Shown here: positions 1 through 64,000 of the stretch, in pieces
Layout: every line of letters begins with the position of its first letter
Numbering within the stretch: position 1 is the first letter of the stretch
Assembly (NCBI GenBank): GCA_963846495.1
Contig: CAWJWP010000021.1
Coordinates: 77,185 to 141,184 of the forward strand
Direction: 5' to 3'
From: Thermoanaerobaculia bacterium
GTDB lineage: Bacteria > Acidobacteriota > Thermoanaerobaculia > Multivoradales > JAIOJS01
Length of the DNA: 64,000 bases
The notes under the pieces: model-generated
Told to the model about the DNA's origin: nothing
The model's database searches: none
What the model saw: only the letters and a program-made list of their open reading frames with translations
Translations under genes and position numbers: made by a program

Positions 1-1
1 G

Positions 2-583
2 TCGGCGCACCCGACGAAGACGAAGCCGTACAAGTACAGCTGGGCCGACCGCCTCTACCTGCCGCTGCTGCAAGGCTTGATGGTGACGGCGCGCCACTTC
101 TTCAAGAACCTGCGGAAGAGCAAGTACACGATCAGCTACCCCGAGGAGCGGCGCCCCTACAGCGGCCGCTACCGCGGCCACCACATCCTCACCACGCGGC
201 CCGACGGCACGGTGCGCTGCGTCGCCTGCTTCCTCTGCGCCACCAACTGCCCGGCCGAGTGCATCCACATCGAGGCCGCCGAGCAGCCCGACGTCAACGT
301 CGAGAAGTACCCGGTCGTCTACGAGATCGACATGCTGCGCTGCGTCTTCTGCGGCTACTGCGTCGACGCCTGCCCCGAGGAGGCGATCATCATGAGCCGC
401 AACACCGACATGGCGTACTTCACCCGCGAGCAGTCGATCGTCGGCAAGGCGCAGCTGATGAAGCCCTACACCGTCGACCCGGAGCGGCTGGGCTATCGAC
501 CGTACTACCCGGAAGAGGACAAGAAGCGCGCGCAGATGCGGCGCGAGGCCTTCGACCTGGTGAGCGCGGCCCGGGACCGCTAA
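2..583 (+). CDS. nuoI: NADH-quinone oxidoreductase subunit I (2x[4Fe-4S]), 5' end outside window
   Basis: CVACFLCATNCP and CVFCGYCVDACP ferredoxin motifs, YPEE..RYRGHH and YEIDMLRC motifs. The frame is open back to the window edge (..YSWADRLYLPLLQGLMVTARHFFKN). Confidence 0.9.
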   Translation, partial: SAHPTKTKPYKYSWADRLYLPLLQGLMVTARHFFKNLRKSKYTISYPEERRPYSGRYRGHHILTTRPDGTVRCVACFLCATNCPAECIHIEAAEQPDVNVEKYPVVYEIDMLRCVFCGYCVDACPEEAIIMSRNTDMAYFTREQSIVGKAQLMKPYTVDPERLGYRPYYPEEDKKRAQMRREAFDLVSAARDR

Positions 584-641
584 TCAGGCGGCGGCTGATT
601 CGCGGCGCGCCGCCGGCATCCCAGCCGGCGACCTAAACGAA

Positions 642-1226
642 ATGGCCGCGAGCGGCCTCTCTAGGGTCATGATCGTCGAGCTGGCGGCGGTGCCGGTGGG
701 GGAGGTGGACGAGGAGGCCGCCCTCGTCCGCCAGGCGGCGGCGGGGGACGCCGGCGCCTTCGACGAGTTGGTGCGGCGCCACTGGCGCGAGCTGGTGCGT
801 CTCGCCCGCGTCGTGCTGGCCTCGGACCTCGAGGCGGAGGACCTGGCGCAGGAGACGCTGGTGCACGCCTGGCGGCGTCTCGGCGAGCTGCGCGAGCCGG
901 CGAGCTTCCTCTCCTGGCTGCGCCGCTCGCTGGTGCGCCGCGGCGTCCGGCTGGCGCGGCGGCGCCGGCGGCAGCTCGCAGTCGTTCCGCTCGACGGCGT
1001 GACGGCGTTGACGCTGCCGGCCGCCGAGATGGGGTGGTCGCGCGTCGAGTCGCTGCTCGCCGCGCTCACGCCTCGCCAGCGGGCGACGGTCTTCCTCGTC
1101 GAGGTGGAGGGGCTCTCCACCGGCGAGGCAGCCCTCCGGCTCGGCGCCAGCGAGGCCACGCTGCGCGTCCACCTCTTCCTCGCCCGCCGCCGCCTGCGGG
1201 CTTACCTCGCGGGAGACCAGCGATGA
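642..1226 (+). CDS. ECF RNA polymerase sigma-70 factor
   Basis: EEAALVRQAAAGDAGAFDELVRRH, AEDLAQET, FLSWL, LTPRQR...EGLSTGEAA: sigma regions 2 and 4. Confidence 0.88.
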   Translation: MAASGLSRVMIVELAAVPVGEVDEEAALVRQAAAGDAGAFDELVRRHWRELVRLARVVLASDLEAEDLAQETLVHAWRRLGELREPASFLSWLRRSLVRRGVRLARRRRRQLAVVPLDGVTALTLPAAEMGWSRVESLLAALTPRQRATVFLVEVEGLSTGEAALRLGASEATLRVHLFLARRRLRAYLAGDQR

Positions 1227-1567
1227 ACGTCCTGCCTGCGGAGCTACGCGATCGGTTGCGCGGCTGGGCCGAGCGGCCGCCGCGGCGCGATGCCGCGACC
1301 GCCGCGCGTCTCGCTCGAACCTCGCGACGTCGCTACCCTTCGGCGACGCGCCTGCGCCTCGCCTGGGCCGCGGCGGCGCTGGCGATGCTGCTCGGGACCG
1401 GCCTCGGCCTGGTGGCGACTCGCCAGCCCGCGCCGGCTCCCACCGTACCGCCGGCGGCGAGCACCGCCTCATCCGCTGTCGACAGTCATGTCGTCGTCAT
1501 CGAGCTCGGCTCGGGAACCCCTCTCTACGTCGTGCTGCCGCCGCCGGCGGCCCGGAGGTCCTCATGA
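1223..1567 (+). CDS. Small single-pass membrane protein, putative anti-sigma factor
   Basis: ATGA overlap with the sigma stop and with the next gene; basic N-terminus, one hydrophobic helix (LAWAAAALAMLLGTGLGLV), then a Pro-rich tail. Confidence 0.6.
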   Translation: MNVLPAELRDRLRGWAERPPRRDAATAARLARTSRRRYPSATRLRLAWAAAALAMLLGTGLGLVATRQPAPAPTVPPAASTASSAVDSHVVVIELGSGTPLYVVLPPPAARRSS

Positions 1568-2400
1568 AACCGCTCCTGCGCTCCTTTGCGCTGCTGCTCC
1601 TCGCCGTCGTTGTCTTCGCTGCAACTCCGCTGCGTGCTGCCGACGACTCGCTCGCGGTGCGCTTCGCCCTCGTCGTCGGCAACCGCGGCGAGGCGCCGCT
1701 GCCCACCATCGGCGAGGTGCTCGCCGAGCCGCTGATGAAGGACTACCTGACGCAGTGGGACCCGGGCTCGGACAATCCCGAGATCCGCCGCCTCTTCGCG
1801 CTACGCGGGCTCAGCGAGGTGACGCGCCAGGCGGCGCGCCTGCAGCCCGCCGGCGGCACCCTCGCCGGCGCGGCGCGCATCGGCAACGTGCGCTGGCGCG
1901 TCGACGTCGACGTCGAGCGCCAGGGCGAGGTGGCGACCTTCGCCGCCCGCATCCACCGCAACGACGAGCTGGTCTCGGCGCCCACGGTGCGTAGCGCCCT
2001 CGGCGAGAAGGCAATCGTCTCCAGCACCAGCGAGGAGGACGCCACCTTCCTCTTCGTCGTCGTGCAGGCGGACGACTGGTCGCGCGTGGCGGCACGGCAG
2101 GCCGGCGGCATCGCTCCGGCGGCGCCGCGCGCGGTGCCGAAGGCGATCCACAAGGTCTCCCCCGACTACCCCGACAGCGAGCGGGCGTCGCGCGTCGAGG
2201 GCGTCGTAGTGCTGGCGCTGCGCGTCGACAAGAGCGGTCGAGTGAGCGACGCCCGCGTCGTGCGCAGCCTCGGCAAGGCCTTCGACGAGGCCGCCGTCGA
2301 GGCCGTCCGTCAGTGGCGCTTCGAGCCGCTGGTGCGGGACGGGCAGCCGGCGGAGTCGGAGATCAACATCACCATCAACTTCGTGCCCGGCGCGCCCTAG
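1564..2400 (+). CDS. Exported protein with C-terminal TonB_C domain
   Basis: N-terminal signal peptide; PDYP..RASRVEGVVVL...VDKSGRVSD..VVRS..AFDEAAVEAVRQWRFEP is a TonB C-terminal motif. Confidence 0.85.
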   Translation: MKPLLRSFALLLLAVVVFAATPLRAADDSLAVRFALVVGNRGEAPLPTIGEVLAEPLMKDYLTQWDPGSDNPEIRRLFALRGLSEVTRQAARLQPAGGTLAGAARIGNVRWRVDVDVERQGEVATFAARIHRNDELVSAPTVRSALGEKAIVSSTSEEDATFLFVVVQADDWSRVAARQAGGIAPAAPRAVPKAIHKVSPDYPDSERASRVEGVVVLALRVDKSGRVSDARVVRSLGKAFDEAAVEAVRQWRFEPLVRDGQPAESEINITINFVPGAP

Positions 2401-4193
2401 ATTCCCGCCGCTACGTAGACGTCCAACACGTCCGGCACGCGGGCCACGAGCTCCCAACGCCTGCCGACGACGGCGTAGAAGGGCGACGCACGCACGAGGT
2501 AATGGGTGTTGATGGTCCCCGGGTACACGGCGACCGCGGCGATGCCGAGGGAGCGCAGCCGCTGGTCTGCCTGCTCGGCCGGCAGCTCGAAGAGGAACCG
2601 CACTTCGGGGCTCCACACCGGCACCACCTCCACGCCGTGCTCGACCAGCGCCGCATGCAGGTAGGGGCTGTCGGACAGGACGCGTGAACCGGGTGGCAGC
2701 TCGCCTACCAGGTCGTCGCCGAGCTGCTCCTCGGACGGCGGCGGGTGCGGTGCGAGCGCCTGCTGGGGCCATTGGCGCAACGGTACGCTCAGCGGATGAG
2801 CCGGATAGAGCAGCGCGTGCCCGGCCGTCCATAGCTGCAGCGCGACCACCGCGGCGAGAGCGACCGCGGTCGCCGCGCGGCGGCGCAGCAGCGGTTCGAG
2901 CGCGCCCCCCGCGGCGATCGACAGCGCGACGACCGCCGGGGCGAACACGCGCATCGACATCGCCAGCCCGCCGAGGGTGTAGCCGACAAACCGGATCCAG
3001 ACGGCCGCGACGACCACCGCGATGACCAGTAGGTACCCGTGGCGGCGCCAGCCGGCGACGGTGCCAGGGATGCCGGCGAGCAACTGGAGTGGTGCCCACA
3101 AGACCAGGAACAGCCCTGCCACCCGCCAGCGGCTGGCGGGCCATACCCTGACGTCGAGCACCGCGTGGCCATGCTCGAGGAGCGCGTCGTAGACCGGGTT
3201 GACCGCGAAGCCCGCCAGGCGCAGCGGATAAACGGGATTTCCGGCAAGGATCCAGTTGCGGAGGTACCAGGGGAGCGCGACGGCGAGGGCCACCGCACCG
3301 AACAGCGCGAGCGAACGGGGACCCAGTCGGCGCCAGGCCAGCGCGAGCGCGCCGCCGAGCACGGTGATCCAACCAAACTCACGCGCCAGGGCCCCCACGC
3401 CGGCCGCCAGCCCCGCCATCACCACCGCGCGGGGGTCTCGCGGTGCTCGCGCCACGCTGGCGAAATACAAGGTCCCGGCCATCGACAGCGACAGGAGACC
3501 TGCCTCCTGGCCGACCAGGACCGCTCGCAGCAGCAAGGGCGAGGCGGCCGCGATCGCTACGGCGAGGACCGCTGCGCGCGGCGTGAACAGGGCGCGAGCC
3601 GACCCGTAAACGAACGCCAGAGTGGCAGCGAGCTGCGCGGCGCTGAACACGCCGGTCAGCTCCGCGGCTGGCCTGCCCGCGCTGACGTGGATCCACCAAT
3701 GCGCGAACGGGACCAGCGGCGGGATGCCGTCGGGGAAGAAATAGTGGCGGAAGTCCGCCGCGGCCAGCGGGGGGTAGAAATCGAAGCTGCCGACGGCGAG
3801 CATCCGGCGCGCGAGGAAGTCCCACCGGGTCATGGTGTCGGGGCCCGGCAGCGGAGCGAACGTCGCGCCGGCGAGCAGCGCTACGACGACCAGGGTCGTG
3901 GAGACGACGAGGGTTCGCTCGAGTGCGGTTGCCTGGCGGTCGACGGCGGCGGGGGGCGCGCTGCGCCGCGTCAGCCACGCGCCCGCGATCGCCGCCGCCA
4001 CCAGGCACGGCAGGACGGTCGACAATTGGACGGGAAAGCCGGCGACGCCCACCCAGAAGACGGCATGGAAGAGGATCAACAGCGAGCTGACGAAGGCCGC
4101 CGGCAGCTGCAGCGGCAGGCTCGACCAGCGGGCGACGAACCAGCCGGGAACGACGAAGCCGAAGATCAGCAGGAACGGGGCGAGGATCCGCAT
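2397..4193 (-). CDS. Polytopic membrane protein, probable GT-C (ArnT/PMT-like) glycosyltransferase
   Basis: Start taken at MRILAPFLLIFG. Many TM helices, GPD...RWDFLAR first loop, PWYLRNWILAGNPVYP motif typical of GT-C-like proteins. Confidence 0.65.
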   Translation of the reverse strand: MRILAPFLLIFGFVVPGWFVARWSSLPLQLPAAFVSSLLILFHAVFWVGVAGFPVQLSTVLPCLVAAAIAGAWLTRRSAPPAAVDRQATALERTLVVSTTLVVVALLAGATFAPLPGPDTMTRWDFLARRMLAVGSFDFYPPLAAADFRHYFFPDGIPPLVPFAHWWIHVSAGRPAAELTGVFSAAQLAATLAFVYGSARALFTPRAAVLAVAIAAASPLLLRAVLVGQEAGLLSLSMAGTLYFASVARAPRDPRAVVMAGLAAGVGALAREFGWITVLGGALALAWRRLGPRSLALFGAVALAVALPWYLRNWILAGNPVYPLRLAGFAVNPVYDALLEHGHAVLDVRVWPASRWRVAGLFLVLWAPLQLLAGIPGTVAGWRRHGYLLVIAVVVAAVWIRFVGYTLGGLAMSMRVFAPAVVALSIAAGGALEPLLRRRAATAVALAAVVALQLWTAGHALLYPAHPLSVPLRQWPQQALAPHPPPSEEQLGDDLVGELPPGSRVLSDSPYLHAALVEHGVEVVPVWSPEVRFLFELPAEQADQRLRSLGIAAVAVYPGTINTHYLVRASPFYAVVGRRWELVARVPDVLDVYVAAGI

Positions 4194-4230
4194 GGCGGCC
4201 GAGAAGGTGCGCGCTCTCCGCGCCGCGGCG

Positions 4231-5067
4231 TCAGCCGCCCCGCGACAGCCGCACCATCTGCTCGGCGTCCTGGCCGAAGTAGCGGCGGATGAGCTGGAAG
4301 TACTCGCTCGAGTGGGTGAAGCCGTCGAGGAACTGGTCGAGCTGGGCCTTCCACGGCGAGCCCTTGCGCAGCACGAAAGCCATCGTCTGCGGCTGGCCGA
4401 CGCTGTCGACGAGCACCAGGCCCTTCTGCTTGCCGTTGGTCCAGAACTGTGGCAGGTCGACGAGCGCGGCGTCGAGCCCGCGCGGGCGCGCCCCCAAGGC
4501 ATCGAAGACCGCCTCGTTGCTGGCGAAGCCGGTGCTCGCCTTGACGCCGCCGAGCGACGCCGCCAGTCGCTCGACCTCGGCGGCGTTGGTGCTGCCGACG
4601 GTGGCGCCGAGCCGCAGGCCGCCCTTGAGCTGCTCGCGCCAGCGTGCCGCGTCGAGCACGCCCGGCGGAGCGATCAGCACGCTACGCACCGGCAGCGTCG
4701 CGGTGGAGAAGTCGACCAGCTTGGCGCGCTCGGCGGTGGCGGTGATGCCGCCGACGCCGACGTCGGCAGCCCCCTTCTGCACCGCCTCGAGCACCGGCCC
4801 CACCGTCGAGCCGTAGCTGAACTCGAGCTTCGCCTCCTTGCCGGTACGCACGCGGTGCCAGGCGGCGAAGCGGCGCAGCAGGTCGACGTCGAAGCCGGGC
4901 GGCTCGGTGCCGGCCGAGGCGACGAACTTCCCCGACACGCGGGCCATGACGCGCAGCTCGACGGAGTCGGCGGCGCCGGCTTGGGCGCTTCCTGACTGCG
5001 GCCAGACGAGAGCGCCGGCGAGCAAGAGCAGGGCGACGGCGACAGCGAAGACGGCGATCTTCCGCAT
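4231..5067 (-). CDS. Solute-binding protein, family 3 (amino-acid type)
   Basis: Signal peptide; GFDVDLL, GGITATAERAKLVDFS, GATVGST motifs. Confidence 0.85.
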   Translation of the reverse strand: MRKIAVFAVAVALLLLAGALVWPQSGSAQAGAADSVELRVMARVSGKFVASAGTEPPGFDVDLLRRFAAWHRVRTGKEAKLEFSYGSTVGPVLEAVQKGAADVGVGGITATAERAKLVDFSTATLPVRSVLIAPPGVLDAARWREQLKGGLRLGATVGSTNAAEVERLAASLGGVKASTGFASNEAVFDALGARPRGLDAALVDLPQFWTNGKQKGLVLVDSVGQPQTMAFVLRKGSPWKAQLDQFLDGFTHSSEYFQLIRRYFGQDAEQMVRLSRGG

Positions 5068-5245
5068 GCGGATCTCCTGTCGGGGGAAGCGAAGCGGAGG
5101 CCCACCATGATAGCGCCCACCCGCCGGCGGGGCCGAGCGCGTCCCGTGGTGCGGCGTCCGCTCGGCAGTCGCCGGTTCGCGCTGCCCGCTGCAGTGCCCT
5201 ACAATCGACCTGTCCCCCGAGAGCCCTCGACGAGAAGGAACCCCG

Positions 5246-7127
5246 ATGACCCTGCCCGTGATCGCCGACGCCGAGAGCCAGGACGCCCCCCATCACCCCG
5301 CCCAGGAGCCGCTGCACGAAGTCGTCATCCGCTTCGCCGGCGACTCCGGCGACGGCATGCAGGTGACCGGCAGCCAGTTCACCAGCACCTCGGCCTTGGT
5401 GGGCAACGACCTCTCGACGCTGCCCGACTTCCCGGCCGAGATCCGCGCCCCCGCCGGCACGCTGCCCGGCGTGTCGGCCTTCCAGGTGCGCATCGCCGAC
5501 TACGACATCCACACGCCCGGCGACGCTCCCGACGTGCTGGTGGCGATGAACCCGGCGGCGCTCAAGGCCAACCTGCGCGACTTGAAGCCCAACGGCGTCG
5601 TCATCGCCAACACCGACGAGTTCCACGAGCGCAACTTCAAGAAGGTGGGGATCGTCCAGAACCCGCTCGAGGACGGAACCCTCGAAGGTTTCCGCCTCTT
5701 CAAGGCCGACATCGCGACGTTGACCAAGCGGGCGCTCGCCGACAGCGGCCTCGACGCCCGCTCGCAGGAACGCTGCAAGAACTTCTTCGCCCTCGGCATG
5801 TGCTACTGGCTGTTCAGCCGGCCGCTGGAGCCCACCGTCGAGTGGCTGGAGAAGCGCTTCGCCAGCAAGCCCGAGCTCGCGGCCGCCAACGTCAAAGTGA
5901 TGAAGGCGGGCTACAACTACTGCGACATCACCGGTCTCTTCCAGGTGCGCTACGAGGTGCTGCCGGCGAAGCTCGAGCCCGGCACCTACCGCAACATCAA
6001 CGGCAACCTGGCGCTGGCGCTCGGCCTGGTCACCGCCAGCCGCAAGAGCGGGCTGCCGCTCTTCTGCGGCTCCTACCCGATCACGCCGGCGAGCGACGTG
6101 CTCCACCACCTGGCGCCGCTCAAGAGCTACGGCGTCACCACCTTCCAGGCCGAGGACGAGATCGCCGCCGTCTGCTCGGCGATCGGCGCCTCCTTCGGCG
6201 GCGCGCTCGGGGTCACCGCGACCTCGGGCCCCGGCCTCGCCCTCAAGCAGGAAGCGATCAGCCTCGCGGTGATGGTCGAGCTGCCGCTCGTCGTCTGCGA
6301 CATCCAGCGCGCCGGCCCGTCGACGGGGATGCCGACGAAGACCGAGCAGGCCGACCTGCTGCAGGCGATGTTCGGCCGCCATGGCGAGTCGCCGGTGCCG
6401 ATCATCGCGCCCGCCTCGCCGGCCGACTGCTTCGACGCGGCGCTGGAGGCGTGCGCGGTGGCCACCCGCCACATGGTGCCGGTCATCCTGCTCTCCGACG
6501 GCTACCTCGCCAACGGCGCCGAGCCGTGGAAGCTGCCGACGCTCGAGGAGCTACCCGACCTGGCGGTGGAGTTCCGCACCGACCCGAGCGGCTTCACGCC
6601 CTACCTGCGCGATCCCGAGACGCTGGCTCGGCCGTGGGCGATCCCCGGCACGCCGGGGCTCGAGCACCGGATCGGCGGCATCGAGAAGCAGGAAGGCACC
6701 GGCAACGTCAACTACGAGCCGCAGAACCACGAGCGCATGGTGCACCTGCGCGCCGAGAAGGTGGCGCGCGTCGCCCAAGAGATCGCGCCGCTCGAGGTCG
6801 ACGGCGATCCCGAGGGCGAGCTGCTGGTCGTCGGCTGGGGAAGCACGCGCGGCGCCATCATCGGCGGCGTCAACGCGGCGCGCCAGCTCGGGCTGCGCGT
6901 CTCGCGCGCGCACTTCCGCTGGCTCAACCCGCTGCCGAGCAACACCGGCGAGGTGCTGTCGCGCTTCGACAAGGTGCTGCTGCCGGAGATGAACCTGGGG
7001 CAGCTGGCGATGCTGCTGCGCGCTCGCTTCCTGAAGGACGTCATCAGCTACACCAAGGTGCAGGGGCGGCCGTTCTTCCGCCAGCAGGTGTGCGACAAGA
7101 TCGTGGAAGTGCTCGGGGGTTCTGCCA

Positions 7128-7138
<11 letters not shown>
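5246..7138 (+). CDS. korA: 2-oxoacid:ferredoxin oxidoreductase, alpha(+gamma) subunit
   Basis: IRFAGDSGDGMQ, YPITPAS, QAEDEIAA, TSGPG, QRAGPSTGMPTKTEQ. Confidence 0.95.
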
Positions 7139-8184
<1,046 letters not shown>

Positions 8185-8188
<4 letters not shown>

Positions 8189-8517
8189 GCGACGAAGCAG
8201 CCTCTGAAGTGACCTCGATGACGGCGAAGTCGCTCGACGACCTGCGGCCGGGCGACTTCCAGCCGCTCGTCGGCGAGCGCTTCACGGTGGTGCTCAACGA
8301 GGGCGACTTCGGCCTCGAGCTGGTCAACGTGCGCGTGATGCGCTCGCACCGGCGGCGCGAGGAGCCCTTCGCGCTGCTCTTCCGCGGCCCGCAGCAGCCG
8401 GTGCTGCCGCAGCGCATCTACACCGTCGCGCACGCGAAGACCGGCCAGCTGGTGATCTTCCTGGTGCCCGTGCAAGGGACCGGCGAAGGCGTCGAGTACG
8501 AAGCCGTCTTCAATTAG
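8185..8517 (+). CDS. DUF6916-like small protein (partner of tail-collar/GNAT clusters)
   Basis: F..LVGERF, PFALLFRGP...LPQRIY...H...G.L.IFLVPV...YEAVFN pattern; ATG at 8185 overlaps the corrected korB stop. Confidence 0.75.
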
Positions 8518-9973
8518 GCGGTTCGAGCGCGACGGCCGCCGGCTGCGGCGGCGGTAGGGCCGGGCAAGAGAAGGCCGCGGGCGCCGCGAGGCCGCGCTCG
8601 CCATCGCTCTCGATCTCGACGCGGCCCAGACGGTTGGCGGCAGCCAGCGCTGCTTGCGGTCCACCCGCGAGCGCCGGCTCGTGACCGGCGAGCGCCAGCG
8701 CGCTGCTGCCGCGCTGATGCAGTGCCAGAGAAGGCCCGCCGCCGGCGCCTTCGCCGAAGCGGTTCTCAGCCAGCGCCAGGCAGGCGCGGCTCTCGTCCCG
8801 CGTTTCCAGGAGGAGCGCCGGGTAGCGCACCTCGCCGGTGCTGGCGCCGCTCGCGAGGTCGTTGTCGCGCGCGGCCAGCGCCAGAGCGGCCTGCGCGGCG
8901 GCGACGGCATGGACAGCTTCCGCCCGCTGGCCGGCCAGGCGGTTCCCGACCAGCGTCACCTTGCCCTCGGCGTGGTCGCCGAGCAGCACGACGACGCCGC
9001 GCGCCGTGCCGGCGCCGCCGATGGCGTTGGCCGTGAGCTGCGCGTCGACGTGTGCGCGGCCGGAGGCTGAGACTGTGAGCCCCGTCTCGCGCGCCAGCAG
9101 GTCGTTGCCGCGGGCGGCGATCTCGAGCACGCTCGACTCGCGTGCCACGGCGCTCACCACCGTCACCGCCTGCTCGGCCGGCGCGCCGATGGGACCGCTG
9201 CCGGCGAGGTCGAGGCGGAGCTTGCCCTCGCCCTCGGCAGCGAGGTCGAGGGCGTTGCCGGGCAGCGCCTCGAACGAGACGGCGGTAGCCGTCAGCAGCA
9301 GCACGGCATCGGCGCCAGCGCGCACGACGATTCCCTCGCCGGTGACCGCGACCCCCTCGAGCTCGATCGTCCCTTGGCTGCTCGTGCCGTCGACCTTCAG
9401 CGCCGGGGCGACGGCGCTGCCGTGCAGCTCGCTGTTCTCGACGCGAACGACGCCGCGTGGATCGCGCAGCAGCACGCCGCCGTCGATGCGCAAGCCGGCA
9501 AGGAGCACGTCACCGACGCGGTTGCCGGAGACCGCGCCGGCGCCGCCGTGCAGCTCGAGGCCCTCGACACGGGCGTGGTCGGCCAAGACCACTGCCGGTC
9601 CTGCGCCGCCGTCGATCAGCGGCCGCTCGCCGGCACCAAACGCCTCGTCACCGGCAGCGGCGAGGGTGGCACCGCTGCCGACCAGCCGCTGGTATGCGCG
9701 CAGGCGGATGCCGCCGAGGCCGCGCGCAGTGCCGTCGCCCCGGAAGACGTAGATGGTGTCGCCGACGTCGGCGGCGCGCTCGGCGCGCGCCAGGCGGTCG
9801 AAGGGCGCCACCACCGAGCCGTCGCCATCCGGCGCCGCGGTGTTGTCGACGTACCAGGTGCGGGCGGGATGCGCCGGCTTGCGCGCCAGCGGCTCGATCG
9901 CCGAGGCGGCGCTCGGCAGGAGCGCGACGACGAGGGCGGCAGCGGCGGCGCGGTGGGGAAGAGAGGTCGCCAT
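8510..9973 (-). CDS. Secreted right-handed beta-helix protein, paralog of the C-terminal part of the giant adhesin
   Basis: Signal peptide (..LLPSAASA); WYVDNTAAPDGDGS..PFDRL...GDTIYVFRGDG beta-helix cap; repeated N-x-I/L strands. Confidence 0.7.
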   Translation of the reverse strand: MATSLPHRAAAAALVVALLPSAASAIEPLARKPAHPARTWYVDNTAAPDGDGSVVAPFDRLARAERAADVGDTIYVFRGDGTARGLGGIRLRAYQRLVGSGATLAAAGDEAFGAGERPLIDGGAGPAVVLADHARVEGLELHGGAGAVSGNRVGDVLLAGLRIDGGVLLRDPRGVVRVENSELHGSAVAPALKVDGTSSQGTIELEGVAVTGEGIVVRAGADAVLLLTATAVSFEALPGNALDLAAEGEGKLRLDLAGSGPIGAPAEQAVTVVSAVARESSVLEIAARGNDLLARETGLTVSASGRAHVDAQLTANAIGGAGTARGVVVLLGDHAEGKVTLVGNRLAGQRAEAVHAVAAAQAALALAARDNDLASGASTGEVRYPALLLETRDESRACLALAENRFGEGAGGGPSLALHQRGSSALALAGHEPALAGGPQAALAAANRLGRVEIESDGERGLAAPAAFSCPALPPPQPAAVALEPPN

Positions 9974-10167
9974 GCGCAGCGTCCGAACCCGCGCATGGTG
10001 GAGATGCCGCCGGCGAACGCTCGTTGGGCGCGGGGCGGCGACCCTATCAAACCGCCGCGCCTGCGGCCGTGACCGGCATCACGCCGCGGCGCGGCCTGCC
10101 GCTGGGCTCAGCGCGATCGCGCTTCGGCTCGGCACGACGCCACACGCGCGGGCGAAGCGCCGTCGCC

Positions 10168-10452
10168 TCAGCGCGATGCCAGCACGCGCTTCCAGGCCGG
10201 CATGCGCTCCACGTACTCGGCGACGAACCAGCAGCTGGGCACGACCTTCAGCCCTTCGGCCTCGGCCCATTGGAGCGCTGCCTCGACGACGCGGGCGGCG
10301 ATGCCGCGGCCGCGCAGCGCCGGTGGCGTGTAGGTGTGGACGAAGGCGACCGTCGAATCGTCGAGCCGTCGATAGACGAGGTGCGACGCCTGGCCGTCGC
10401 GGTCGAGCGTGAAGCGCCGCTGCGCCTCGTCATGGACGATCTCGGAAGCCAT
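10168..10452 (-). CDS. Small GNAT acetyltransferase (YjdJ-like)
   Basis: HTYTPPALRGRGIAARVV...GLKVVPSCWFV. Confidence 0.88.
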   Translation of the reverse strand: MASEIVHDEAQRRFTLDRDGQASHLVYRRLDDSTVAFVHTYTPPALRGRGIAARVVEAALQWAEAEGLKVVPSCWFVAEYVERMPAWKRVLASR

Positions 10453-10535
10453 CGCGTACCTCCTCGCGGCTCGCGCTGCAAGCGCCGCGCCGGTCTCGGC
10501 GACTCGCGGCGGCGCGAGTCGATGTCGCGAGAGCT

Positions 10536-11027
10536 TCAGCCCGCGCCGCCGCCCACCGGCCGCTCGAGCAGCAGGTAGACGCCCTTGTCCTCGCGGAAGA
10601 CGAAGCTCAGCCGGTGGTAGAGGCGCAGCGCCGGGTTGAAGCGCTCGACGTGGACGCTCACCGGCTTGCCCGCGGCGTCCGCTTCGGCGAAGAGCTCCGC
10701 CAGCAGCGCGCCGCCCAGCCCGCGGCCGCGGTGCTCCGGCAGCAGACTGATGTCGACGATGCGCACCTCGTTCTCCCAGCGCGCCACGTAGAGACGGCCG
10801 GCCGGCTCGCCGTCGACCTCGATGACGTCGAAGCTCGAGCCGGCGTAGTTCTCCTGGTACCAGGCGTGCTGCGCCTCGAACTGTTGGCGCACGAACGCCT
10901 CCTTCTGCTCCGCCGGCCAGTCGACGCCGGCGAGCTCCTCCTCGCGCGTGGTGGCGTAGAGGCGGAAGAGGAAGGGGAGGTCGGCGTCGGAGATCGGACG
11001 CAGCCGCAGCGGCTCGGGAACGCGCAA
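10536..11027 (-). CDS. GNAT N-acetyltransferase of the type linked to tail-collar gene triplets
   Basis: LYATTREEEL...QQFEAQH..Y, IVDISLLPEHRGRGLG, NPALRLYHRL. The TTG start is uncertain. Confidence 0.88.
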   Translation of the reverse strand: MRVPEPLRLRPISDADLPFLFRLYATTREEELAGVDWPAEQKEAFVRQQFEAQHAWYQENYAGSSFDVIEVDGEPAGRLYVARWENEVRIVDISLLPEHRGRGLGGALLAELFAEADAAGKPVSVHVERFNPALRLYHRLSFVFREDKGVYLLLERPVGGGAG

Positions 11028-11042
11028 GCCGGTGATGCCCGC

Positions 11043-12017
11043 TCAGCGTTCGGCGACGATCGGCTCGAAGCTCACCATCAACGACACCAGCTCGACCGGC
11101 CGCCCTTGCCCTGCCTTCGGCGTCGGCAGCGTGCGCGCGGCCGACCAGGTGTCGGGCGCCAGCCCGAGCAGGTAGACGCCGCGCTGGAGCTTGGGCCGCC
11201 CGGCGAACCAGTCGACGGTGAAGCTGGTGAGGAAGCGCCCGCCGACCGGTCCCGGCGCCGGCGACACCAGCGACGGCCGCCGGTGGAGCGGGTTGTGCGG
11301 CGCCGGCGTCGTCTCGAGCAGCAGGTCGAGCGCGCCGTCGGCGCCGAGCGGCGCGATGAAGCTGATCGGCGGCGCCGGATCGGGCGCCGGCCGGCTCTTG
11401 TAGCCCCAGGCGACGAACGGCAGCTCGCCGACGTTGCGGCCGTGCTCGGGGGACGGGAAGTGGACGGTGAGGTAGGCGTTCCTGACGTGGGTCGGGTTGG
11501 GGATCGGGTAGAGGCCGTGCACGCGCACACGCACCAGCTCGTTAGCGGCGCGCTGGTCGCCGGCGATGAGCGAGGCCGCCGGCACCACGCTGGCGGGCTC
11601 CGGCGGGCGCTCGCGCTCGCGTCGCACACCGCGGTTGAGCGCCGCGGCGGTGACGCGCTTGAAGCCGCGCCAGGTTTCGCTGCCCTCGACGAAGCCGACC
11701 GACATCGGCCGCAGCAGATCGGCCGCGGCCCCCGCCTCGTCTTGAGCGCGGGCAACGCCCGGCAGCGTCGGGAGCAACGCCGCCGCGCCCCCCCAGGCGA
11801 GGAGGTCGCGGCGGCGCAGGCGGGGACCGCGAGGATCGCCGCCCGGCGGATCGCCGAGCGGCGCGCGGACGTCGTCGAGGCCGGTGAGCGCGCCGCCCAC
11901 CGGCCTCACGGTCACTTCGGATCGTCGAGACGGCCGGCGGCTCCGCAGGGGCGGGCCGCCGTCCTCTTCGCTGCCTTCGTCACGGTCGGGCTGGCGACGC
12001 TCGCTCCTCGCAGACAT
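11043..12017 (-). CDS. Hypothetical protein with twin-arginine-like signal
   Basis: LRRRDLLAWGGAAALLPTLPGVARA-Q; co-oriented within the operon. The true start may be downstream of 12017. Confidence 0.6.
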   Translation of the reverse strand: MSARSERRQPDRDEGSEEDGGPPLRSRRPSRRSEVTVRPVGGALTGLDDVRAPLGDPPGGDPRGPRLRRRDLLAWGGAAALLPTLPGVARAQDEAGAAADLLRPMSVGFVEGSETWRGFKRVTAAALNRGVRRERERPPEPASVVPAASLIAGDQRAANELVRVRVHGLYPIPNPTHVRNAYLTVHFPSPEHGRNVGELPFVAWGYKSRPAPDPAPPISFIAPLGADGALDLLLETTPAPHNPLHRRPSLVSPAPGPVGGRFLTSFTVDWFAGRPKLQRGVYLLGLAPDTWSAARTLPTPKAGQGRPVELVSLMVSFEPIVAER

Positions 12018-12076
12018 GGGATCCCATCTCCTCCCCCCGCCCTCGGCCCCCAGCGAACGCTAACCCCGCGGCAGCA

Positions 12077-12601
12077 CTAACCCCGCGGCGGGAACACGCC
12101 CTGGAGGGCGATGCAGAAGTAGAAGGTCAGGTACGGCTGCAAGTTGTTGTGCGGCTGATCGCCACCGGCCGGGGCCAGCGCTTCCGGCGCCATCGTAACC
12201 AGGCCCGCGTTGGAGGGTTGGTAAGCAGTGGCACCTGTGGATGCCGCCAGGCTGGTCTGCGGTCCGGGGCCGAAGAGGTCGGCGGCGTCCGACGACGCGC
12301 GCAAGGCGTGGCTGTGGGACGGGATCTCGGACTCGAGCAGGGTCACGGTCTCGCTGCCGCCGGTCTCGCCCAGGTCGTGCAGCGAGAGGCCGGGCCCCTG
12401 GCCGGGGTGCATCGGCGCCCGGCCCTGGAGGTCGGGGAGGGCGAAGTTGCTCTTGCCGTTGCCGCCATAGGTGGTCCCCAGGAGCGAGAACAGCGCCGTG
12501 TTCTGCGACAGCGGCAGCAACTGCCCGTCGCACCACGCCCAGCCCCGGGGGGCGAAGTTGAACGGGAAGATGCGGATCTCGGCTACGAACGGATCGGCCA
12601 T
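12077..12601 (-). CDS. Phage tail-collar domain protein (microcystin-dependent-protein-like), copy 3
   Basis: FVAEIRIF.FNFAPRGWAWCDGQLL..SQNTALFSLLGTTYGG.G...FALPDLQGR; HSH; C-terminal GVFPPRG. Confidence 0.92.
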   Translation of the reverse strand: MADPFVAEIRIFPFNFAPRGWAWCDGQLLPLSQNTALFSLLGTTYGGNGKSNFALPDLQGRAPMHPGQGPGLSLHDLGETGGSETVTLLESEIPSHSHALRASSDAADLFGPGPQTSLAASTGATAYQPSNAGLVTMAPEALAPAGGDQPHNNLQPYLTFYFCIALQGVFPPRG

Positions 12602-12611
12602 GAGTCTCCTC

Positions 12612-13118
12612 CTAGGTAGGCGACGGGAAGATGCCGAAGAGCGAGATGATGAAGTTGATGCAGAGGTAGGGCTGGAAATTGGTGTGCGGCTGGCTGCCGC
12701 CCACCGGCGAGATCGCCCCTGGGTTCATGTTGACGTTCGGCGGGTCCGCGATGTAGATCGAGATGGTGCCGTCCGTCGTGGAGACGACGTTGGCCGCCGG
12801 ATTGGGAGTCGTACCGGTGCCCGTCGACGCCAGCAGCGGGTGGCTGTGGGCGGGGATCTGGTTCACCGTCAACGTGATCTCTTCGGCGCCGCCGGTCTCG
12901 GCGAGGATGAAGCCGTTGCCCTGGTGGAGTGGGATGCGCCCGCGCAGGTCGGGCAGCGCGAAGGTCGACTCACCGTCGCCGCCGTAGGTGGTGCCGATGA
13001 GCTGGAACAGCGTCTCGTTCTCGCTGATCGGCAGCAGCTGCCCCTCGCAGAACATCCAGCCGGCAGGGGCGAAGTTGCCGGCGAACATGCGGATCTCACC
13101 GACGTAGGGTTGTGCCAT
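12612..13118 (-). CDS. Phage tail-collar domain protein, copy 2
   Basis: YVGEIRMFAGNFAPAGWMFCEGQLL...FALPDLRGR; HSH; C-terminal GIFPSPT. Confidence 0.92.
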   Translation of the reverse strand: MAQPYVGEIRMFAGNFAPAGWMFCEGQLLPISENETLFQLIGTTYGGDGESTFALPDLRGRIPLHQGNGFILAETGGAEEITLTVNQIPAHSHPLLASTGTGTTPNPAANVVSTTDGTISIYIADPPNVNMNPGAISPVGGSQPHTNFQPYLCINFIISLFGIFPSPT

Positions 13119-13131
13119 TGGTCGCTGTCTC

Positions 13132-13632
13132 CTAGTTCGGGCTGGGGAAGATGCCCTGCAGGGCGATGCAGAAGCTGAGGGTGAGGAACGGCTGCATGTT
13201 CAGGTGCGCTTGGCTGCCGCCGACGTTGGTGACCGAGCCCGGCGTCAACGAGGTCAGGGTGTTCGCCGCGTGGTAGGTGTTGTTCACCGGCGCCAGGAAG
13301 GTGTTGGTCGGCAGCGCCTGAGTGCCGGTCGAGGTGGGGGAAGCGTTGAGCACGTGAGTGTGCGTCGGGATCTCGGCGATGCTCAGGGTATGGGCCTGCT
13401 CGCCGCCGCGCTCGCCGAGCGTGTGCCCGCTGCCGACGTGGATCGGCGTGCGGCTGCGCAGGTCGGGCAGCGCGAAGTTCACCCTCCCGTCACCACCGAA
13501 GGTGGTGCCGAGCAGGGAGAACAGCGCCTGGTTCTGGTTGATCGGCAACAGTTGCCCGTTGCACAACGCCCACCCCTTAGGTGCGAACACGAAGCTCATG
13601 ATGCGGATCTCGGACAGGAACGGCTCTGCCAT
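13132..13632 (-). CDS. Phage tail-collar domain protein, copy 1
   Basis: FLSEIRIMSFVFAPKGWALCNGQLL...FALPDLRSR; HTH; C-terminal GIFPSPN; GAAAGGAGGG RBS upstream. Confidence 0.92.
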   Translation of the reverse strand: MAEPFLSEIRIMSFVFAPKGWALCNGQLLPINQNQALFSLLGTTFGGDGRVNFALPDLRSRTPIHVGSGHTLGERGGEQAHTLSIAEIPTHTHVLNASPTSTGTQALPTNTFLAPVNNTYHAANTLTSLTPGSVTNVGGSQAHLNMQPFLTLSFCIALQGIFPSPN

Positions 13633-13725
13633 GCACCCTCCTTTCGTGGCCGCCCTTGGGCGGCCTGGGACCTCATCTCACCCGAGCGACATTGACTATC
13701 TGAAAGACCGAATCCTGGTGATGGA

Positions 13726-16700
13726 TCAGGGACAGCCCCCGCCGGTGCCGAGCCAGCCGCCGCCGGTGGGGACGGTGTTGGTCGCCGACCCGCTGGGCGC
13801 ACCCGCCGGGTTGTTGTTGTTCTGGGCGAAGGTGACTACCGCGGCGTCGTCGTTGTTGGCGCCGGCGTAGCCGGGGAGGCGGACCGTTGTCGACTGCCGC
13901 TGACGGAGGCGGAAGTCGGTGCCGCCGTCGGTGCCGGAGCCGACGAGGGAGTTCCTCGCCGCGCCCGCGCCGCCGAAGGTGAGGCAGACCTGGTAGGTCT
14001 CGCCGGGGAGCGTGCCGCTGTTGAGCTGGAAGCCGTTCTTGGCAAAGATCATCGTGCCGGGGTTGGTGACGGTGTTGCCGGTCACCGTCGCCTTGAGCGA
14101 GCCGCTGCCGACGGTGGCGGTACCGCCCGCTTGGACGATGATGCCGAAGTTGTTGAACTGGCGGATGGTGTTGCCGGTGATGGTGGTGGTGTGCGAGCCG
14201 GTCTCCGCCAGGATGACCGAGATGCCGGAGCCGGCGGCCGAACCGGAGTTGGCGGTCGCCGCGACGCCGATCTGGTTGCCGCTGATGGTGCCGGTGAAGG
14301 TGCCGGCGCCGGAGCCCTTGGTGACGCCGATGGCCGTGCCATTGGAGTCCCGCATGACGTTGTTCGAGATGTTGTAGGTGGCGGTGGTGTTGCTGCCCGC
14401 CGCGCCTCCCGTCAGGCGAATGCCGCCGCCGCCGCTCACCACGCTGGGGTGCGCGTTGGTGATGATGTTGTTGCTGAAGATGAGGTCGGCGCTGGCGGTG
14501 CCGAGCAGGTTGAGCTGGAAGTGGTCGCCGCGCGAGGAGGTGAAGTCGCCGTTCTGCACGGTGACGTTGGTGACCGCGGTGTTCTGGCCCTCGACGAGGA
14601 TGCCGTCGCTGCCGAAGCCGTTGCTGTTGGCGCCGATCGTCACGTTGTCGAAGGTGATGCGGTTGAGGGTGCCGGTGGTGTTGACGACGGTGAAGTTGTC
14701 CTCGTGGCCGCCGCTGATCGAGCTGTTGGTGACCGAGGCCGAGCCGGTGAGCTCGGTGAAGCGGACCGAGGAGTCGTCGGTGGCGTCGTTGTCGCCGTTG
14801 ACGCCGTTGATGGTGGTGTTGTCCATCGTGAAGTTGACCACCGAGCTGCCGCGGATGGCGAAGTCGGTGAAGTCGTTGAGCTGCATGTCCTCGAGGCTGA
14901 CGTCGCGCGTCGAGGTGAGGCTGATGCCGGTGGCGCAGCGGCGGATGGTGCCGCCGGTGCCGGCGCCGCCGGTGCCCTTCACCTTCAGACCGCCGGAGGC
15001 GCCGGTGGTGTTGAGGAGGATGCCGTTGGTCGGGCCCGAGCCGGGCGTTCCCGCGCTGATGCTGCGGAATTCCAAGTTGTTGGCGCTGATCGTCGTATTG
15101 GCGACGTTGAGCGCGGTGCCGGTGCTGGTGGTGATCGTGTTGACCAGGGCGCCGGTCGCCCCTGGAGCGCAGGGGTTCTCGTCGCAGACCTCGATGGTGC
15201 CGCCGCCGGTGGCGGCGAAGGCAGGCTGGCCGCCGGTGCTGAGGCTGAGGCCGCCGCGGAAGGTGACGGTGGCGCCGGTGTTGGTGGTGAGCGACACGCC
15301 TTGGCCGGTGTCGGTGATCGCACCGGAGAAGGTCACCGTCGAGCCGGTGTCCGCGTTGTTGACGACCACGGAGCGCGCCGTGGCGGAGCTGTTGTTGATG
15401 GTGCCGTTGTAGACGGCGGTCAGCACCGTGGTGCCGGCGGCGCTGTTGTCGATGCCGAAGGCGCGGCCGATGCCGGCGGTCTTGGTGATGGAGCTGCCCG
15501 TGGGGGCGCGGAACTGGCCGGCGACGGTGGTGAAGTCGACGCCCGAGGTGGAGAGGGTGGTCGGCGAGGCGGTGATCTGCGCCAGCCGCAGGTCGATGGT
15601 GGCATTGTCGACCGCGACCGCGGCGCCGTTGTTGCCCACCATCGTGGAGGTGCCGGTGTTGTCCGGCGGTGCCGCCACCACCTGAATGCTGGTCCCTGCC
15701 GCGCCGGTGAAGATGCCGGTGCCGCTCAGGGCGAGAGCGAAGCCGGACGAGAAGACGTCGAGGTCGGTGTAGCTAAGGGCACCGGTGATCCCCGTCATCC
15801 ACAGGCCGCCCTCGTTGAGCCCCGTGCCCACCGGGTTGCCGGACGCGCCGATCACGGTGGTTCCGCCGGCGACGGGTTGCAGGTTGGCGGTGCCGAGATC
15901 GGCGTCGAAGACGGCGGTGGCGACCCGGATGCCCGAGCCGGCGGTGTTCCCGCTCACCACGTTGTCGTCGAAGGTAGTGATGGCGAGGGTGCCGGTGCCG
16001 GTCTCCGCGACGTCGACACCGTTGCCGGTGGCGGTGACGGTGTTGTCGTGCAGCGCCAGCACGCTGTTGCCGGTGCTGTTGATGTTGATGTCGATGCCTT
16101 CCGAGGTGGCGCCGCTGATGATGTCCTCGCTGATCCTGATGCCCACCAGGTTGCCGCCGCTCGAGGTGACGTCGATGGCGTTGGAGGTGGCGCCGGTGGC
16201 GGAGAGGTCGAGGCCGCGGATCTCGACGTTCTGACGGTTACCCGCGGTGGCGGTCACGTTGACCGTGTTGGTGCTCGCCGCGGTGCTCTGGATGCGGGCG
16301 TGGTTGGTGAGCGTCACCACGTTGGGGAAGCCGGGGAGGTCGAGGTCGATGCCCTGGCCCCACAGCTTCTGGCCATCGAGGAGCGAGATGCTGCCGCTGT
16401 GCGGCGTGGCGCCGGTGTTGCCGCGGAAGACGTAGATGAAGTCGCCGTTGTTGGTGGTCGCGGCGTTGAACTCGGCGATGGTGTCGAACGGGTTGTTCGA
16501 GCGGCCGGTGTCGCCGGGGCCCGGGTTGTTGGCATCGACGACGTCATGGATGTACCAGACGCGCGGCCCGACCGCGATGTTGACGGTCTGGTTCGACGGC
16601 GTGACGGTGTCGGTCAGCTGGTAGCCGAAGGTGTCCGCCGCAATGGAGCCCGTGGCGGGCACGAAGTGGAAGTTGCCGTTCGCGTCGATGGTGAAGGGGC

Positions 16701-19700
16701 CGCCGTTGGTCGAGTTGCCGGAGGCGGCGACGACGGTGGCGGCGGCCGGACCATCGGGATCGGTCGGTGCGCACTTGGTGAGGACGGTGACGGGGTCCGG
16801 CCAGAAGGCGACACCCGGGGTGGTGGCGGTCCCGACGTGGAGCTGGGTGTTGCCCGGCGTCGCGTAGTTGACGGTGTTGGTGCACACCGGCGGGTCGTTG
16901 ACCGGCGTCACCGTGACGATCTTGGTGGCGACGTTGCTCGGGTCGGTGCCGTCGTTGACCTGGAAGCTGATGGTGCGGTTCGCCGCGTCCGGCGCCTGGT
17001 CGAGGTTGTTGTAGGTCACCGACTGCAGGCAGGTCTGATAGGTGGCGACCGGTTGGCTGCCGCTGATGTTGAGCGTCGCGGTGCCGGCGCCGCCCACCGT
17101 GAGGCCGGCGCAGGCGGTGAAATTGAGCTGCTCGAAGGCGCCGTCCGGCGGCCCCACGGGAAGGGCGATCGACACCGTCGCCGAGGTGAGGTTGGCGGTG
17201 TCGACGTCGCTCACCGTGACGCCGGCATCGATGACGACCGCGCCGGCGTCCTCGGTGAAGTTGGTGGTACCGCCGGTCGTCGTCACCACCGGCGGGTCGT
17301 TGACCGGCACCACGTCGACGGTCTTGTCGCCGTTGTTGCTGTTGGTGGTGCCGTCGTTGGCGACGAAGCGCACGATGCGGTTGGGCAGGTCGGTGGGGTT
17401 CTGCGAGGTGTTGTTGTAGGTCACCGACTGGAAGCACGTCTGGTAGGTCGCGGGCGGCTGGCTGCCGCTGATGGTGAGCGCGGCCGTGCCGGCGCCGCCC
17501 ACGGTCAGGCCGGCGCAGGAGGTGGCGTTGAGCTGCTCGGCGGCGCCGTTCTGGACGTTGGTGATGGTCACCGTCGCGGAGGCGAGGTTGGTGCTGTCGG
17601 CGTCGGTCACCGTGATGGCGGCGTCGACGACCACGGCACCGCCGTCCTCGGTGAAGGTGGTGATGCCGCCGCTGGGAGTGACCACCGGGCCGTCGTCCTG
17701 CGGCACCACGTCGACGTTCTTGTCGCCGTTGTTGCTGTTGGTGGTGCCGTCGTTGGCGACGAAGCGCACGATGCGGTTGGGCAGGTCGGTGGGGTTCTGC
17801 GAGGTGTTGTTGTAGGTCACCGACTGGAAGCACGACTGGTAGGTCGCCGGCGGCTGGCTACCCGTGATGGTGAGCGTGGAGGTGCCGGCGCCGCCGACGG
17901 TGAGACCCGCGCAGGCACCGGCCGCCAGCTGCTCGGCGGCGCCGTCCTGCACGTTGGTGATCGTCACTGTGGCCGACGCGAGGTTCGTGCTGTCGGCGTC
18001 GGTCACCGTGATGGCGCCGTCGACGACGACCGCGCCACCATCCTCGGTGAAGGTGGTGTTGCCGCCGCTGGGGGTGACCACCGGGCCGTCGTTGACGGGT
18101 ACCACGTCGACGGTCTTGTCGCCGTTGTTGCTGTTGCTGGTGCCGTCGTTGACGACGAAGCGGACGATCCGGTCGGGCAGATCGGTGGGGTTCTGCGACG
18201 TGTTGTTGTAGGTCACCGTCTGGAAGCAGGCCTGGTAAGTCGCCGGCGGCTGGCTGCCGCTGATGCTCAGCGTCGACGTGCCGCCGCCGATCACCGTGAG
18301 GCCGGCGCAGGCGCCGGCTGCCAGCTGCTCGGCGGCGCCGTTCTGGACGTTGGTGATGGTCACCGTCGCCGAGGCGAGGTTGGTGCTGTCGGCGTCGGTC
18401 ACCGTGATGGCGCCGTCGACGACCACCGGTCCGCCGTCCTCGGTGAAGGTGGTGCTGCCGCCGCTGGGGGTGACCACCGGGGCGTCGTCGACGGGCACCA
18501 CGTCGACGGCCTTGTCGCCGTTGTTGCTGTTGCTGGTGCCGTCGTTGGCGACGAAGCGGACGATGCGGTTGGGCAGGTCGGTAGGGTTCTGCGAGGTGTT
18601 GTTGTAGGTCACCGACTGGAAGCAGGTTTGGTAAGTGGCGACCGGCTGGCTGCCGCTGATGGTGAGAGTCGAGGTGCCACCGCCGCCCACCGTCAGGCCG
18701 GCGCAGGAGGTGGCGTTGAGCTGCTCCGCCGCACCGTCCTGCGGGTTGGTGATCGTCACCGTCGCCGAGGCGAGGTTGGTGCTGTCGACGTCGGTCACCG
18801 TGATGGCGCCGTCGACGACCACCGCACCACCATCCTCGGTGAAGGTGGTGTTGCCGCCGCTGGGAGTGACGACCGGTGCATCGTCTTGCGGCACCACGTC
18901 GACGGCCTTGTCGCCGTTGTTGCTGTTGTTGGTGCCGTCGTTGGCGACGAAGCGGACGATGCGGTTGGGCAGGTCGGTCGGGTTCTGCGCGGTGTTGTTG
19001 TAGGTCACCGACTGGAAGCACGCCTGGTAGGTCGCCGGCGGCTGGCTGCCGCTGATGGTGAGCGCGGAGGTACCGGCGCCACCGACGGTGAGGCCGGCGC
19101 AGGCACCCGCCGCCAGCTGCTCGGCAGCGCCGTCCTGCACGTTGGTGATCGTCACCGTCGCCGAGGCGAGGTTGGTGCTGTCGATGTCGGTGACCGTGAT
19201 GGCGCCGTCGACGACGACTGGTCCGCCATCTTCGGTGAAGGTGGTGTTGCCGCCGCTGGGAGTGACCACCGGGGCGTTGTCGACCGGCACCACGTCGACG
19301 GTCTTGTCGCCGTTGTTGCTGTTGAGGGCGCCGTCGTTGACGACGAAGCGGACGACGCGGTCGGGCAGGTCGGTGGGGTTCGGCGAGGTGTTGTTGTAGG
19401 TCACCGATTGCAGGCAGGCCTGGTAGGTCGCGGGCGGTTGGCTGCCGCTGATGTTGAGGGTCGACGTTCCGGCGCCGCCTACGGTCAGGCCGGCGCAGGC
19501 ACCCGCCGCCAGTTGCTCGGCGGCGCCATCCTGCACGTTGGTGATGGTCACCGTCGCCGAGGCGAGGTTGGCGCTGTCGACGTCGGTCACCGTGATGGCG
19601 CCGTCGACGACGACCGCGCCGCCGTTCTCGGTGAAGGTGGTGTTGCCGCCGCTGGGAGTGACCACCGGGGCGTCGTTCTGCGGCACCACGTCGACGGCCT

Positions 19701-21693
19701 TGTCACCGTTGTTGCTGTTGTTGGCGCCGTCGTTGGCGACGAAGCGGATGATGCGGTCGGGCAGGTCGGTGGGGTTCTGCGAGGTGTTGTTGTAAGTCAC
19801 CGTCTGGAAGCACGCCTGATAGGTCGCTGGCGGCTGGGCGCCGGTGATGGTGAGCGTGGCGGTGCCGGCGCCACCGACGACGAGGCCGGCGCAGGCACCC
19901 GCCGCCAGCTGCTCGGCACCGACGTCCTGCACGTTGGTGATCGTCACCGTCGCCGAGGCGAGGTTCGGATCGTCGGCGTCGGTCACCGTGATGCCGGCGT
20001 CGACGACCACCGGTCCGCCATCCTCGGTGAAGGTAGTGGTGCCGGCGCTGGGCGTGACCACCGGAGCGTCGGGGTTGGGAGCGATGGTCACCGTCTTGTC
20101 GCCGTTGTTGCTGTTGAGAGCGCCGTCGTTGGCGACGAAGCGGATGACACGGTCGGGCGCGGTCGTCGGGTTCTGCGACGTGTTGTCGTAGGTCACCGAC
20201 TGGAAGCACGCCTGATAGGTCGCGGGCGGCTGGGCGCCGCTGATGGTGAGCGCCCCGGTGCCGGCGCCACCGACCGTCAGGCCGGCGCAGCTGGTGGCGT
20301 TGAGCACCTCGGCGGCACCGTCCTGCACGTTGGTGATCGTCACCGTCGCCGAGGCGAGGTTCGGACTGTCGACATCGGTCACCGTGATGCCGGCGTCGAC
20401 GACGACGGGCCCGCCGTCTTCGGTGAAGGTGGTGTTGCCGGCCGTCGGCGTCACCACCGGCGCGTCGTTGCCCGGCGCCACCGTCACGGTCTTGTCGCCA
20501 TTGTTGCTGTTGGCGGAACCGTCGTTGGCGACGAAGCGCACCACGCGCGACGGCGCCGCGGTGGGGTTCTGCGAGCTGTTGTCGTAGGTGACCGACTGGA
20601 AGCAGGTTTGATAAGTCGCCGGCGGCTGGCTGCCGGTGAGGGTGAGCGTGGCGGTGCCGGCGCCGCCGACGGTGAGGCCGGCGCAGGCCGTCGCGTTGAG
20701 TATCTCGGCGGCGCCGTCCTGCGGATTGGTGATCGTCACCGTTGCCGAGGCGAGGTTGGGACTATCGGTGTCGGTCACCGTGACGCCGCCGTCGACGACG
20801 ACCGGGCCGCCGTCCTCGGTGAACGGCGTGCTGCCGGCCGTCGTGGTGACGACGGGCGGCGTGTTGAACAGCAGCGAGGCGTCGATGCGGAAGTAGACCT
20901 GCGTCGCCGGGACGTCAGTCCGTGCGTAGAGCGACGCGATGTCGTCGCCGTCGTTCGTGGCGCTGGGGTCATGGGCGACGCGGAAACCGATCGGCCACTC
21001 GTCGAGGGTGTTGCCGTCGAGGTCCCCGAGTAGGGCAAAGGCCGCGCCGCCGGCGCAGAGCACCAGCGCCACGGTCAGCAAGGCGCGCCGAGGCCGCCGC
21101 CGTAGCTTGAGCGTCGCCGCGCCGGCCAGCAGCAGCAACAGGACGAGCAAGCCCCACTGCCCGAGCGTCGGGATCTCGGCGACACTGCCGGTGATGAAGA
21201 ATTGGATCGGCGCCCCGTTGGCCGTGCCGTCGGTCGTGAACAGGGTGTCGCTGCCGCCGTTGGCGTTCTGCGCGAAGGCCCCGATGCGGATGCACCGACG
21301 CTGCTGCTCGTTCTGGCAGGGATGAAGGGGCGGCGGCGGAAGGGAAGCCGGGATCGGCCAGTAGGTCTCGACGACGTTGAAGCCGGGGAGGTCGCCGTTG
21401 CCGATGCCGACCGGATGGTCGGTGCCGTCGAAGAAGACCTGCGTGTTGCTGCAGTCGAATCCCTCGATCTGCGTCACCATCGCGGCGTTGGGCCCGGTCG
21501 TGGTGTCGACCGTGGTGACCACGCGCTGGTCGTAGCCCATGAAGCCGGAGGCGAAGTCGTTGCACCCCGTTGCCGGATCGTTGTCGAAGTCGATGAAGAT
21601 GGTGAGGTCCGACTGCACCGCGGCCGCGGGAGCGGCGGCGACGATCGTGACCAGGGCGGCGAACAGGGCACGGACGAGCGGGATGCGTCTCAT
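13726..21693 (-). CDS. Giant surface adhesin-like protein (2655 aa): signal peptide, N-domain, internal IPTL motif + two hydrophobic helices, ten Ig/cadherin-like repeats, beta-helix C-terminal region
   Basis: Long uninterrupted ORF with GGAGGG RBS; IPTLGQWGLLVLLLLLAG..RRR at about aa 174; 132-aa FTEDGG...RFVANDG repeats; Thr/Gly/Asn-rich beta-helix tail. Confidence 0.9.
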   Translation of the reverse strand: MRRIPLVRALFAALVTIVAAAPAAAVQSDLTIFIDFDNDPATGCNDFASGFMGYDQRVVTTVDTTTGPNAAMVTQIEGFDCSNTQVFFDGTDHPVGIGNGDLPGFNVVETYWPIPASLPPPPLHPCQNEQQRRCIRIGAFAQNANGGSDTLFTTDGTANGAPIQFFITGSVAEIPTLGQWGLLVLLLLLAGAATLKLRRRPRRALLTVALVLCAGGAAFALLGDLDGNTLDEWPIGFRVAHDPSATNDGDDIASLYARTDVPATQVYFRIDASLLFNTPPVVTTTAGSTPFTEDGGPVVVDGGVTVTDTDSPNLASATVTITNPQDGAAEILNATACAGLTVGGAGTATLTLTGSQPPATYQTCFQSVTYDNSSQNPTAAPSRVVRFVANDGSANSNNGDKTVTVAPGNDAPVVTPTAGNTTFTEDGGPVVVDAGITVTDVDSPNLASATVTITNVQDGAAEVLNATSCAGLTVGGAGTGALTISGAQPPATYQACFQSVTYDNTSQNPTTAPDRVIRFVANDGALNSNNGDKTVTIAPNPDAPVVTPSAGTTTFTEDGGPVVVDAGITVTDADDPNLASATVTITNVQDVGAEQLAAGACAGLVVGGAGTATLTITGAQPPATYQACFQTVTYNNTSQNPTDLPDRIIRFVANDGANNSNNGDKAVDVVPQNDAPVVTPSGGNTTFTENGGAVVVDGAITVTDVDSANLASATVTITNVQDGAAEQLAAGACAGLTVGGAGTSTLNISGSQPPATYQACLQSVTYNNTSPNPTDLPDRVVRFVVNDGALNSNNGDKTVDVVPVDNAPVVTPSGGNTTFTEDGGPVVVDGAITVTDIDSTNLASATVTITNVQDGAAEQLAAGACAGLTVGGAGTSALTISGSQPPATYQACFQSVTYNNTAQNPTDLPNRIVRFVANDGTNNSNNGDKAVDVVPQDDAPVVTPSGGNTTFTEDGGAVVVDGAITVTDVDSTNLASATVTITNPQDGAAEQLNATSCAGLTVGGGGTSTLTISGSQPVATYQTCFQSVTYNNTSQNPTDLPNRIVRFVANDGTSNSNNGDKAVDVVPVDDAPVVTPSGGSTTFTEDGGPVVVDGAITVTDADSTNLASATVTITNVQNGAAEQLAAGACAGLTVIGGGTSTLSISGSQPPATYQACFQTVTYNNTSQNPTDLPDRIVRFVVNDGTSNSNNGDKTVDVVPVNDGPVVTPSGGNTTFTEDGGAVVVDGAITVTDADSTNLASATVTITNVQDGAAEQLAAGACAGLTVGGAGTSTLTITGSQPPATYQSCFQSVTYNNTSQNPTDLPNRIVRFVANDGTTNSNNGDKNVDVVPQDDGPVVTPSGGITTFTEDGGAVVVDAAITVTDADSTNLASATVTITNVQNGAAEQLNATSCAGLTVGGAGTAALTISGSQPPATYQTCFQSVTYNNTSQNPTDLPNRIVRFVANDGTTNSNNGDKTVDVVPVNDPPVVTTTGGTTNFTEDAGAVVIDAGVTVSDVDTANLTSATVSIALPVGPPDGAFEQLNFTACAGLTVGGAGTATLNISGSQPVATYQTCLQSVTYNNLDQAPDAANRTISFQVNDGTDPSNVATKIVTVTPVNDPPVCTNTVNYATPGNTQLHVGTATTPGVAFWPDPVTVLTKCAPTDPDGPAAATVVAASGNSTNGGPFTIDANGNFHFVPATGSIAADTFGYQLTDTVTPSNQTVNIAVGPRVWYIHDVVDANNPGPGDTGRSNNPFDTIAEFNAATTNNGDFIYVFRGNTGATPHSGSISLLDGQKLWGQGIDLDLPGFPNVVTLTNHARIQSTAASTNTVNVTATAGNRQNVEIRGLDLSATGATSNAIDVTSSGGNLVGIRISEDIISGATSEGIDININSTGNSVLALHDNTVTATGNGVDVAETGTGTLAITTFDDNVVSGNTAGSGIRVATAVFDADLGTANLQPVAGGTTVIGASGNPVGTGLNEGGLWMTGITGALSYTDLDVFSSGFALALSGTGIFTGAAGTSIQVVAAPPDNTGTSTMVGNNGAAVAVDNATIDLRLAQITASPTTLSTSGVDFTTVAGQFRAPTGSSITKTAGIGRAFGIDNSAAGTTVLTAVYNGTINNSSATARSVVVNNADTGSTVTFSGAITDTGQGVSLTTNTGATVTFRGGLSLSTGGQPAFAATGGGTIEVCDENPCAPGATGALVNTITTSTGTALNVANTTISANNLEFRSISAGTPGSGPTNGILLNTTGASGGLKVKGTGGAGTGGTIRRCATGISLTSTRDVSLEDMQLNDFTDFAIRGSSVVNFTMDNTTINGVNGDNDATDDSSVRFTELTGSASVTNSSISGGHEDNFTVVNTTGTLNRITFDNVTIGANSNGFGSDGILVEGQNTAVTNVTVQNGDFTSSRGDHFQLNLLGTASADLIFSNNIITNAHPSVVSGGGGIRLTGGAAGSNTTATYNISNNVMRDSNGTAIGVTKGSGAGTFTGTISGNQIGVAATANSGSAAGSGISVILAETGSHTTTITGNTIRQFNNFGIIVQAGGTATVGSGSLKATVTGNTVTNPGTMIFAKNGFQLNSGTLPGETYQVCLTFGGAGAARNSLVGSGTDGGTDFRLRQRQSTTVRLPGYAGANNDDAAVVTFAQNNNNPAGAPSGSATNTVPTGGGWLGTGGGCP
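16900..20860 (-). repeat. Ten tandem ~396-bp (132-aa) intragenic repeats
   Basis: Ten successive PVVT..FTE(D/N)(G/A)G units counted in the translation; shadow ORFs on the + strand recur at 396-bp spacing. Confidence 0.9.
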
Positions 21694-21956
21694 CGATCAC
21701 CCTCCAGAGTCCGGTGGCGGACGCGCGATGCAGCCGAGGTTGTGGTACTTCGTCTCGCTTCCTTTGCGGGTGGCCGCGGGCAGTCACATGGGTCTGCCGC
21801 GGGCCCGTTTCGGGGTGGCGAGCTGTGTTGTGATCCGGGTTTACCCTAGCAGATCACCGCGCAAGAGTGGTAATCGGCGCGGATTTCCGAGGCTCGGGCC
21901 GGGGGGCGAGGGTCCGCGGCGGGAGCGCTGCCGCCGCGGACCCGGAGAGCGATCTG

Positions 21957-22505
21957 TCAGGCGATGGCGCCGGAGTGACCGGCGAGCCGGCGGAGCAGAG
22001 CGGTCTGGCCGATGTGGTAGCCCTCGTGGAAGGCGAGCTTCGCGATCAGGCTGCCGACCGTCTCGTTGGGGTCGTTCGCGGGGCTGAACGGCGCGCGCTC
22101 GGCGAGCCGCTCGGCGGTGAGGCGCGACAGCGCGGCGGTGAGCGGGCCCTGCGCGCGGTCGTAGGCGGCGAGCAACTCTTCGAAAGGCAGCGCCAGCGTG
22201 CCGTCGGTGAGCGGATCGGAGCCGCGGCGATAGCGGGCGATCGTGTCGGCGTCGAAGAGCGGCGCCTCGCCGAGCACTGCGGTCAGCCACAGTTGGCGCG
22301 CGAAGACGATGTGGCCGAGCACCCAGTTGAGGCAGTTGCCACCGGGCTGCGGTTGGCCGAGGCTCTCGTCATGCGTCAGCCCTTTGACGTTGGCGTGCAG
22401 CGCGAAGTGCTCGAAGGCGAGCTGCACGAGCAAGGGCTCGACGAACGGCTGCGGCTTCGTTTCGCTGGACGCGGGCGGGGCGGTCTCGAGCATCGGCGTG
22501 GTCAC
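21957..22505 (-). CDS. DinB family protein
   Basis: GGNCLNWVLGHI and FHEGYHIGQ..LLRR histidine motifs; GTGA overlap with the marR-type gene. Confidence 0.88.
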   Translation of the reverse strand: MTTPMLETAPPASSETKPQPFVEPLLVQLAFEHFALHANVKGLTHDESLGQPQPGGNCLNWVLGHIVFARQLWLTAVLGEAPLFDADTIARYRRGSDPLTDGTLALPFEELLAAYDRAQGPLTAALSRLTAERLAERAPFSPANDPNETVGSLIAKLAFHEGYHIGQTALLRRLAGHSGAIA

Positions 22506-22957
22506 GATTCCTCTCCTTTGCGTAGGTCGACCCCGGTCACCGCGCCGAGGGTGTCGAGGACGGCGCGGAAACCGGCGAGGTCGCGTTGCGGAAGACGCCG
22601 GAGCACCTCGGCCTCCAGCACATCGATCTCCTTGCGAAGGGCGGCGGCGATCTCCTCGCCGGCGCCGGTGAGCTCGACGAGGAAGGAGCGGCGGTCGTCG
22701 GGATTGAGGCGGCGGCGGAGCAGCTCGCGCTCCTCGAGCCGGTCGAGCATGCTGGTGAGCGTCGAGCCCTTGAGCCCGAAGATGCGGCCGAGGTCGCCGA
22801 CGGCGGCGGGGGAGTAGCTGGCGACGTAGGTGAGCAGGTGTCCCTCCTGCGGCAGCACGCCGAGCGCTGTACAGCGGGCCTCGAGATAAGTGCCGATCTG
22901 CCGCGACGCGCGATGGATGGGGGAGAGCAGCTGGAGCGGTGGGCGGCGCGGTTTCAT
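22502..22957 (-). CDS. MarR family transcriptional regulator
   Basis: STLTSMLDRLEERELLRR..NPDDRRSFLVELT..G winged-helix motif. Confidence 0.92.
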   Translation of the reverse strand: MKPRRPPLQLLSPIHRASRQIGTYLEARCTALGVLPQEGHLLTYVASYSPAAVGDLGRIFGLKGSTLTSMLDRLEERELLRRRLNPDDRRSFLVELTGAGEEIAAALRKEIDVLEAEVLRRLPQRDLAGFRAVLDTLGAVTGVDLRKGEES

Positions 22958-22962
22958 TTCGA

Positions 22963-22998
22963 TTTCGGATTATGCGAAAACGTAATATGTGGCGTCAA
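22963..22998 (-). promoter_or_regulatory. Sigma70-like promoter of marR-dinB with overlapping inverted repeat (candidate MarR operator)
   Basis: Minus strand TTGACG-N18-CATAAT, 11 nt before the ATG; palindrome TTTCG-N7-CGAAA spans the -10 box; AT-rich patch in GC-rich DNA. Confidence 0.55.
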
Positions 22999-23060
22999 GA
23001 CCCCCCCGCGACGCGATTTGCGGGTTGACGCATGCACGCCCAGCGGTGCTCGCATGTAGC

Positions 23061-24260
23061 ATGGTCGTCGTGCGCCCGCGGAGCCGGCTCGTGCTTGCCG
23101 CATCGCTGCTCGCCGCCGGCAGCGCGCTCGGCTGCGCGTCGCGCCGCGCTCCGGTAGTCGTCGACGCCGGCATCGTGCCAGTGGAGCAGCCGGCGGGCGC
23201 CGAGACGAGCCCGGTGCCAACGAGCACGCCGATGGCGACCGAGCCGACGACCGCTTCGCCGGCGGAGTCGACGACCCCGACGCCGGTGCCCGCCCCCGAG
23301 ACCGAGCCGACGACTGGTGTCGCGCAGCCGCAGCAGCAGAAGACCTCGCTGCACGAGCTCTGTCACCAGGACCCGGCGTCCGGCTTCATCAACGAGAGCC
23401 GCCGTCTGCTCGCGGAGACTTTTTGTGGGGCCACGCTCTGGTTCGACGGCCTCTTCGGCGGCACTCCCGACGTCAGGAATGCCCGCGCGACGTCGGGGCG
23501 GATCGAGCTCTCGGGTCTGCATACCGACTTTCACGGCTTCGACGAAAGGGTTCGGCTGCGCGTCAATTACGACCTGCCGAACATGGAGCGCCGGGTGCGT
23601 CTCGTGCTCGGCCGCGACGACCCCGAGGTCATCAAGACCGACCGCCAGGAGGGGTTCGCCATCCGTTCGGCGGTGTTCGGGCTGGAGGACCGCGACGAGT
23701 GGTTGGCGGGCCTCGGCTATCGGCCCCCTGGCCGCTATCTCGAGCGCGTCGACTTCGGCGTCGGAGCGCGGGTGAAGACCTCGCCCGAGGTGTTCGTGCA
23801 GGGCCGTTACCGGCGCAACTTCTTCCTCGGCCGCGACGACGTCTGGCGCTTCCGCGAGACGGTGTTCTGGGAGAACCGCGACGGCTTCGGCTCCACCACC
23901 AGCCTCGACTGGGACCGCGTGCTGCGCCGTGACCTGCTCGTGCGCTGGGGCAACGTCGGCACGATATCGGAGGCGACCGAGGGGCTCGAGTGGCGCTCCG
24001 CATTGGTGCTCTACCACAACCTCCGCGACTGGCGCGCCATCGCCGGTGAGTCCTTCTGGCGCGGCGCCACCGGCGCCGAGGTGAAACTGCGCGAGGTCGG
24101 GATCCGCGGGATCTACCGCCACCCGCTGCAGGCGCCGCACCTGTTCGGCGACGTCATCGTCGGCTACACCTGGCCGCGTGAGGAGCCGCACCAGAAGCGC
24201 GAGGGCTCGCTGATGGTGGGCATCGGCTTCGAGCTGCTCTTCGGCCAGCAGCCTTATTAG
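23061..24260 (+). CDS. Putative lipoprotein with Pro/Thr linker and probable outer-membrane beta-barrel
   Basis: Lipobox-like SALG-C; PTPVPAPETEPT linker; alternating amphipathic strands ending ..VGIGFELLF. Confidence 0.6.
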   Translation: MVVVRPRSRLVLAASLLAAGSALGCASRRAPVVVDAGIVPVEQPAGAETSPVPTSTPMATEPTTASPAESTTPTPVPAPETEPTTGVAQPQQQKTSLHELCHQDPASGFINESRRLLAETFCGATLWFDGLFGGTPDVRNARATSGRIELSGLHTDFHGFDERVRLRVNYDLPNMERRVRLVLGRDDPEVIKTDRQEGFAIRSAVFGLEDRDEWLAGLGYRPPGRYLERVDFGVGARVKTSPEVFVQGRYRRNFFLGRDDVWRFRETVFWENRDGFGSTTSLDWDRVLRRDLLVRWGNVGTISEATEGLEWRSALVLYHNLRDWRAIAGESFWRGATGAEVKLREVGIRGIYRHPLQAPHLFGDVIVGYTWPREEPHQKREGSLMVGIGFELLFGQQPY

Positions 24261-24363
24261 GTCGCTGCCGTTGCCGCACCGCCGCGGCGCTTCTGCGGCA
24301 CTGATACCGTAGACGCCGCAACGCGGCGCCGCTCCGGTTGCCGCCACTTTCCCGGAGACAGCG

Positions 24364-25923
24364 ATGGCAGAGCCGGTCGTGATCGAGAGCTACGTCGAGG
24401 ATCGCTGGGTGACGGGCGAGGGCGAAGGCGCGCCGCTGGTCAACCCAGCGACCGGCGAGGTGCTGGCAACGGCGTCGACGGCCGGCATCGACCTCGGCGC
24501 GGCGCTGCGCCACGCGCGCGACGTGGGCGGGCCGGCGTTGCGCGCACTCGGCTTCGCGCAACGCGCGGCGATCCTGAAGACGCTCGCCGGCATCATCCGC
24601 GAACACCGCGACGTGCTGCTCGACGTCGCCATGCGCAACGGCGGCAATACGAAAGGTGACGCCAAGTTCGACGTCGACGGCGCCAGCGGCACGCTCGCTT
24701 TCTACGCCAACCTCGGCCGCGGCCTTGGCGAAGCGCGCTACCTGCTCGACGGCGAGCTGGTGCCGCTCGGGCGTGCGACGCCGTTCGCCGGCCGGCACCT
24801 GTGGGTGCCGCGACGCGGCGCGGCGGTGCTCGTCAACGCGTACAACTTCCCGGCCTGGGGCTTCGCGGAGAAGGTCGCCTGCGCGTTGCTCGCCGGCATG
24901 CCGGTGGTGGTCAAGCCGGCGACGCAGACGGCGCTCGTGGCGTGGCGGATCGCGCAGCTCTTCGTGCAAAGCGGCGCGCTGCCGCGCGGCAGCTGGACGT
25001 TCCTCGCCGGTCCCGCCGGCGACCTGCTCGACCACCTCGAGGCGCAAGACGTGCTCGCCTTCACCGGCTCGGCGGCGACCGGCGCCAAGATGCGCTCGCA
25101 CCCGCGCGTGCTCGCGAAGGGCGTGCGCGTCAACGTCGAGGCCGACTCGTTGAACGCCGCCGTCCTCGGCCCCGACGTCGCGCCGGGCGCGCCGACCTGG
25201 GAGCTGTTCGTCAAGGAAGTCGTGCACGAGATGACGCAGAAGGCGGGGCAGAAGTGCACCGCCACGCGGCGCGTCTTCGTGCCGCGCGAGCGGCTCGACG
25301 AAGCACGCGCGGCGCTGGTCGAGCGGCTGGCGCAGGTTCGCGTCGGCGATCCGCTCGACGAAGCAGTGGGCATGGGCCCGGTGGTGAGCGCGGGTCAGCG
25401 GCGCGACGTCGAAGCAGGCGTCTCGACACTCGTCGCGAACGCCGAGGTCGCGTGGCAAGGCGAAGCGCCGGATGAGCACGGCTTCGTGGCGCCGCGCCTG
25501 CTGGTCGCGAACGATCCGCGTGCGGCAGCCGAGGTGCACCGACGTGAAGTGTTCGGCCCCGTGGCGACGTTGATGCCTTACGACGGCAGCGCCGAAGAGG
25601 CCGGCGAGCTCGTGGGGCTGGGCGAAGGTTCGTTGGTGTCGAGCGTCTACTCAGACGACGGCACGTTCGTCGCCGCTGCGGTGCTGGCGATGGCGCCCTA
25701 CAACGGCCGCGTCCACGTCGGCACCGGCGACGTGGCGGCGGAATCGCTAGGGCCCGGCACGGTGCTGCCAGGATTGGTGCATGGCGGGCCCGGCCGTGCC
25801 GGCAGCGGCGAGGAGCTCGGCGGCATCCGCGGGCTGCACCACTTCATGCAGCGCACCGCCGTGCAAGGACCCAAGTCGGCGCTCGAGCACATCGCCGCGG
25901 AAGCGATCGCGCCGCCGGCGTGA
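24364..25923 (+). CDS. 3,4-dehydroadipyl-CoA semialdehyde dehydrogenase (BoxD) / PaaZ-type aldehyde dehydrogenase lacking the MaoC domain
   Basis: NAYNFPAWG..EK, FTGSAATG, VEADSLN, EMTQKAGQKCTA, EVFGPV, HGGPGRAG.GEELGG. Confidence 0.85.
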   Translation: MAEPVVIESYVEDRWVTGEGEGAPLVNPATGEVLATASTAGIDLGAALRHARDVGGPALRALGFAQRAAILKTLAGIIREHRDVLLDVAMRNGGNTKGDAKFDVDGASGTLAFYANLGRGLGEARYLLDGELVPLGRATPFAGRHLWVPRRGAAVLVNAYNFPAWGFAEKVACALLAGMPVVVKPATQTALVAWRIAQLFVQSGALPRGSWTFLAGPAGDLLDHLEAQDVLAFTGSAATGAKMRSHPRVLAKGVRVNVEADSLNAAVLGPDVAPGAPTWELFVKEVVHEMTQKAGQKCTATRRVFVPRERLDEARAALVERLAQVRVGDPLDEAVGMGPVVSAGQRRDVEAGVSTLVANAEVAWQGEAPDEHGFVAPRLLVANDPRAAAEVHRREVFGPVATLMPYDGSAEEAGELVGLGEGSLVSSVYSDDGTFVAAAVLAMAPYNGRVHVGTGDVAAESLGPGTVLPGLVHGGPGRAGSGEELGGIRGLHHFMQRTAVQGPKSALEHIAAEAIAPPA

Positions 25924-25929
25924 ACGCGA

Positions 25930-26766
25930 TCAGCCGCTGATCCGCTCGACGCCGCAGTAGACGTTGCAGCGGCCGTCGCGTACGAAGCCGACGACCGTCA
26001 TCCCCGCACGCGCCGCGAGTCGCAGCGCGAGCGTCGATGGTGCGCCGACGGCGACCAAGATCGGAATGCCGGCGCGCAACGCCTTCTGCACGATCTCGAA
26101 GCCGATGCGGCCGGAAACGGCGAGGGCGCTCTCGCTCGCGGGCAGACGTTCAGCCAGAAAGAGCGCGCCGACGACTTTGTCGACCGCATTGTGGCGGCCG
26201 ATGTCCTCCCGCGACAGCCGCAGCTCGCCTCGCGAGTCGAACAGCGCCGCCGCGTGGATGCCGCCGGTAGCGGCGAACAGCTCCTGAGCCGGTGCCATGC
26301 GGCGCGGCAGATCGAGAAGAAGCGACAGCGCAATGCGAGGACCTTCAGGAAGCGGTGGGAAACCACTTGCAAAAACCGCGTCGACGGAGGCCTTGCCACA
26401 GAGCCCACAGGCGGCGGTGGAGAGAAACGGCCGCGCGCTCAAGTTCGCGCTGCCGGAGGTCGCGCCGCCGTCTCGCGAGGCGATGCGCGCGATGACTCGG
26501 CTGCCGGGCGCTTCGCCGGCTGCCGACTCTTCGAGGGCAAGCAGATCGGCGGGCCACTCGACGATCCCTTCCGCGTAAAGCAGCCCGGCCGCCAGCTCGC
26601 GGTCATGACCGGGTGTGCGCAGCGTCACCGCCAGCGGCGCCGGCGGACCGTCACCTGCGGCGACTCGGATCTCCAACGGCTCCTCGATCGCCACCGGATC
26701 GGCGAGCTCGCCACGGACGCCGTCGACGAACAACGTCGTCGGCCACGATTCCGCGCCGCCGGACAT
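25930..26766 (-). CDS. fdhD: Formate dehydrogenase accessory sulfurtransferase FdhD
   Basis: EEPLEI, RTPGHD.ELAAG, ACGLCG, F.ATGGIHAA, EDIGRHNAVDK, SGRIGFEIVQK. Start codon uncertain. Confidence 0.93.
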   Translation of the reverse strand: MSGGAESWPTTLFVDGVRGELADPVAIEEPLEIRVAAGDGPPAPLAVTLRTPGHDRELAAGLLYAEGIVEWPADLLALEESAAGEAPGSRVIARIASRDGGATSGSANLSARPFLSTAACGLCGKASVDAVFASGFPPLPEGPRIALSLLLDLPRRMAPAQELFAATGGIHAAALFDSRGELRLSREDIGRHNAVDKVVGALFLAERLPASESALAVSGRIGFEIVQKALRAGIPILVAVGAPSTLALRLAARAGMTVVGFVRDGRCNVYCGVERISG

Positions 26767-26925
26767 GACGGCGCACCGTAGCATGCGCGCCGAGGCGCGC
26801 TCCGCTGCACTTGACATTCGTTTGGGCCGCGGAGGCCAGGAAGTGGAGCGCCGGGCGGGGCGAGTTCTCCCGCCCGGCACAAAGACGGAGTACGCGCCGC
26901 GCGCGGCGTCCCCGCACGCAGAGCA

Positions 26926-27654
26926 TCAACCCGCGGCGGCAAGCTCGGCAGGCTCGCTGCCGGTTGCCTGTTCGTACAGCTGCGAGGCCCGCTCGCAGAT
27001 CATGCTGAAGTAGAGGAACGCCGTGAGCAGCCGCATGAATCCCACGGTGATCGCGCCGACGGCGCGCGAGGTGTTGTGCAGCGTCGGGCCCAACTCGGCC
27101 AGGGGGAGCCTCCGCATGCTCTCCACCTCGCCGACGAAGGTGCGCAGGTCGCTCTGCAGCTCGCGCAGGTGACGGTCCAGCAGGCGCAGCCCGGCGCGGG
27201 CGCCGCCATCGCGTACGCGGCCGGCGAGGTCGTCCCAGAACACGCGCTGCGGCAGCGCTGCACCATGGGCGGCGAGCTCGCGGTACATCGCGTCGACGTC
27301 GATCGCGGCGAAGAACGGCTCCCGCGCGATGAGCGGGTCGGTTCCGTCGACGCCCTCCTGCTCGAACAGCTCGGAGCGCGTTCGCACCAGCGCCTCCCCG
27401 ATCGCCGTGAGGTGGTCGTTGCACGAGCCGAGCAGATCGAGACCGTTGGCGAGCGCGCTGCTGACGCCATCTGCGTTGTTCGCCAGGGCGGCATCGACGG
27501 CATCGTGGAGGCGCTTGAGCCCGAACAGGAAGTCGCCGTTGGCTTCGCGGTGGTGGCGCTCGAGCGCGGCGGCGCGGCGCTCGAGATGCTCGCTGAAGCC
27601 ATTGGTGTATGTGGTCGAGAACCCGAGGAAGCACTGCACCGGTCCCTTTGCCAT
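26926..27654 (-). CDS. Hypothetical all-helical cytoplasmic protein (242 aa)
   Basis: GGAG RBS before ATG GCA AAG; host-like codon usage; no family recognised. Confidence 0.7.
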   Translation of the reverse strand: MAKGPVQCFLGFSTTYTNGFSEHLERRAAALERHHREANGDFLFGLKRLHDAVDAALANNADGVSSALANGLDLLGSCNDHLTAIGEALVRTRSELFEQEGVDGTDPLIAREPFFAAIDVDAMYRELAAHGAALPQRVFWDDLAGRVRDGGARAGLRLLDRHLRELQSDLRTFVGEVESMRRLPLAELGPTLHNTSRAVGAITVGFMRLLTAFLYFSMICERASQLYEQATGSEPAELAAAG

Positions 27655-27820
27655 GATTGTCTCCAGTAGATGAGGTGAGGTTTCGAGGCGCGAGCGCACG
27701 GAGACCGCGTTCGACGCAGCGGCGGTCCGCGCGCACGTCGGCGCATTCCGAGAGAGATTCGCCTGACCACTCGGCACGCCGGCCCGCTGCGGGGCGCGGC
27801 GGCAGCGAACTCTGGCGTGA

Positions 27821-30800
27821 TCAGCCTCCGAGGGCCTGGAACAGCGCCCAGGTGGCGGGAGAGCGAAGCGAGTCGTCGCCGCTGGCGAGCAGCGCGAGCT
27901 GGGCGCGGCGCAGCGCGATGGCTGGCTCGGCTCCGGCGCTGAGCTGCGCGTGGACGCGGGTCAGCAACTCGACGCTGCGGCGGTCGCCAATCGGCCACAG
28001 CGACGCCACCACGGTTGGCACCCCGGAGGCGAGGAAAGCTCGAGGCAGGCTCAAGCGCCCGGCTACGGAGGCCGCCAGTGGGTCTGGCGCTCCGCCGCAG
28101 GCTGCCAGCACCACGGTCCGCGTGCCGGCGAGGTCGAGCGAGCGAATTTCGTCGGCGCGCAAAACGCTGCCGTGGACGCTGTCGTGCGCATCGGCGAGCG
28201 CGAGGGCGGAGTGTGCTGGATAGGAGTCGTCGATCAGCGCGTGGGTCGCCAGGTGGACGATCGTGTGCTGGCCCACGGCGTTGACCAGGCTGTCGCGGGT
28301 CGCCTGCCGACCGACGACCAGCGTCGCCACCGGATAGAAACCGGCGACTCGCCGGGCTTCCATAGCCGCGCCGGGCAGCCGTTGCATGCCTTGGAACTGC
28401 CGGCCGTCCAGCTCGGGATCGCCAATGGCCAACACGTTCGGATCGTCACCGCTCAGCTCGCGCCAGCGCTGGCGCGCACGCAGATACGAAGCGACGCCCG
28501 GTGCGATTTCGACTTCCCGCTGCTCGATCAGGTATCCGCGGTCACCGATCAGCGCCGCGAAGGGTACGGCGTGAAGCTCCTTGTCGGGAACGATGACCAG
28601 CCGATGGGTGGCGGCGTCGATCTGCAACGGCTCGATGAGCACGCGGTACAACAGTTTCGCGGCCGCGGCCGTCCGCACGTTCCATTCGCGCGCTGCGAGG
28701 TCGGCATCGAGGACGGCGATAGCACCCGAGATACGAGAACGAGCCGCCGGTATCTCGACCACGCGCGCGCCGCGCTCGTCGAAGCGCCAGGCCAGCACGC
28801 GGCTTTCCAGCATCGCGAAAGAGACCAACGCCGTACCGCCGGCGAGGCCTTGGGCGACGCTTCCCACGCTCACCGCCCTGCCGGTGCCAAGGGGGCTCAG
28901 CTGCAACTCGCGATCTCTTCCGCGCTCGCTCCACGCGAAGGCGCTGTCCGGTCGCCGGCGGTCGAGCTCGATCCGGATCATTTCGTCGTAGAGCCCGCGG
29001 CCATCGTCGAGACGTGCGAGCCAGACGTCGTCTTCCGGCGCCAGCAGCGGCTGGCTCTCCAGTAACGCGATACCGCGACGCAGGTCGCGCTCCGCTGCGG
29101 CGAGATCTCCTCCGGCGCGATGAGCGCGAGCCCGTTGCAACAGCAGTCCCGGCAGGCGCGAGTCCGCCTTCAGCGAGGTAAAGACGTCGAGCGCACGCGA
29201 CAGCGCGGCCACGGCCAGCCGCGGCGTGGAGGCGATCGCGCCGCGGCTGGCGGCCAGCTCGGCGCCGAGTCGCCGCCGGACCGACGGATCCTCGAGTGAG
29301 CGGACGGCGAGGGCGGCGCGAGCCAGCTCCTGCTCGGCGGCGCTGCTACGACCCAGCTGCCGGTGCAGGCGAGCGCGCCAGAGCTGCAGCTCGGCGCGCT
29401 CGAACGGCTGCAGCGGTAGGTCTGCCTGCTCGATCTCGTCGAGCAGCGCCTCGGCGAGCCAGGGGCGGCCGCCGAGCAGGCTCGCAATCGCCGATCCGAT
29501 CAGAATGCCGTAACGACGCTTCGGATCCTGCAGCTTCGGCACCAGCTCCAAAGCCGCGGCTCGGTGCTGCCAGGCCCGACGGTGATCGCCGGCGTCGGCA
29601 TGCGCCTCGCTGAGCAGGTAATGCAACCAGGCAGTCGGCTCGGTCTCGCCCAACCGCTGGTGGAGCGAAAGCGCCGACGTGAAATGGCGGAGCGCCGCGG
29701 CGGCCCAACCGCGATTCGTCGCGATCAGCCCGCGAATCCAGGCGATGCGCGCCTGCGTGGCGAGATCGGCGCCGGTCATCCTCTCGCGAGCGTCGAACGC
29801 TACGAGCGTGGCATCCGTGGCACCCGTCTCCGCAAAGTCACAGACGAGCAGCTCCACCTCGGCGCGGCGCTTGCCGACGCTGGTCGCCGGGAACGACGCC
29901 AACGCATGGCGGAGCTCGCGGCGCGCCGTCGCCACTTGATAGGCAGAGAGTGCCGTCTCGCCAGCGGCGAGGGCGCGATGCGCGACGGCGAGCCGTCGGG
30001 CGGTCTCACCGGTTGCCGAGGCAACCTCGACAACCTGATCGCGAAGCCGGTGATCGTGAGTCTGTGCGGAGTAGTGACGCGCGATTGCTGCGGCGGTGGC
30101 AAGTGGGGCTCGACTCTCTTCGACCGACGCCGTCAACAGTGCTTCGGCCCAAGCGGGGAGCAGTGTCAGCTCGACTAGCCGCCGCGCGGTGAAGCGATGC
30201 TCCGCGACCAGAGGTCCCAGACTGCGGTCATCTTGGGCCGCGTGCCTCCGCAGTGCGTCCGTCGCATCGACGTGTGCCTGCGCTTTGCCGTCCAAGAGCT
30301 CGGCCAGGTGCCGACGCCCTTCCGCCGCCCAGTCGCGATCGGTCTCGGCGGCGAGGTAATCCTCCCAGGCCCGTCGCGCTTGCCCGCCGAGATGGAGGCC
30401 TTGCAGAGCGAGCGCGCGGTTGAATCGTGCTTCGAGGAGGCCAGGTTCGGAGGCCAGCGCTGCGGACGCCGTCTCGACGGCTGCGGCGAGGTCGGCGGTC
30501 TGTTCTTGCCGTTGGGATCGTGCGATGTAGGCGGCGGCGAGATCGCTCTGCAAGCGAGGCTCGGAGGGCTCGGCGGCGAGCGCCCGCGCCAGCGTGATCA
30601 GCGCCGAGTCGACGTCGCCGGTGAGAAGGTGCGCATCTGCCAACGCCCCCAGGCGCTCCGCAGTCGGCGAATCGGCTGCCACACGACGGACCTTGGCCGC
30701 AGCTTCGTAGTACTCCCAGGGCACCGGTGGCGAAGGCGGCGACGTAAGCGCGCGTGTGGTCTCCACTGAGCCCGTCCAGCGAAAGCCGCCGGTGAGCCGC

Positions 30801-31183
30801 GGCAGCATGGGCCTGCCCTGCGCCGTAGCGGCGATCAACGGCGCGCGGGGGTCGCTCCGCCAAGGCGGCCAGGCGTCTCCAACCAACCCGCTCCGGGTCG
30901 CCGACCCGCTTTGTATCGCGAGCCACAGAGTCCCACCTGTAAGCATGGCCAGCGCTGCCGCTGCTGCCCAGCGACGAGGCGCGCCGCGCTCCTGATTCCC
31001 GTTGCTGTCGTCTTCGGCCTCGCTCGCGGCGATGCCGACACCCTGGAAGCGGATCGCCTCCGCCAGCGCCGTGCCGCAGGCGTCGCAGCCCGCCACGTGC
31101 TCTTCCAGGCGGTCTCGTTGTTCGGGGAAAAGCTGGCCGTCGAGGTAGGCGGCCAGCGTCTCGGCGTCAGGGCAGCCGGCCAC
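27821..31183 (-). CDS. zf-HC2 anti-sigma / TM / TPR / CHAT (caspase-like) domain protein
   Basis: CPDAETLAAYLDG...EEHVAGCDAC; TM helix; EARFNRALAL TPRs; LVIVPD.ELH.VPFAAL, LPGA..EA, HLATHA, VVLAAC, VVASLW.I.D, SPATWA. Confidence 0.9.
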   Translation of the reverse strand: MAGCPDAETLAAYLDGQLFPEQRDRLEEHVAGCDACGTALAEAIRFQGVGIAASEAEDDSNGNQERGAPRRWAAAAALAMLTGGTLWLAIQSGSATRSGLVGDAWPPWRSDPRAPLIAATAQGRPMLPRLTGGFRWTGSVETTRALTSPPSPPVPWEYYEAAAKVRRVAADSPTAERLGALADAHLLTGDVDSALITLARALAAEPSEPRLQSDLAAAYIARSQRQEQTADLAAAVETASAALASEPGLLEARFNRALALQGLHLGGQARRAWEDYLAAETDRDWAAEGRRHLAELLDGKAQAHVDATDALRRHAAQDDRSLGPLVAEHRFTARRLVELTLLPAWAEALLTASVEESRAPLATAAAIARHYSAQTHDHRLRDQVVEVASATGETARRLAVAHRALAAGETALSAYQVATARRELRHALASFPATSVGKRRAEVELLVCDFAETGATDATLVAFDARERMTGADLATQARIAWIRGLIATNRGWAAAALRHFTSALSLHQRLGETEPTAWLHYLLSEAHADAGDHRRAWQHRAAALELVPKLQDPKRRYGILIGSAIASLLGGRPWLAEALLDEIEQADLPLQPFERAELQLWRARLHRQLGRSSAAEQELARAALAVRSLEDPSVRRRLGAELAASRGAIASTPRLAVAALSRALDVFTSLKADSRLPGLLLQRARAHRAGGDLAAAERDLRRGIALLESQPLLAPEDDVWLARLDDGRGLYDEMIRIELDRRRPDSAFAWSERGRDRELQLSPLGTGRAVSVGSVAQGLAGGTALVSFAMLESRVLAWRFDERGARVVEIPAARSRISGAIAVLDADLAAREWNVRTAAAAKLLYRVLIEPLQIDAATHRLVIVPDKELHAVPFAALIGDRGYLIEQREVEIAPGVASYLRARQRWRELSGDDPNVLAIGDPELDGRQFQGMQRLPGAAMEARRVAGFYPVATLVVGRQATRDSLVNAVGQHTIVHLATHALIDDSYPAHSALALADAHDSVHGSVLRADEIRSLDLAGTRTVVLAACGGAPDPLAASVAGRLSLPRAFLASGVPTVVASLWPIGDRRSVELLTRVHAQLSAGAEPAIALRRAQLALLASGDDSLRSPATWALFQALGG

Positions 31184-31200
31184 GAGCGGTCCGGACCCGG

Positions 31201-32058
31201 TCAGCGCTGGCGCTGGTGGTCGTGGTCTGCATCGCCCTGCTTAGACGGACGCGCCTGCTCGTTTTCCCCCGCCGTGGCAAGGCCGAAATCGAGCGTCGGG
31301 CCGCGCTGCAGAAGCCGGGAGACGTCATGCCGCTCCAGTCCCGCCTCACGCAGGTCCCGTCGGACCGATTTGAGGACGCTGGTGAGCCGCTTGTACAGCG
31401 CCTTCTGGGGCACGGCCATCCCGCGCGCCACCTCCGCGACCGACAGGCCGTCGCCGAAGTGGAGTCGCAGGAGGAGGCGGTCCTGTGCCCGCAACCGCCG
31501 CAGGCTGGCGCCAATGGCCTTGGTCACCGTCTCCTCGTCCGAGCGCTGGACGGCCGCCTCCTCCGGGGTGGGCGCCGGTGCCGGCCCGGCCACCTCGTCG
31601 CCGCCCAGCGACTCCGCGCGCGGCCGCCCTGGCCGCGGCGGGATCGCGTCGCGCAGCCGCGTGAGCTCGGGCAGGCTCGCACCGCGCCGGGTGCCGAGGA
31701 CCTGGCAGGCCTCCGCGAAGGTCAAGCCTTCGCGGTAGAGAAGCTCCTCGAGGGCCGACGCCAACGGGCCGAGCCGCACGGCGGCGGCGGAGGCGCGCCA
31801 TTTGCCCCACAGCTGGTTGCAGTAGTCGTGGAAGAGGCGCTGCACGACCACGGTGAGGTAGGTCTTGAGCGTGCTGTGCTGGCGCCACTGGCGGAGGATG
31901 AGGTAGTCGTCCTCGACGAGCCGCAGCCGCACGAAGGACTCGAGCTCGTCGGTGTGCTCGGCGTTGAGCCGATAGCGGCGGGCGAGGAAGCCCACCAGCT
32001 CGCGCAGGAGCACCAAGTTCCCGAGCAGCAGCTCGCGCGGGCTCGACTCCGAGGACAC
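31201..32058 (-). CDS. ECF-type sigma-70 factor (long variant with an inserted HTH) paired with the CHAT protein
   Basis: GGAGG RBS before GTG at 32058; LVEDDY.ILRQW..STLKTYLTVVVQRLFHDY...GKWRAS; L..QDRLLLRLHFGDGLSVAEVAR. Confidence 0.85.
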   Translation of the reverse strand: MSSESSPRELLLGNLVLLRELVGFLARRYRLNAEHTDELESFVRLRLVEDDYLILRQWRQHSTLKTYLTVVVQRLFHDYCNQLWGKWRASAAAVRLGPLASALEELLYREGLTFAEACQVLGTRRGASLPELTRLRDAIPPRPGRPRAESLGGDEVAGPAPAPTPEEAAVQRSDEETVTKAIGASLRRLRAQDRLLLRLHFGDGLSVAEVARGMAVPQKALYKRLTSVLKSVRRDLREAGLERHDVSRLLQRGPTLDFGLATAGENEQARPSKQGDADHDHQRQR

Positions 32059-32285
32059 GGCACCTCCCGGCACCCTAATCCCTCCCGCACACGCGGGTTG
32101 GATGAAGAAGATTTGGCCGGATTGTAGTGGAGAAGCGGCCTGCCGTCGACCGCGGCGACGACGCCTGCTGTGAACCGTCACACTGCGTCATAGCGCGGAG
32201 CGGCGGAGGATCGCGTCGAGGCAGCATCGAGCCGCGTCGCGAGCGGCGAATTTGGCTTCTCGCGGCCGTCTAAGCGGGGGACGTG

Positions 32286-33848
<1,563 letters not shown>

Positions 33849-33859
33849 CGGCCGCGCCG

Positions 33860-37113
<3,254 letters not shown>

Positions 37114-37121
<8 letters not shown>

Positions 37122-38655
37122 AAATACCGTCAGCGAACCATTCGCCGCTCTTGCGCTCGCGGTATAAGCGATAGGTGCCGCCGTCGGAGAGCTCGACGTC
37201 CCAGTACTCGCGCTCGCCGGCGCTCTCCGTCCACCAGGCGTCTTCAACGACCCACGGGCCCGAGGCCTGCCGCGCCGCTCCCGCGATGCGCGGTCCTGGC
37301 GACTCGCGCGGCGGCGTGCCGACGCTCGACGGCACCTCGACCTCGCTCGGCCCGTGCATCGCCGTCAGCACCTCGACGGGGATCGGCGGCCGCAGCATGC
37401 GGACGACGAGCGGCCGGCGCTCGTCGCTCGCCTCAGCCGTCGGCGCGACGGTCATCCGCGGCGGCGGTGGCGGCGCGAACTCGCGCAGGGCGTAGCGCTC
37501 CGGCAGGTGTCCCGGCGGAACGTGCGGCGAGCCCACTCGCTCCGGCCCGACCAGCGCGGCGAGCTGCCCGAGGGTGGTGGCGAGGCGGTCGCTCGACAAC
37601 TGCGCCGGCCCCGTCAACGAGAGCTGGACCTGGCGCGTGCGCGCGGGCCAGACGGTGAAAGCGAAGCCGAGGACCGGCGCCCCCGGCGGCCGCGCCGCCA
37701 GCTCGAGACGGATCAGCGTCAGCAGCGTCTTGACGTCGCGCGTCGGCGCCGGCAGCGCCAGCGTGCGCTCGCAGTAGCCGTCGGGCTCGAGCTTGAGCGA
37801 CAGCCCGAGCCGCGTGCACCCCTGACCGCGCGTCTCCAGCCGTTGCGCCAGCCGCTCCAGCGCCGTGCGCGCGACGAAGAGGAGCGGCTCGACGTTGGTG
37901 ACCGCCCACTCGAAGTCCATTCCCTCGTGGAGCTCGGTGGGCGGTGGGCGCGGCACGAGCGGCTGCGAGTCGTGCCCGCGCGCCGCTGCGTGGAGCTCGT
38001 GCCCTTCGGCGCCGAGGCGGCTCGCCACCTCATGCGCCGGGAGGCGGGCGAAGTCGCCGACGGTCGTGAGCCCCCAGCGCGCGAGGAGCGACGCCAGCGC
38101 CGGCTCGGGCTCGATTCGCGCCAGCGGCAACGGCGCGAGGAAGCTCGCTTCCGCGCCGGTCGCCACCACGGTGGGTGAGGGGAGCGAGACTGCGGCGACG
38201 CGGGCCGCGAGCTTGGTGGCGGCGATCCCCACCTGCGCGTGGAGCCCGGTGCGCCGGGCGGCGGCGATCAGCGCGCGCCCCCAGTCGCGTTCCGGCTCCG
38301 CGCCGGGGAAGTGGCGCTCGGCGTTCCACATCTCGACGTAGGCGACACCCTCGCCGGCGTCCTCGATGCGCGGCGAGAAGCGCGCCGCCACTTCGAGCAG
38401 CGTCTCCTGCGCCGCCCGTTCGCACTCGGCGTCGCGCAGGCGAGTCACCACGGACGGCAGGAACGAGCGCGCCTGCGGCAGGGTGAGCCCGGGCCCGAGG
38501 CCGGCCCGCCGTGCCGCGCGCGTGGCGGTGACGACGTAGGCGACCTCGCCGTTCTTCTCCAGCACCACCAGCGGCTCCTCGCGCAGCTCCGGTTCCTGGC
38601 GCAGCCGGGCGGCGAGCGGGAAGAGCGGGATCGACAAGCAGGCGATGCGGCTCAT
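37114..38655 (-). CDS. imuB: Y-family polymerase-like ImuB
   Basis: GL.PGLTL.QAR, FSPRIED, FLAPLPL, SGPW.VEDAWW...REYWDVELSDG..YRLY...WFADGIYD; lies between imuA and dnaE2. Confidence 0.9.
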
Positions 38656-38665
38656 CGGCGGCGGC

Positions 38666-39400
38666 TCACTGGCGAACTTGCAAGGAGAGCCGCTCCCTTC
38701 GCGGCGCACCGGAGGGCGCCTGCGACCGCGACTTCTCCACACAGACGCTGACGTCGAGCCCCGCGAGGAGCCGCGACGGGCCCGCGCTGCCCTGCCATTG
38801 CGCCCGCTCCTTGCGGGCGTCGAGGACGACGCCGGCCGCGGTGCCGCTCGCCCGGTACGGGCTGGCGAGCAGGAACGCCGCCCGGCGGTCGCGCGCCGCA
38901 CGGGCCAGCCGCACCCATGCCCCTTCCTTGCCGCGGCCGCCCGGCACCGGCGGCGAGCCGAGGTCGACCACCACCAGCGGGATGCCGCAGGCGAGCAGCC
39001 GCTCGGCCGCGTCCTGCGCCCGCCGTACGTCCTGCGGCAGCACCCAGAGCAGCCGCTCCGGGTCGCCGCCGCAGCGGCGCACGGTCTCCGTTTCGAGGTG
39101 GCCGCCGAGGTCGACGAGCGCCGCCGGCTCGCCGAGCGCCGTCGTGCGCGCCAGCAACCGGAGGACGAGCGAGAACCGTCCGCTCGACAGCCCGCCGACG
39201 AGCTCGGTCAGCACCCCGCGCTCGAGCCCGCCGGCGAGGAGGCGGTCGAGCTCCGGCCAGCCACTCGGCAGCGGCGGCTCGCGATGTCGCTGTTCCGGCG
39301 TGCGGATCAGCTCGCGGGCGCTCTGGATCCGCCCCGCCAGGTTGGCCGGGAGGGCCTCGCGCAGCACCTCGAGATCGGGTTTGAGCCTGGGCAGCGCCAT
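38666..39400 (-). CDS. imuA: RecA-like ImuA protein
   Basis: LPSGWPELDRLLAGGLERGVLTELVG..SSGRFS degenerate Walker A, ALVD, ERLLWV, LVVVD; first gene of the cassette. Confidence 0.82.
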   Translation of the reverse strand: MALPRLKPDLEVLREALPANLAGRIQSARELIRTPEQRHREPPLPSGWPELDRLLAGGLERGVLTELVGGLSSGRFSLVLRLLARTTALGEPAALVDLGGHLETETVRRCGGDPERLLWVLPQDVRRAQDAAERLLACGIPLVVVDLGSPPVPGGRGKEGAWVRLARAARDRRAAFLLASPYRASGTAAGVVLDARKERAQWQGSAGPSRLLAGLDVSVCVEKSRSQAPSGAPRRERLSLQVRQ

Positions 39401-39438
39401 CGTCGTTCCCTTCGGGCAGCTCGCAGCGAAGGGGAGAT

Positions 39439-39477
39439 CGAGTGTAGCGTAAGAAAGGCGTAAATAAATAACACTCG
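39439..39477 (-). promoter_or_regulatory. imuA promoter with candidate SOS/LexA operator
   Basis: Minus-strand TACACT -10 box (39441-39446) preceded by TTACGC-N5-TTACGC (39447-39463), flanked by the inverted repeat CGAGTGT/ACACTCG. Confidence 0.5.
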
Positions 39478-39563
39478 GCTCGCGGGGTGACCGCCAACCT
39501 CCAAGCTTCTCGTCGAGGGACACGGGACGCCTTGGCGTGCGCGTAGACTGCTCCCGGTTCGTC

Positions 39564-42230
<2,667 letters not shown>

Positions 42231-42275
42231 GGACGGTGCGCCGGGCGCACCCTGCGGCGCCGTTGTTCGTCGCCG

Positions 42276-43337
42276 TCAGCGCGCCAGCCGCGGCGGCGGC
42301 ACGTCGAGGATGGTGAGCAGCCCCGGCGGCGCCTCCACCACCTGCCGCACCGAGTTGACGACGATCGCCGCCGTCGCCGAGTCGCCGAAGATGCCGCCCT
42401 CGAAGAGCAGGTGTACGGGCGGATCGCCGGAGAGGAAGATCTCGTCGCGCGGGTCGGGAGCGCCGACGTACATTTGCAGATCGAGCTCGACCACCGTCTG
42501 CCCGCCGCGCCGCCCGAAGCCGCGGTTGCGGATGCCGGCCACGGCGCCGGCGGGGATGACGAGGAAGGGCGTGCGCCGCTCCTCGGTGGCGATCACCGGC
42601 TCCACCGTCTGCTCGACCTCGTCGAGGTCGAGGCCGAGCGCGCGCCCGACGAGGGCGACCGACTCGCGCATGCCGATGTGGCCGAGCTTGCCGGCTGCCG
42701 CCTTGGCCTCGAAGTCCTCCCGCGTCATGCCGGCGCCGACCTTCTGCTGCAGCGGCAGGCGGCGGCGGCCGGCGTCGACGACGCGGATGCCGTGCACGCG
42801 CTCGACCTCGTAGGCGACGGCGGAGGCGACGACGGGGATGAAGTCGAGCACGAAGCCGGGGTTGACGCCGGTGCCGAGGATCGTGGCGCCGCCGGCGCGC
42901 GCCGCGGCGTCGATCTCGGCCGCGAGCTCGGGATGTTGCAGCGACGGGAAGAGCAGCTCTTCGCAGGAGGAGACGACGTCGACGCCCGCGCGGCAGCAGC
43001 GCAGCAGGTCCTCACGCACCGCCGGCATGAAGGAGGAGGTGCAGAGCAGCACGACGTCGGGGTCGAGGCGGGCGAGCGCCTGCTCGAGGTCGCTCTCGAC
43101 GGCGACGCCGGCCGCCTCGGGAAGCCCGAGCACTTCGCCGAGGTCCTTGCCCTGCTTGGCGGGGTCGAGGTCGACGGCGCCGACGACCTGCAGCGAGCGC
43201 CGCGACAGCGCCAGCCGCGTCGTCGCCACGCCGATGGGCCCGAGGCCGACGGCCACCGCGCGCAGCGGCGCTTGCGCCGCCTCGGCCGCGAGGGCGACTC
43301 CCGCGGCAGGAGTAGGGACGCGATCCGGCTCAGCCAT
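42276..43337 (-). CDS. NAD(P)-dependent amine dehydrogenase (2,4-diaminopentanoate dehydrogenase / DapB-like family)
   Basis: GLGPIG Rossmann motif, VVSSCEEL, LGTGVNPGFVLD, RRLPLQQKVG, GIFGDSATAA...PGL. Confidence 0.8.
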   Translation of the reverse strand: MAEPDRVPTPAAGVALAAEAAQAPLRAVAVGLGPIGVATTRLALSRRSLQVVGAVDLDPAKQGKDLGEVLGLPEAAGVAVESDLEQALARLDPDVVLLCTSSFMPAVREDLLRCCRAGVDVVSSCEELLFPSLQHPELAAEIDAAARAGGATILGTGVNPGFVLDFIPVVASAVAYEVERVHGIRVVDAGRRRLPLQQKVGAGMTREDFEAKAAAGKLGHIGMRESVALVGRALGLDLDEVEQTVEPVIATEERRTPFLVIPAGAVAGIRNRGFGRRGGQTVVELDLQMYVGAPDPRDEIFLSGDPPVHLLFEGGIFGDSATAAIVVNSVRQVVEAPPGLLTILDVPPPRLAR

Positions 43338-44307
43338 TCCCGATTGCCTCCGCTGCCGTCGCCGGCTCTGCTGCCGCCGCGGTCTCCGGCACCTGCCATC
43401 CCGCGGCTGTCGCCGCCCCGCGCGAAACACGGGCCGCGCGCGGCACCAGGTCGGCGACGACGCCGAGGTGGTCCGACACCGGGTTGGGCAGCGTGCGATA
43501 GCCGGCGAACTCGAGGTCGCCGGAGATCAAGATCCAGTCGAGGCGCCGCCAGGGCCGGCGCGACGGGTAGGTGGGGGCGCGCCGGTGCGGCTGGTAGGCG
43601 CGCAGCCCGAGCTCGCGGGCGAGCGGGCGCAGCTGCCGCGTCTCGTCTGACCAGGAGCAGTTGAAGTCGCCGAGCACGACGAGCGGCCGCCGCCGTCCGC
43701 CGTCGCCGTGGCGCTCCGCCAGCGCATCGGTGAGCTGGCGCACCTGCGTGCGGCGGACCACCGGGTTGAAGGGCTCGAGGTGGAGCGAAACGACGTCGAG
43801 CTCGAGCCCCTCCCACGCCGGTATCGGTACCGTCGCCAGCACGAACCCCTTGGTGTCGCGCCAGGAAGTGCCGAAGCGCAGCGAACGCGTCGATTGCATC
43901 GGGAACCGGCTGATCAGCGCCGTCCCCGAGGCCAGTGCGGCGCGGCGCCCGAGATTGAAGGCGTTGTGCTCGCCGCGGAAGTAGCAGCTGTGGTCGCAGA
44001 GCCGCGTCAAGGTCTCGACGTGGTCGAAGTTGCCGCTCCACGCCGAGGGGCCGTCGGCTTCCTGCAGCGCCATGACGTCGGCGCGCGACTCACGCAGCAC
44101 CTCGGCGATCTCCTCGAGGTTGCGCTGCACGGTCAACGGGCTCAGCAGCGCCTGGTGGGTGGCGAGCTTGCGGCCGTGCGCCACGTTCAAGGTGAGCAGC
44201 CGGATCGCGTGCCCGTGACCGCCGGGTGCCGGATCGATGGGGAGGCGCCGACGCCAGCGGGAGCCGCCCTGGCGGAGCGGCTCGGCCAGCCAGCGCGGCG
44301 CGACCAT
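43330..44307 (-). CDS. Endonuclease/exonuclease/phosphatase family protein
   Basis: LTLNVAHG, ALQEAD, LHL, VLGDFN, PTYPS..P.RRLDWI, SDHL. Start uncertain. Confidence 0.9.
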   Translation of the reverse strand: MVAPRWLAEPLRQGGSRWRRRLPIDPAPGGHGHAIRLLTLNVAHGRKLATHQALLSPLTVQRNLEEIAEVLRESRADVMALQEADGPSAWSGNFDHVETLTRLCDHSCYFRGEHNAFNLGRRAALASGTALISRFPMQSTRSLRFGTSWRDTKGFVLATVPIPAWEGLELDVVSLHLEPFNPVVRRTQVRQLTDALAERHGDGGRRRPLVVLGDFNCSWSDETRQLRPLARELGLRAYQPHRRAPTYPSRRPWRRLDWILISGDLEFAGYRTLPNPVSDHLGVVADLVPRAARVSRGAATAAGWQVPETAAAAEPATAAEAIGNG

Positions 44308-44422
44308 TCTCAACGTCGAACGCACCGGGCGTCTATTCTCCAACAGCGTCCCTCCGCGGCCAAACCCTCGTCCCAGTGGGGCTTGCGCGCGGCGGCTGGA
44401 GGAGCAAGGGGCATGCCTCGCC

Positions 44423-47400
44423 TCAATTGCCCTGCCACGTCGGGATCCGCCCCGGCGTCCACGGCGCACCCAGCTCCTCGGCCTTCTTCTCGAGCGCCAC
44501 GAGCTCCGCTTCCGTCTGTCGCAGCTTGGTCAGCGCGCCGCTGAGCTCGCCCGAGGCGATCTCGTAGTTGCGCCGATGGGTGGCCGTCGGCTCCGAGGTC
44601 GAGCCCCAGCTGCCGCCGACCACTTGCGACACGCGATCGACGATCGCCGGCGGCACCGGCTCGCTGCGGCGCGCGATCGTCGGGTCGCCGTTGAGCTCGA
44701 CGTCGACGTCCTCCAGCTTGTTCTTCAGCGCGACCGCCTGCTGGCGCAGCGCCAGGTCGGCGCGCGGCGTGTTCATGATGGCGGTGGTGAGCGCGTCGAG
44801 CCGCTTCTGCAGCTCGTCGACGGCGCGCGAGGCGCCGAGCGCCGCGCGCTGCAGCTCGGCCGTCTGCTTCTGGAACGCCACCAGCGCCGCACGGTCGGGG
44901 GCGGGCAGGCTGGTGTTGGCGAGCGGCTTGACGTTGAAGGTCTGCGGCTCGCCGAGCGGCGTCACCACGCCGTCGACGCGCTGCGACAGCTGCACGCGGT
45001 AGGCGCCCGGCAGCGCCATCGGCCCGGTGGGGCCGTCGCCGTCGTCGTCGCCGGCCGGTGGACCGAGCACCGGGTTGGAGGGCGGGAAGCGCAGGTCCCA
45101 GGCCACGCGGTGGAAGCCCTTCGACGCCGGGCCGGTGAGGCGCCGCAGCACGTTGCCCTCGACGTCGGTAATGGTGAGGATGATCGCCGGGTCTTCGGCC
45201 CGGTCCTCGGCGCGTAGCTGGTCCCAGGTGGGGTAGAAGACGTCTTTCCCCTCCTTCGCCGCCTCGCCCTCCGTCTCTTGCCGCTTTTCCTTGGGCGACT
45301 TCAGCCCTTCCTTCAGGTAGTAGGTGAAGACGGCGCCGAAGGGCGGATTCTTGGCCTGGAAAAAGGTCTCGCCGAAGAAGCCTTTGTCCTTGTCGCCGTG
45401 CGGGTAGCGCTCCATGAAGGCGAGCGCGTCCTTGACCGGGAAGAGCACCGCCGGCTTCTCCAGCGTCTCGCGGCTCGCGAGGCGCAGCGGCGCGTAGTCG
45501 TCGAGCACCCAGAAGCCGCGGCCGAAGGTGGCGAGCACGAGGTCGTTCTCGCGGCGCTGCACGTCTAGGTCGCGCACCGCGATGGGCGGCAGCCCGCCTT
45601 CGAGCTCGATCCACTTCTTGCCGCCGTCGCGGGTGAAGAAGAGCGCGAACTCGGTGCCGGCGAACATCAGGTCCGGCTGCTCACCGTCGAGGGCCAGCGT
45701 GTAGACGGTGCCCTTCTTCGGCAGGTCGCCGGCGATCGAGCTCCACGTCTTGCCGCGGTCGTTGCTGCGCAGCACGTACGGTGCGAAGTCGCCCATCTTG
45801 TGGTTGTCGAACGTCGCGTAGACGACGTTGGCGTCGTGGCGTGACGGCTCGACGTCGGACACGTACGTCATGTCGGGCACGCCGGGGAACTTTTCCTGCT
45901 TGCGCCACGTCTTGCCGCCGTCCTCGGAGACCTGGATCAGGCCGTCATCGGTGCCGACGTAGAGCAGCCCCTCCACCAGCGGCGACTCGGCGAGCGAGAC
46001 GATGTTGCCGAAGAAGGAGGTCGAGTTGTTCTTCGCCACCGAATCGACGCTCCACACGCGGCCCATCACCTTCAGCTTGTTGCGGTCGATCTGCCGCGTC
46101 AGGTCGGGAGAGGTCGCCTCCCAGGTGTTGCCGCGGTCGTCGGTCTTGTAGAGCCGCTGGGCGCCGAAGTAGAGCCGTGTGTGCAGATGCGGCGAGACGA
46201 TGAGCGCCGAGTCCCAGTTCCAGCGGCTGGCCGGCTCGCCCGGCCCTGGCTGCGGCTGGATGTCGACGATCTCGCCGCTCTTCTTGTCGAAGCGGAAGAG
46301 GTTGCCGTACTGGTACTGCGTGTAGATGACGTTGGGGTCCTCGGGGTCGACGACGGTCTCGAAGCCGTCGCCGCCGAGGGTGACGAACCAATCCGAATTG
46401 ACGATGCCGCTGGCGTTGAGCGTGCGCGACGGGCCGCCGAGGCTGTAGTTGTCCTGGGTGCCGCCGTAGACGTTGTAGAAGGGCAGGTCGTTGTCGACGG
46501 TGACGCGGTAGAACTGGGTGATCGGCAGGTTCTCGAAGAACGCCCAGTTCTTGCCGCGGTCCCAGCTCTCGTAGACGCCGCCGTCGTTGCCGTTGATGAG
46601 GTGGTCGGTGTTGGCAGGATCGATCCACAGCGCGTGGTTGTCGACGTGCTTGCTCTTCTCGCCGGCGTTGCTCCAGGTCTTGCCGCCGTCCTCGCTCACC
46701 TTGAGGAAGGTGTCCATGGCGTAGATGCGGTCGAGTTGCTTGGGGTCGACGACGATCTCCTGGTAATACTGCGGGCTCGACGAGACGTAGCTGCTGCGCT
46801 TCTCCCAGCTCTCGCCGCCGTCGTTCGAACGGAAGAAGCCGCCCTTGTCGCGCCTCGCCTCGATCCAGGCATAGATCACGTCGGGATCGACGGGAGAGAT
46901 GCCGAGGCCGATGCGGCCGCGGTCGCCTTCGGGCAGACCCTTCTCGACTTTGCGCCAGTTCTCGCCGCCGTCGGTCGACTTGTAGATCGTTGCCTCGGGG
47001 CCGCCGTCGATGAGCGTCCAGACGTGGCGGCGGCGCTGGTACGAGGCCGCCCACAGCGTGTCGGAGTCGCGGGGGTCCATCACCACGTCGGTGACGCCGG
47101 TCTTGTCGCTGACGTGGAGGATCCGCTTCCAGGTGGCGCCGCCGTCGAGCGTACGGTAGAGGCCGCGGTCGCCGCCGTCCTTCCACAGCGGTCCCTGCGC
47201 GGCCACGAAGACGCGGTCGGAGTTCGCCGGGTCGATGAGGATCTTGCCGATGTGCTCGGAGCTCTCCAGCCCGACGCGCTTCCACGTGGCGCCGCCGTCG
47301 GTCGACTTGTAGACGCCGTCGCCGTAGCTGACGCTGCGCTGGCTGTTGTTCTCGCCGGTACCCACCCAGACGACGAGTGGGTTCTTGGGGTCGAGCACGA

Positions 47401-47728
47401 CGCAGCCGATGGAGTAGCTCTGCTGGCCGTCGAAGATCGGCTTCCAGGTGGTGCCGGCGTTGGTCGTCTTCCAGACGCCGCCCGAGGCGACGGCGACGTA
47501 GCGCACGGCGTTGTCGGTAGGGTCGACGGCGATGTCGGCGATGCGGCCCGAGGTCGAGGCCGGGCCGATCTCACGCAGCTTCAGGCCGCCGAAGGTGCCG
47601 GAGGAGAGGACGTCTTTGGCGTCCTTGTCCTTGGGCTTGTCGGCGTCGGGCTTGGCCGCGATGGCGGGGGAGATGAGGAAGGCGGCGAGCAGCAGGGTGG
47701 CGAGGCTCTGCGGCAGGGCTCTCTTCAC
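44423..47728 (-). CDS. Secreted BNR/Asp-box (VPS10/sortilin-like) beta-propeller glycosyl hydrolase-like protein
   Basis: GGAGG RBS + GTG; signal peptide; REIGPA.TSGRI; many S.DGG.TW Asp-boxes; GGTQDN; LATFGRGFWVLDD. Confidence 0.9.
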   Translation of the reverse strand: MKRALPQSLATLLLAAFLISPAIAAKPDADKPKDKDAKDVLSSGTFGGLKLREIGPASTSGRIADIAVDPTDNAVRYVAVASGGVWKTTNAGTTWKPIFDGQQSYSIGCVVLDPKNPLVVWVGTGENNSQRSVSYGDGVYKSTDGGATWKRVGLESSEHIGKILIDPANSDRVFVAAQGPLWKDGGDRGLYRTLDGGATWKRILHVSDKTGVTDVVMDPRDSDTLWAASYQRRRHVWTLIDGGPEATIYKSTDGGENWRKVEKGLPEGDRGRIGLGISPVDPDVIYAWIEARRDKGGFFRSNDGGESWEKRSSYVSSSPQYYQEIVVDPKQLDRIYAMDTFLKVSEDGGKTWSNAGEKSKHVDNHALWIDPANTDHLINGNDGGVYESWDRGKNWAFFENLPITQFYRVTVDNDLPFYNVYGGTQDNYSLGGPSRTLNASGIVNSDWFVTLGGDGFETVVDPEDPNVIYTQYQYGNLFRFDKKSGEIVDIQPQPGPGEPASRWNWDSALIVSPHLHTRLYFGAQRLYKTDDRGNTWEATSPDLTRQIDRNKLKVMGRVWSVDSVAKNNSTSFFGNIVSLAESPLVEGLLYVGTDDGLIQVSEDGGKTWRKQEKFPGVPDMTYVSDVEPSRHDANVVYATFDNHKMGDFAPYVLRSNDRGKTWSSIAGDLPKKGTVYTLALDGEQPDLMFAGTEFALFFTRDGGKKWIELEGGLPPIAVRDLDVQRRENDLVLATFGRGFWVLDDYAPLRLASRETLEKPAVLFPVKDALAFMERYPHGDKDKGFFGETFFQAKNPPFGAVFTYYLKEGLKSPKEKRQETEGEAAKEGKDVFYPTWDQLRAEDRAEDPAIILTITDVEGNVLRRLTGPASKGFHRVAWDLRFPPSNPVLGPPAGDDDGDGPTGPMALPGAYRVQLSQRVDGVVTPLGEPQTFNVKPLANTSLPAPDRAALVAFQKQTAELQRAALGASRAVDELQKRLDALTTAIMNTPRADLALRQQAVALKNKLEDVDVELNGDPTIARRSEPVPPAIVDRVSQVVGGSWGSTSEPTATHRRNYEIASGELSGALTKLRQTEAELVALEKKAEELGAPWTPGRIPTWQGN

Positions 47729-47807
47729 GAACGTCCTCCGGGGGGACCCTGCGGACGGGACGCCCGCAGCGGTGGCGACATTGTAAAACGGCTGTTTGAA
47801 CGCAGCT

Positions 47808-48884
47808 TCAGGCCGCCGCGCCCCGACCGCGCTCGAGCGTTCGCGCGACGCGGCGCGCGGCGGCGGCGAGTGGGGTCGTCCCCTCGGCGGCGGCTTCATC
47901 GAGGACGGCGGCGACGATCTCGCCGATCCGATCCATGCGGGCGAGCAGAGCTTCGAGGTCGCGCTCGCCGCGGCCATGGAGCGCGAAGGCGAGCGCGCCG
48001 CCGGCATTGACCACGTAGTCGGGCACGTAGACGATGCCGCGCTCGTGCAGGCGCATGGCGTCGGCGGGCGAATCGAGCTGCGCATTGGCCGAGCCGGCGA
48101 CGATGCGGCAGCGCAGCCGCGGGATGGTCGCCGCCGACAGCACGCCGCCGATGGCGCAGGGCGCGAACACGTCGTGCTCGGTGTCGGCCACCTCGTCGGG
48201 CGCGACGATGGTAGCGCCGAGCTCGTCGACGGCGCGGGCGATGCGGCCCTCGTCGACGTCGCTCACCAGCAGGCGCGCACCGCGCTCGGCGAGCTCCTTT
48301 GCCAGCGGGAAGCCGACGTCGCCCACGCCTTGGACGAGCACCGACACGCCGGCGAGGTCCTCGCGGCCGAGCACCGCGCGCGCGGCCGCCTCGATGCCGC
48401 GCAGCACGCCGCGGGCGGTGAAGGGGCCGGGGTCGGTGACGCGGCCCTCGTCGACGCCGTGCACGTAGCGCGTCGTCTCGGCGATCACCGCCATGTCCTC
48501 GGGGGTCGTGCCCAGGTCCTCGCCGGTGCCGAAGGCGCCGTGCAGGCTCTCGACGAGGGCGCCGTAGCGGCGTAGGAGGCCGCGCCGCGCGTCGGGCGCG
48601 AGCGGCCCCGGCACGGCGATCACCGCCTTGCCGCCGCCGATCGGCATCTCCAGCGTCGCCCACTTCGAGGTCATCGTCTCGGCGAGCCTCTGCGCGTCGC
48701 GCAGCCCTTCGCCGGCGGTGGGGTAGACGCGCATGCGGGTGCCGCCGACGGCAATGCCGAGGGCGGTCGAGTGCAGGGCGATGAACAACCATGCCCCGCT
48801 CTCGCGGTCGAAGCGGGAGACCACCGCCTCGCCGTCCCAGCCGCGCAGGACCGACTCGATGTCGTGAGTGTTGGTATCCGGCAT
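47808..48884 (-). CDS. Leu/Phe/Val dehydrogenase
   Basis: HST.LG.AVGGTR, MTSK, GGGKAVI, GED.GT, QGVGDVG, FAPCAIG, GSANAQL, PDYVVNAGG. Confidence 0.92.
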   Translation of the reverse strand: MPDTNTHDIESVLRGWDGEAVVSRFDRESGAWLFIALHSTALGIAVGGTRMRVYPTAGEGLRDAQRLAETMTSKWATLEMPIGGGKAVIAVPGPLAPDARRGLLRRYGALVESLHGAFGTGEDLGTTPEDMAVIAETTRYVHGVDEGRVTDPGPFTARGVLRGIEAAARAVLGREDLAGVSVLVQGVGDVGFPLAKELAERGARLLVSDVDEGRIARAVDELGATIVAPDEVADTEHDVFAPCAIGGVLSAATIPRLRCRIVAGSANAQLDSPADAMRLHERGIVYVPDYVVNAGGALAFALHGRGERDLEALLARMDRIGEIVAAVLDEAAAEGTTPLAAAARRVARTLERGRGAAA

Positions 48885-48897
48885 GCGGGCCGGGATG

Positions 48898-49752
48898 CTA
48901 CTCCACGGCGGCTGCGGCGGGAGCCGGCGCGGGTGCGAGTCGACGTGAGAAGCGCCGCCAGCCGTCGGCGAGCAGCAGCAGGGCGGCGCCGAGCAGCACG
49001 ATCGCCGGGCCCGACGGCAGGTCGAAGGCGTACGACACGGCGAGGCCGCCGACGGTCATCGCGGCGCCGGCGGCCGTTGCAGTGATCATCACGGCGAGGA
49101 AGCCGTTGACGAGCCGTAGGGCCAGCGCCGGCGGAATGGTGAGCAGCGCGATCACCAGCAGCGCGCCGACGAGCTGCATGAGGAAGACGACAGTCAGAGC
49201 GACGGCCACCATCAGCGCGGCGAGCACGAGCCGCACCGGCACTCCCTGCACGGCGGCGAAGGCCTCGTCGAAGGCGACCGCGACGAGCTCCTTCCAAAAC
49301 AGCGCGACCAGCGCGAGCAACACGACGACGAGCGCGAAGGTGAGCCGCACGTCGGCGGCGGTGACGGTGAGGATGTTGCCGAAGAGATAGGTCTGCAGGT
49401 CGGGCGCGTAGCCCGGCGTCAGGTGCAGGAAGACGATGCCCACCGCCATTCCCACCGCCCACAGGATGCCGATGGTGGCGTCGTGCGAGCGGCCGCGCCC
49501 ATGGCCGGCTCCGGCGAGCGAGAGCGCCGAGGCGATGGCGACGGCGCCGGCGCCCCAACGGTAGTCGACGCCGAAGTAATGACAGATCCCGAGCCCGCCG
49601 AAGGCGGCATGGCTGACGCCGCCGCTGATGAACACCAGCCGCTTGACGACGACGAAGGTGCCGACGACGCCGCACAGCACGCTGGCGAGCAGGCCGGCGA
49701 AAAGCGCGTGGCGCACGAAGTCGAAGGCGAGCAGGTGAGCCAGGGCGTCCAT
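48898..49752 (-). CDS. znuB: Zn/Mn ABC transporter permease
   Basis: GTFVVVKR..FISGGVSHAAFGG, YLFGNIL, FDEAFA, VGALLVIALLTIP, DLPSGP. Confidence 0.9.
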   Translation of the reverse strand: MDALAHLLAFDFVRHALFAGLLASVLCGVVGTFVVVKRLVFISGGVSHAAFGGLGICHYFGVDYRWGAGAVAIASALSLAGAGHGRGRSHDATIGILWAVGMAVGIVFLHLTPGYAPDLQTYLFGNILTVTAADVRLTFALVVVLLALVALFWKELVAVAFDEAFAAVQGVPVRLVLAALMVAVALTVVFLMQLVGALLVIALLTIPPALALRLVNGFLAVMITATAAGAAMTVGGLAVSYAFDLPSGPAIVLLGAALLLLADGWRRFSRRLAPAPAPAAAAVE

Positions 49753-49793
49753 CGTGATCGGTGCGTAGGTCGAGAAGGCGGTCGTGGCGCTAG

Positions 49794-50675
49794 CTACTCG
49801 TGTGCGTGGTGGCCGAGCACACGATGGGGCACGCCGTGAGTGATCAGCTCGACGGGACAGCCGTAGACCTCTTCGAGCATCTCGGGCGTCAGTCGGCCTT
49901 CGGGGTGGTAGTGCAGGTGGCGGTTCATGCAAGCGATCTGACGCACGACGCCGGCGAACGGCGTCAGGTCGTGAGTGACGACGACGACCGGCATCGCCGC
50001 GTGCAGCTCGCGCAGCGTGTCGACGAGCACCTCGCGATAGCCGGCGTCGACGGAGGCGAGCGGCTCGTCGAGCAGCAGCAGCTCGGGCTCGCCGACGAGA
50101 GCGCGCGCGATCAGCGTGCGCTGCAGCTGGCCGCCGGAGAGCTGGCCCACCGGTTGGTCGGCGATCTCCTCGAGCCCCATTTTGGCGAGCGCGGCGGCGA
50201 CGGCGGCGCGGTCGGTCGCGTCGTAGCGGCGCAGCGCGCCGCGCAGCCGCAGGCGGCCCATCTGCACCACCTCGCGCACGCGCAGCGGGAAGTCGCGGTC
50301 GAAGGTGGCGAACTGCGGCACGTAACCAAGCGCGCTTGCGCGCTGAATGGACTTATCCAGCGCATTCGCGCGCGTCGGCGAGCGGAAGACGAACCCCGAC
50401 TGCGGCTGCAGCAGCCCGAGCATCACCTTGAGCAGCGTCGTCTTGCCGCCGCCGTTGGGGCCGATGACGGCGAGGAAGTCGTGGCGCCCGACCTCCAGCG
50501 TCACGCCGTCGAGGATCGGCTCGCCGTCGTCGTAGGCGAAGACCACGTCGCGCAGGGCGAGAAGGGGTGTCGGCCGCGTCGCACCTGGCGTGGATACGTG
50601 GCCGGCCGGCGAGTGTGGATCATGCGCGGCGACGGGTGAGTCGCCGGCCGAGTGGTTGGCGTGCGGCTCAGCCAC
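49794..50675 (-). CDS. znuC: Zn/Mn ABC transporter ATP-binding protein
   Basis: GPNGGGKTT, GYVPQ, LSGGQLQR, LLLLDEP, THD; His-rich termini; GTG start overlaps the znuA stop. Confidence 0.9.
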   Translation of the reverse strand: MAEPHANHSAGDSPVAAHDPHSPAGHVSTPGATRPTPLLALRDVVFAYDDGEPILDGVTLEVGRHDFLAVIGPNGGGKTTLLKVMLGLLQPQSGFVFRSPTRANALDKSIQRASALGYVPQFATFDRDFPLRVREVVQMGRLRLRGALRRYDATDRAAVAAALAKMGLEEIADQPVGQLSGGQLQRTLIARALVGEPELLLLDEPLASVDAGYREVLVDTLRELHAAMPVVVVTHDLTPFAGVVRQIACMNRHLHYHPEGRLTPEMLEEVYGCPVELITHGVPHRVLGHHAHE

Positions 50676-51600
50676 CGAGCGCCTCGCGGAAGAGGTGCGC
50701 CGTCTTTCGCACGTTGGCCGGCCAGTCCTCGGCCAGCGGGTCGACGGTGACGACGCGGGCGCCGATCTCCTGCGCCAACGCGCGGACGCTGTGGTCTGAG
50801 TGGCCCTGCTGGACAAAAACGGTCCGCACGCCATCGCGGCGCGCGGTTTCGACGAGATCGACGAGCTGGCGCGCGCTCGGCTCCTTGCCGTCGCGCTCGA
50901 TCGCCACTTGCTCGATGCCGAAGTCATGCAGGAGGTATGTCCACGATGGGTGGTCCATGTACAGACGCCGGTGGGCGAGCCCGCCGAGGTCGGCGCGCAG
51001 GGCGGCGGCCGCGCCGTCGACGTCGGCGAGAACGGCTCTCAGCTGCCGCGCGTACAGTGCGGCGGAGCTGGGGTCGAGACGCGCGAGGGCAGCCGCGGTG
51101 TCTTCGGCGGCGCGGCGCATGGCCGCGGGCGAGAGCCACAGGTGTGGATCGCTCACCCACGCTCCCGGCCCACTGCCCGGCTCCGGCAGCACCGCGACGC
51201 CACGGCTCATGTCGACGACTTCGAGCGGCCGCGATCGCGGCGCGGCGTCCCTACCGTCGAGCAGGCGACGCTCGAAGAGCAGGCCGGGGTGACCAACCCG
51301 CACGACCAGGCGCGCATCGGCGACCCGCGCCACCTGCTGCGGTGTCGCCTCGTAAGTGTGCTCGGAGGCACCTGGCGGCAGCAGCACCTCGACGTCAACG
51401 CGCTCGCCGCCGAGCTGTCGCACCAGCCACGCCTGCGGCGGCACCGTCACCGCGACCCGCAGGGCTTGCGATGTTGGGCGGCCAGCAACGAAGTACGACG
51501 CCAACGCCCAAGTGGCGACTCCCACGACGAACAGCCCTGACGCGAGCGCGAAGGCGAGCCATCGGAGCCGCGCGTCCTCGAGCCGGCGTGCCCAAATCAT
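50668..51600 (-). CDS. znuA: Zn/Mn ABC transporter substrate-binding protein
   Basis: PPGASEHTYE, DPHLWLSP, HPSW.Y, IE..GKEPS, VDPLA; ATGA-coupled to zur. Confidence 0.9.
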   Translation of the reverse strand: MIWARRLEDARLRWLAFALASGLFVVGVATWALASYFVAGRPTSQALRVAVTVPPQAWLVRQLGGERVDVEVLLPPGASEHTYEATPQQVARVADARLVVRVGHPGLLFERRLLDGRDAAPRSRPLEVVDMSRGVAVLPEPGSGPGAWVSDPHLWLSPAAMRRAAEDTAAALARLDPSSAALYARQLRAVLADVDGAAAALRADLGGLAHRRLYMDHPSWTYLLHDFGIEQVAIERDGKEPSARQLVDLVETARRDGVRTVFVQQGHSDHSVRALAQEIGARVVTVDPLAEDWPANVRKTAHLFREALGG

Positions 51601-51974
51601 CGCGCCGCTCCGCAGCCAGCACAGAGCCCGTAGAGGATGATCTCGTGCCGCTCCAGCCGGAAACCGCCGGGCAGCAGACCGCCCATGCGCCCCGGACACG
51701 CTTCGACCTCGAACACGCCATCGCAGGCGCGGCAGTGGAAGTGGTGGTGGTGCCCCTTGCCGGAGAGCTCGTAACGCGCCGGCGCACCTGGCAGCTCGAC
51801 GGCACGCAGCGCGCCGTCCTCGAGCATCGCCTTGACCGTCCGGTAAACGGTAGCGAGCCCCAGCCGCGGTAACGCCCCACGCGCAGCGAGGAGCAGCTCC
51901 TGCGGCGACAGCGGCCGCCCGGCGTCGGCGAGGGCAGCACGAATCGCGTCGCGTTGTCGGGTTTGGCGTTGCAT
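51597..51974 (-). CDS. zur: Fur-family regulator, probably Zur
   Basis: TRQR.AI, GLATVYR, HHHHFHCRAC, YGLCAGC; heads the metal ABC operon. Confidence 0.8.
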   Translation of the reverse strand: MQRQTRQRDAIRAALADAGRPLSPQELLLAARGALPRLGLATVYRTVKAMLEDGALRAVELPGAPARYELSGKGHHHHFHCRACDGVFEVEACPGRMGGLLPGGFRLERHEIILYGLCAGCGAAR

Positions 51975-52011
51975 GCGGTTGGACAGCTGTGAAATGGGTC
52001 GGGCCCGATCT

Positions 52012-52031
52012 AATGAGAATGATATCTCATT
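52012..52031. promoter_or_regulatory. Fur/Zur-box-like palindrome
   Basis: AATGAGA-ATGATA-TCTCATT perfect 7-bp inverted repeat, AT-rich, about 40 nt upstream of the zur start. Confidence 0.65.
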
Positions 52032-52161
52032 TGCGATGAGATCGAGAAACAGTCACTGCGCCGCGACGGCGACCGATGTCGTCGCCAGCCCGCGCGGAGG
52101 GGTCGTTCGCCCGACGGCGTTGTTGCGGGATCAGTAGCGCGAGGCCTGCCGCCGGCGGGCT

Positions 52162-53752
52162 TCAGCCCTTGGCCATCGCTCGCAGCTTGCCGCGGTCGAC
52201 CTTACCTAGGTGGGTGCGCGGCAGCGACTCGGCGACGATGACGCGGCGCGGGTGCTTGTAGGCGGCGAGCCGCGCCAGGGCGAAGGCCTTGCAGCTCCTC
52301 CGCCAGCGCCATGGGCTCTTCGTCGCCGGCGACGACGAAGGCGACGGGCTTGGTGAGCCCGGCGGCGTCTTCCGCTCCCACGACGGCGCACTCGCGCACG
52401 GCAGGGTGCTGCAGCAGGCAGGCCTCGATCTCGCCCGGCGTACACCACTTGCCACCCACCTTGAGCACGTCGTCGGCGCGGCCGCAGTAGGTCACGTAAC
52501 CGTCCTCGTCGACGCTGACGAGGTCGGCGAGCGCCACCCATTCACCGCGGAAGGTCTCCAACGTCTGCGGCAGGTTCTGCCAGTAGGCGATGGCGCGCGA
52601 GCCACCGCGTACCCACAGGCGGCCGACCTCGCCGCGCGGCAGCTCGCGGCCCTCGTCGTCGCAGGCGCGCACCTCGAAGCCGGGCACGGCGCGGCCCAGC
52701 GTGCCGGGCCGCACCTCGCCGGGCAGGTTGGTGAGGAAGATGTGCCACATCTCGGCGGTGCCGAGCCCGTCGAGCAGGTCGACGTCGAAGGTCTCGCGCC
52801 AGCGCTCGTAGAGCGGCACCGGCAGCGCTTCGCCGGCGGAAGTGGCGAAGCGCAGCGAGGCGAGCGCGGCGCGGCCGTCGATCTCCGGATGCTGCTCGAC
52901 GTGCTGCACGAGGCGCGAGACCATCGTCGGCACGTTGATGAGAATCGTCGGGCGATGGCGCGCGATCTTCTCCAGCACGACCTCGGGCGTACGCGCCTCC
53001 GGAAAGAGCACCGCGGTGGCCCCGACTGAGAACGGAAAAAAGAGGTTCGAGCCGGTGGCGTAGCCGAAGTAGAGGCTCGGCACCGCAAGCGTCACGTCGT
53101 CGGCGCGGTAGCCCACGGCGCGCTTGGCGTAGCACTCGGTGGTGTTGGCGTACGAGCGATGGGTCTGCACGACCGCCTTCGGCCGACCGGTGGTGCCGCC
53201 CGAGAAGAGCCAGATCGCCGGATCGTCGCGGTGGGTCGGGGCGTTCTCGAAGTCGTCGGTGCCGGCGGCGAGCTCGTCGGCGAAGCGTGCGTGCGCCGAA
53301 GCCGCCGAGGTGTCGCCGGCGACGAGGATGCCGCGCAGCCAGCGGTTACCGCGCGCAGCCGCTTCCCAGGTCGGCAGCACCGCCGCATCGACCACCGCGA
53401 GCCGCGCGCGGCTGTAGCCGAGGATGCCGGCGAGCTCGGCCTCGGAGAGCTGCGGGTTGGCCATCACGACGACGGCGCCGAGCTTCAACGCGCCGAAGAG
53501 CGCGGCGACGAAATCGGGCCCGTCGACGAGGCCGAGCAGCACGCGCTCCTCCTGCTGCAGCCCGGCGCGCGCGAACGCCTGCGCGGCCCGGTTGGCGAGC
53601 GCCTGCACCTCGCGGTAGGTCAGCGATCGATCGTCGAGCCGCAGCGCTTCCTTGTCGCCCAGTCCTTCGCGGATGCGGGCGTCGAGGAGGTAGTCGGCGA
53701 GGTTGAGGTCTTCGGGCGGGTCGTAGAGCGGCGGCGCGGCGTCGGACGTCAT
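52162..53752 (-). CDS. Benzoate/aminobenzoate-CoA ligase family; frameshift near 52290
   Basis: LFSGGTTGRPK, F.YATG, SAGEALP, DGLGTAE, GRADD..KVGG. The conserved tail AYKHPR...LPRTHLGKVDR lies in a second frame ending at 52162. Confidence 0.88.
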
Positions 53753-53836
53753 GCGTCGTCGGATCGTAGCCCACACGCTCGCTTCGCTCGCCCGCCAGCC
53801 GGAGCTGGCGGCGGCGCTGCGCGCCGCTGCGGGTCC

Positions 53837-56297
53837 CTACTTGCGCGGGCGCCCGCGCGAGTACTGGCCGGGCCAGTCGTAACCCGGGTGGTCGTAGCGC
53901 ACCGCGGCGTGCGCGGTGAGGTACGGATCGGCGAGGTGTGGCCGCGCCATCACCGCCAGGTCCGCGCGCCCGGCGGCGAGCACAGTGTTCGCGTGGTCGG
54001 CGCCGAGCAGCGCCCCCACCGCCATCACCGGCACCTCGGCTTCGTGGCGGATCTGGTCGGCGAACGGCACCTGGTACATGCGGCCGAAGTCGATCTGGGA
54101 CAGCGGCGAGTTGCCGCCCGAGGAGACGTCGATGAGGTCGCAGCCGAGCCGGCGCAGCTCGCGTGCGACGACGACCGCGTCGTCGGGGGTCATGCCGCTG
54201 CCATCGGGCATCCAATCGGAAGCGGTCAGCCGCACCGAGATCGGCTTGTGCGCCGGCCAGGCGTCGCGCACGGCGGCGAACACCGAGAGCGGCCAGCGCA
54301 TGCGGTTCTCGAGGCTGCCGCCGAAGTCGTCGCGCCGCACGTTGGCGAGCGGCGAGAGGAAGCTCGACAGCAGGTAGCCGTGCGCCATGTGGATCTCGAG
54401 CCAGTCGAAGCCGGCCTCGTCGGCCCACTGCGCAGCGCGCGCGAAACGGTCGCGCACGCGATCGAGATCGGTGGCGGTCATCTCGCGCGGCGCGGGCCAT
54501 TCGGGCTTGAAGGGGAGCGACGAGGGCGCGATCGTCTGCCAGGCGTCCTCGGCGGCGGTGAGTGGGTAGTCGGAGTCGCCTTCCCACGGGTGGTGCGTGG
54601 AGCCCTTGCGGCCGGCGTGCGCGATCTGCAGGCCGATCTTGGCCGCCGAGCGCGCGTGCACGAAGTCGACGATGCGGCGCCAGGCGGCGACGTGTGCGCG
54701 TTCGTACATGCCCGCGCAGCCGAGGGTGATGCGCCCCTCGGCCTCGACGTCGGTCATCTCGGCGATGACGAGGCCGGCGCCGCCGAGCGCGCGGCTGCCG
54801 AGGTGGACGAGGTGCCAGTCGTCGACGGTGCCGTCGACGGCCGAGTACTGGCACATCGGCGAGACGACGATGCGGTTGGCGAGCTCGAGCGAGCGTACGC
54901 GGAACGGAAGAAACATCGGCGGCGGCGCCGGCTCGACGTCTTGGTGCGCAGAGCGCACCCTCGGGACGTTGTGTAGGGTGCGCTCGCGCATCCGCGGCCG
55001 GCGCCGGCGAGACACCGGAGCGTGTGCCATCGGGCTCCACTTGCCAGACGATGCCGCCTGGCCCTAGGCAACCCTGACCAGTCCCGTCCCATCGATAGCC
55101 CATCGGCGCGCCGTCAGTGCGCGCGAAGAAGCCATCGACGGCCGCGACCAGCGCCGGGTCGCGCTCGCGGAGGTTGTCGTAGGTGATGCGCTTGCTGCGC
55201 GTCATCATGTTGAAGGTGAGCTGCAGCGGGTGCTGGCCGAGGTAGCGGCCGGCGGCGCAGGCCTCGAACCACTCGCGGCTGGTCTTCGCCGCCTTTTGCA
55301 GCTTCGCCACCTCGACGCGCCGCGACTCCTCGTAAGCGGCGAGCGCCGCCCACAGATCACCAGGCCCGTGCGCGCGAAGCGCGTCGACGAGAGCGATGGC
55401 GTCCTCCATCGCCAGCTTGGTGCCCGAGCCGATGGAGAAGTGGGCGGTGTGGACCGCGTCGCCGATCAGCACCACCGGCACGGCGCGCTCGTCCGCGGCC
55501 GGCGCGACCTCGGCGCTCCAGCGCTCGCAGGCGACGGTGGGGAAGGTGCGCCAGATCGAGCGGTTGGCGACCAGGGGATGGCCGGCGAGGAAGTCGCCGA
55601 AGACCTCTTCGCAGAACGCGACGGTGCGCGCCTCGCCGGCATCGACGAGACCGGCGGCGCGCCAGGTCGCCTCCGCGCACTCGACGATCCAGGTCGCCAT
55701 GCCGTCGTCGTAGGGATAGGCGTGCACCTGGAAGAGGCCGTGCGGCGTCTCCGCGAAGAGGAACGTGAAGGCCTCGAGCGGCCGCGTCGTGCCGAGCCAG
55801 CAGAAGCGCGCCGCGCCCTGCTCGACGCGCGGCGCCAGCGCGGCGGCGAGCTCGCGGCGCGCCAGGCTGTTGGCGCCGTCGGCGGCGACGAGGAGGTCGT
55901 AGCCGTCGGCGGCGAGCTCGGCGAGCGAGCGCACCTCGCGCTCGAAGACGAGCGTGACGCCGAGCTCGCGGCAGCGCTCCTGGAGCAGCGCGAGCAGCAC
56001 GCGCCGCGACAGCGCCGCGAAGCCGTGGCCACGCGACACCGTGCAGGTGCGGCGGTAGAAGGTCTCGATCGCGTCCCAGCGACGGAAGCGCGCCGCGATG
56101 GCGGCATAGCTGGGCGGGTCCGCGTCGCGGAAGGCGCCGAGGGTCTCGTCGGAGAAGACGACGCCGAAGCCGTAAGTGTCGTCGGCGCGGTTGCGCTCGA
56201 CGACCGTCACCTCGGCGTCGGGCAGCGCCTGGCGCAGCAGCAGCGCGAAGTAGAGGCCGCCCGGTCCGCCGCCGAGCACGCCGACCCGCAGCGTCAT
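53837..56297 (-). CDS. Bifunctional anthraniloyl/salicylyl-CoA monooxygenase-reductase (AbmA-like); frameshift in the inter-domain linker
   Basis: GGGPGGL, TYGFGVVFSD, GDAVHTAHFSIGSGTKLAMEDA, TRSKRITYDNL. OYE half: NRIVVSPMCQYS, AHAGRKGS, HMAHGYLL, GRMYQVPFADQIR. Confidence 0.85.
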
Positions 56298-57019
56298 GCG
56301 GCGAGCTCGAGGAACCGCTTCGCCAGCTGCGGGCCGCGCCCCTCCTCCTCGTGCTTGAAGAAGACGAAGGCGCGCTCCCACCCTTGGTCGCGCACGCGCG
56401 CCGCCCACTCGTGCAGCGCCACCTCGTCGTAGTCGCTCTTGCGTAGGCGAAGGTAGCCGAAGCGCGCCCCGGGGACGATCGACGCCGGCGACTCGTCGGT
56501 GTCGCTGGCGCAGACCGCGCAGCCGGCGGCGACGACGGCCGCGCCCACTGCCGGATCGTCCCAACTCTGGTGGCGGAACTCGAAGGCCACCGGCGCGCGT
56601 GATCCAGCGACGAGCGGAAGGAACTTCTCGAGCCGCCCCGGCTCGCCTTCGGTGCGCTCCTCGACCGGCTCGCGCTCGAGGTTCGGCGGCAGCTGGAACA
56701 GCACCGCGCCGAGGCGGTCGCCGAGCGTCTGGAGCTGCGACAGGAAAAACGTGACGCTGTCACCGGCGTCGACGAGCCGCTTCCAGTGCGTGATGCGCTG
56801 CGGCGCCTTCAGCGCGAAGCGGAAGCTCGTGGGCACTTGCTCCGCCCAGCCGGCGAGCAGCTCGCGCTTCGGCATGCGGTAGAAGGTGTTGTTGATCTCC
56901 ACCGTGCCCAACCGCTCGGCGTAGTAGCGGAGCATCTCCTTCCCCGGCAGGTCGGCGGGGTAGAAGAACCCCTTCCACTGCTGGAAGCTGAAGCCGCTGG
57001 TGCCGACGAAGAGCTCCAT
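56294..57019 (-). CDS. DUF72 domain protein
   Basis: VGTSGFS...WKG.FYP, VEINNTFY, F.LKAP..ITH, LFQLPP, EFRH.SW, YLRL, FFKH. Confidence 0.92.
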   Translation of the reverse strand: MELFVGTSGFSFQQWKGFFYPADLPGKEMLRYYAERLGTVEINNTFYRMPKRELLAGWAEQVPTSFRFALKAPQRITHWKRLVDAGDSVTFFLSQLQTLGDRLGAVLFQLPPNLEREPVEERTEGEPGRLEKFLPLVAGSRAPVAFEFRHQSWDDPAVGAAVVAAGCAVCASDTDESPASIVPGARFGYLRLRKSDYDEVALHEWAARVRDQGWERAFVFFKHEEEGRGPQLAKRFLELAA

Positions 57020-57022
57020 GAG

Positions 57023-58640
<1,618 letters not shown>

Positions 58641-58687
58641 GGAATCGAGTCTACGTCGTGCGCGTCGCGCGCTATCTTCGCGCTGCG

Positions 58688-59499
58688 ATGACGGTCTCGC
58701 CCGCTGAGCCTGCGCGCGCTCCTCGACGAAGCGACCGCGCTCGTCGCGCGCGCCGCCGAGCTCGTGCGCGCGCGCGTCACCGGCGCCGTTGCCTTCCATC
58801 GCAAAGCCGACCGCACCTGGGTGAGCGAGATCGACCTCGAAGTGGAAGCGCATGCTGCGCGCCGAGCTCGAGCGCCGCTTTCCCGACGACGGCATCCTCG
58901 GCGAGGAGCAGGGCATCGTGCGCCCCGAGTCGCCGCGCCGCTGGCTGCTCGACCCCATCGACGGCACGCGCAGCCTCCGCCACGGCATCCCCCTCTACGG
59001 CACCATCCTCGGCCTCGAGGTCGACGGCGAGCCGCTGCTCGGCGTCATCGCCCTGCCGGCGCTCGGCCGCCTCTACGCCGCGGCTCGCGGCCTCGGCGCC
59101 TTCCGCGATGGTCAGCCGCTGCGCCAGGCGCCACCTTTGCCCGAAGGTCCGCTGGAAGAAGTCATCGCCCTCGGCGAGCGCCGCCAGTTCACCCGCCCCG
59201 GCGCCGACGCCGCCTTCGCGCGCCTGATCGCCGCCCACCCCGGCGCACGCATCTACCCAGATTGCTTCGCCCACGCTCTCGCCGCCGAGGGCGCGCTGGG
59301 CGCGATGGTCGACTTCGACCTACGGCCCTGGGACCTCGCCGCGAGCCGCGTCCTCGTCGAAGAGGCCGGCGGCCGCTACCTCGTCCTTGCGCAGCGCGGC
59401 GAAGGCGCCGACGCTCGCCGCGACGTCGTGTTCGGCAAGCCGGCGGTAGTGGAGTGGGTCGCAGCAATAATCGCTGGCGCGCTCGCAAGCGTACGCTGA
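58688..59499 (+). CDS. Inositol monophosphatase family (HisN-like); two apparent +1 frameshifts near 58709 and 58851
   Basis: KAD.TWVSEID..VE, FPDDGILGEE, WLLDPIDGT, PWDLAA..V.VEEAGG. The N-terminus is reconstructed as MTVSPAELRALLDEA. Confidence 0.85.
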
Positions 59500-59519
59500 G
59501 CGGCACCAACCGCCGAAGA

Positions 59520-59794
59520 AGCGAGGGGAGCTGCGCGGGCAGTCCAGCTAACCAATGATACTGGATATTTTTGGTTCTTCGACAAAGAGCAATGTCGAGG
59601 TGCTGATCAAGGTGTTGGACACCTGCTCGTTGAACGAGCGGTTCTGGGTGTTTAGTGGAGGGTTGACGGACGTCGAGGTAGAGATGACCGTCACCGACAC
59701 CCTGAGCGGCGCGGTGAGGACCTACTTCAATCCGCAGGGTGTGCCTTATCGTCCCATTCTGGACACCGACGCGTTTTCCACGTGCGAACGGTAG
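59520..59794 (+). pseudogene. Remnant of a C-terminal 'FWFF..NVE..IKVLD.C' domain seen on secreted proteins of Thermoanaerobaculia-type bacteria
   Basis: AVQLTNDTGYFWFFDK then a frameshift into SNVEVLIKVLDTC..NERFWVFSGGLTDVEV..TVTDT..G..RTY.NPQG....I.DT.AF.TC. No start or N-terminal part. Confidence 0.6.
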
Positions 59795-60124
59795 ACGTGT
59801 CGGTGTTATTCGAGCAGTTTAGATCAATCGTAAGGGTGCCTGCCGATTCGAGAAGCTTCGAGAGGGAATGAGGTTGACCAGGGGCTTCGTTCCGAGGTTG
59901 TTGGCACCTCTTCTCGCCACCGCGCGAGTCGCGCCATGTCCGTGACGAACGCATTCGGTTGCCGATTCCTTGCACGTCGGAGAGGGGAGTTTCATATTGT
60001 GTCCCCGAAATGGCCGCATCCTCCCCTGCGCTAGCGATGAAGGCGTGGCACCGCGACTTTCGCTTCGTCGGCGTCCACCCGAAGGTCAGGCTCACTCGCG
60101 GGCGGAGGTGGAGCGCCCTTTGGC

Positions 60125-62551
60125 TTATCTCATGGCTTGTCGGCTTAGCCGCGTAACAGGATTGCGCCCGCCTGGCGCATGGTTGAAATGGACTCCGGTC
60201 AGGCCCGACCACAACACGACATCCGCGGTGACATCTCCATTGTCGAAGCGGCCCACTGGTTGCCCGATTAAGCTGGTGAGCGTTAGGTTTGCGGGAAAGG
60301 GCGTCGACCGGAGCTTTGTCCAGCCCGCCATGCCTGCGGAGGAAATCCACCACCCGCCAATCGGGCTCTTGGCGAGGTCGGCCTTACCATCGCCGGTGAA
60401 GTCGGCGACAATCACCCCGGCCAGTGGTCCTGAAAGACTGGGGTGAAGGGCGATCCACGCCTCGGGGCCCGAATGCTTGGTGAGCATCCGCCACTTGCCG
60501 CGCACGACGGCGACCACATCGGTTTTACCGTCATTGGTAAAATCGCCGAAACGGATGTCGCGCGTCCGATAGGGCTGGGCCGAATAAGGCGCCCAGTTCC
60601 TGGCCCCAGGGGCCACGAACCACTGAGCACCGGTGGCGAGGAAGAGGTCGGACTGGCGGTCTCCGTTGAAGTCGCCGACAGCCAGGTCTGAGAGCTCCCA
60701 GGCTGCCACGTTCACGGTCTGCCAATCCGATCCTCCAGCCCATGAGATCTGGATTTCGCCATTGCGGAGGGCGAGGACATCGGTCCGCCTGTCGCCGTCA
60801 AAGTCACCGAAGCGAAGCGCGCTGGCTTTTTCCGGCATCCGATTGACGAAACGCCACTCGGCCCGGCCACCGGACGAGAAATACCAGGCCGCCCCGGTTC
60901 CCACGAATACATCATCGATGCCGTCCCCGTCAAAATCCCCCACACCAAGGTCGCTCAGGGGGGCCCATTGCTTGAAGGTATTCGCCCAGCGCTTGAGTTT
61001 GTTGGCTGGGTCTAACGTCTGTGACTCAATGGACTCACTCTCGCTGCGGCGGAAAATGTTGTGGTGAAGGTCCGCGCGGTGACAGGGAGTTCCGCGCAAG
61101 CTGAAGTTGACTTTGGACTCTCCATTGTAGCTCTTTTTGAGCCCCAATATCGTGTTCCAACCAACGTCGTAATAATTTCCGGCGATGCCCCCGTACCAAT
61201 GGGTGCGGTGCAGGCTGCCGTGCACGTCAATTTCATGGCTGCCCGACGGGCTCAGAAAGAGGTTGTCATAGGCGAGATAGCCCGACGTCTTGGCGCCACT
61301 GGATGCGATGGGGTGATTCCGAACGTCATACATCACGTTCGCGGCGACAAGCATGAAGCCGCCATCGCCCGTCACAACGCCATACGGGTTCAGGTGATGA
61401 AGAAAATTCCCGACCGCGCGAAACCTCGTTGGCCGCGGATAGGTGAGCGGCGGCTTGGGGCAGTCGGTCAGATAGTCGTTGTCGGGGTTCGGTGGATCCG
61501 GGTTTGGGCCTGCGTCCGGCCCGACGACGTCGATGCCTGATCCGTTCCAATATCCAAGATCGAGGTGGTCGACGAGCAGGCGCGGAAGGGTCTTGGTAGT
61601 CGCGTTTGGATGAACCTCAATGGCATTCACCCAGCCCGCCGGCTTTACATAATCAGGGCAGCGTCCAGGATCCGCAACTGGTCCGCGAAACCGGAACCCC
61701 GTCAATCGAACATTGTCTTCGGTGAGGACAAACGCGGCCTGAGTGCTGGGTCTGCACCGAAAGATTTCCGGGCCTTGATGGGTATATTTTCTGTAACCGC
61801 GCAAGGTCACGCCCGCCGGGATGGTTTTCGATGCATCGCCCGATAGGCGGATAGGCTGCCTGTCATCGAGCTCAATGACTTTGCCCCAGCCGCCTGATGA
61901 AAGCTCACGATCCAGATCAAATTCGCTTGACGCCATGACGAACCCCGAGTGCGGGCGTGCTTCACTGCCGTCCGCTGCTCGGAACCGGAAATACTCGGCA
62001 TCCACCACGTCGCGAGTGCCGACCACGAGCGGTGTGCGAAGGGTCGTAAAATTGTTTGCAGGCTCTACGACGTAGTCGCGCGCGACCCGTCCGGAGGTCT
62101 GGCCGCCGATCAGGATAGCATCTCCATCCAGCGCGAACCGCTGGCGGAACGATCCGTCGCAAAGCTGAAACTCCAGAGGACGACCCAAGATCTTTTGAAG
62201 TCCCGACCCGTTCACCCCAAGGCAGTAGGCCTCGCGGACGCGGAGCTCCACGTCATGGGAGCCATCGGCGATCTCCTTCACTCCGACCCTCTGAGCGGCC
62301 GACCCGTTGCAAAGGTAAATGAAGACAGGCTGGCCGACCGCCCACGACCCCTCGTCGCCAAAATCAAGGCAGCGATTCCCGAGCGCCCGGACGTAGAATT
62401 CGGCGTCCTCGGAATAGACGGTCTTTTTCCTGTCTTGCGCGTGTTTACTACTCGCTCCGACGAGGGCGAGCAGGGCAAGGGTCCCGAGCAAATTGCGACG
62501 AAGAGAAACCGGACCGTGCGGGCCGCGCAGAAGCTTTTGGAAGCGGCTCAT
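60125..62551 (-). CDS. Secreted multidomain protein: ricin-type lectin + beta-helix + FG-GAP/VCBS repeats
   Basis: RRNLL + hydrophobic leader; RCLD..CNG..AQ and YCL..CDG..RQRF ricin motifs; DNVRLTGFRFRGP beta-helix; five to six (G/A)DF.GDG..D repeats. Confidence 0.8.
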   Translation of the reverse strand: MSRFQKLLRGPHGPVSLRRNLLGTLALLALVGASSKHAQDRKKTVYSEDAEFYVRALGNRCLDFGDEGSWAVGQPVFIYLCNGSAAQRVGVKEIADGSHDVELRVREAYCLGVNGSGLQKILGRPLEFQLCDGSFRQRFALDGDAILIGGQTSGRVARDYVVEPANNFTTLRTPLVVGTRDVVDAEYFRFRAADGSEARPHSGFVMASSEFDLDRELSSGGWGKVIELDDRQPIRLSGDASKTIPAGVTLRGYRKYTHQGPEIFRCRPSTQAAFVLTEDNVRLTGFRFRGPVADPGRCPDYVKPAGWVNAIEVHPNATTKTLPRLLVDHLDLGYWNGSGIDVVGPDAGPNPDPPNPDNDYLTDCPKPPLTYPRPTRFRAVGNFLHHLNPYGVVTGDGGFMLVAANVMYDVRNHPIASSGAKTSGYLAYDNLFLSPSGSHEIDVHGSLHRTHWYGGIAGNYYDVGWNTILGLKKSYNGESKVNFSLRGTPCHRADLHHNIFRRSESESIESQTLDPANKLKRWANTFKQWAPLSDLGVGDFDGDGIDDVFVGTGAAWYFSSGGRAEWRFVNRMPEKASALRFGDFDGDRRTDVLALRNGEIQISWAGGSDWQTVNVAAWELSDLAVGDFNGDRQSDLFLATGAQWFVAPGARNWAPYSAQPYRTRDIRFGDFTNDGKTDVVAVVRGKWRMLTKHSGPEAWIALHPSLSGPLAGVIVADFTGDGKADLAKSPIGGWWISSAGMAGWTKLRSTPFPANLTLTSLIGQPVGRFDNGDVTADVVLWSGLTGVHFNHAPGGRNPVTRLSRQAMR

Positions 62552-62651
62552 AGTATTGTGCCCCTTGGTCGGATGATGCGAACCGGGCCAATCACCTGAC
62601 GTCCTTGGAACATCTGGACGATTCGAAAGCGCAGTGCGGGAGCGCTGCGCG

Positions 62652-64000
62652 CTACGGTGTCGGATCGAGCTCCCCCTCGGGAGCGACGATCACATTCGGG
62701 TCCACGGATACGCTGACCTGGTCCACGAGATACCTGGGACTGCCATCATTGCCCTCAAACGTGAGCGTGGTGTTGGTGAACGGCGTCTGGATTCCGTTGA
62801 AGCAGTGGTTCTGCCACGACGTGGTCAATGGAAAGGTTCTGTTGAGCACCTGGCTGCCGCCGGAATGGATCCGCACCACGCCTGCAACCGAGGTTTCGAC
62901 AAGCGCCTTCACCATGAAGCACAAGCGCTGGCCACGGTTAGGCAGGAAGAGCAGCTTGTCGGTCCGAACCGCGTTTACCGTCCCCAGTGCCGCACGGACC
63001 GCGAGGGCGAAGTCCGGCCTGATGGGGGATGCGCTGCTGCCTCTGGGCAGAAAATTGGCGGGACTCGGCCCAGGACCCGCGCCAAGCAACGTGGTCCAGC
63101 CCTGCCGTTCGTCGGCCAGCTCGAAGGTGCTGGTCGCGCCGTCTTCGATCAGCTGGATCTCGCTGACTGCCCCACTGAAAGCTGCCGTGGTGCGTAGCGC
63201 GAGGTGGGGGTCCGGGTCTCCGTCGGTCCTGAGGAGTGCAGTCCGCAGCACTTCCGTGCCCGGCGTTGTCTCCAGGCGCGCGGACGACCAGGCCCCCTGC
63301 CCCGGGCGTTCGAAGCCAATGCTGAGCGCGGCGGCGTCCGAGGCGCTGGTGGTCTTCACCTTCACGCCCACCCGGTAGCTGGTATTGAGCTTGAGATTCA
63401 GGCGCCGGTGCCAGAGCACCAGTTCGGGGCCATGGACGCCGAACTGCTGGGCCCGGGCTGCGTAGTCAATGGAAAAATGCACGACGGCCGATATGCCGGT
63501 TTCCCAGAGCCGGTTGCGGCGCCGGTTGTCGAAGCCCAGCCAGTACGCCGTGCGGCGGCTTTCGCCGATATCGAGCTCGATGGCTTCCTGGACGTCGAGA
63601 ATGCTGTCGCGGCCCTTGTCAACCAGGCCGACGAACCCGTTGATGTCGTACGGTCCCGTAGGGAAGTTGCCGGCAGTGACGTTCTGCAGGCGCCCCACAC
63701 CATTGGGATAGTCCGCGGTCGGGAGCAGCTCGGTATCGAGGTAGGTGCGCATCGAGAAAGCTTGGCGGCCGGGAGCGTCGACTGAGCCCGTGGAGGTCGG
63801 TCCGACCAGGATGCGATGTGTGGTGGCGTCGATCTGGCTTGAGCCACTGGCACCCGGTTGCGTCCAGGTATCCGTTCCGATGCCGACGGGTGTGCCGGCG
63901 GGACCTCCATCGAGCAGGCCGCCCCAGATCCTTTCGGTGATGCTGGTTACCTTGCCCGCCGAATAGAGCGGCAGCATCCTGCCTGGAGTCGGTCCGGTGG
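62652..64000 (-). CDS. Hypothetical protein, 3' part only; C-terminal beta-sandwich (CBM-like) domains
   Basis: The frame is open from 62652 to the window end; beta-strand-rich, ending YLVDQVSV as in jelly-roll modules. Confidence 0.6.
   Translation of the reverse strand, partial: TGPTPGRMLPLYSAGKVTSITERIWGGLLDGGPAGTPVGIGTDTWTQPGASGSSQIDATTHRILVGPTSTGSVDAPGRQAFSMRTYLDTELLPTADYPNGVGRLQNVTAGNFPTGPYDINGFVGLVDKGRDSILDVQEAIELDIGESRRTAYWLGFDNRRRNRLWETGISAVVHFSIDYAARAQQFGVHGPELVLWHRRLNLKLNTSYRVGVKVKTTSASDAAALSIGFERPGQGAWSSARLETTPGTEVLRTALLRTDGDPDPHLALRTTAAFSGAVSEIQLIEDGATSTFELADERQGWTTLLGAGPGPSPANFLPRGSSASPIRPDFALAVRAALGTVNAVRTDKLLFLPNRGQRLCFMVKALVETSVAGVVRIHSGGSQVLNRTFPLTTSWQNHCFNGIQTPFTNTTLTFEGNDGSPRYLVDQVSVSVDPNVIVAPEGELDPTP

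What the first reader, a model, noticed from the sequence alone, without database searches (positions are those of the whole stretch)
8185..21693. Prophage-free 'adhesin + tail-collar triplet + GNAT + DUF6916' surface/secretion system
Seen: a co-oriented run of giant adhesin, three tail-collar paralogs (10 and 13 nt apart), a Tat-type protein, two GNATs and a beta-helix protein, converging on a DUF6916-like gene. No capsid, sheath, baseplate, terminase or integrase gene is recognisable in the 64 kb. Known: tail-collar domains (PF07484) come from phage fibres, and such 'microcystin-dependent protein' triplets recur beside a GNAT and a large surface protein in many bacteria. I know of no established function for them. 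Inference: a domesticated fibre-tip module that is acylated or chaperoned by the GNAT and DUF6916 and works with the giant surface protein in adhesion, recognition or delivery.
Basis: partly seen in the sequence, partly recalled or inferred. Interest (0 to 1): 0.82.

Follow-up and report, generated by a model that had tools for sequence, protein, structure and literature searches.

The report
Conserved cellular tail-collar triplet cassette
Three small phage-fibre-tip-like proteins, a giant secreted protein, an acetyltransferase and a protein of unknown function form a gene set that recurs in many bacterial phyla away from any phage; it probably builds a three-part surface recognition knob, though its function is untested.

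Summary
Window 8185-21693 carries DUF6916, a 487-aa secreted protein, two GNATs, a twin-arginine-leader protein, three PF07484 collar paralogs (10 and 13 nt apart) and a 2655-aa secreted repeat protein. No phage gene was found among the window ORFs scanned.

The linkage is real. In 80 loci from seven phyla, 76 have at least three collars, 68 this GNAT, 69 DUF6916 and 63 a giant secreted ORF beside the triplet. Gene order col1-col2-col3 holds in 67 of 80. The second GNAT and the 487-aa protein are genus-specific extras.

Natural single-chain fusions carry one module of each paralog, many behind a Sec leader. A virophage collar triplet is a demonstrated 1:1:1 heterotrimer. I therefore read the triplet as a heterotrimeric fibre-tip knob with a hypervariable head that works outside the cytoplasm alongside the giant protein.

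Half of the loci add a twin-arginine-leader partner, so Tat piggy-back export is my candidate route; it is unproven and not universal. The roles of the GNAT and DUF6916 are inferred only.

My literature searches found no characterisation of the cassette. Verdict: a new variant of a known kind.

The parts
8218..8517 (+). DUF6916 protein (about 99 aa; the ORF could also start at 8185). Core cassette member. Leaderless.
   Evidence: PF21880, E 2e-28. Start inferred from the alignment. It is the only PF21880 match in the genome. A DUF6916 gene is found in 69 of 80 cross-phylum loci.
8510..9973 (-). 487-aa protein with a signal-like N-terminus. It is a paralogue of the start of the giant's C-terminal region. 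Genus-specific add-on.
   Evidence: No Pfam, NCBIfam or PHROG family. BLASTP to giant aa 1711-1905 gives E 1e-8 at 29% identity. Full-length relatives occur only in L021, L022 and L024, all of the same genus.
10168..10452 (-). Acetyltransf_CG small GNAT (94 aa). Genus-specific add-on.
   Evidence: PF14542, E 1e-24. tblastn hits only in L021-L024.
10536..11027 (-). GNAT acetyltransferase (163 aa). Core cassette member.
   Evidence: PF00583, E 1e-11. Weak rimI and N-terminal-acetyltransferase likeness. Present in 68 of 80 cross-phylum loci, at a median of 718 nt from the triplet.
11043..12017 (-). Twin-arginine-leader protein ('Tat324' family). The start codon is uncertain. The RRRDLL plus hydrophobic stretch sits about 68 aa into the ORF.
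   Evidence: Sequence read. No Pfam family. The family was found in 19 of 34 in-order and 15 of 80 cross-phylum loci, nearly all with an RR leader. It is related to a proteobacterial 250-aa RR protein (hhalign 87%, E 4e-6). TatC is present in the genome.
12077..12601 (-). Collar paralog col3 (174 aa). No signal peptide.
   Evidence: PF07484, E 1.6e-27. Orthogroup assignment. Invariant HxH.
12612..13118 (-). Collar paralog col2 (168 aa). No signal peptide.
   Evidence: PF07484, E 1.3e-29. 62-88% identical to orthologs in seven phyla. The col2 clade holds 111 of 111 members, support 0.994.
13132..13632 (-). Collar paralog col1 (166 aa). No signal peptide.
   Evidence: PF07484, E 1e-26. The col1 clade holds 110 of 110 members, support 0.999.
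13726..21693 (-). Giant secreted protein (2655 aa). Layout: Sec-type leader, small N-domain, internal sorting motif, repeats, then a C-terminal region.
   Evidence: Translation. Only weak Ig and cadherin Pfam hits. A giant ORF family lies beside the triplet in 63 of 80 loci.
21094..21174 (-). Internal IPTL-type exosortase sorting motif in the giant (aa about 174-200). It is followed by a TM stretch, RRRPRR and a second signal-like stretch.
   Evidence: TIGR04174 at 30.2 bits, the best hit in the genome. NF033207 midcut-by-XrtH scores 35.5 bits, below its cut-off of 45. XrtH is present elsewhere in the genome. The same layout occurs in giants of 17 loci.
17005..20823 (-). 9.6 tandem copies of a 396-nt (132-aa) repeat inside the giant gene.
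   Evidence: Tandem Repeats Finder, 85% matches.
13729..16563 (-). C-terminal region of the giant (aa 1711-2655). It looks repetitive and beta-helix-like by eye. It is the part most shared with giants of other loci.
   Evidence: aa 2101-2500 is covered in 38 of 80 loci by BLASTP. No Pfam beta-helix family was hit.

Best explanation
This is a cellular, non-viral 'collar-triplet cassette'.

**Shown**
- Three ancient paralogs (col1, col2, col3, about 170 aa each) are kept in 1:1:1 number and in fixed order.
- They sit beside a giant Sec-secreted protein, one GNAT clade and DUF6916, in at least seven bacterial phyla.

**Inferred, strongly**
- The three proteins form one heterotrimeric fibre-tip knob, like a phage or virophage receptor-binding tip.
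- The knob has a conserved collar scaffold, an invariant HxH pair in each chain (a likely metal site on the threefold axis) and a hypervariable head of about 40 residues that binds a variable ligand.

**Inferred, moderately**
- The knob acts outside the cytoplasm together with the giant protein. Here the giant is an XrtH-type 'midcut' surface protein. The joint role would be recognition or adhesion.

**Inferred, weakly**
- The leaderless subunits must assemble before export. They then leave folded through Tat by riding on a twin-arginine-leader partner, which here is the 324-aa protein and elsewhere is an RR-leader DUF6916.
- The leaderless DUF6916 and the GNAT act in the cytoplasm as assembly or maturation factors. 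One option is that the GNAT caps the conserved Met-Ala/Ser N-termini.
For: **Linkage**
- In the same order, 32 of 41 genomes have DUF6916 and 33 of 41 have a collar match. Eight of the nine genomes without DUF6916 have no collar match, and the ninth has only a sub-cut-off one.
- By my tally of those tables, 25 of the 32 have the two within 6 kb and one has them 17.8 kb apart.
- Across phyla (best 80 of 593 confirmed stretches): 76 of 80 loci have at least 3 collars, 68 the GNAT, 69 DUF6916, 65 both and 63 a giant ORF family.
- In metagenome loci with at least 2.5 kb on both sides, 19 of 24 triplets have both the GNAT and DUF6916.

**Heterotrimer**
- The order col1-col2-col3 holds in 67 of 80 loci, with HMM margins of at least 25 bits.
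- In a tree of 330 collars, col1 and col2 are clades (support 0.999 and 0.994) and col3 forms two pure clades.
- Of the best 120 longer homologs, 30 hold three tandem modules and 42 hold two.
- 9 of the 17 leader-bearing three-module proteins read col2-col1-col3.
- Each third of fusion P0004 matches a different separate gene in five genomes at 49-56% identity.
- Virophage DSLV2 has three consecutive PF07484 proteins that co-purify as a complex of about 55 kDa and bind Synechococcus cells (PMC12724248, passages read).

**Scaffold and head**
- Column conservation is 0.8-0.95 over residues 1-90 and 0.36-0.49 over about 100-140.
- HxH is invariant in all three paralogs.
- Profile hits in the PDB are phage fibres only.

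**Outside the cytoplasm**
- 17 of the 30 three-module fusions have Sec-like leaders.
- 13 of the 120 listed longer homologs carry PF07589, the PEP-CTERM motif.
- L109 has a collar with an RR/lipobox-like leader.
- The giants carry signal-like leaders.

**Tat**
- An RR-leader DUF6916 occurs in 25 of 80 loci and the Tat324 family in 15 of 80. They never occur together, giving a union of 40 of 80.
- TatC is present in the genome.

**Accessory role of the GNAT and DUF6916**
- In the one fusion whose context I could read (L119), a Sec-leader tri-collar sits 47 nt before a 2475-aa T9SS giant. There is no GNAT or DUF6916 in 21.7 kb.

**Expression of a look-alike**
- In Acaryochloris marina, three 'phage tail collar' genes, a hypothetical gene and an acetyltransferase (AM1_3686-3690) change together by log2 -3 to -4. 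This rests on annotation in the tables of PMC11633204 and was not checked by sequence.
Against: - None of the three collars has any export signal.
- Half of the cross-phylum loci (40 of 80), and 15 of the 34 in-order loci fetched (which include the whole 'MSEPF' sub-lineage), show no RR-leader partner with my tests. Tat piggy-back therefore cannot be the general route.
- My strict leader scan is only 2.2-fold enriched in cassettes over flanks and includes false calls.
- The fold of DUF6916 is unknown: no PDB relative and no Atlas result.
- The GNAT is generic by sequence.
- The 'no GNAT or DUF6916 beside a fusion' argument rests on one locus.
- The 80 loci are the best-scoring of 593 and many share ancestry or transfer, so the counts are not independent.
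- The giant ORF family was clustered partly through repeat domains, so orthology of the giants is weaker than that of the collars. Only 38 of 80 share aa 2101-2500.
- The HxH metal reading is recalled from T4 gp12 and gp37, not tested here.
Confidence: 0.55

Rival explanations
1. The collars stay in the cytoplasm and do an intracellular job, for example sensing, regulation or helping the giant protein before export. The fibre-tip likeness would then be only ancestry.
For: - There is no signal peptide on any of the three paralogs in any of the loci read.
- The collars are very strongly conserved, at 65-71% mean column identity across phyla. That is unusual for exposed binding proteins.
- The GNAT and DUF6916 are leaderless too.
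- 40 of 80 loci have no RR-leader partner.
Against: - Sec-leader three-module fusions exist (17 of 30).
- PEP-CTERM-bearing collar proteins exist (13 of 120).
- L109 has an RR-leader collar.
- Every characterised relative is an external receptor-binding tip (PDB hits; PMC12724248).
- A hypervariable head fits an external ligand.
Confidence: 0.2
2. The three paralogs form three separate homotrimers, giving three knobs with three specificities, rather than one heterotrimer.
For: - The T4 gp12 and gp37 tips are homotrimers (recalled; PDB hits 1ocy and 5iv5).
- Each paralog keeps its own HxH pair.
- Some fusions read as repeats of one class by my HMMs: '333' in 3 and '33' in 6.
Against: - 1:1:1 retention and fixed order hold in 67 of 80 loci.
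- 9 of 17 leader-bearing three-module fusions carry one module of each class (mapping).
- The virophage triplet is shown to be a 1:1:1 complex.
Confidence: 0.15
3. The cluster is a decayed prophage, tailocin or contractile-injection remnant, and the neighbours are chance.
For: - PF07484 and the PHROG hits are tail families.
- 728 of 50,697 phage records hold a homolog.
- Four IMG/VR contigs carry cellular-type triplets. One of them lies beside collagen-like 'tail fiber' genes.
Against: - No phage or injection family was hit in the window ORFs scanned.
- All phage homologs are under 60% identical (best about 39%), with 1-2 places per record. Cellular orthologs are 62-88% identical.
- DUF6916 is absent from the phage records and from 80 of 80 viral loci.
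- The partners are conserved across seven phyla.
- The four viral contigs are 2-10.6 kb. On the three I scanned (L199-L201) no capsid or terminase family was hit; L202 was not scanned.
Confidence: 0.04
4. The triplet, GNAT and DUF6916 form a self-contained unit, for example a secreted lectin or bacteriocin-like knob. The giant protein is only a frequent neighbour.
For: - 17 of 80 loci show no member of the giant ORF family.
- The giant lies upstream in some loci and downstream in others.
- The giants differ greatly in domain make-up: IPTL midcut here, a T9SS tail in L119 and RTX-like in Actinomycetota.
Against: - The giant family lies a median of 24 nt from the triplet in 63 of 80 loci.
- The fusion in L119 keeps the giant while losing the GNAT and DUF6916.
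- Many of the 17 'missing' loci are cut by contig ends (one search lists the flank lengths).
Confidence: 0.15

Closest known systems
Virophage DSLV2 tripartite tail proteins (J Virol 2025, PMC12724248; passages read)
   Same: - Three consecutive genes of similar small size, each with PF07484.
- A conserved collar plus a variable head patch. The paper places it at residues 120-145. Here the variable stretch is about 100-140.
- Shown there to form a 1:1:1 heterotrimer that binds cell-surface material.
   Different: - Those genes lie in virophage genomes beside capsid genes. Here the setting is cellular.
- The partners here are a GNAT, DUF6916, RR-leader proteins and a giant secreted protein, none of which that paper mentions in the passages I read.
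- I did not measure sequence relatedness to the DSLV2 proteins.
Phage T4 gp12 short tail fibre and gp37 fibre tip; other phage minor tail proteins with a collar domain
   Same: - The collar domain: profile hits to 1ocy, 1pdi, 5iv5 and 8kec.
- HxH aligned with HxH in 8kec.
- Stand-alone proteins of about 160 aa exist in actinophages as 'minor tail protein'.
   Different: - The phage proteins are homotrimers (recalled) and parts of virions.
- Identity to the window's col2 is at most about 39%.
- They occur as one or two copies per phage record, not as an ordered triplet.
RhiB of the Rhizobium leguminosarum rhiABCD operon; Microcystis 'microcystin-dependent protein' annotations
   Same: - Cellular, non-phage proteins with PF07484 and no established function (PMC13133039, passage read).
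- 'Microcystin-dependent protein' is the name JGI gives to many homologs listed.
   Different: - The rhi operon has one collar gene with RhiA and RhiC partners and quorum-sensing control, per the passage read.
- I did not test for RhiA or RhiC relatives here.
Midcut-by-XrtH and IPTL-CTERM exosortase substrates (NCBIfam NF033207, TIGR04174)
   Same: - The giant carries an internal IPTL-type motif followed by a TM stretch and an Arg cluster.
- The genome has XrtH.
   Different: - The NF033207 score is below its cut-off (35.5 against 45).
- XrtH lies on another contig.
- The family description is recalled, not read here.
Tat 'hitchhiker' export of leaderless subunits with a signal-bearing partner (for example hydrogenase small and large subunits; recalled)
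   Same: - Leaderless, probably metal-holding oligomer subunits are encoded beside a twin-arginine-leader protein.
- TatC is present.
   Different: - No evidence here of binding between the RR protein and the collars.
- A partner is found in only about half of the cassettes.

Membership tests
PF07484 phage tail collar domain proteins | Match to the Pfam model above its gathering score | tested here: met
   95.6, 102.4 and 93.1 bits against a cut-off of 24.
PF07484 phage tail collar domain proteins | Trimeric fibre tip with His pairs on the axis (recalled from T4 gp12 and gp37) | tested here: inconclusive
   HxH is invariant in all three paralogs and aligned to HxH of 8kec. Trimer formation could not be modelled.
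Virophage-type tripartite collar heterotrimer | Three consecutive PF07484 genes of like size | tested here: met
   166, 168 and 174 aa, 13 and 10 nt apart.
Virophage-type tripartite collar heterotrimer | 1:1:1 heteromeric complex | not testable with these tools
Indirect support comes from the single-chain fusions with one module of each class.
Virophage-type tripartite collar heterotrimer | Located in a virus genome beside capsid genes | tested here: not met
   No viral family in the window ORFs scanned. The neighbours are korAB, MarR and DinB.
Prophage, tailocin or contractile injection system | Sheath, tube, baseplate, capsid, terminase or integrase genes nearby | tested here: not met
   Pfam scans of the window ORFs found none. 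PHROGs found only the collars and an acetyltransferase. I did not search the whole genome for such families.
DUF6916 (PF21880) | Match above the gathering score | tested here: met
   98.7 bits against a cut-off of 27.
GNAT acetyltransferases (PF00583) | Match above the gathering score | tested here: met
   45.1 bits against a cut-off of 20.7 for 10536-11027. 86.8 bits against a cut-off of 30 for PF14542 at 10168-10452.
Ribosomal-protein or N-terminal acetyltransferases (RimI type) | Match above the NCBIfam equivalog cut-off | tested here: not met
   TIGR01575 scores 25.8 bits against a cut-off of 86.4. This is likeness only.
Tat substrates | Twin-arginine motif followed by an uncharged hydrophobic stretch near the N-terminus | tested here: met
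   RRRDLLAWGGAAALL... in the 324-aa ORF. The leader is conserved in the family. The start codon is uncertain.
Tat substrates | Tat machinery in the genome; export dependent on it | tested here: inconclusive
   TatC is present. Dependence of export on Tat is not testable here.
Midcut-by-XrtH proteins (NF033207) | Match above the curated cut-off | tested here: not met
   35.5 bits against a cut-off of 45.
IPTL-CTERM sorting signal (TIGR04174) with exosortase H | Motif above the cut-off, and XrtH in the genome | tested here: met
   22 bits in hmmscan and 30.2 bits in the genome search, against a cut-off of 20.5. XrtH scores 117.7 bits against a cut-off of 86. The motif is internal, not C-terminal.
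Known anti-phage defence systems (PADLOC) | Any cassette protein matching a PADLOC model | tested here: not met
   0 families for the 7 proteins scanned.

The most novel reading that the evidence does not exclude
A pan-bacterial surface module. A domesticated phage receptor-binding tip became an obligate col1/col2/col3 heterotrimer that is assembled and N-capped in the cytoplasm by a dedicated DUF6916 factor and GNAT. It is carried out folded through Tat on a signal-bearing partner and docked on giant adhesins as their exchangeable, hypervariable recognition head. On this reading DUF6916 would be a new class of fibre assembly or export adaptor, and single-chain Sec-exported fusions would be the evolutionary short cut that makes it dispensable.
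Probability: 0.25. Interest if true: 0.88.

Novelty: new variant of a known kind. Interest (0 to 1): 0.72.

Why it matters
- It gives a first concrete, testable context for DUF6916 and for the many 'microcystin-dependent protein' or 'phage tail protein' annotations in non-phage DNA.
- The cassette occurs in soil, rhizosphere and aquatic lineages from Acidobacteriota to Actinomycetota and has cultured carriers: Chiayiivirga flava, Mesorhizobium, Dyadobacter, Flavobacterium and Nocardioides.
- If the triplet is an exchangeable recognition head for giant surface proteins, it bears on how bacteria recognise surfaces, partners or prey.
- It also bears on how phage receptor-binding parts are domesticated, and on how leaderless oligomers leave the cell.

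Tried and rejected
**Closed or failed tools**
- Structure and complex prediction: structure prediction and complex prediction were closed, so no fold of DUF6916, no trimer model and no binding test exist. Fold search was therefore never used.
- Atlas: the window's DUF6916 and P0213 are not held. The stored homolog P0227 gave no usable hit and has no model.

**Searches that found nothing useful**
- DUF6916 against the PDB by profile: only chance-level hits, E about 1.
- DUF6916 fused forms: none among the 8000 longer candidates scored, which is weak evidence.
- DUF6916 against the Tat324 family by hhalign: unrelated. The idea that the 324-aa protein hides a DUF6916 domain is dropped.
- Other conserved neighbours: the next-largest ORF clusters were antisense shadows of the GNAT, DUF6916 or giant genes.
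- Defence-system reading: no PADLOC match.
- Full-length three-module fusions in 301 sampled Bacteroidota genomes: not found with P0004. Only read-through matches with stops appeared.
- In the metagenome scan only 1 of 80 loci (L119) was a true three-module fusion, so the 'fusion lacks GNAT and DUF6916' point rests on one locus.
- Expression: no RNA holder was listed for window 8100-14100, and read laying was not used.
- The promoter and terminator scan was at chance level (1 and 8 sites against 0.5 and 5.8 expected).

**Literature**
- Four searches found no paper holding DUF6916 or PF21880 and none describing this cassette. One search was swamped by unrelated uses of 'MDPB' and 'MRPB'.
- Supplementary tables were closed. 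Tables S1 and S2 of PMC11633204 might show the whole Acaryochloris operon.
- PMC9881135 (a PilV-collar fusion) and PMC3174227 (collar paralogs under positive selection in Solibacter) were read as passages only. They bear on collars in general, not on this cassette.

**Rows dropped before counts**
- L023 (overlaps L022) and L024 (frameshifted collars) were left out of the HMM and tree inputs.
- Collar ORFs outside 155-190 aa or under 200 bits were left out of the order and tree counts.

Full report
**What is in the window**

The window is GC-rich, about 71%, so I chose genes by third-position GC and by family scans.

On the minus strand from 21693 down to 8510 lie:
- a 2655-aa ORF (13726-21693);
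- three PF07484 collar proteins: col1 13132-13632, col2 12612-13118 and col3 12077-12601, with E 1e-26 to 1e-29 and gaps of 13 and 10 nt;
- a 324-aa ORF with an RRRDLL plus hydrophobic leader (11043-12017, no family);
- a GNAT (10536-11027);
- a small Acetyltransf_CG GNAT (10168-10452);
- a 487-aa protein with a signal-like N-terminus and no family (8510-9973).

Converging on these is DUF6916 (8185/8218-8517, PF21880, E 2e-28). It follows korA and korB on the plus strand.

The rest of the window encodes housekeeping and regulatory proteins. None of the ORFs I scanned hit a capsid, sheath, baseplate, terminase or integrase family. PHROGs recognises only the collars and the GNAT, and PADLOC recognises nothing.

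In the whole 7.05-Mb assembly there are just three PF07484 matches, which are this triplet, and one PF21880 match, 3.9 kb from them.

**The giant protein**

Its translation shows the following, in order:
- a Sec-type leader;
- a domain of about 140 aa;
- an internal IPTL-type exosortase motif with a TM stretch, RRRPRR and a second signal-like stretch;
- about ten 132-aa repeats (396 nt x 9.6 copies);
- a repetitive C-terminal region of about 950 aa.

The internal motif is the best TIGR04174 hit in the genome (30.2 bits). NF033207 'midcut-by-XrtH' scores 35.5 bits, below its cut-off of 45. An exosortase H is encoded on another contig (117.7 bits against a cut-off of 86). The same layout recurs in giants of 17 fetched loci. 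The 487-aa protein resembles the start of the C-terminal region (E 1e-8).

**Linkage within the order**

Homolog names place the genus in Thermoanaerobaculia.

Among 41 genomes of the same order, 32 have DUF6916 and 33 have a collar match. Eight of the nine genomes without DUF6916 have no collar match, and the ninth has only a sub-cut-off one. From those coordinate tables I count 25 genomes with the two within 6 kb, one at 17.8 kb and six unlinked. Two of the six are fragmented assemblies.

tblastn on 34 fetched stretches shows the recurring order giant, col1, col2, col3, [RR-leader protein], GNAT, DUF6916. The Acetyltransf_CG gene and the 487-aa gene appear only in the same genus (L021-L024), so they are local insertions between the GNAT and DUF6916.

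**Linkage across phyla**

A scan of one genome per species with a collar alignment confirmed 593 stretches. The best 80 are 62-88% identical to col2. By their record titles they come from Acidobacteriota, Chloroflexota, Pseudomonadota, Bacteroidota, Verrucomicrobiota, Actinomycetota and Gemmatimonadota.

HMMs built from the in-order genes gave these counts over the 80 loci:

| Feature | Loci of 80 |
|---|---|
| At least three collars | 76 |
| This GNAT clade | 68 |
| DUF6916 | 69 |
| Both the GNAT and DUF6916 | 65 |
| Two DUF6916 copies | 26 |

The median distance from the triplet is 718 nt for the GNAT and 578 nt for DUF6916.

All-against-all clustering found one further conserved neighbour: a family of very large ORFs (median 1978 aa, many cut by the 10-kb flank) in 63 of 80 loci, a median of 24 nt from the triplet. 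Their N-termini look like signal peptides. The part of the window's giant most often shared is aa 2101-2500, in 38 of 80 loci. The other large clusters were antisense shadows.

An independent metagenome sample gave 19 of 24 well-flanked triplets with both the GNAT and DUF6916.

These loci are the top of a ranking and are related by descent or transfer, so the counts show recurrence, not independent events.

**Not a phage feature**

- 728 of 50,697 phage records hold a col2 homolog, but all are under 60% identical (best about 39%). Most are actinophage minor tail proteins, with one or two places per record.
- DUF6916 has no phage match.
- In IMG/VR the best 80 of 334 confirmed stretches are at most 58% identical. 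Of these, 48 have a single collar, none has DUF6916 and one has the GNAT.
- Only four short contigs (2-10.6 kb) carry cellular-type triplets. On the three I scanned (L199-L201) no capsid or terminase family was hit. One shows collagen-like 'tail fiber' paralogs.

**One unit from three paralogs**

Each collar in the 80 loci falls cleanly into one of three classes, with an HMM margin of at least 25 bits. The order 1-2-3 holds in 67 loci and doubled triplets occur in three more.

In a tree of 330 collars, col1 (110 of 110, support 0.999) and col2 (111 of 111, 0.994) are clades. col3 forms two pure clades of 98 and 11.

Among the 120 best longer homologs of col1, my HMMs find three tandem modules in 30 and two in 42. 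Of the 30, 17 have a Sec-like leader, and 9 of those 17 read col2-col1-col3. Each third of fusion P0004 matches a different one of the three separate genes in five genomes, at 49-56% identity.

This is Rosetta-stone evidence that one copy of each paralog makes one structural unit.

It agrees with a published case. In virophage DSLV2, three consecutive PF07484 proteins co-purify as a complex of about 55 kDa, look like 16-nm fibres and bind Synechococcus cells (PMC12724248, passages read).

**Scaffold and head**

- Mean column identity is 65-71% for the collars but 36% for DUF6916.
- Along the collars, residues 1-90 and the last 30 are 0.8-0.95 conserved, while about 100-140 fall to 0.36-0.49.
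- An HxH pair and a later His are invariant in all three. The HxH aligns with one in the phage fibre 8kec.
- From memory, such His pairs hold metal ions on the axis of T4 gp12 and gp37. That step is recalled, not tested.

**Where it acts and how it gets there**

The separate collars have no export signal. Several relatives do:
- Sec-leader fusions;
- collar proteins with PF07589, the PEP-CTERM motif (13 of the 120 listed);
- a fourth collar with an RR/lipobox-like leader in L109.

This favours an extracytoplasmic role.

Many cassettes encode a twin-arginine-leader protein. The family of the window's 324-aa protein occurs in 19 of 34 in-order and 15 of 80 cross-phylum loci. It is related to a proteobacterial 250-aa RR protein (hhalign 87%, E 4e-6). 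In other loci the partner is a second DUF6916 copy with an RR leader, in 25 of 80 (hhalign 99.8% to DUF6916). The two kinds never co-occur, and together they cover 40 of 80 loci. A third RR-leader family sits before col1 in five Bacteroidota loci. TatC is present in the genome.

I therefore propose that the pre-assembled trimer is carried out by Tat on such a partner.

Several results argue against this as a general rule:
- 40 of 80 loci show no partner.
- 15 of the 34 in-order loci, which include the whole 'MSEPF' sub-lineage, show none either.
- My strict leader scan is only 2.2-fold enriched in cassettes over flanks.

**The GNAT and DUF6916**

Both are leaderless. They are almost always adjacent to each other and specific to this context. 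The GNAT is generic by sequence, with weak rimI and N-terminal-acetyltransferase likeness only. DUF6916 has no PDB relative, no longer fused forms, and only 'hypothetical' or 'DUF6916' names among the 120 homologs listed.

The only fusion whose surroundings I could read is L119. It has a Sec-leader tri-collar 47 nt before a 2475-aa giant with a T9SS sorting domain. It is flanked by housekeeping genes, with no GNAT, DUF6916 or RR-family hit in 21.7 kb. That fits the idea that the GNAT and DUF6916 serve assembly or export of the separate subunits, but it is a single case.

The conserved Met-Ala/Ser start of all three collars makes N-terminal acetylation one candidate reaction. This is speculation.

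**Expression and literature**

No RNA run holds the window.

In Acaryochloris marina, three 'phage tail collar' genes, a conserved hypothetical gene and a putative acetyltransferase (AM1_3686-3690, plus AM1_3684) fall together by log2 3-4 in high white light against low far-red light (tables in PMC11633204). By annotation this looks like the same cassette. I could not check it by sequence.

RhiB of Rhizobium is another cellular collar protein of unknown role (PMC13133039).

Four full-text searches found no paper on DUF6916 or on this cassette.

**Verdict**

The cluster is real, phage-free and widely conserved. Its core is giant, col1, col2, col3, GNAT and DUF6916, often with a twin-arginine partner. 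The heterotrimer reading is well supported indirectly. The surface role with the giant is plausible. The Tat route and the GNAT and DUF6916 roles are hypotheses. Structure and complex predictions, which would be the quickest tests, were not available.

Noticed in passing
window 21031-21210 (-), inside the giant gene: Internal IPTL-type exosortase motif followed by a TM stretch, RRRPRR and a second signal-like stretch, as if a small IPTL-CTERM protein were fused in front of a secreted giant. The same layout occurs in giants of 17 fetched loci. XrtH is on another contig (G000:C3).
   Followed up: partly
window 33860-36685 (-) and 37114-38901 (-): A DNA polymerase III alpha paralog (DnaE2-like) lies next to an ImuB-like IMS-family protein. 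This is probably an SOS mutagenesis pair.
   Followed up: no
window 60000-64000: GC drops from about 0.71 to 0.61-0.64. The region encodes an 808-aa FG-GAP repeat protein (60125-62551, -) and a 441-aa protein with no family. It may be acquired DNA.
   Followed up: no
window 27821-31183 (-) and 31201-32181 (-): A 1120-aa protein with an anti-sigma zinc finger, TPR repeats and a CHAT domain lies next to a sigma-70 region-4 protein.
   Followed up: no
L022/L023 (G004:C10:1130000-1164999): In a same-genus genome the cassette is rearranged. DUF6916 is 17.8 kb from the triplet, there is an extra partial copy of the two GNATs, the collars are degraded, and MarR-p423-Aldh is duplicated in inverted orientation.
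   Followed up: no
L036, L095, L106, L114, L199: Two collar triplets in tandem in one locus.
   Followed up: no
L109:5154-5870 (-), Longimicrobium MAG: A fourth collar protein (238 aa) with a twin-arginine/lipobox-like leader lies next to a normal leaderless triplet.
   Followed up: partly
L199:882-8909 (IMG/VR contig, 10.6 kb): Three collagen-like 'tail fiber' paralogs (474-533 aa) sit directly upstream of two collar triplets. No capsid or terminase family was hit on the contig. This may be a three-chain collagen stalk with collar tips.
   Followed up: partly
L119:9947-19205 (+), metagenome contig, GC 0.44: A Sec-leader three-module collar fusion is followed after 47 nt by a 2475-aa giant with a T9SS sorting domain. 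Both lie among oxidative-stress genes, with no GNAT or DUF6916.
   Followed up: yes
P0018, P0032, P0046-P0050, P0072, P0076 and others: Leaderless two-module 'col2-col1' fusions of about 335 aa are common (24 of the proteins classified), for example in Paenibacillus. I did not look at whether a separate col3 gene accompanies them.
   Followed up: no
window 21957-22957 (-): DinB-family and MarR genes lie directly upstream of the giant on the same strand. The only sigma-70-like site in 7900-23100 sits before MarR. MarR is also adjacent in the same-genus locus L023.
   Followed up: no

Follow-up and report, generated by a model that had tools for sequence, protein, structure and literature searches.

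The first 285 residues of a giant protein of 2655 aa, encoded by a soil bacterium of the Thermoanaerobaculia (Acidobacteriota), carry a membrane hairpin that appears, according to structure prediction, to interrupt one folded domain rather than to divide two proteins. We lean towards the view that these residues constitute a conserved "mid-cut" head, i.e., a beta-sandwich interrupted by a cassette, with the hairpin being excised and the adhesin being held by its N-terminal split domain. In the inserted cassette, an exosortase-H sorting signal would be followed by a return helix that resembles a signal peptide, and the head is more likely an N-terminal processing and anchoring module than a polyprotein junction.

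The gene lies in a window of 64,000 nt (the whole stretch of DNA that was analysed, to which all positions refer). Its features, all on the minus strand, are the following:

13726..21693, minus strand: whole gene of the giant, presumably surface-located protein, a single open frame with an ATG at 21693 and a stop at 13726-13728
21701..21705, minus strand: GGAGG resembling a Shine-Dalgarno sequence, located 7 nt before the ATG, from direct reading of the letters
21616..21693, minus strand: first signal peptide, aa 1-26, MRRIPLVRALFAALVTIVAAAPAAA and then VQS; putative cleavage site placed by eye
21175..21615, minus strand: N-half of the predicted split beta-sandwich, aa 27-173, with invariant D35, C44, C81 and E109 and a predicted interface with aa 225-277
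21085..21174, minus strand: internal XrtH-type sorting signal, aa 174-203 (IPTLGQWG, hydrophobic helix 1, KLRRRPRR), from TIGR04174 and PF18203 matches
21034..21084, minus strand: return helix or putative second signal peptide, aa 204-220, ALLTVALVLCAGGAAFA, with a putative signal peptidase I site after A220, from conservation and the model
20839..21033, minus strand: C-half of the predicted split beta-sandwich, aa 221-285 (LDG..EW ... VYFRIDA), from conservation and predicted pairing
17005..20823, minus strand: tandem repeat, 9.6 copies of 396 nt (132 aa) with 85% matches, a candidate stalk or adhesin body, from repeat analysis
16576..16926, minus strand: bacterial cadherin-like / Big_9 Ig-like domain, approximately aa 1590-1706 (PF17803, 28.9 bits; PF17963, 25.5 bits)
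13729..16506, minus strand: C-terminal 926 aa, Gly/Asn/Thr-rich, ending in ...GTGGGCP with Cys 2654

Along the chain, the signal peptide is followed by a segment of 147 aa, then by IPTLGQWG with a helix and KLRRRPRR, by a signal-peptide-like helix ending in AFA, and finally by about 2430 aa. The n-h-c build of the first signal peptide is kept in 20 of 20 aligned homologs, and orthologs from the same genus are 2914 and 2999 aa long. At the hairpin junction, residues 174-203 read IPTLGQWGLLVLLLLLAGAATLKLRRRPRR and continue in frame, with no stop, into ALLTVALVLCAGGAAFA (residues 204-220) and then LLGDLDGNTLDEW. Residues 174-220 correspond to 21034-21174 and thus lie within the segment 21030-21180, for which the initial annotation had reported, in one ORF, an IPTL signal at about aa 174 and a second signal in frame with it; the open frame of 2655 aa, the TIGR04174 match above its cut-off and the conservation described below bear this out. 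The neighbouring ORFs (12471-13178, 21867-22817 and 22989-24260) gave no family in a Pfam and NCBIfam search. All of them are located on the opposite strand, and the giant gene is therefore without an operon partner. An internal translation start at helix 2 was also considered and rejected, as TTG and GTG codons are present there, but the sequence upstream of them contains nothing resembling a Shine-Dalgarno sequence.

The internal signal has the tripartite build of an IPTL-CTERM tail, with IPTLGQWG, an 18-residue hydrophobic stretch and KLRRRPRR. The TIGR04174 profile (IPTL_CTERM) matched at 26.0 bits on a 233-aa N-terminal piece and at 22.0 bits on the whole protein (cut-off 20.5), while PF18203 gave borderline values of 21.7 and 19.0 bits, respectively (cut-off 20.8). 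When the genome was scanned with TIGR04174, the giant protein was the top one of seven IPTL matches (30.2 bits). The six remaining tails end 1-9 residues past the basic cluster, and the internal motif is identical to that of these ordinary C-terminal tails. The genome also encodes exosortase H (XrtH, TIGR04177; 117.7 bits, cut-off 86), adjoined by the XrtH-associated membrane protein NF041730 (35.9 bits, cut-off 35). With its motif-helix-Arg design, its N-terminal signal peptide (recognised by eye), several substrates in the genome and a cognate enzyme, the protein thus resembles the known IPTL-CTERM/XrtH system (TIGR04174, PF18203, TIGR04177, NF041730). The difference lies in the position of the signal: the available part of the family description places it at the C-terminus, whereas here it occupies residues 174-200 of 2655 and is followed by 2455 residues. 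XrtH was found in all 23 of the 23 genomes bearing the module (in one of them it is split), and it exceeded its cut-off in 45 of 61 related genomes; 23 of these 45 are among the 38 without the module. With XrtH being common in the order, and with related genomes not counting as independent cases, little can be concluded from this co-occurrence. In a literature search we found no experimental work on XrtH, and no measured cleavage, modification or surface location for any XrtH substrate.

The layout is conserved. A match composed of N-half, hairpin and C-half was open, without a stop, in 23 of 61 related genomes from many families, mostly in frames of 2000-3000 aa, and the same was true of 20 loci fetched from related genomes. 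The whole module was also found at the N-terminus in 41 of the best 150 representatives from a library of 1.84 billion proteins. Homologs in which an internal IPTL signal is followed by a second signal, whose existence had been left as a question by the initial annotation, do thus exist, and recurrence of the layout exceeds chance. In a 20-row homolog alignment P175 is invariant, and T176 and R199 occur in at least 90% of rows; within the hairpin, conservation is highest in the motif, to which P175 and T176 belong. Three other soil runs yielded contigs (X2 record 9; X3 record 11; X1 records 4 and 7) that span codons 197-206 with no stop or indel within 21030-21180, and 25 of the 40 variants listed among them for 20700-21700 are synonymous. 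As IPTL tails normally end a gene, as the six others of this genome do, one might think of a peculiarity of this genome, be it a lost stop, pieces joined during assembly or an IPTL-CTERM gene that has recently fused with the next gene, but we give such an artefact practically no credence, since open relatives, bridging contigs and library representatives rule out both the loss of a stop codon, about which the initial annotation had been cautious, and an assembly error. One more contig (X3 record 12) matched in two short stretches, separated by 129 other letters; it probably represents an IPTL protein of another organism and was ignored.

The second helix resembles a signal peptide, as had been noticed earlier. 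It follows the Sec pattern (a basic n-region, a hydrophobic core of about 10-15 residues, a helix breaker and small residues at -3 and -1) with RRRPRR, ALLTVALVLCAGG and AAFA, the comparison being made by pattern counts and not by a trained predictor. G216, at -5, occurs in at least 90% of rows, while A220, at -1, occurs in at least 90% of the rows of one alignment and is invariant in another one of 20 rows. In a count of 60 homolog rows (7 of which duplicate others and a few of which are mis-parsed, with 1 of the 61 sequences not parsed), Ala was present at -1 in 53 and an aromatic residue at -2 in 50. A small or aliphatic residue stood at -3 in 60 of 60 rows, but this was demanded by the search pattern itself. 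The distance from the end of helix 2 to the conserved DG was 3-5 residues in 50 of the 60 rows. On one hand, such conservation is what would be expected of a signal peptidase site. On the other hand, judging from the sequence, an A-x-A with a conserved Trp or Phe at -2 could equally mark the end of a helix at the membrane interface.

Both sides of the hairpin are conserved as well. In the C-half, G227, R269 and D271 are invariant, and D226 and W233 occur in at least 90% of rows. The AlphaFold2 model has pLDDT above 90 over most of residues 30-120. When aa 27-173 and aa 221-300 were modelled as two separate chains, with our own alignment as input, the median ipSAE was 0.69, a value that expresses the confidence of the model and is not a measurement, while the best control reached 0.00. 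Of 80 solved complexes, 58 attain this value, as do 2 of 110 mismatched pairs. Contacts agreed by at least 89% between runs, and pLDDT of the partners was at least 62. In the predicted interface, which comprises about 190 contacts, strand 106-112 runs antiparallel to 265-272, and residues 163-167 and 225-229, near the chain ends on the hairpin side, are also part of it.

These results bear directly on the idea of a surface polyprotein put forward in the initial annotation, according to which the hairpin yields two functionally independent products, an IPTL-anchored protein of 147 aa and a separately released protein of 2430 aa. The internal sorting signal, the signal-peptide-like helix after it and the presence of XrtH in the genome all fit this idea, as they fit our preferred reading, and a precedent is offered, in the accessible part of the literature on them, by viral glycoprotein precursors that combine a membrane helix with an internal signal peptide. 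Independence of the two products is what the evidence does not support. Apart from being predicted as a single sandwich, the two flanks are contiguous in natural homologs that have no hairpin, namely P0117 (found on two contigs) and proteins from three genomes of a sister family. Moreover, there are proteins of about 300 aa, two of them in tandem, that consist of the two halves with the hairpin and nothing else. None of the best 150 representatives had the N-half without the C-half, and no two-gene version was found among the module-spanning matches in related genomes. The polyprotein reading is thus supported only in part, because the flanks form one predicted sandwich, are joined in hairpin-less homologs and make up module-only proteins; as a whole we consider it rather improbable. 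The hairpin-less homologs are also instructive in another respect: XrtH is present in 5 of 5 of their host genomes, and the domain can thus do without the cassette.

The fold itself was compared with known structures. A Foldseek search of the PDB with the 340-aa model of the intact head gave no match at E <= 0.001, and VIA-align matches of the same model were limited to the helical hairpin (Z up to 5.9). For the model of a hairpin-less homolog, VIA-align returned weak beta-sandwich matches, the best one at Z 5.1 (rmsd 7.2, 138 aligned), with C2, CBM9 and glucodextranase-type domains at Z 3.6-4.9.

The following course of events could connect these features. Signal peptide 1 would be removed and the N-half exported by Sec, until helix 1 stops the transfer and leaves the Arg cluster in the cytoplasm. 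Helix 2 would then restart export, now of the C-half and the passenger of about 2370 aa, and the two halves would form one sandwich seated on the hairpin. XrtH would cut at the IPTL motif and presumably hand the new C-terminus to an envelope acceptor, while signal peptidase I probably cuts after A-F-A220; with both of these cuts made, the hairpin would thus be excised. Non-covalent strand complementation within the N-terminal split domain would keep the adhesin attached, and the distal end of the adhesin would face outward. The topology, the two cleavages, the transfer to an acceptor and the surface location are what we infer from the features described above. In its strictest form, without any ligation and with strand complementation between the XrtH-anchored N-half and the C-half as the adhesin's only hold on the cell, the proposal seems to us possible but doubtful. 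Points against the proposal in general include the separate location of the giant gene and xrtH, and the crossing of the outer membrane by a chain of 2400 aa, for which it does not account.

It might also be supposed that the hairpin is never cleaved and permanently tethers the protein to the inner membrane, the IPTL-like motif being structural or an inactive relic. Helices 179-196 and 201-222 do form a regular antiparallel pair in the AlphaFold2 model, the giant gene is unlinked to xrtH (contig C21 versus contig C3), and both cleavages are so far putative. Nevertheless, a relic would hardly be expected to contain the best conserved part of the hairpin, with P175 and T176 retained and the motif equal to the genome's ordinary C-terminal tails, and in helix 2 it is the Gly at -5 and the Ala at -1 that are conserved, as in a peptidase site. 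A tether in the inner membrane also seems ill-suited to a repeat-rich, adhesin-like body of 2400 aa in a diderm. We thus find a permanent anchor unlikely.

The opposite extreme is that excision is followed by re-ligation. Exosortases are regarded as transpeptidases by analogy with sortases, and XrtH might link the newly cut N-half, through its C-terminus, to the amino terminus made by signal peptidase, in a kind of "protein splicing" at the membrane. The hairpin-less homologs, being viable continuous chains, equal the product that such a reaction would give, and the chain ends at 163-167 and 225-229 fall within the predicted interface. Yet the reaction would be without known precedent, and non-covalent association accounts for the same observations more simply; re-ligation is therefore, in our opinion, a very improbable outcome.

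Returning to the excised hairpin that we favour, its closest counterpart is the catalogued NCBIfam family NF033207, "midcut-by-XrtH", a subfamily_domain HMM of 175 positions with which we compared the protein by name and profile match. They have in common an internal XrtH-type IPTL-like motif, a helix, a basic cluster and then a second hydrophobic helix. The N-terminal piece scored 39.8 bits, the whole protein 35.5 bits, and the genome scan gave 41.4 bits, all below the cut-off of 45, and the match was partial, residues 161-221 being aligned to profile positions 24-82 (59 of 175). A paralog in a genome of the same genus lies just above the cut-off (45.7 bits). As the hairpin matches just under it, a mid-protein cut by XrtH is already catalogued as an idea; a literature search found no paper on midcut-by-XrtH. 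In our case the cassette interrupts a predicted beta-sandwich at the head of proteins that reach about 3000 aa, whereas in the one full-length member that we saw (G014:C6; 92.9 bits, profile positions 9-174) the motif comes only about 15 residues after the signal peptide, and the tail is unrelated. What goes beyond the catalogue is the predicted single sandwich around the hairpin, the hairpin-less homologs and the stand-alone modules of 300 aa.

More distant parallels exist outside the exosortase systems. The Bradyrhizobium FbcH cytochrome b-c1 precursor contains a membrane helix and then an internal signal peptide, and is cut by signal peptidase. In bunyavirus Gn-Gc precursors, as far as the accessible portion of their description goes, a membrane helix likewise precedes an internal signal peptide, at which export of the downstream part resumes and signal peptidase cuts. 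In both of these, again within that portion for the viral proteins, separate proteins result and no sortase-type enzyme is known to take part.

If the split-domain reading is true, a giant adhesin would be anchored at its N-terminus by a signal of the C-terminal type, and the usual polarity would be reversed. A small, autonomously folding module with an internal signal, of which 300-aa versions occur naturally, is also a compact test object for the question of what exosortases attach their substrates to.

The body of the protein, with its 132-aa repeats and its cadherin-like/Big_9 domain, is similar to giant repeat adhesins (cadherin-like / Big_9 / "tandem-95 repeat"). Homologs bear database names such as "tandem-95 repeat protein" and "VCBS repeat-containing protein", which cover the passenger only and, in contrast to the description given here, are silent on the N-terminal head. 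At present the family is thus named after its repeats alone, with the head module remaining just under the NF033207 cut-off. The last 926 aa, for which a beta-helix would be a guess, gave no Pfam or NCBIfam family, including known sorting signals. The earlier remark that the true C-terminus lacks a recognisable anchor therefore stands with respect to known signals, but it has to be qualified by a Cys that complete homologs have in common within about 14 residues of their C-terminal end.

The giant gene on the minus strand of the window carries, in one frame, an IPTL sorting signal and a second helix resembling a signal peptide. The initial annotation had reported this arrangement at 21030-21180; the observation was confirmed and its placement is accurate, as this interval corresponds to codons 172-222.

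Features of the giant gene and its product
13726-21693, minus strand: giant gene, one uninterrupted frame encoding 2655 aa
7 nt upstream of its ATG: GGAGG
aa 1-26: signal peptide 1
aa 27-173: segment before the motif (N-half), 147 aa
aa 174-203: IPTLGQWG, an 18-residue hydrophobic stretch and KLRRRPRR
aa 204-220: second hydrophobic stretch, ALLTVALVLCAGGAAFA
directly after that stretch: LLGDLDGNTLDEW, then ~2430 more residues
protein body: tandem repeat, 9.6 copies of 132 aa each
protein body: cadherin-like/Big_9 domain, by family match

A family search of the last 926 aa gave no match. At residues 174-200 the protein matches TIGR04174 (IPTL_CTERM, NCBIfam) above its cut-off of 20.5 (26.0 and 22.0 bits), and PF18203 (Pfam) is borderline (21.7 and 19.0 bits vs a cut-off of 20.8). 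IPTL_CTERM is outscored by NF033207, the NCBIfam “midcut-by-XrtH protein” family (XrtH is exosortase H), with 39.8 bits for the N-terminal piece, 35.5 for the whole protein and 41.4 in the genome scan, just below the cut-off of 45; the alignment of residues 161-221 with profile positions 24-82 of 175 covers the hairpin part only, that is, signal helix 1 and return helix 2. Since this family exists and matches, an XrtH signal in mid-protein has already been named by curators. The layout of the giant protein works alike and uses the IPTL/XrtH system, but the protein is not a member by curated thresholds, and its signal is internal, whereas IPTL-CTERM signals are described as lying at the C-terminus. 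Our literature search on XrtH, IPTL-CTERM processing and “midcut” found no paper on these. The midcut kind is known in silico only, and the giant protein’s layout is a variant of it.

With the first 300 aa as a query, the N-segment, the hairpin and the following segment were matched jointly in 23 of 61 related genomes from many families of the order; these spanning matches, mostly frames of 2000-3000 aa, contain no internal stop. When 1.84 billion representative proteins were searched with a profile, the whole head (first ~285-300 aa), hairpin included, was N-terminal in 41 of the 150 best hits; the total of 15,744 at E <= 0.001 is owed mostly to the repeats in that profile and should not be taken as a family size. 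Homologs with the internal IPTL and second signal, which the earlier reading had called for, thus do exist in both searches. Close relatives come from Thermoanaerobaculia / Acidobacteriota MAGs, and in an even sample of 251 phylum genomes (9 candidates scored per genome) the full head was found only within the window’s own order, in 4 genomes. When twenty heads taken from the spanning matches were aligned, P175 of the motif was invariant, as was A220 in the trimmed alignment; T176, R199 and G216 were kept in at least 90% of rows, and C44 and C81 ahead of the hairpin and D226, G227, W233, R269 and D271 past helix 2 were invariant or nearly so.

Helix 2 could be parsed in 60 of 61 heads, of which 7 duplicate others and a few are mis-parsed. 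The motif is IPTL in 39 of the 60, the remainder being one-letter variants; the inter-helix loop is basic (median 6 residues), and the second hydrophobic stretch (median 19 residues) ends in a small-x-small triplet, whose -3 and -1 residue classes were prescribed by the search pattern and are not independent findings. Position -1 is Ala in 53/60 and -2 aromatic in 50/60, a conserved DG lies 3-5 residues downstream of the triplet in 50/60, and Gly at -5 is nearly invariant. Taken together, these features give helix 2 the n-h-c architecture expected for cleavage by signal peptidase I, which remains a pattern argument.

Complex prediction supports binding of the N-half to the C-half (aa 221-285), so the hairpin appears to sit in a loop of a single beta-sandwich to which each flank contributes one half. 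AlphaFold2 predicted for the 340-aa head a confident beta structure flanking an antiparallel helix pair at 179-196 and 201-222 (mean pLDDT 77, pTM 0.69). The predicted complex of aa 27-173 with aa 221-300 had a median ipSAE of 0.69 (best of three controls, 0.00), a mark met by 58/80 solved complexes and 2/110 mismatched pairs, though a rough guide here as our own alignment was supplied. Runs agreed in at least 89% of contacts, with partner pLDDT of at least 62, and the interface comprised ~190 contacts, strand 106-112 lying antiparallel to strand 265-272. Only weak matches (best Z 5.1) came out of fold searches with the sandwich, to generic beta-sandwiches (C2, CBM9 or glucodextranase-type), many extending over both halves of a hairpin-less model. 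Both helices are missing from homolog P0117 (3956 aa, on two contigs) and from proteins of three sister-family genomes, in which N-half joins C-half via a short linker retaining an Arg run (...GRRRA...). One related genome encodes ~300-aa proteins, two in tandem, that are made up of N-half, hairpin and C-half with no passenger after them. Since the flanks appear to form one sandwich, and hairpin-less homologs and stand-alone proteins occur, the head is an autonomous module to which the giant passengers are additions. The linker’s basic run is conserved in the hairpin-less loci L074, L075 and L076 and in P0117 (PLRRRAMGPGG, PGRRRAVNPGG, KLGRRRVAGVPG and PGRHHAVS); it may be what is left of the cytoplasmic Arg cluster, or else a processing site in its own right.

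In the assembly (7.05 Mb, 42 contigs, 90.5% complete), exosortase H is encoded on contig C3 (TIGR04177, 117.7 bits, cut-off 86), adjoined by a gene for an XrtH-associated membrane protein (NF041730, 35.9 bits, cut-off 35). Six other proteins have ordinary IPTL-type tails, the frame ending 1-9 residues past the basic cluster in each; only the giant protein carries the signal internally. XrtH was present in all five sister-family genomes searched, including the three with hairpin-less homologs. A second, XrtQ-like exosortase lies on contig C33 (locus L011, G000:C33:48661-52413; 139 bits, far below the XrtQ cut-off of 270), and its upstream neighbour, a 347-aa protein, has a PEP-CTERM-type tail (...IPEPSTVALMVVVAALLAGAAWRRRR...); the two may be a dedicated enzyme-substrate pair. 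In a genome of the same genus (69% complete), XrtH matched in two adjacent sub-threshold pieces (G005:C2:2676341-2676797; 71.9 + 38.1 bits), which suggests a frameshift or assembly error in xrtH; the giant midcut protein is intact there.

We propose as the likeliest course that signal peptide 1 would be removed and the N-half exported, that helix 1 would stop transfer with the Arg cluster inside, and that helix 2 would restart export, the two halves folding with each other at the inner membrane’s outer surface. XrtH would cut at the IPTL motif and the new C-terminus would pass to an acceptor; signal peptidase would probably cut after A220, freeing the hairpin, and the anchored N-half would retain the adhesin body via the shared sandwich. 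Against this anchoring through a split sandwich, XrtH is common in the order (above cut-off in 45 of 61 related genomes), so its co-occurrence with the head is weak evidence; the giant gene is unlinked to xrtH, and the proposal gives no account of outer-membrane passage. If the mechanism is true, the giant protein would be anchored N-terminally by a signal type that otherwise acts only at C-termini. Exosortase chemistry can be tested directly on the small stand-alone modules.

The initial annotation had read the frame as a polyprotein. Its internal signal and signal-peptide-like second helix stand, but release of two independent products is unlikely given the one-sandwich prediction, the hairpin-less homologs and the ~300-aa modules. 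A hairpin left uncleaved as a permanent anchor we hold to be just as improbable, and excision of the hairpin with re-ligation of the halves is more doubtful still. An artefact or lost stop can practically be dismissed, the frame being open in contigs of three other soil metagenome runs and in the 23 related genomes. Record 9 of run X2 (identical), record 11 of X3 and records 4 and 7 of X1 span codons 197-206, where a stop would be expected, and no stop or indel was found within 21030-21180 in these contigs. The only indels listed lie at 21385 and 21624, in one contig each, and no stop is created by any of the 40 substitutions listed, 25 of which are synonymous.

The C-termini of complete homologs share a motif with Cys at most ~14 residues from the stop (e.g. 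...GGGCP, ...GTCPQP, ...GAACPTP). It occurs in the giant protein at 13729-13740 (minus strand), in homologs P0035, P0090, P0110-P0112, P0131, P0132, P0143, P0150, the hairpin-less P0117 and others, ~19 of the 43 sequences compared; the remainder look truncated or frameshifted. This Cys could take part in a capping disulfide or be a site of modification.

Antisense to the giant gene, a 2300-aa open frame at 14131-21033 (plus strand) is in all likelihood no gene in itself but the shadow of one that is GC-rich and repetitive. The protein encoded at 27821-31183 (minus), 1120 aa long, combines a zf-HC2 zinc finger (anti-sigma-type) at its N-terminus with a CHAT protease domain at its C-terminus, and aldehyde dehydrogenase (24364-25923, plus) and FdhD/NarQ (25930-26880, minus) are ordinary housekeeping neighbours.
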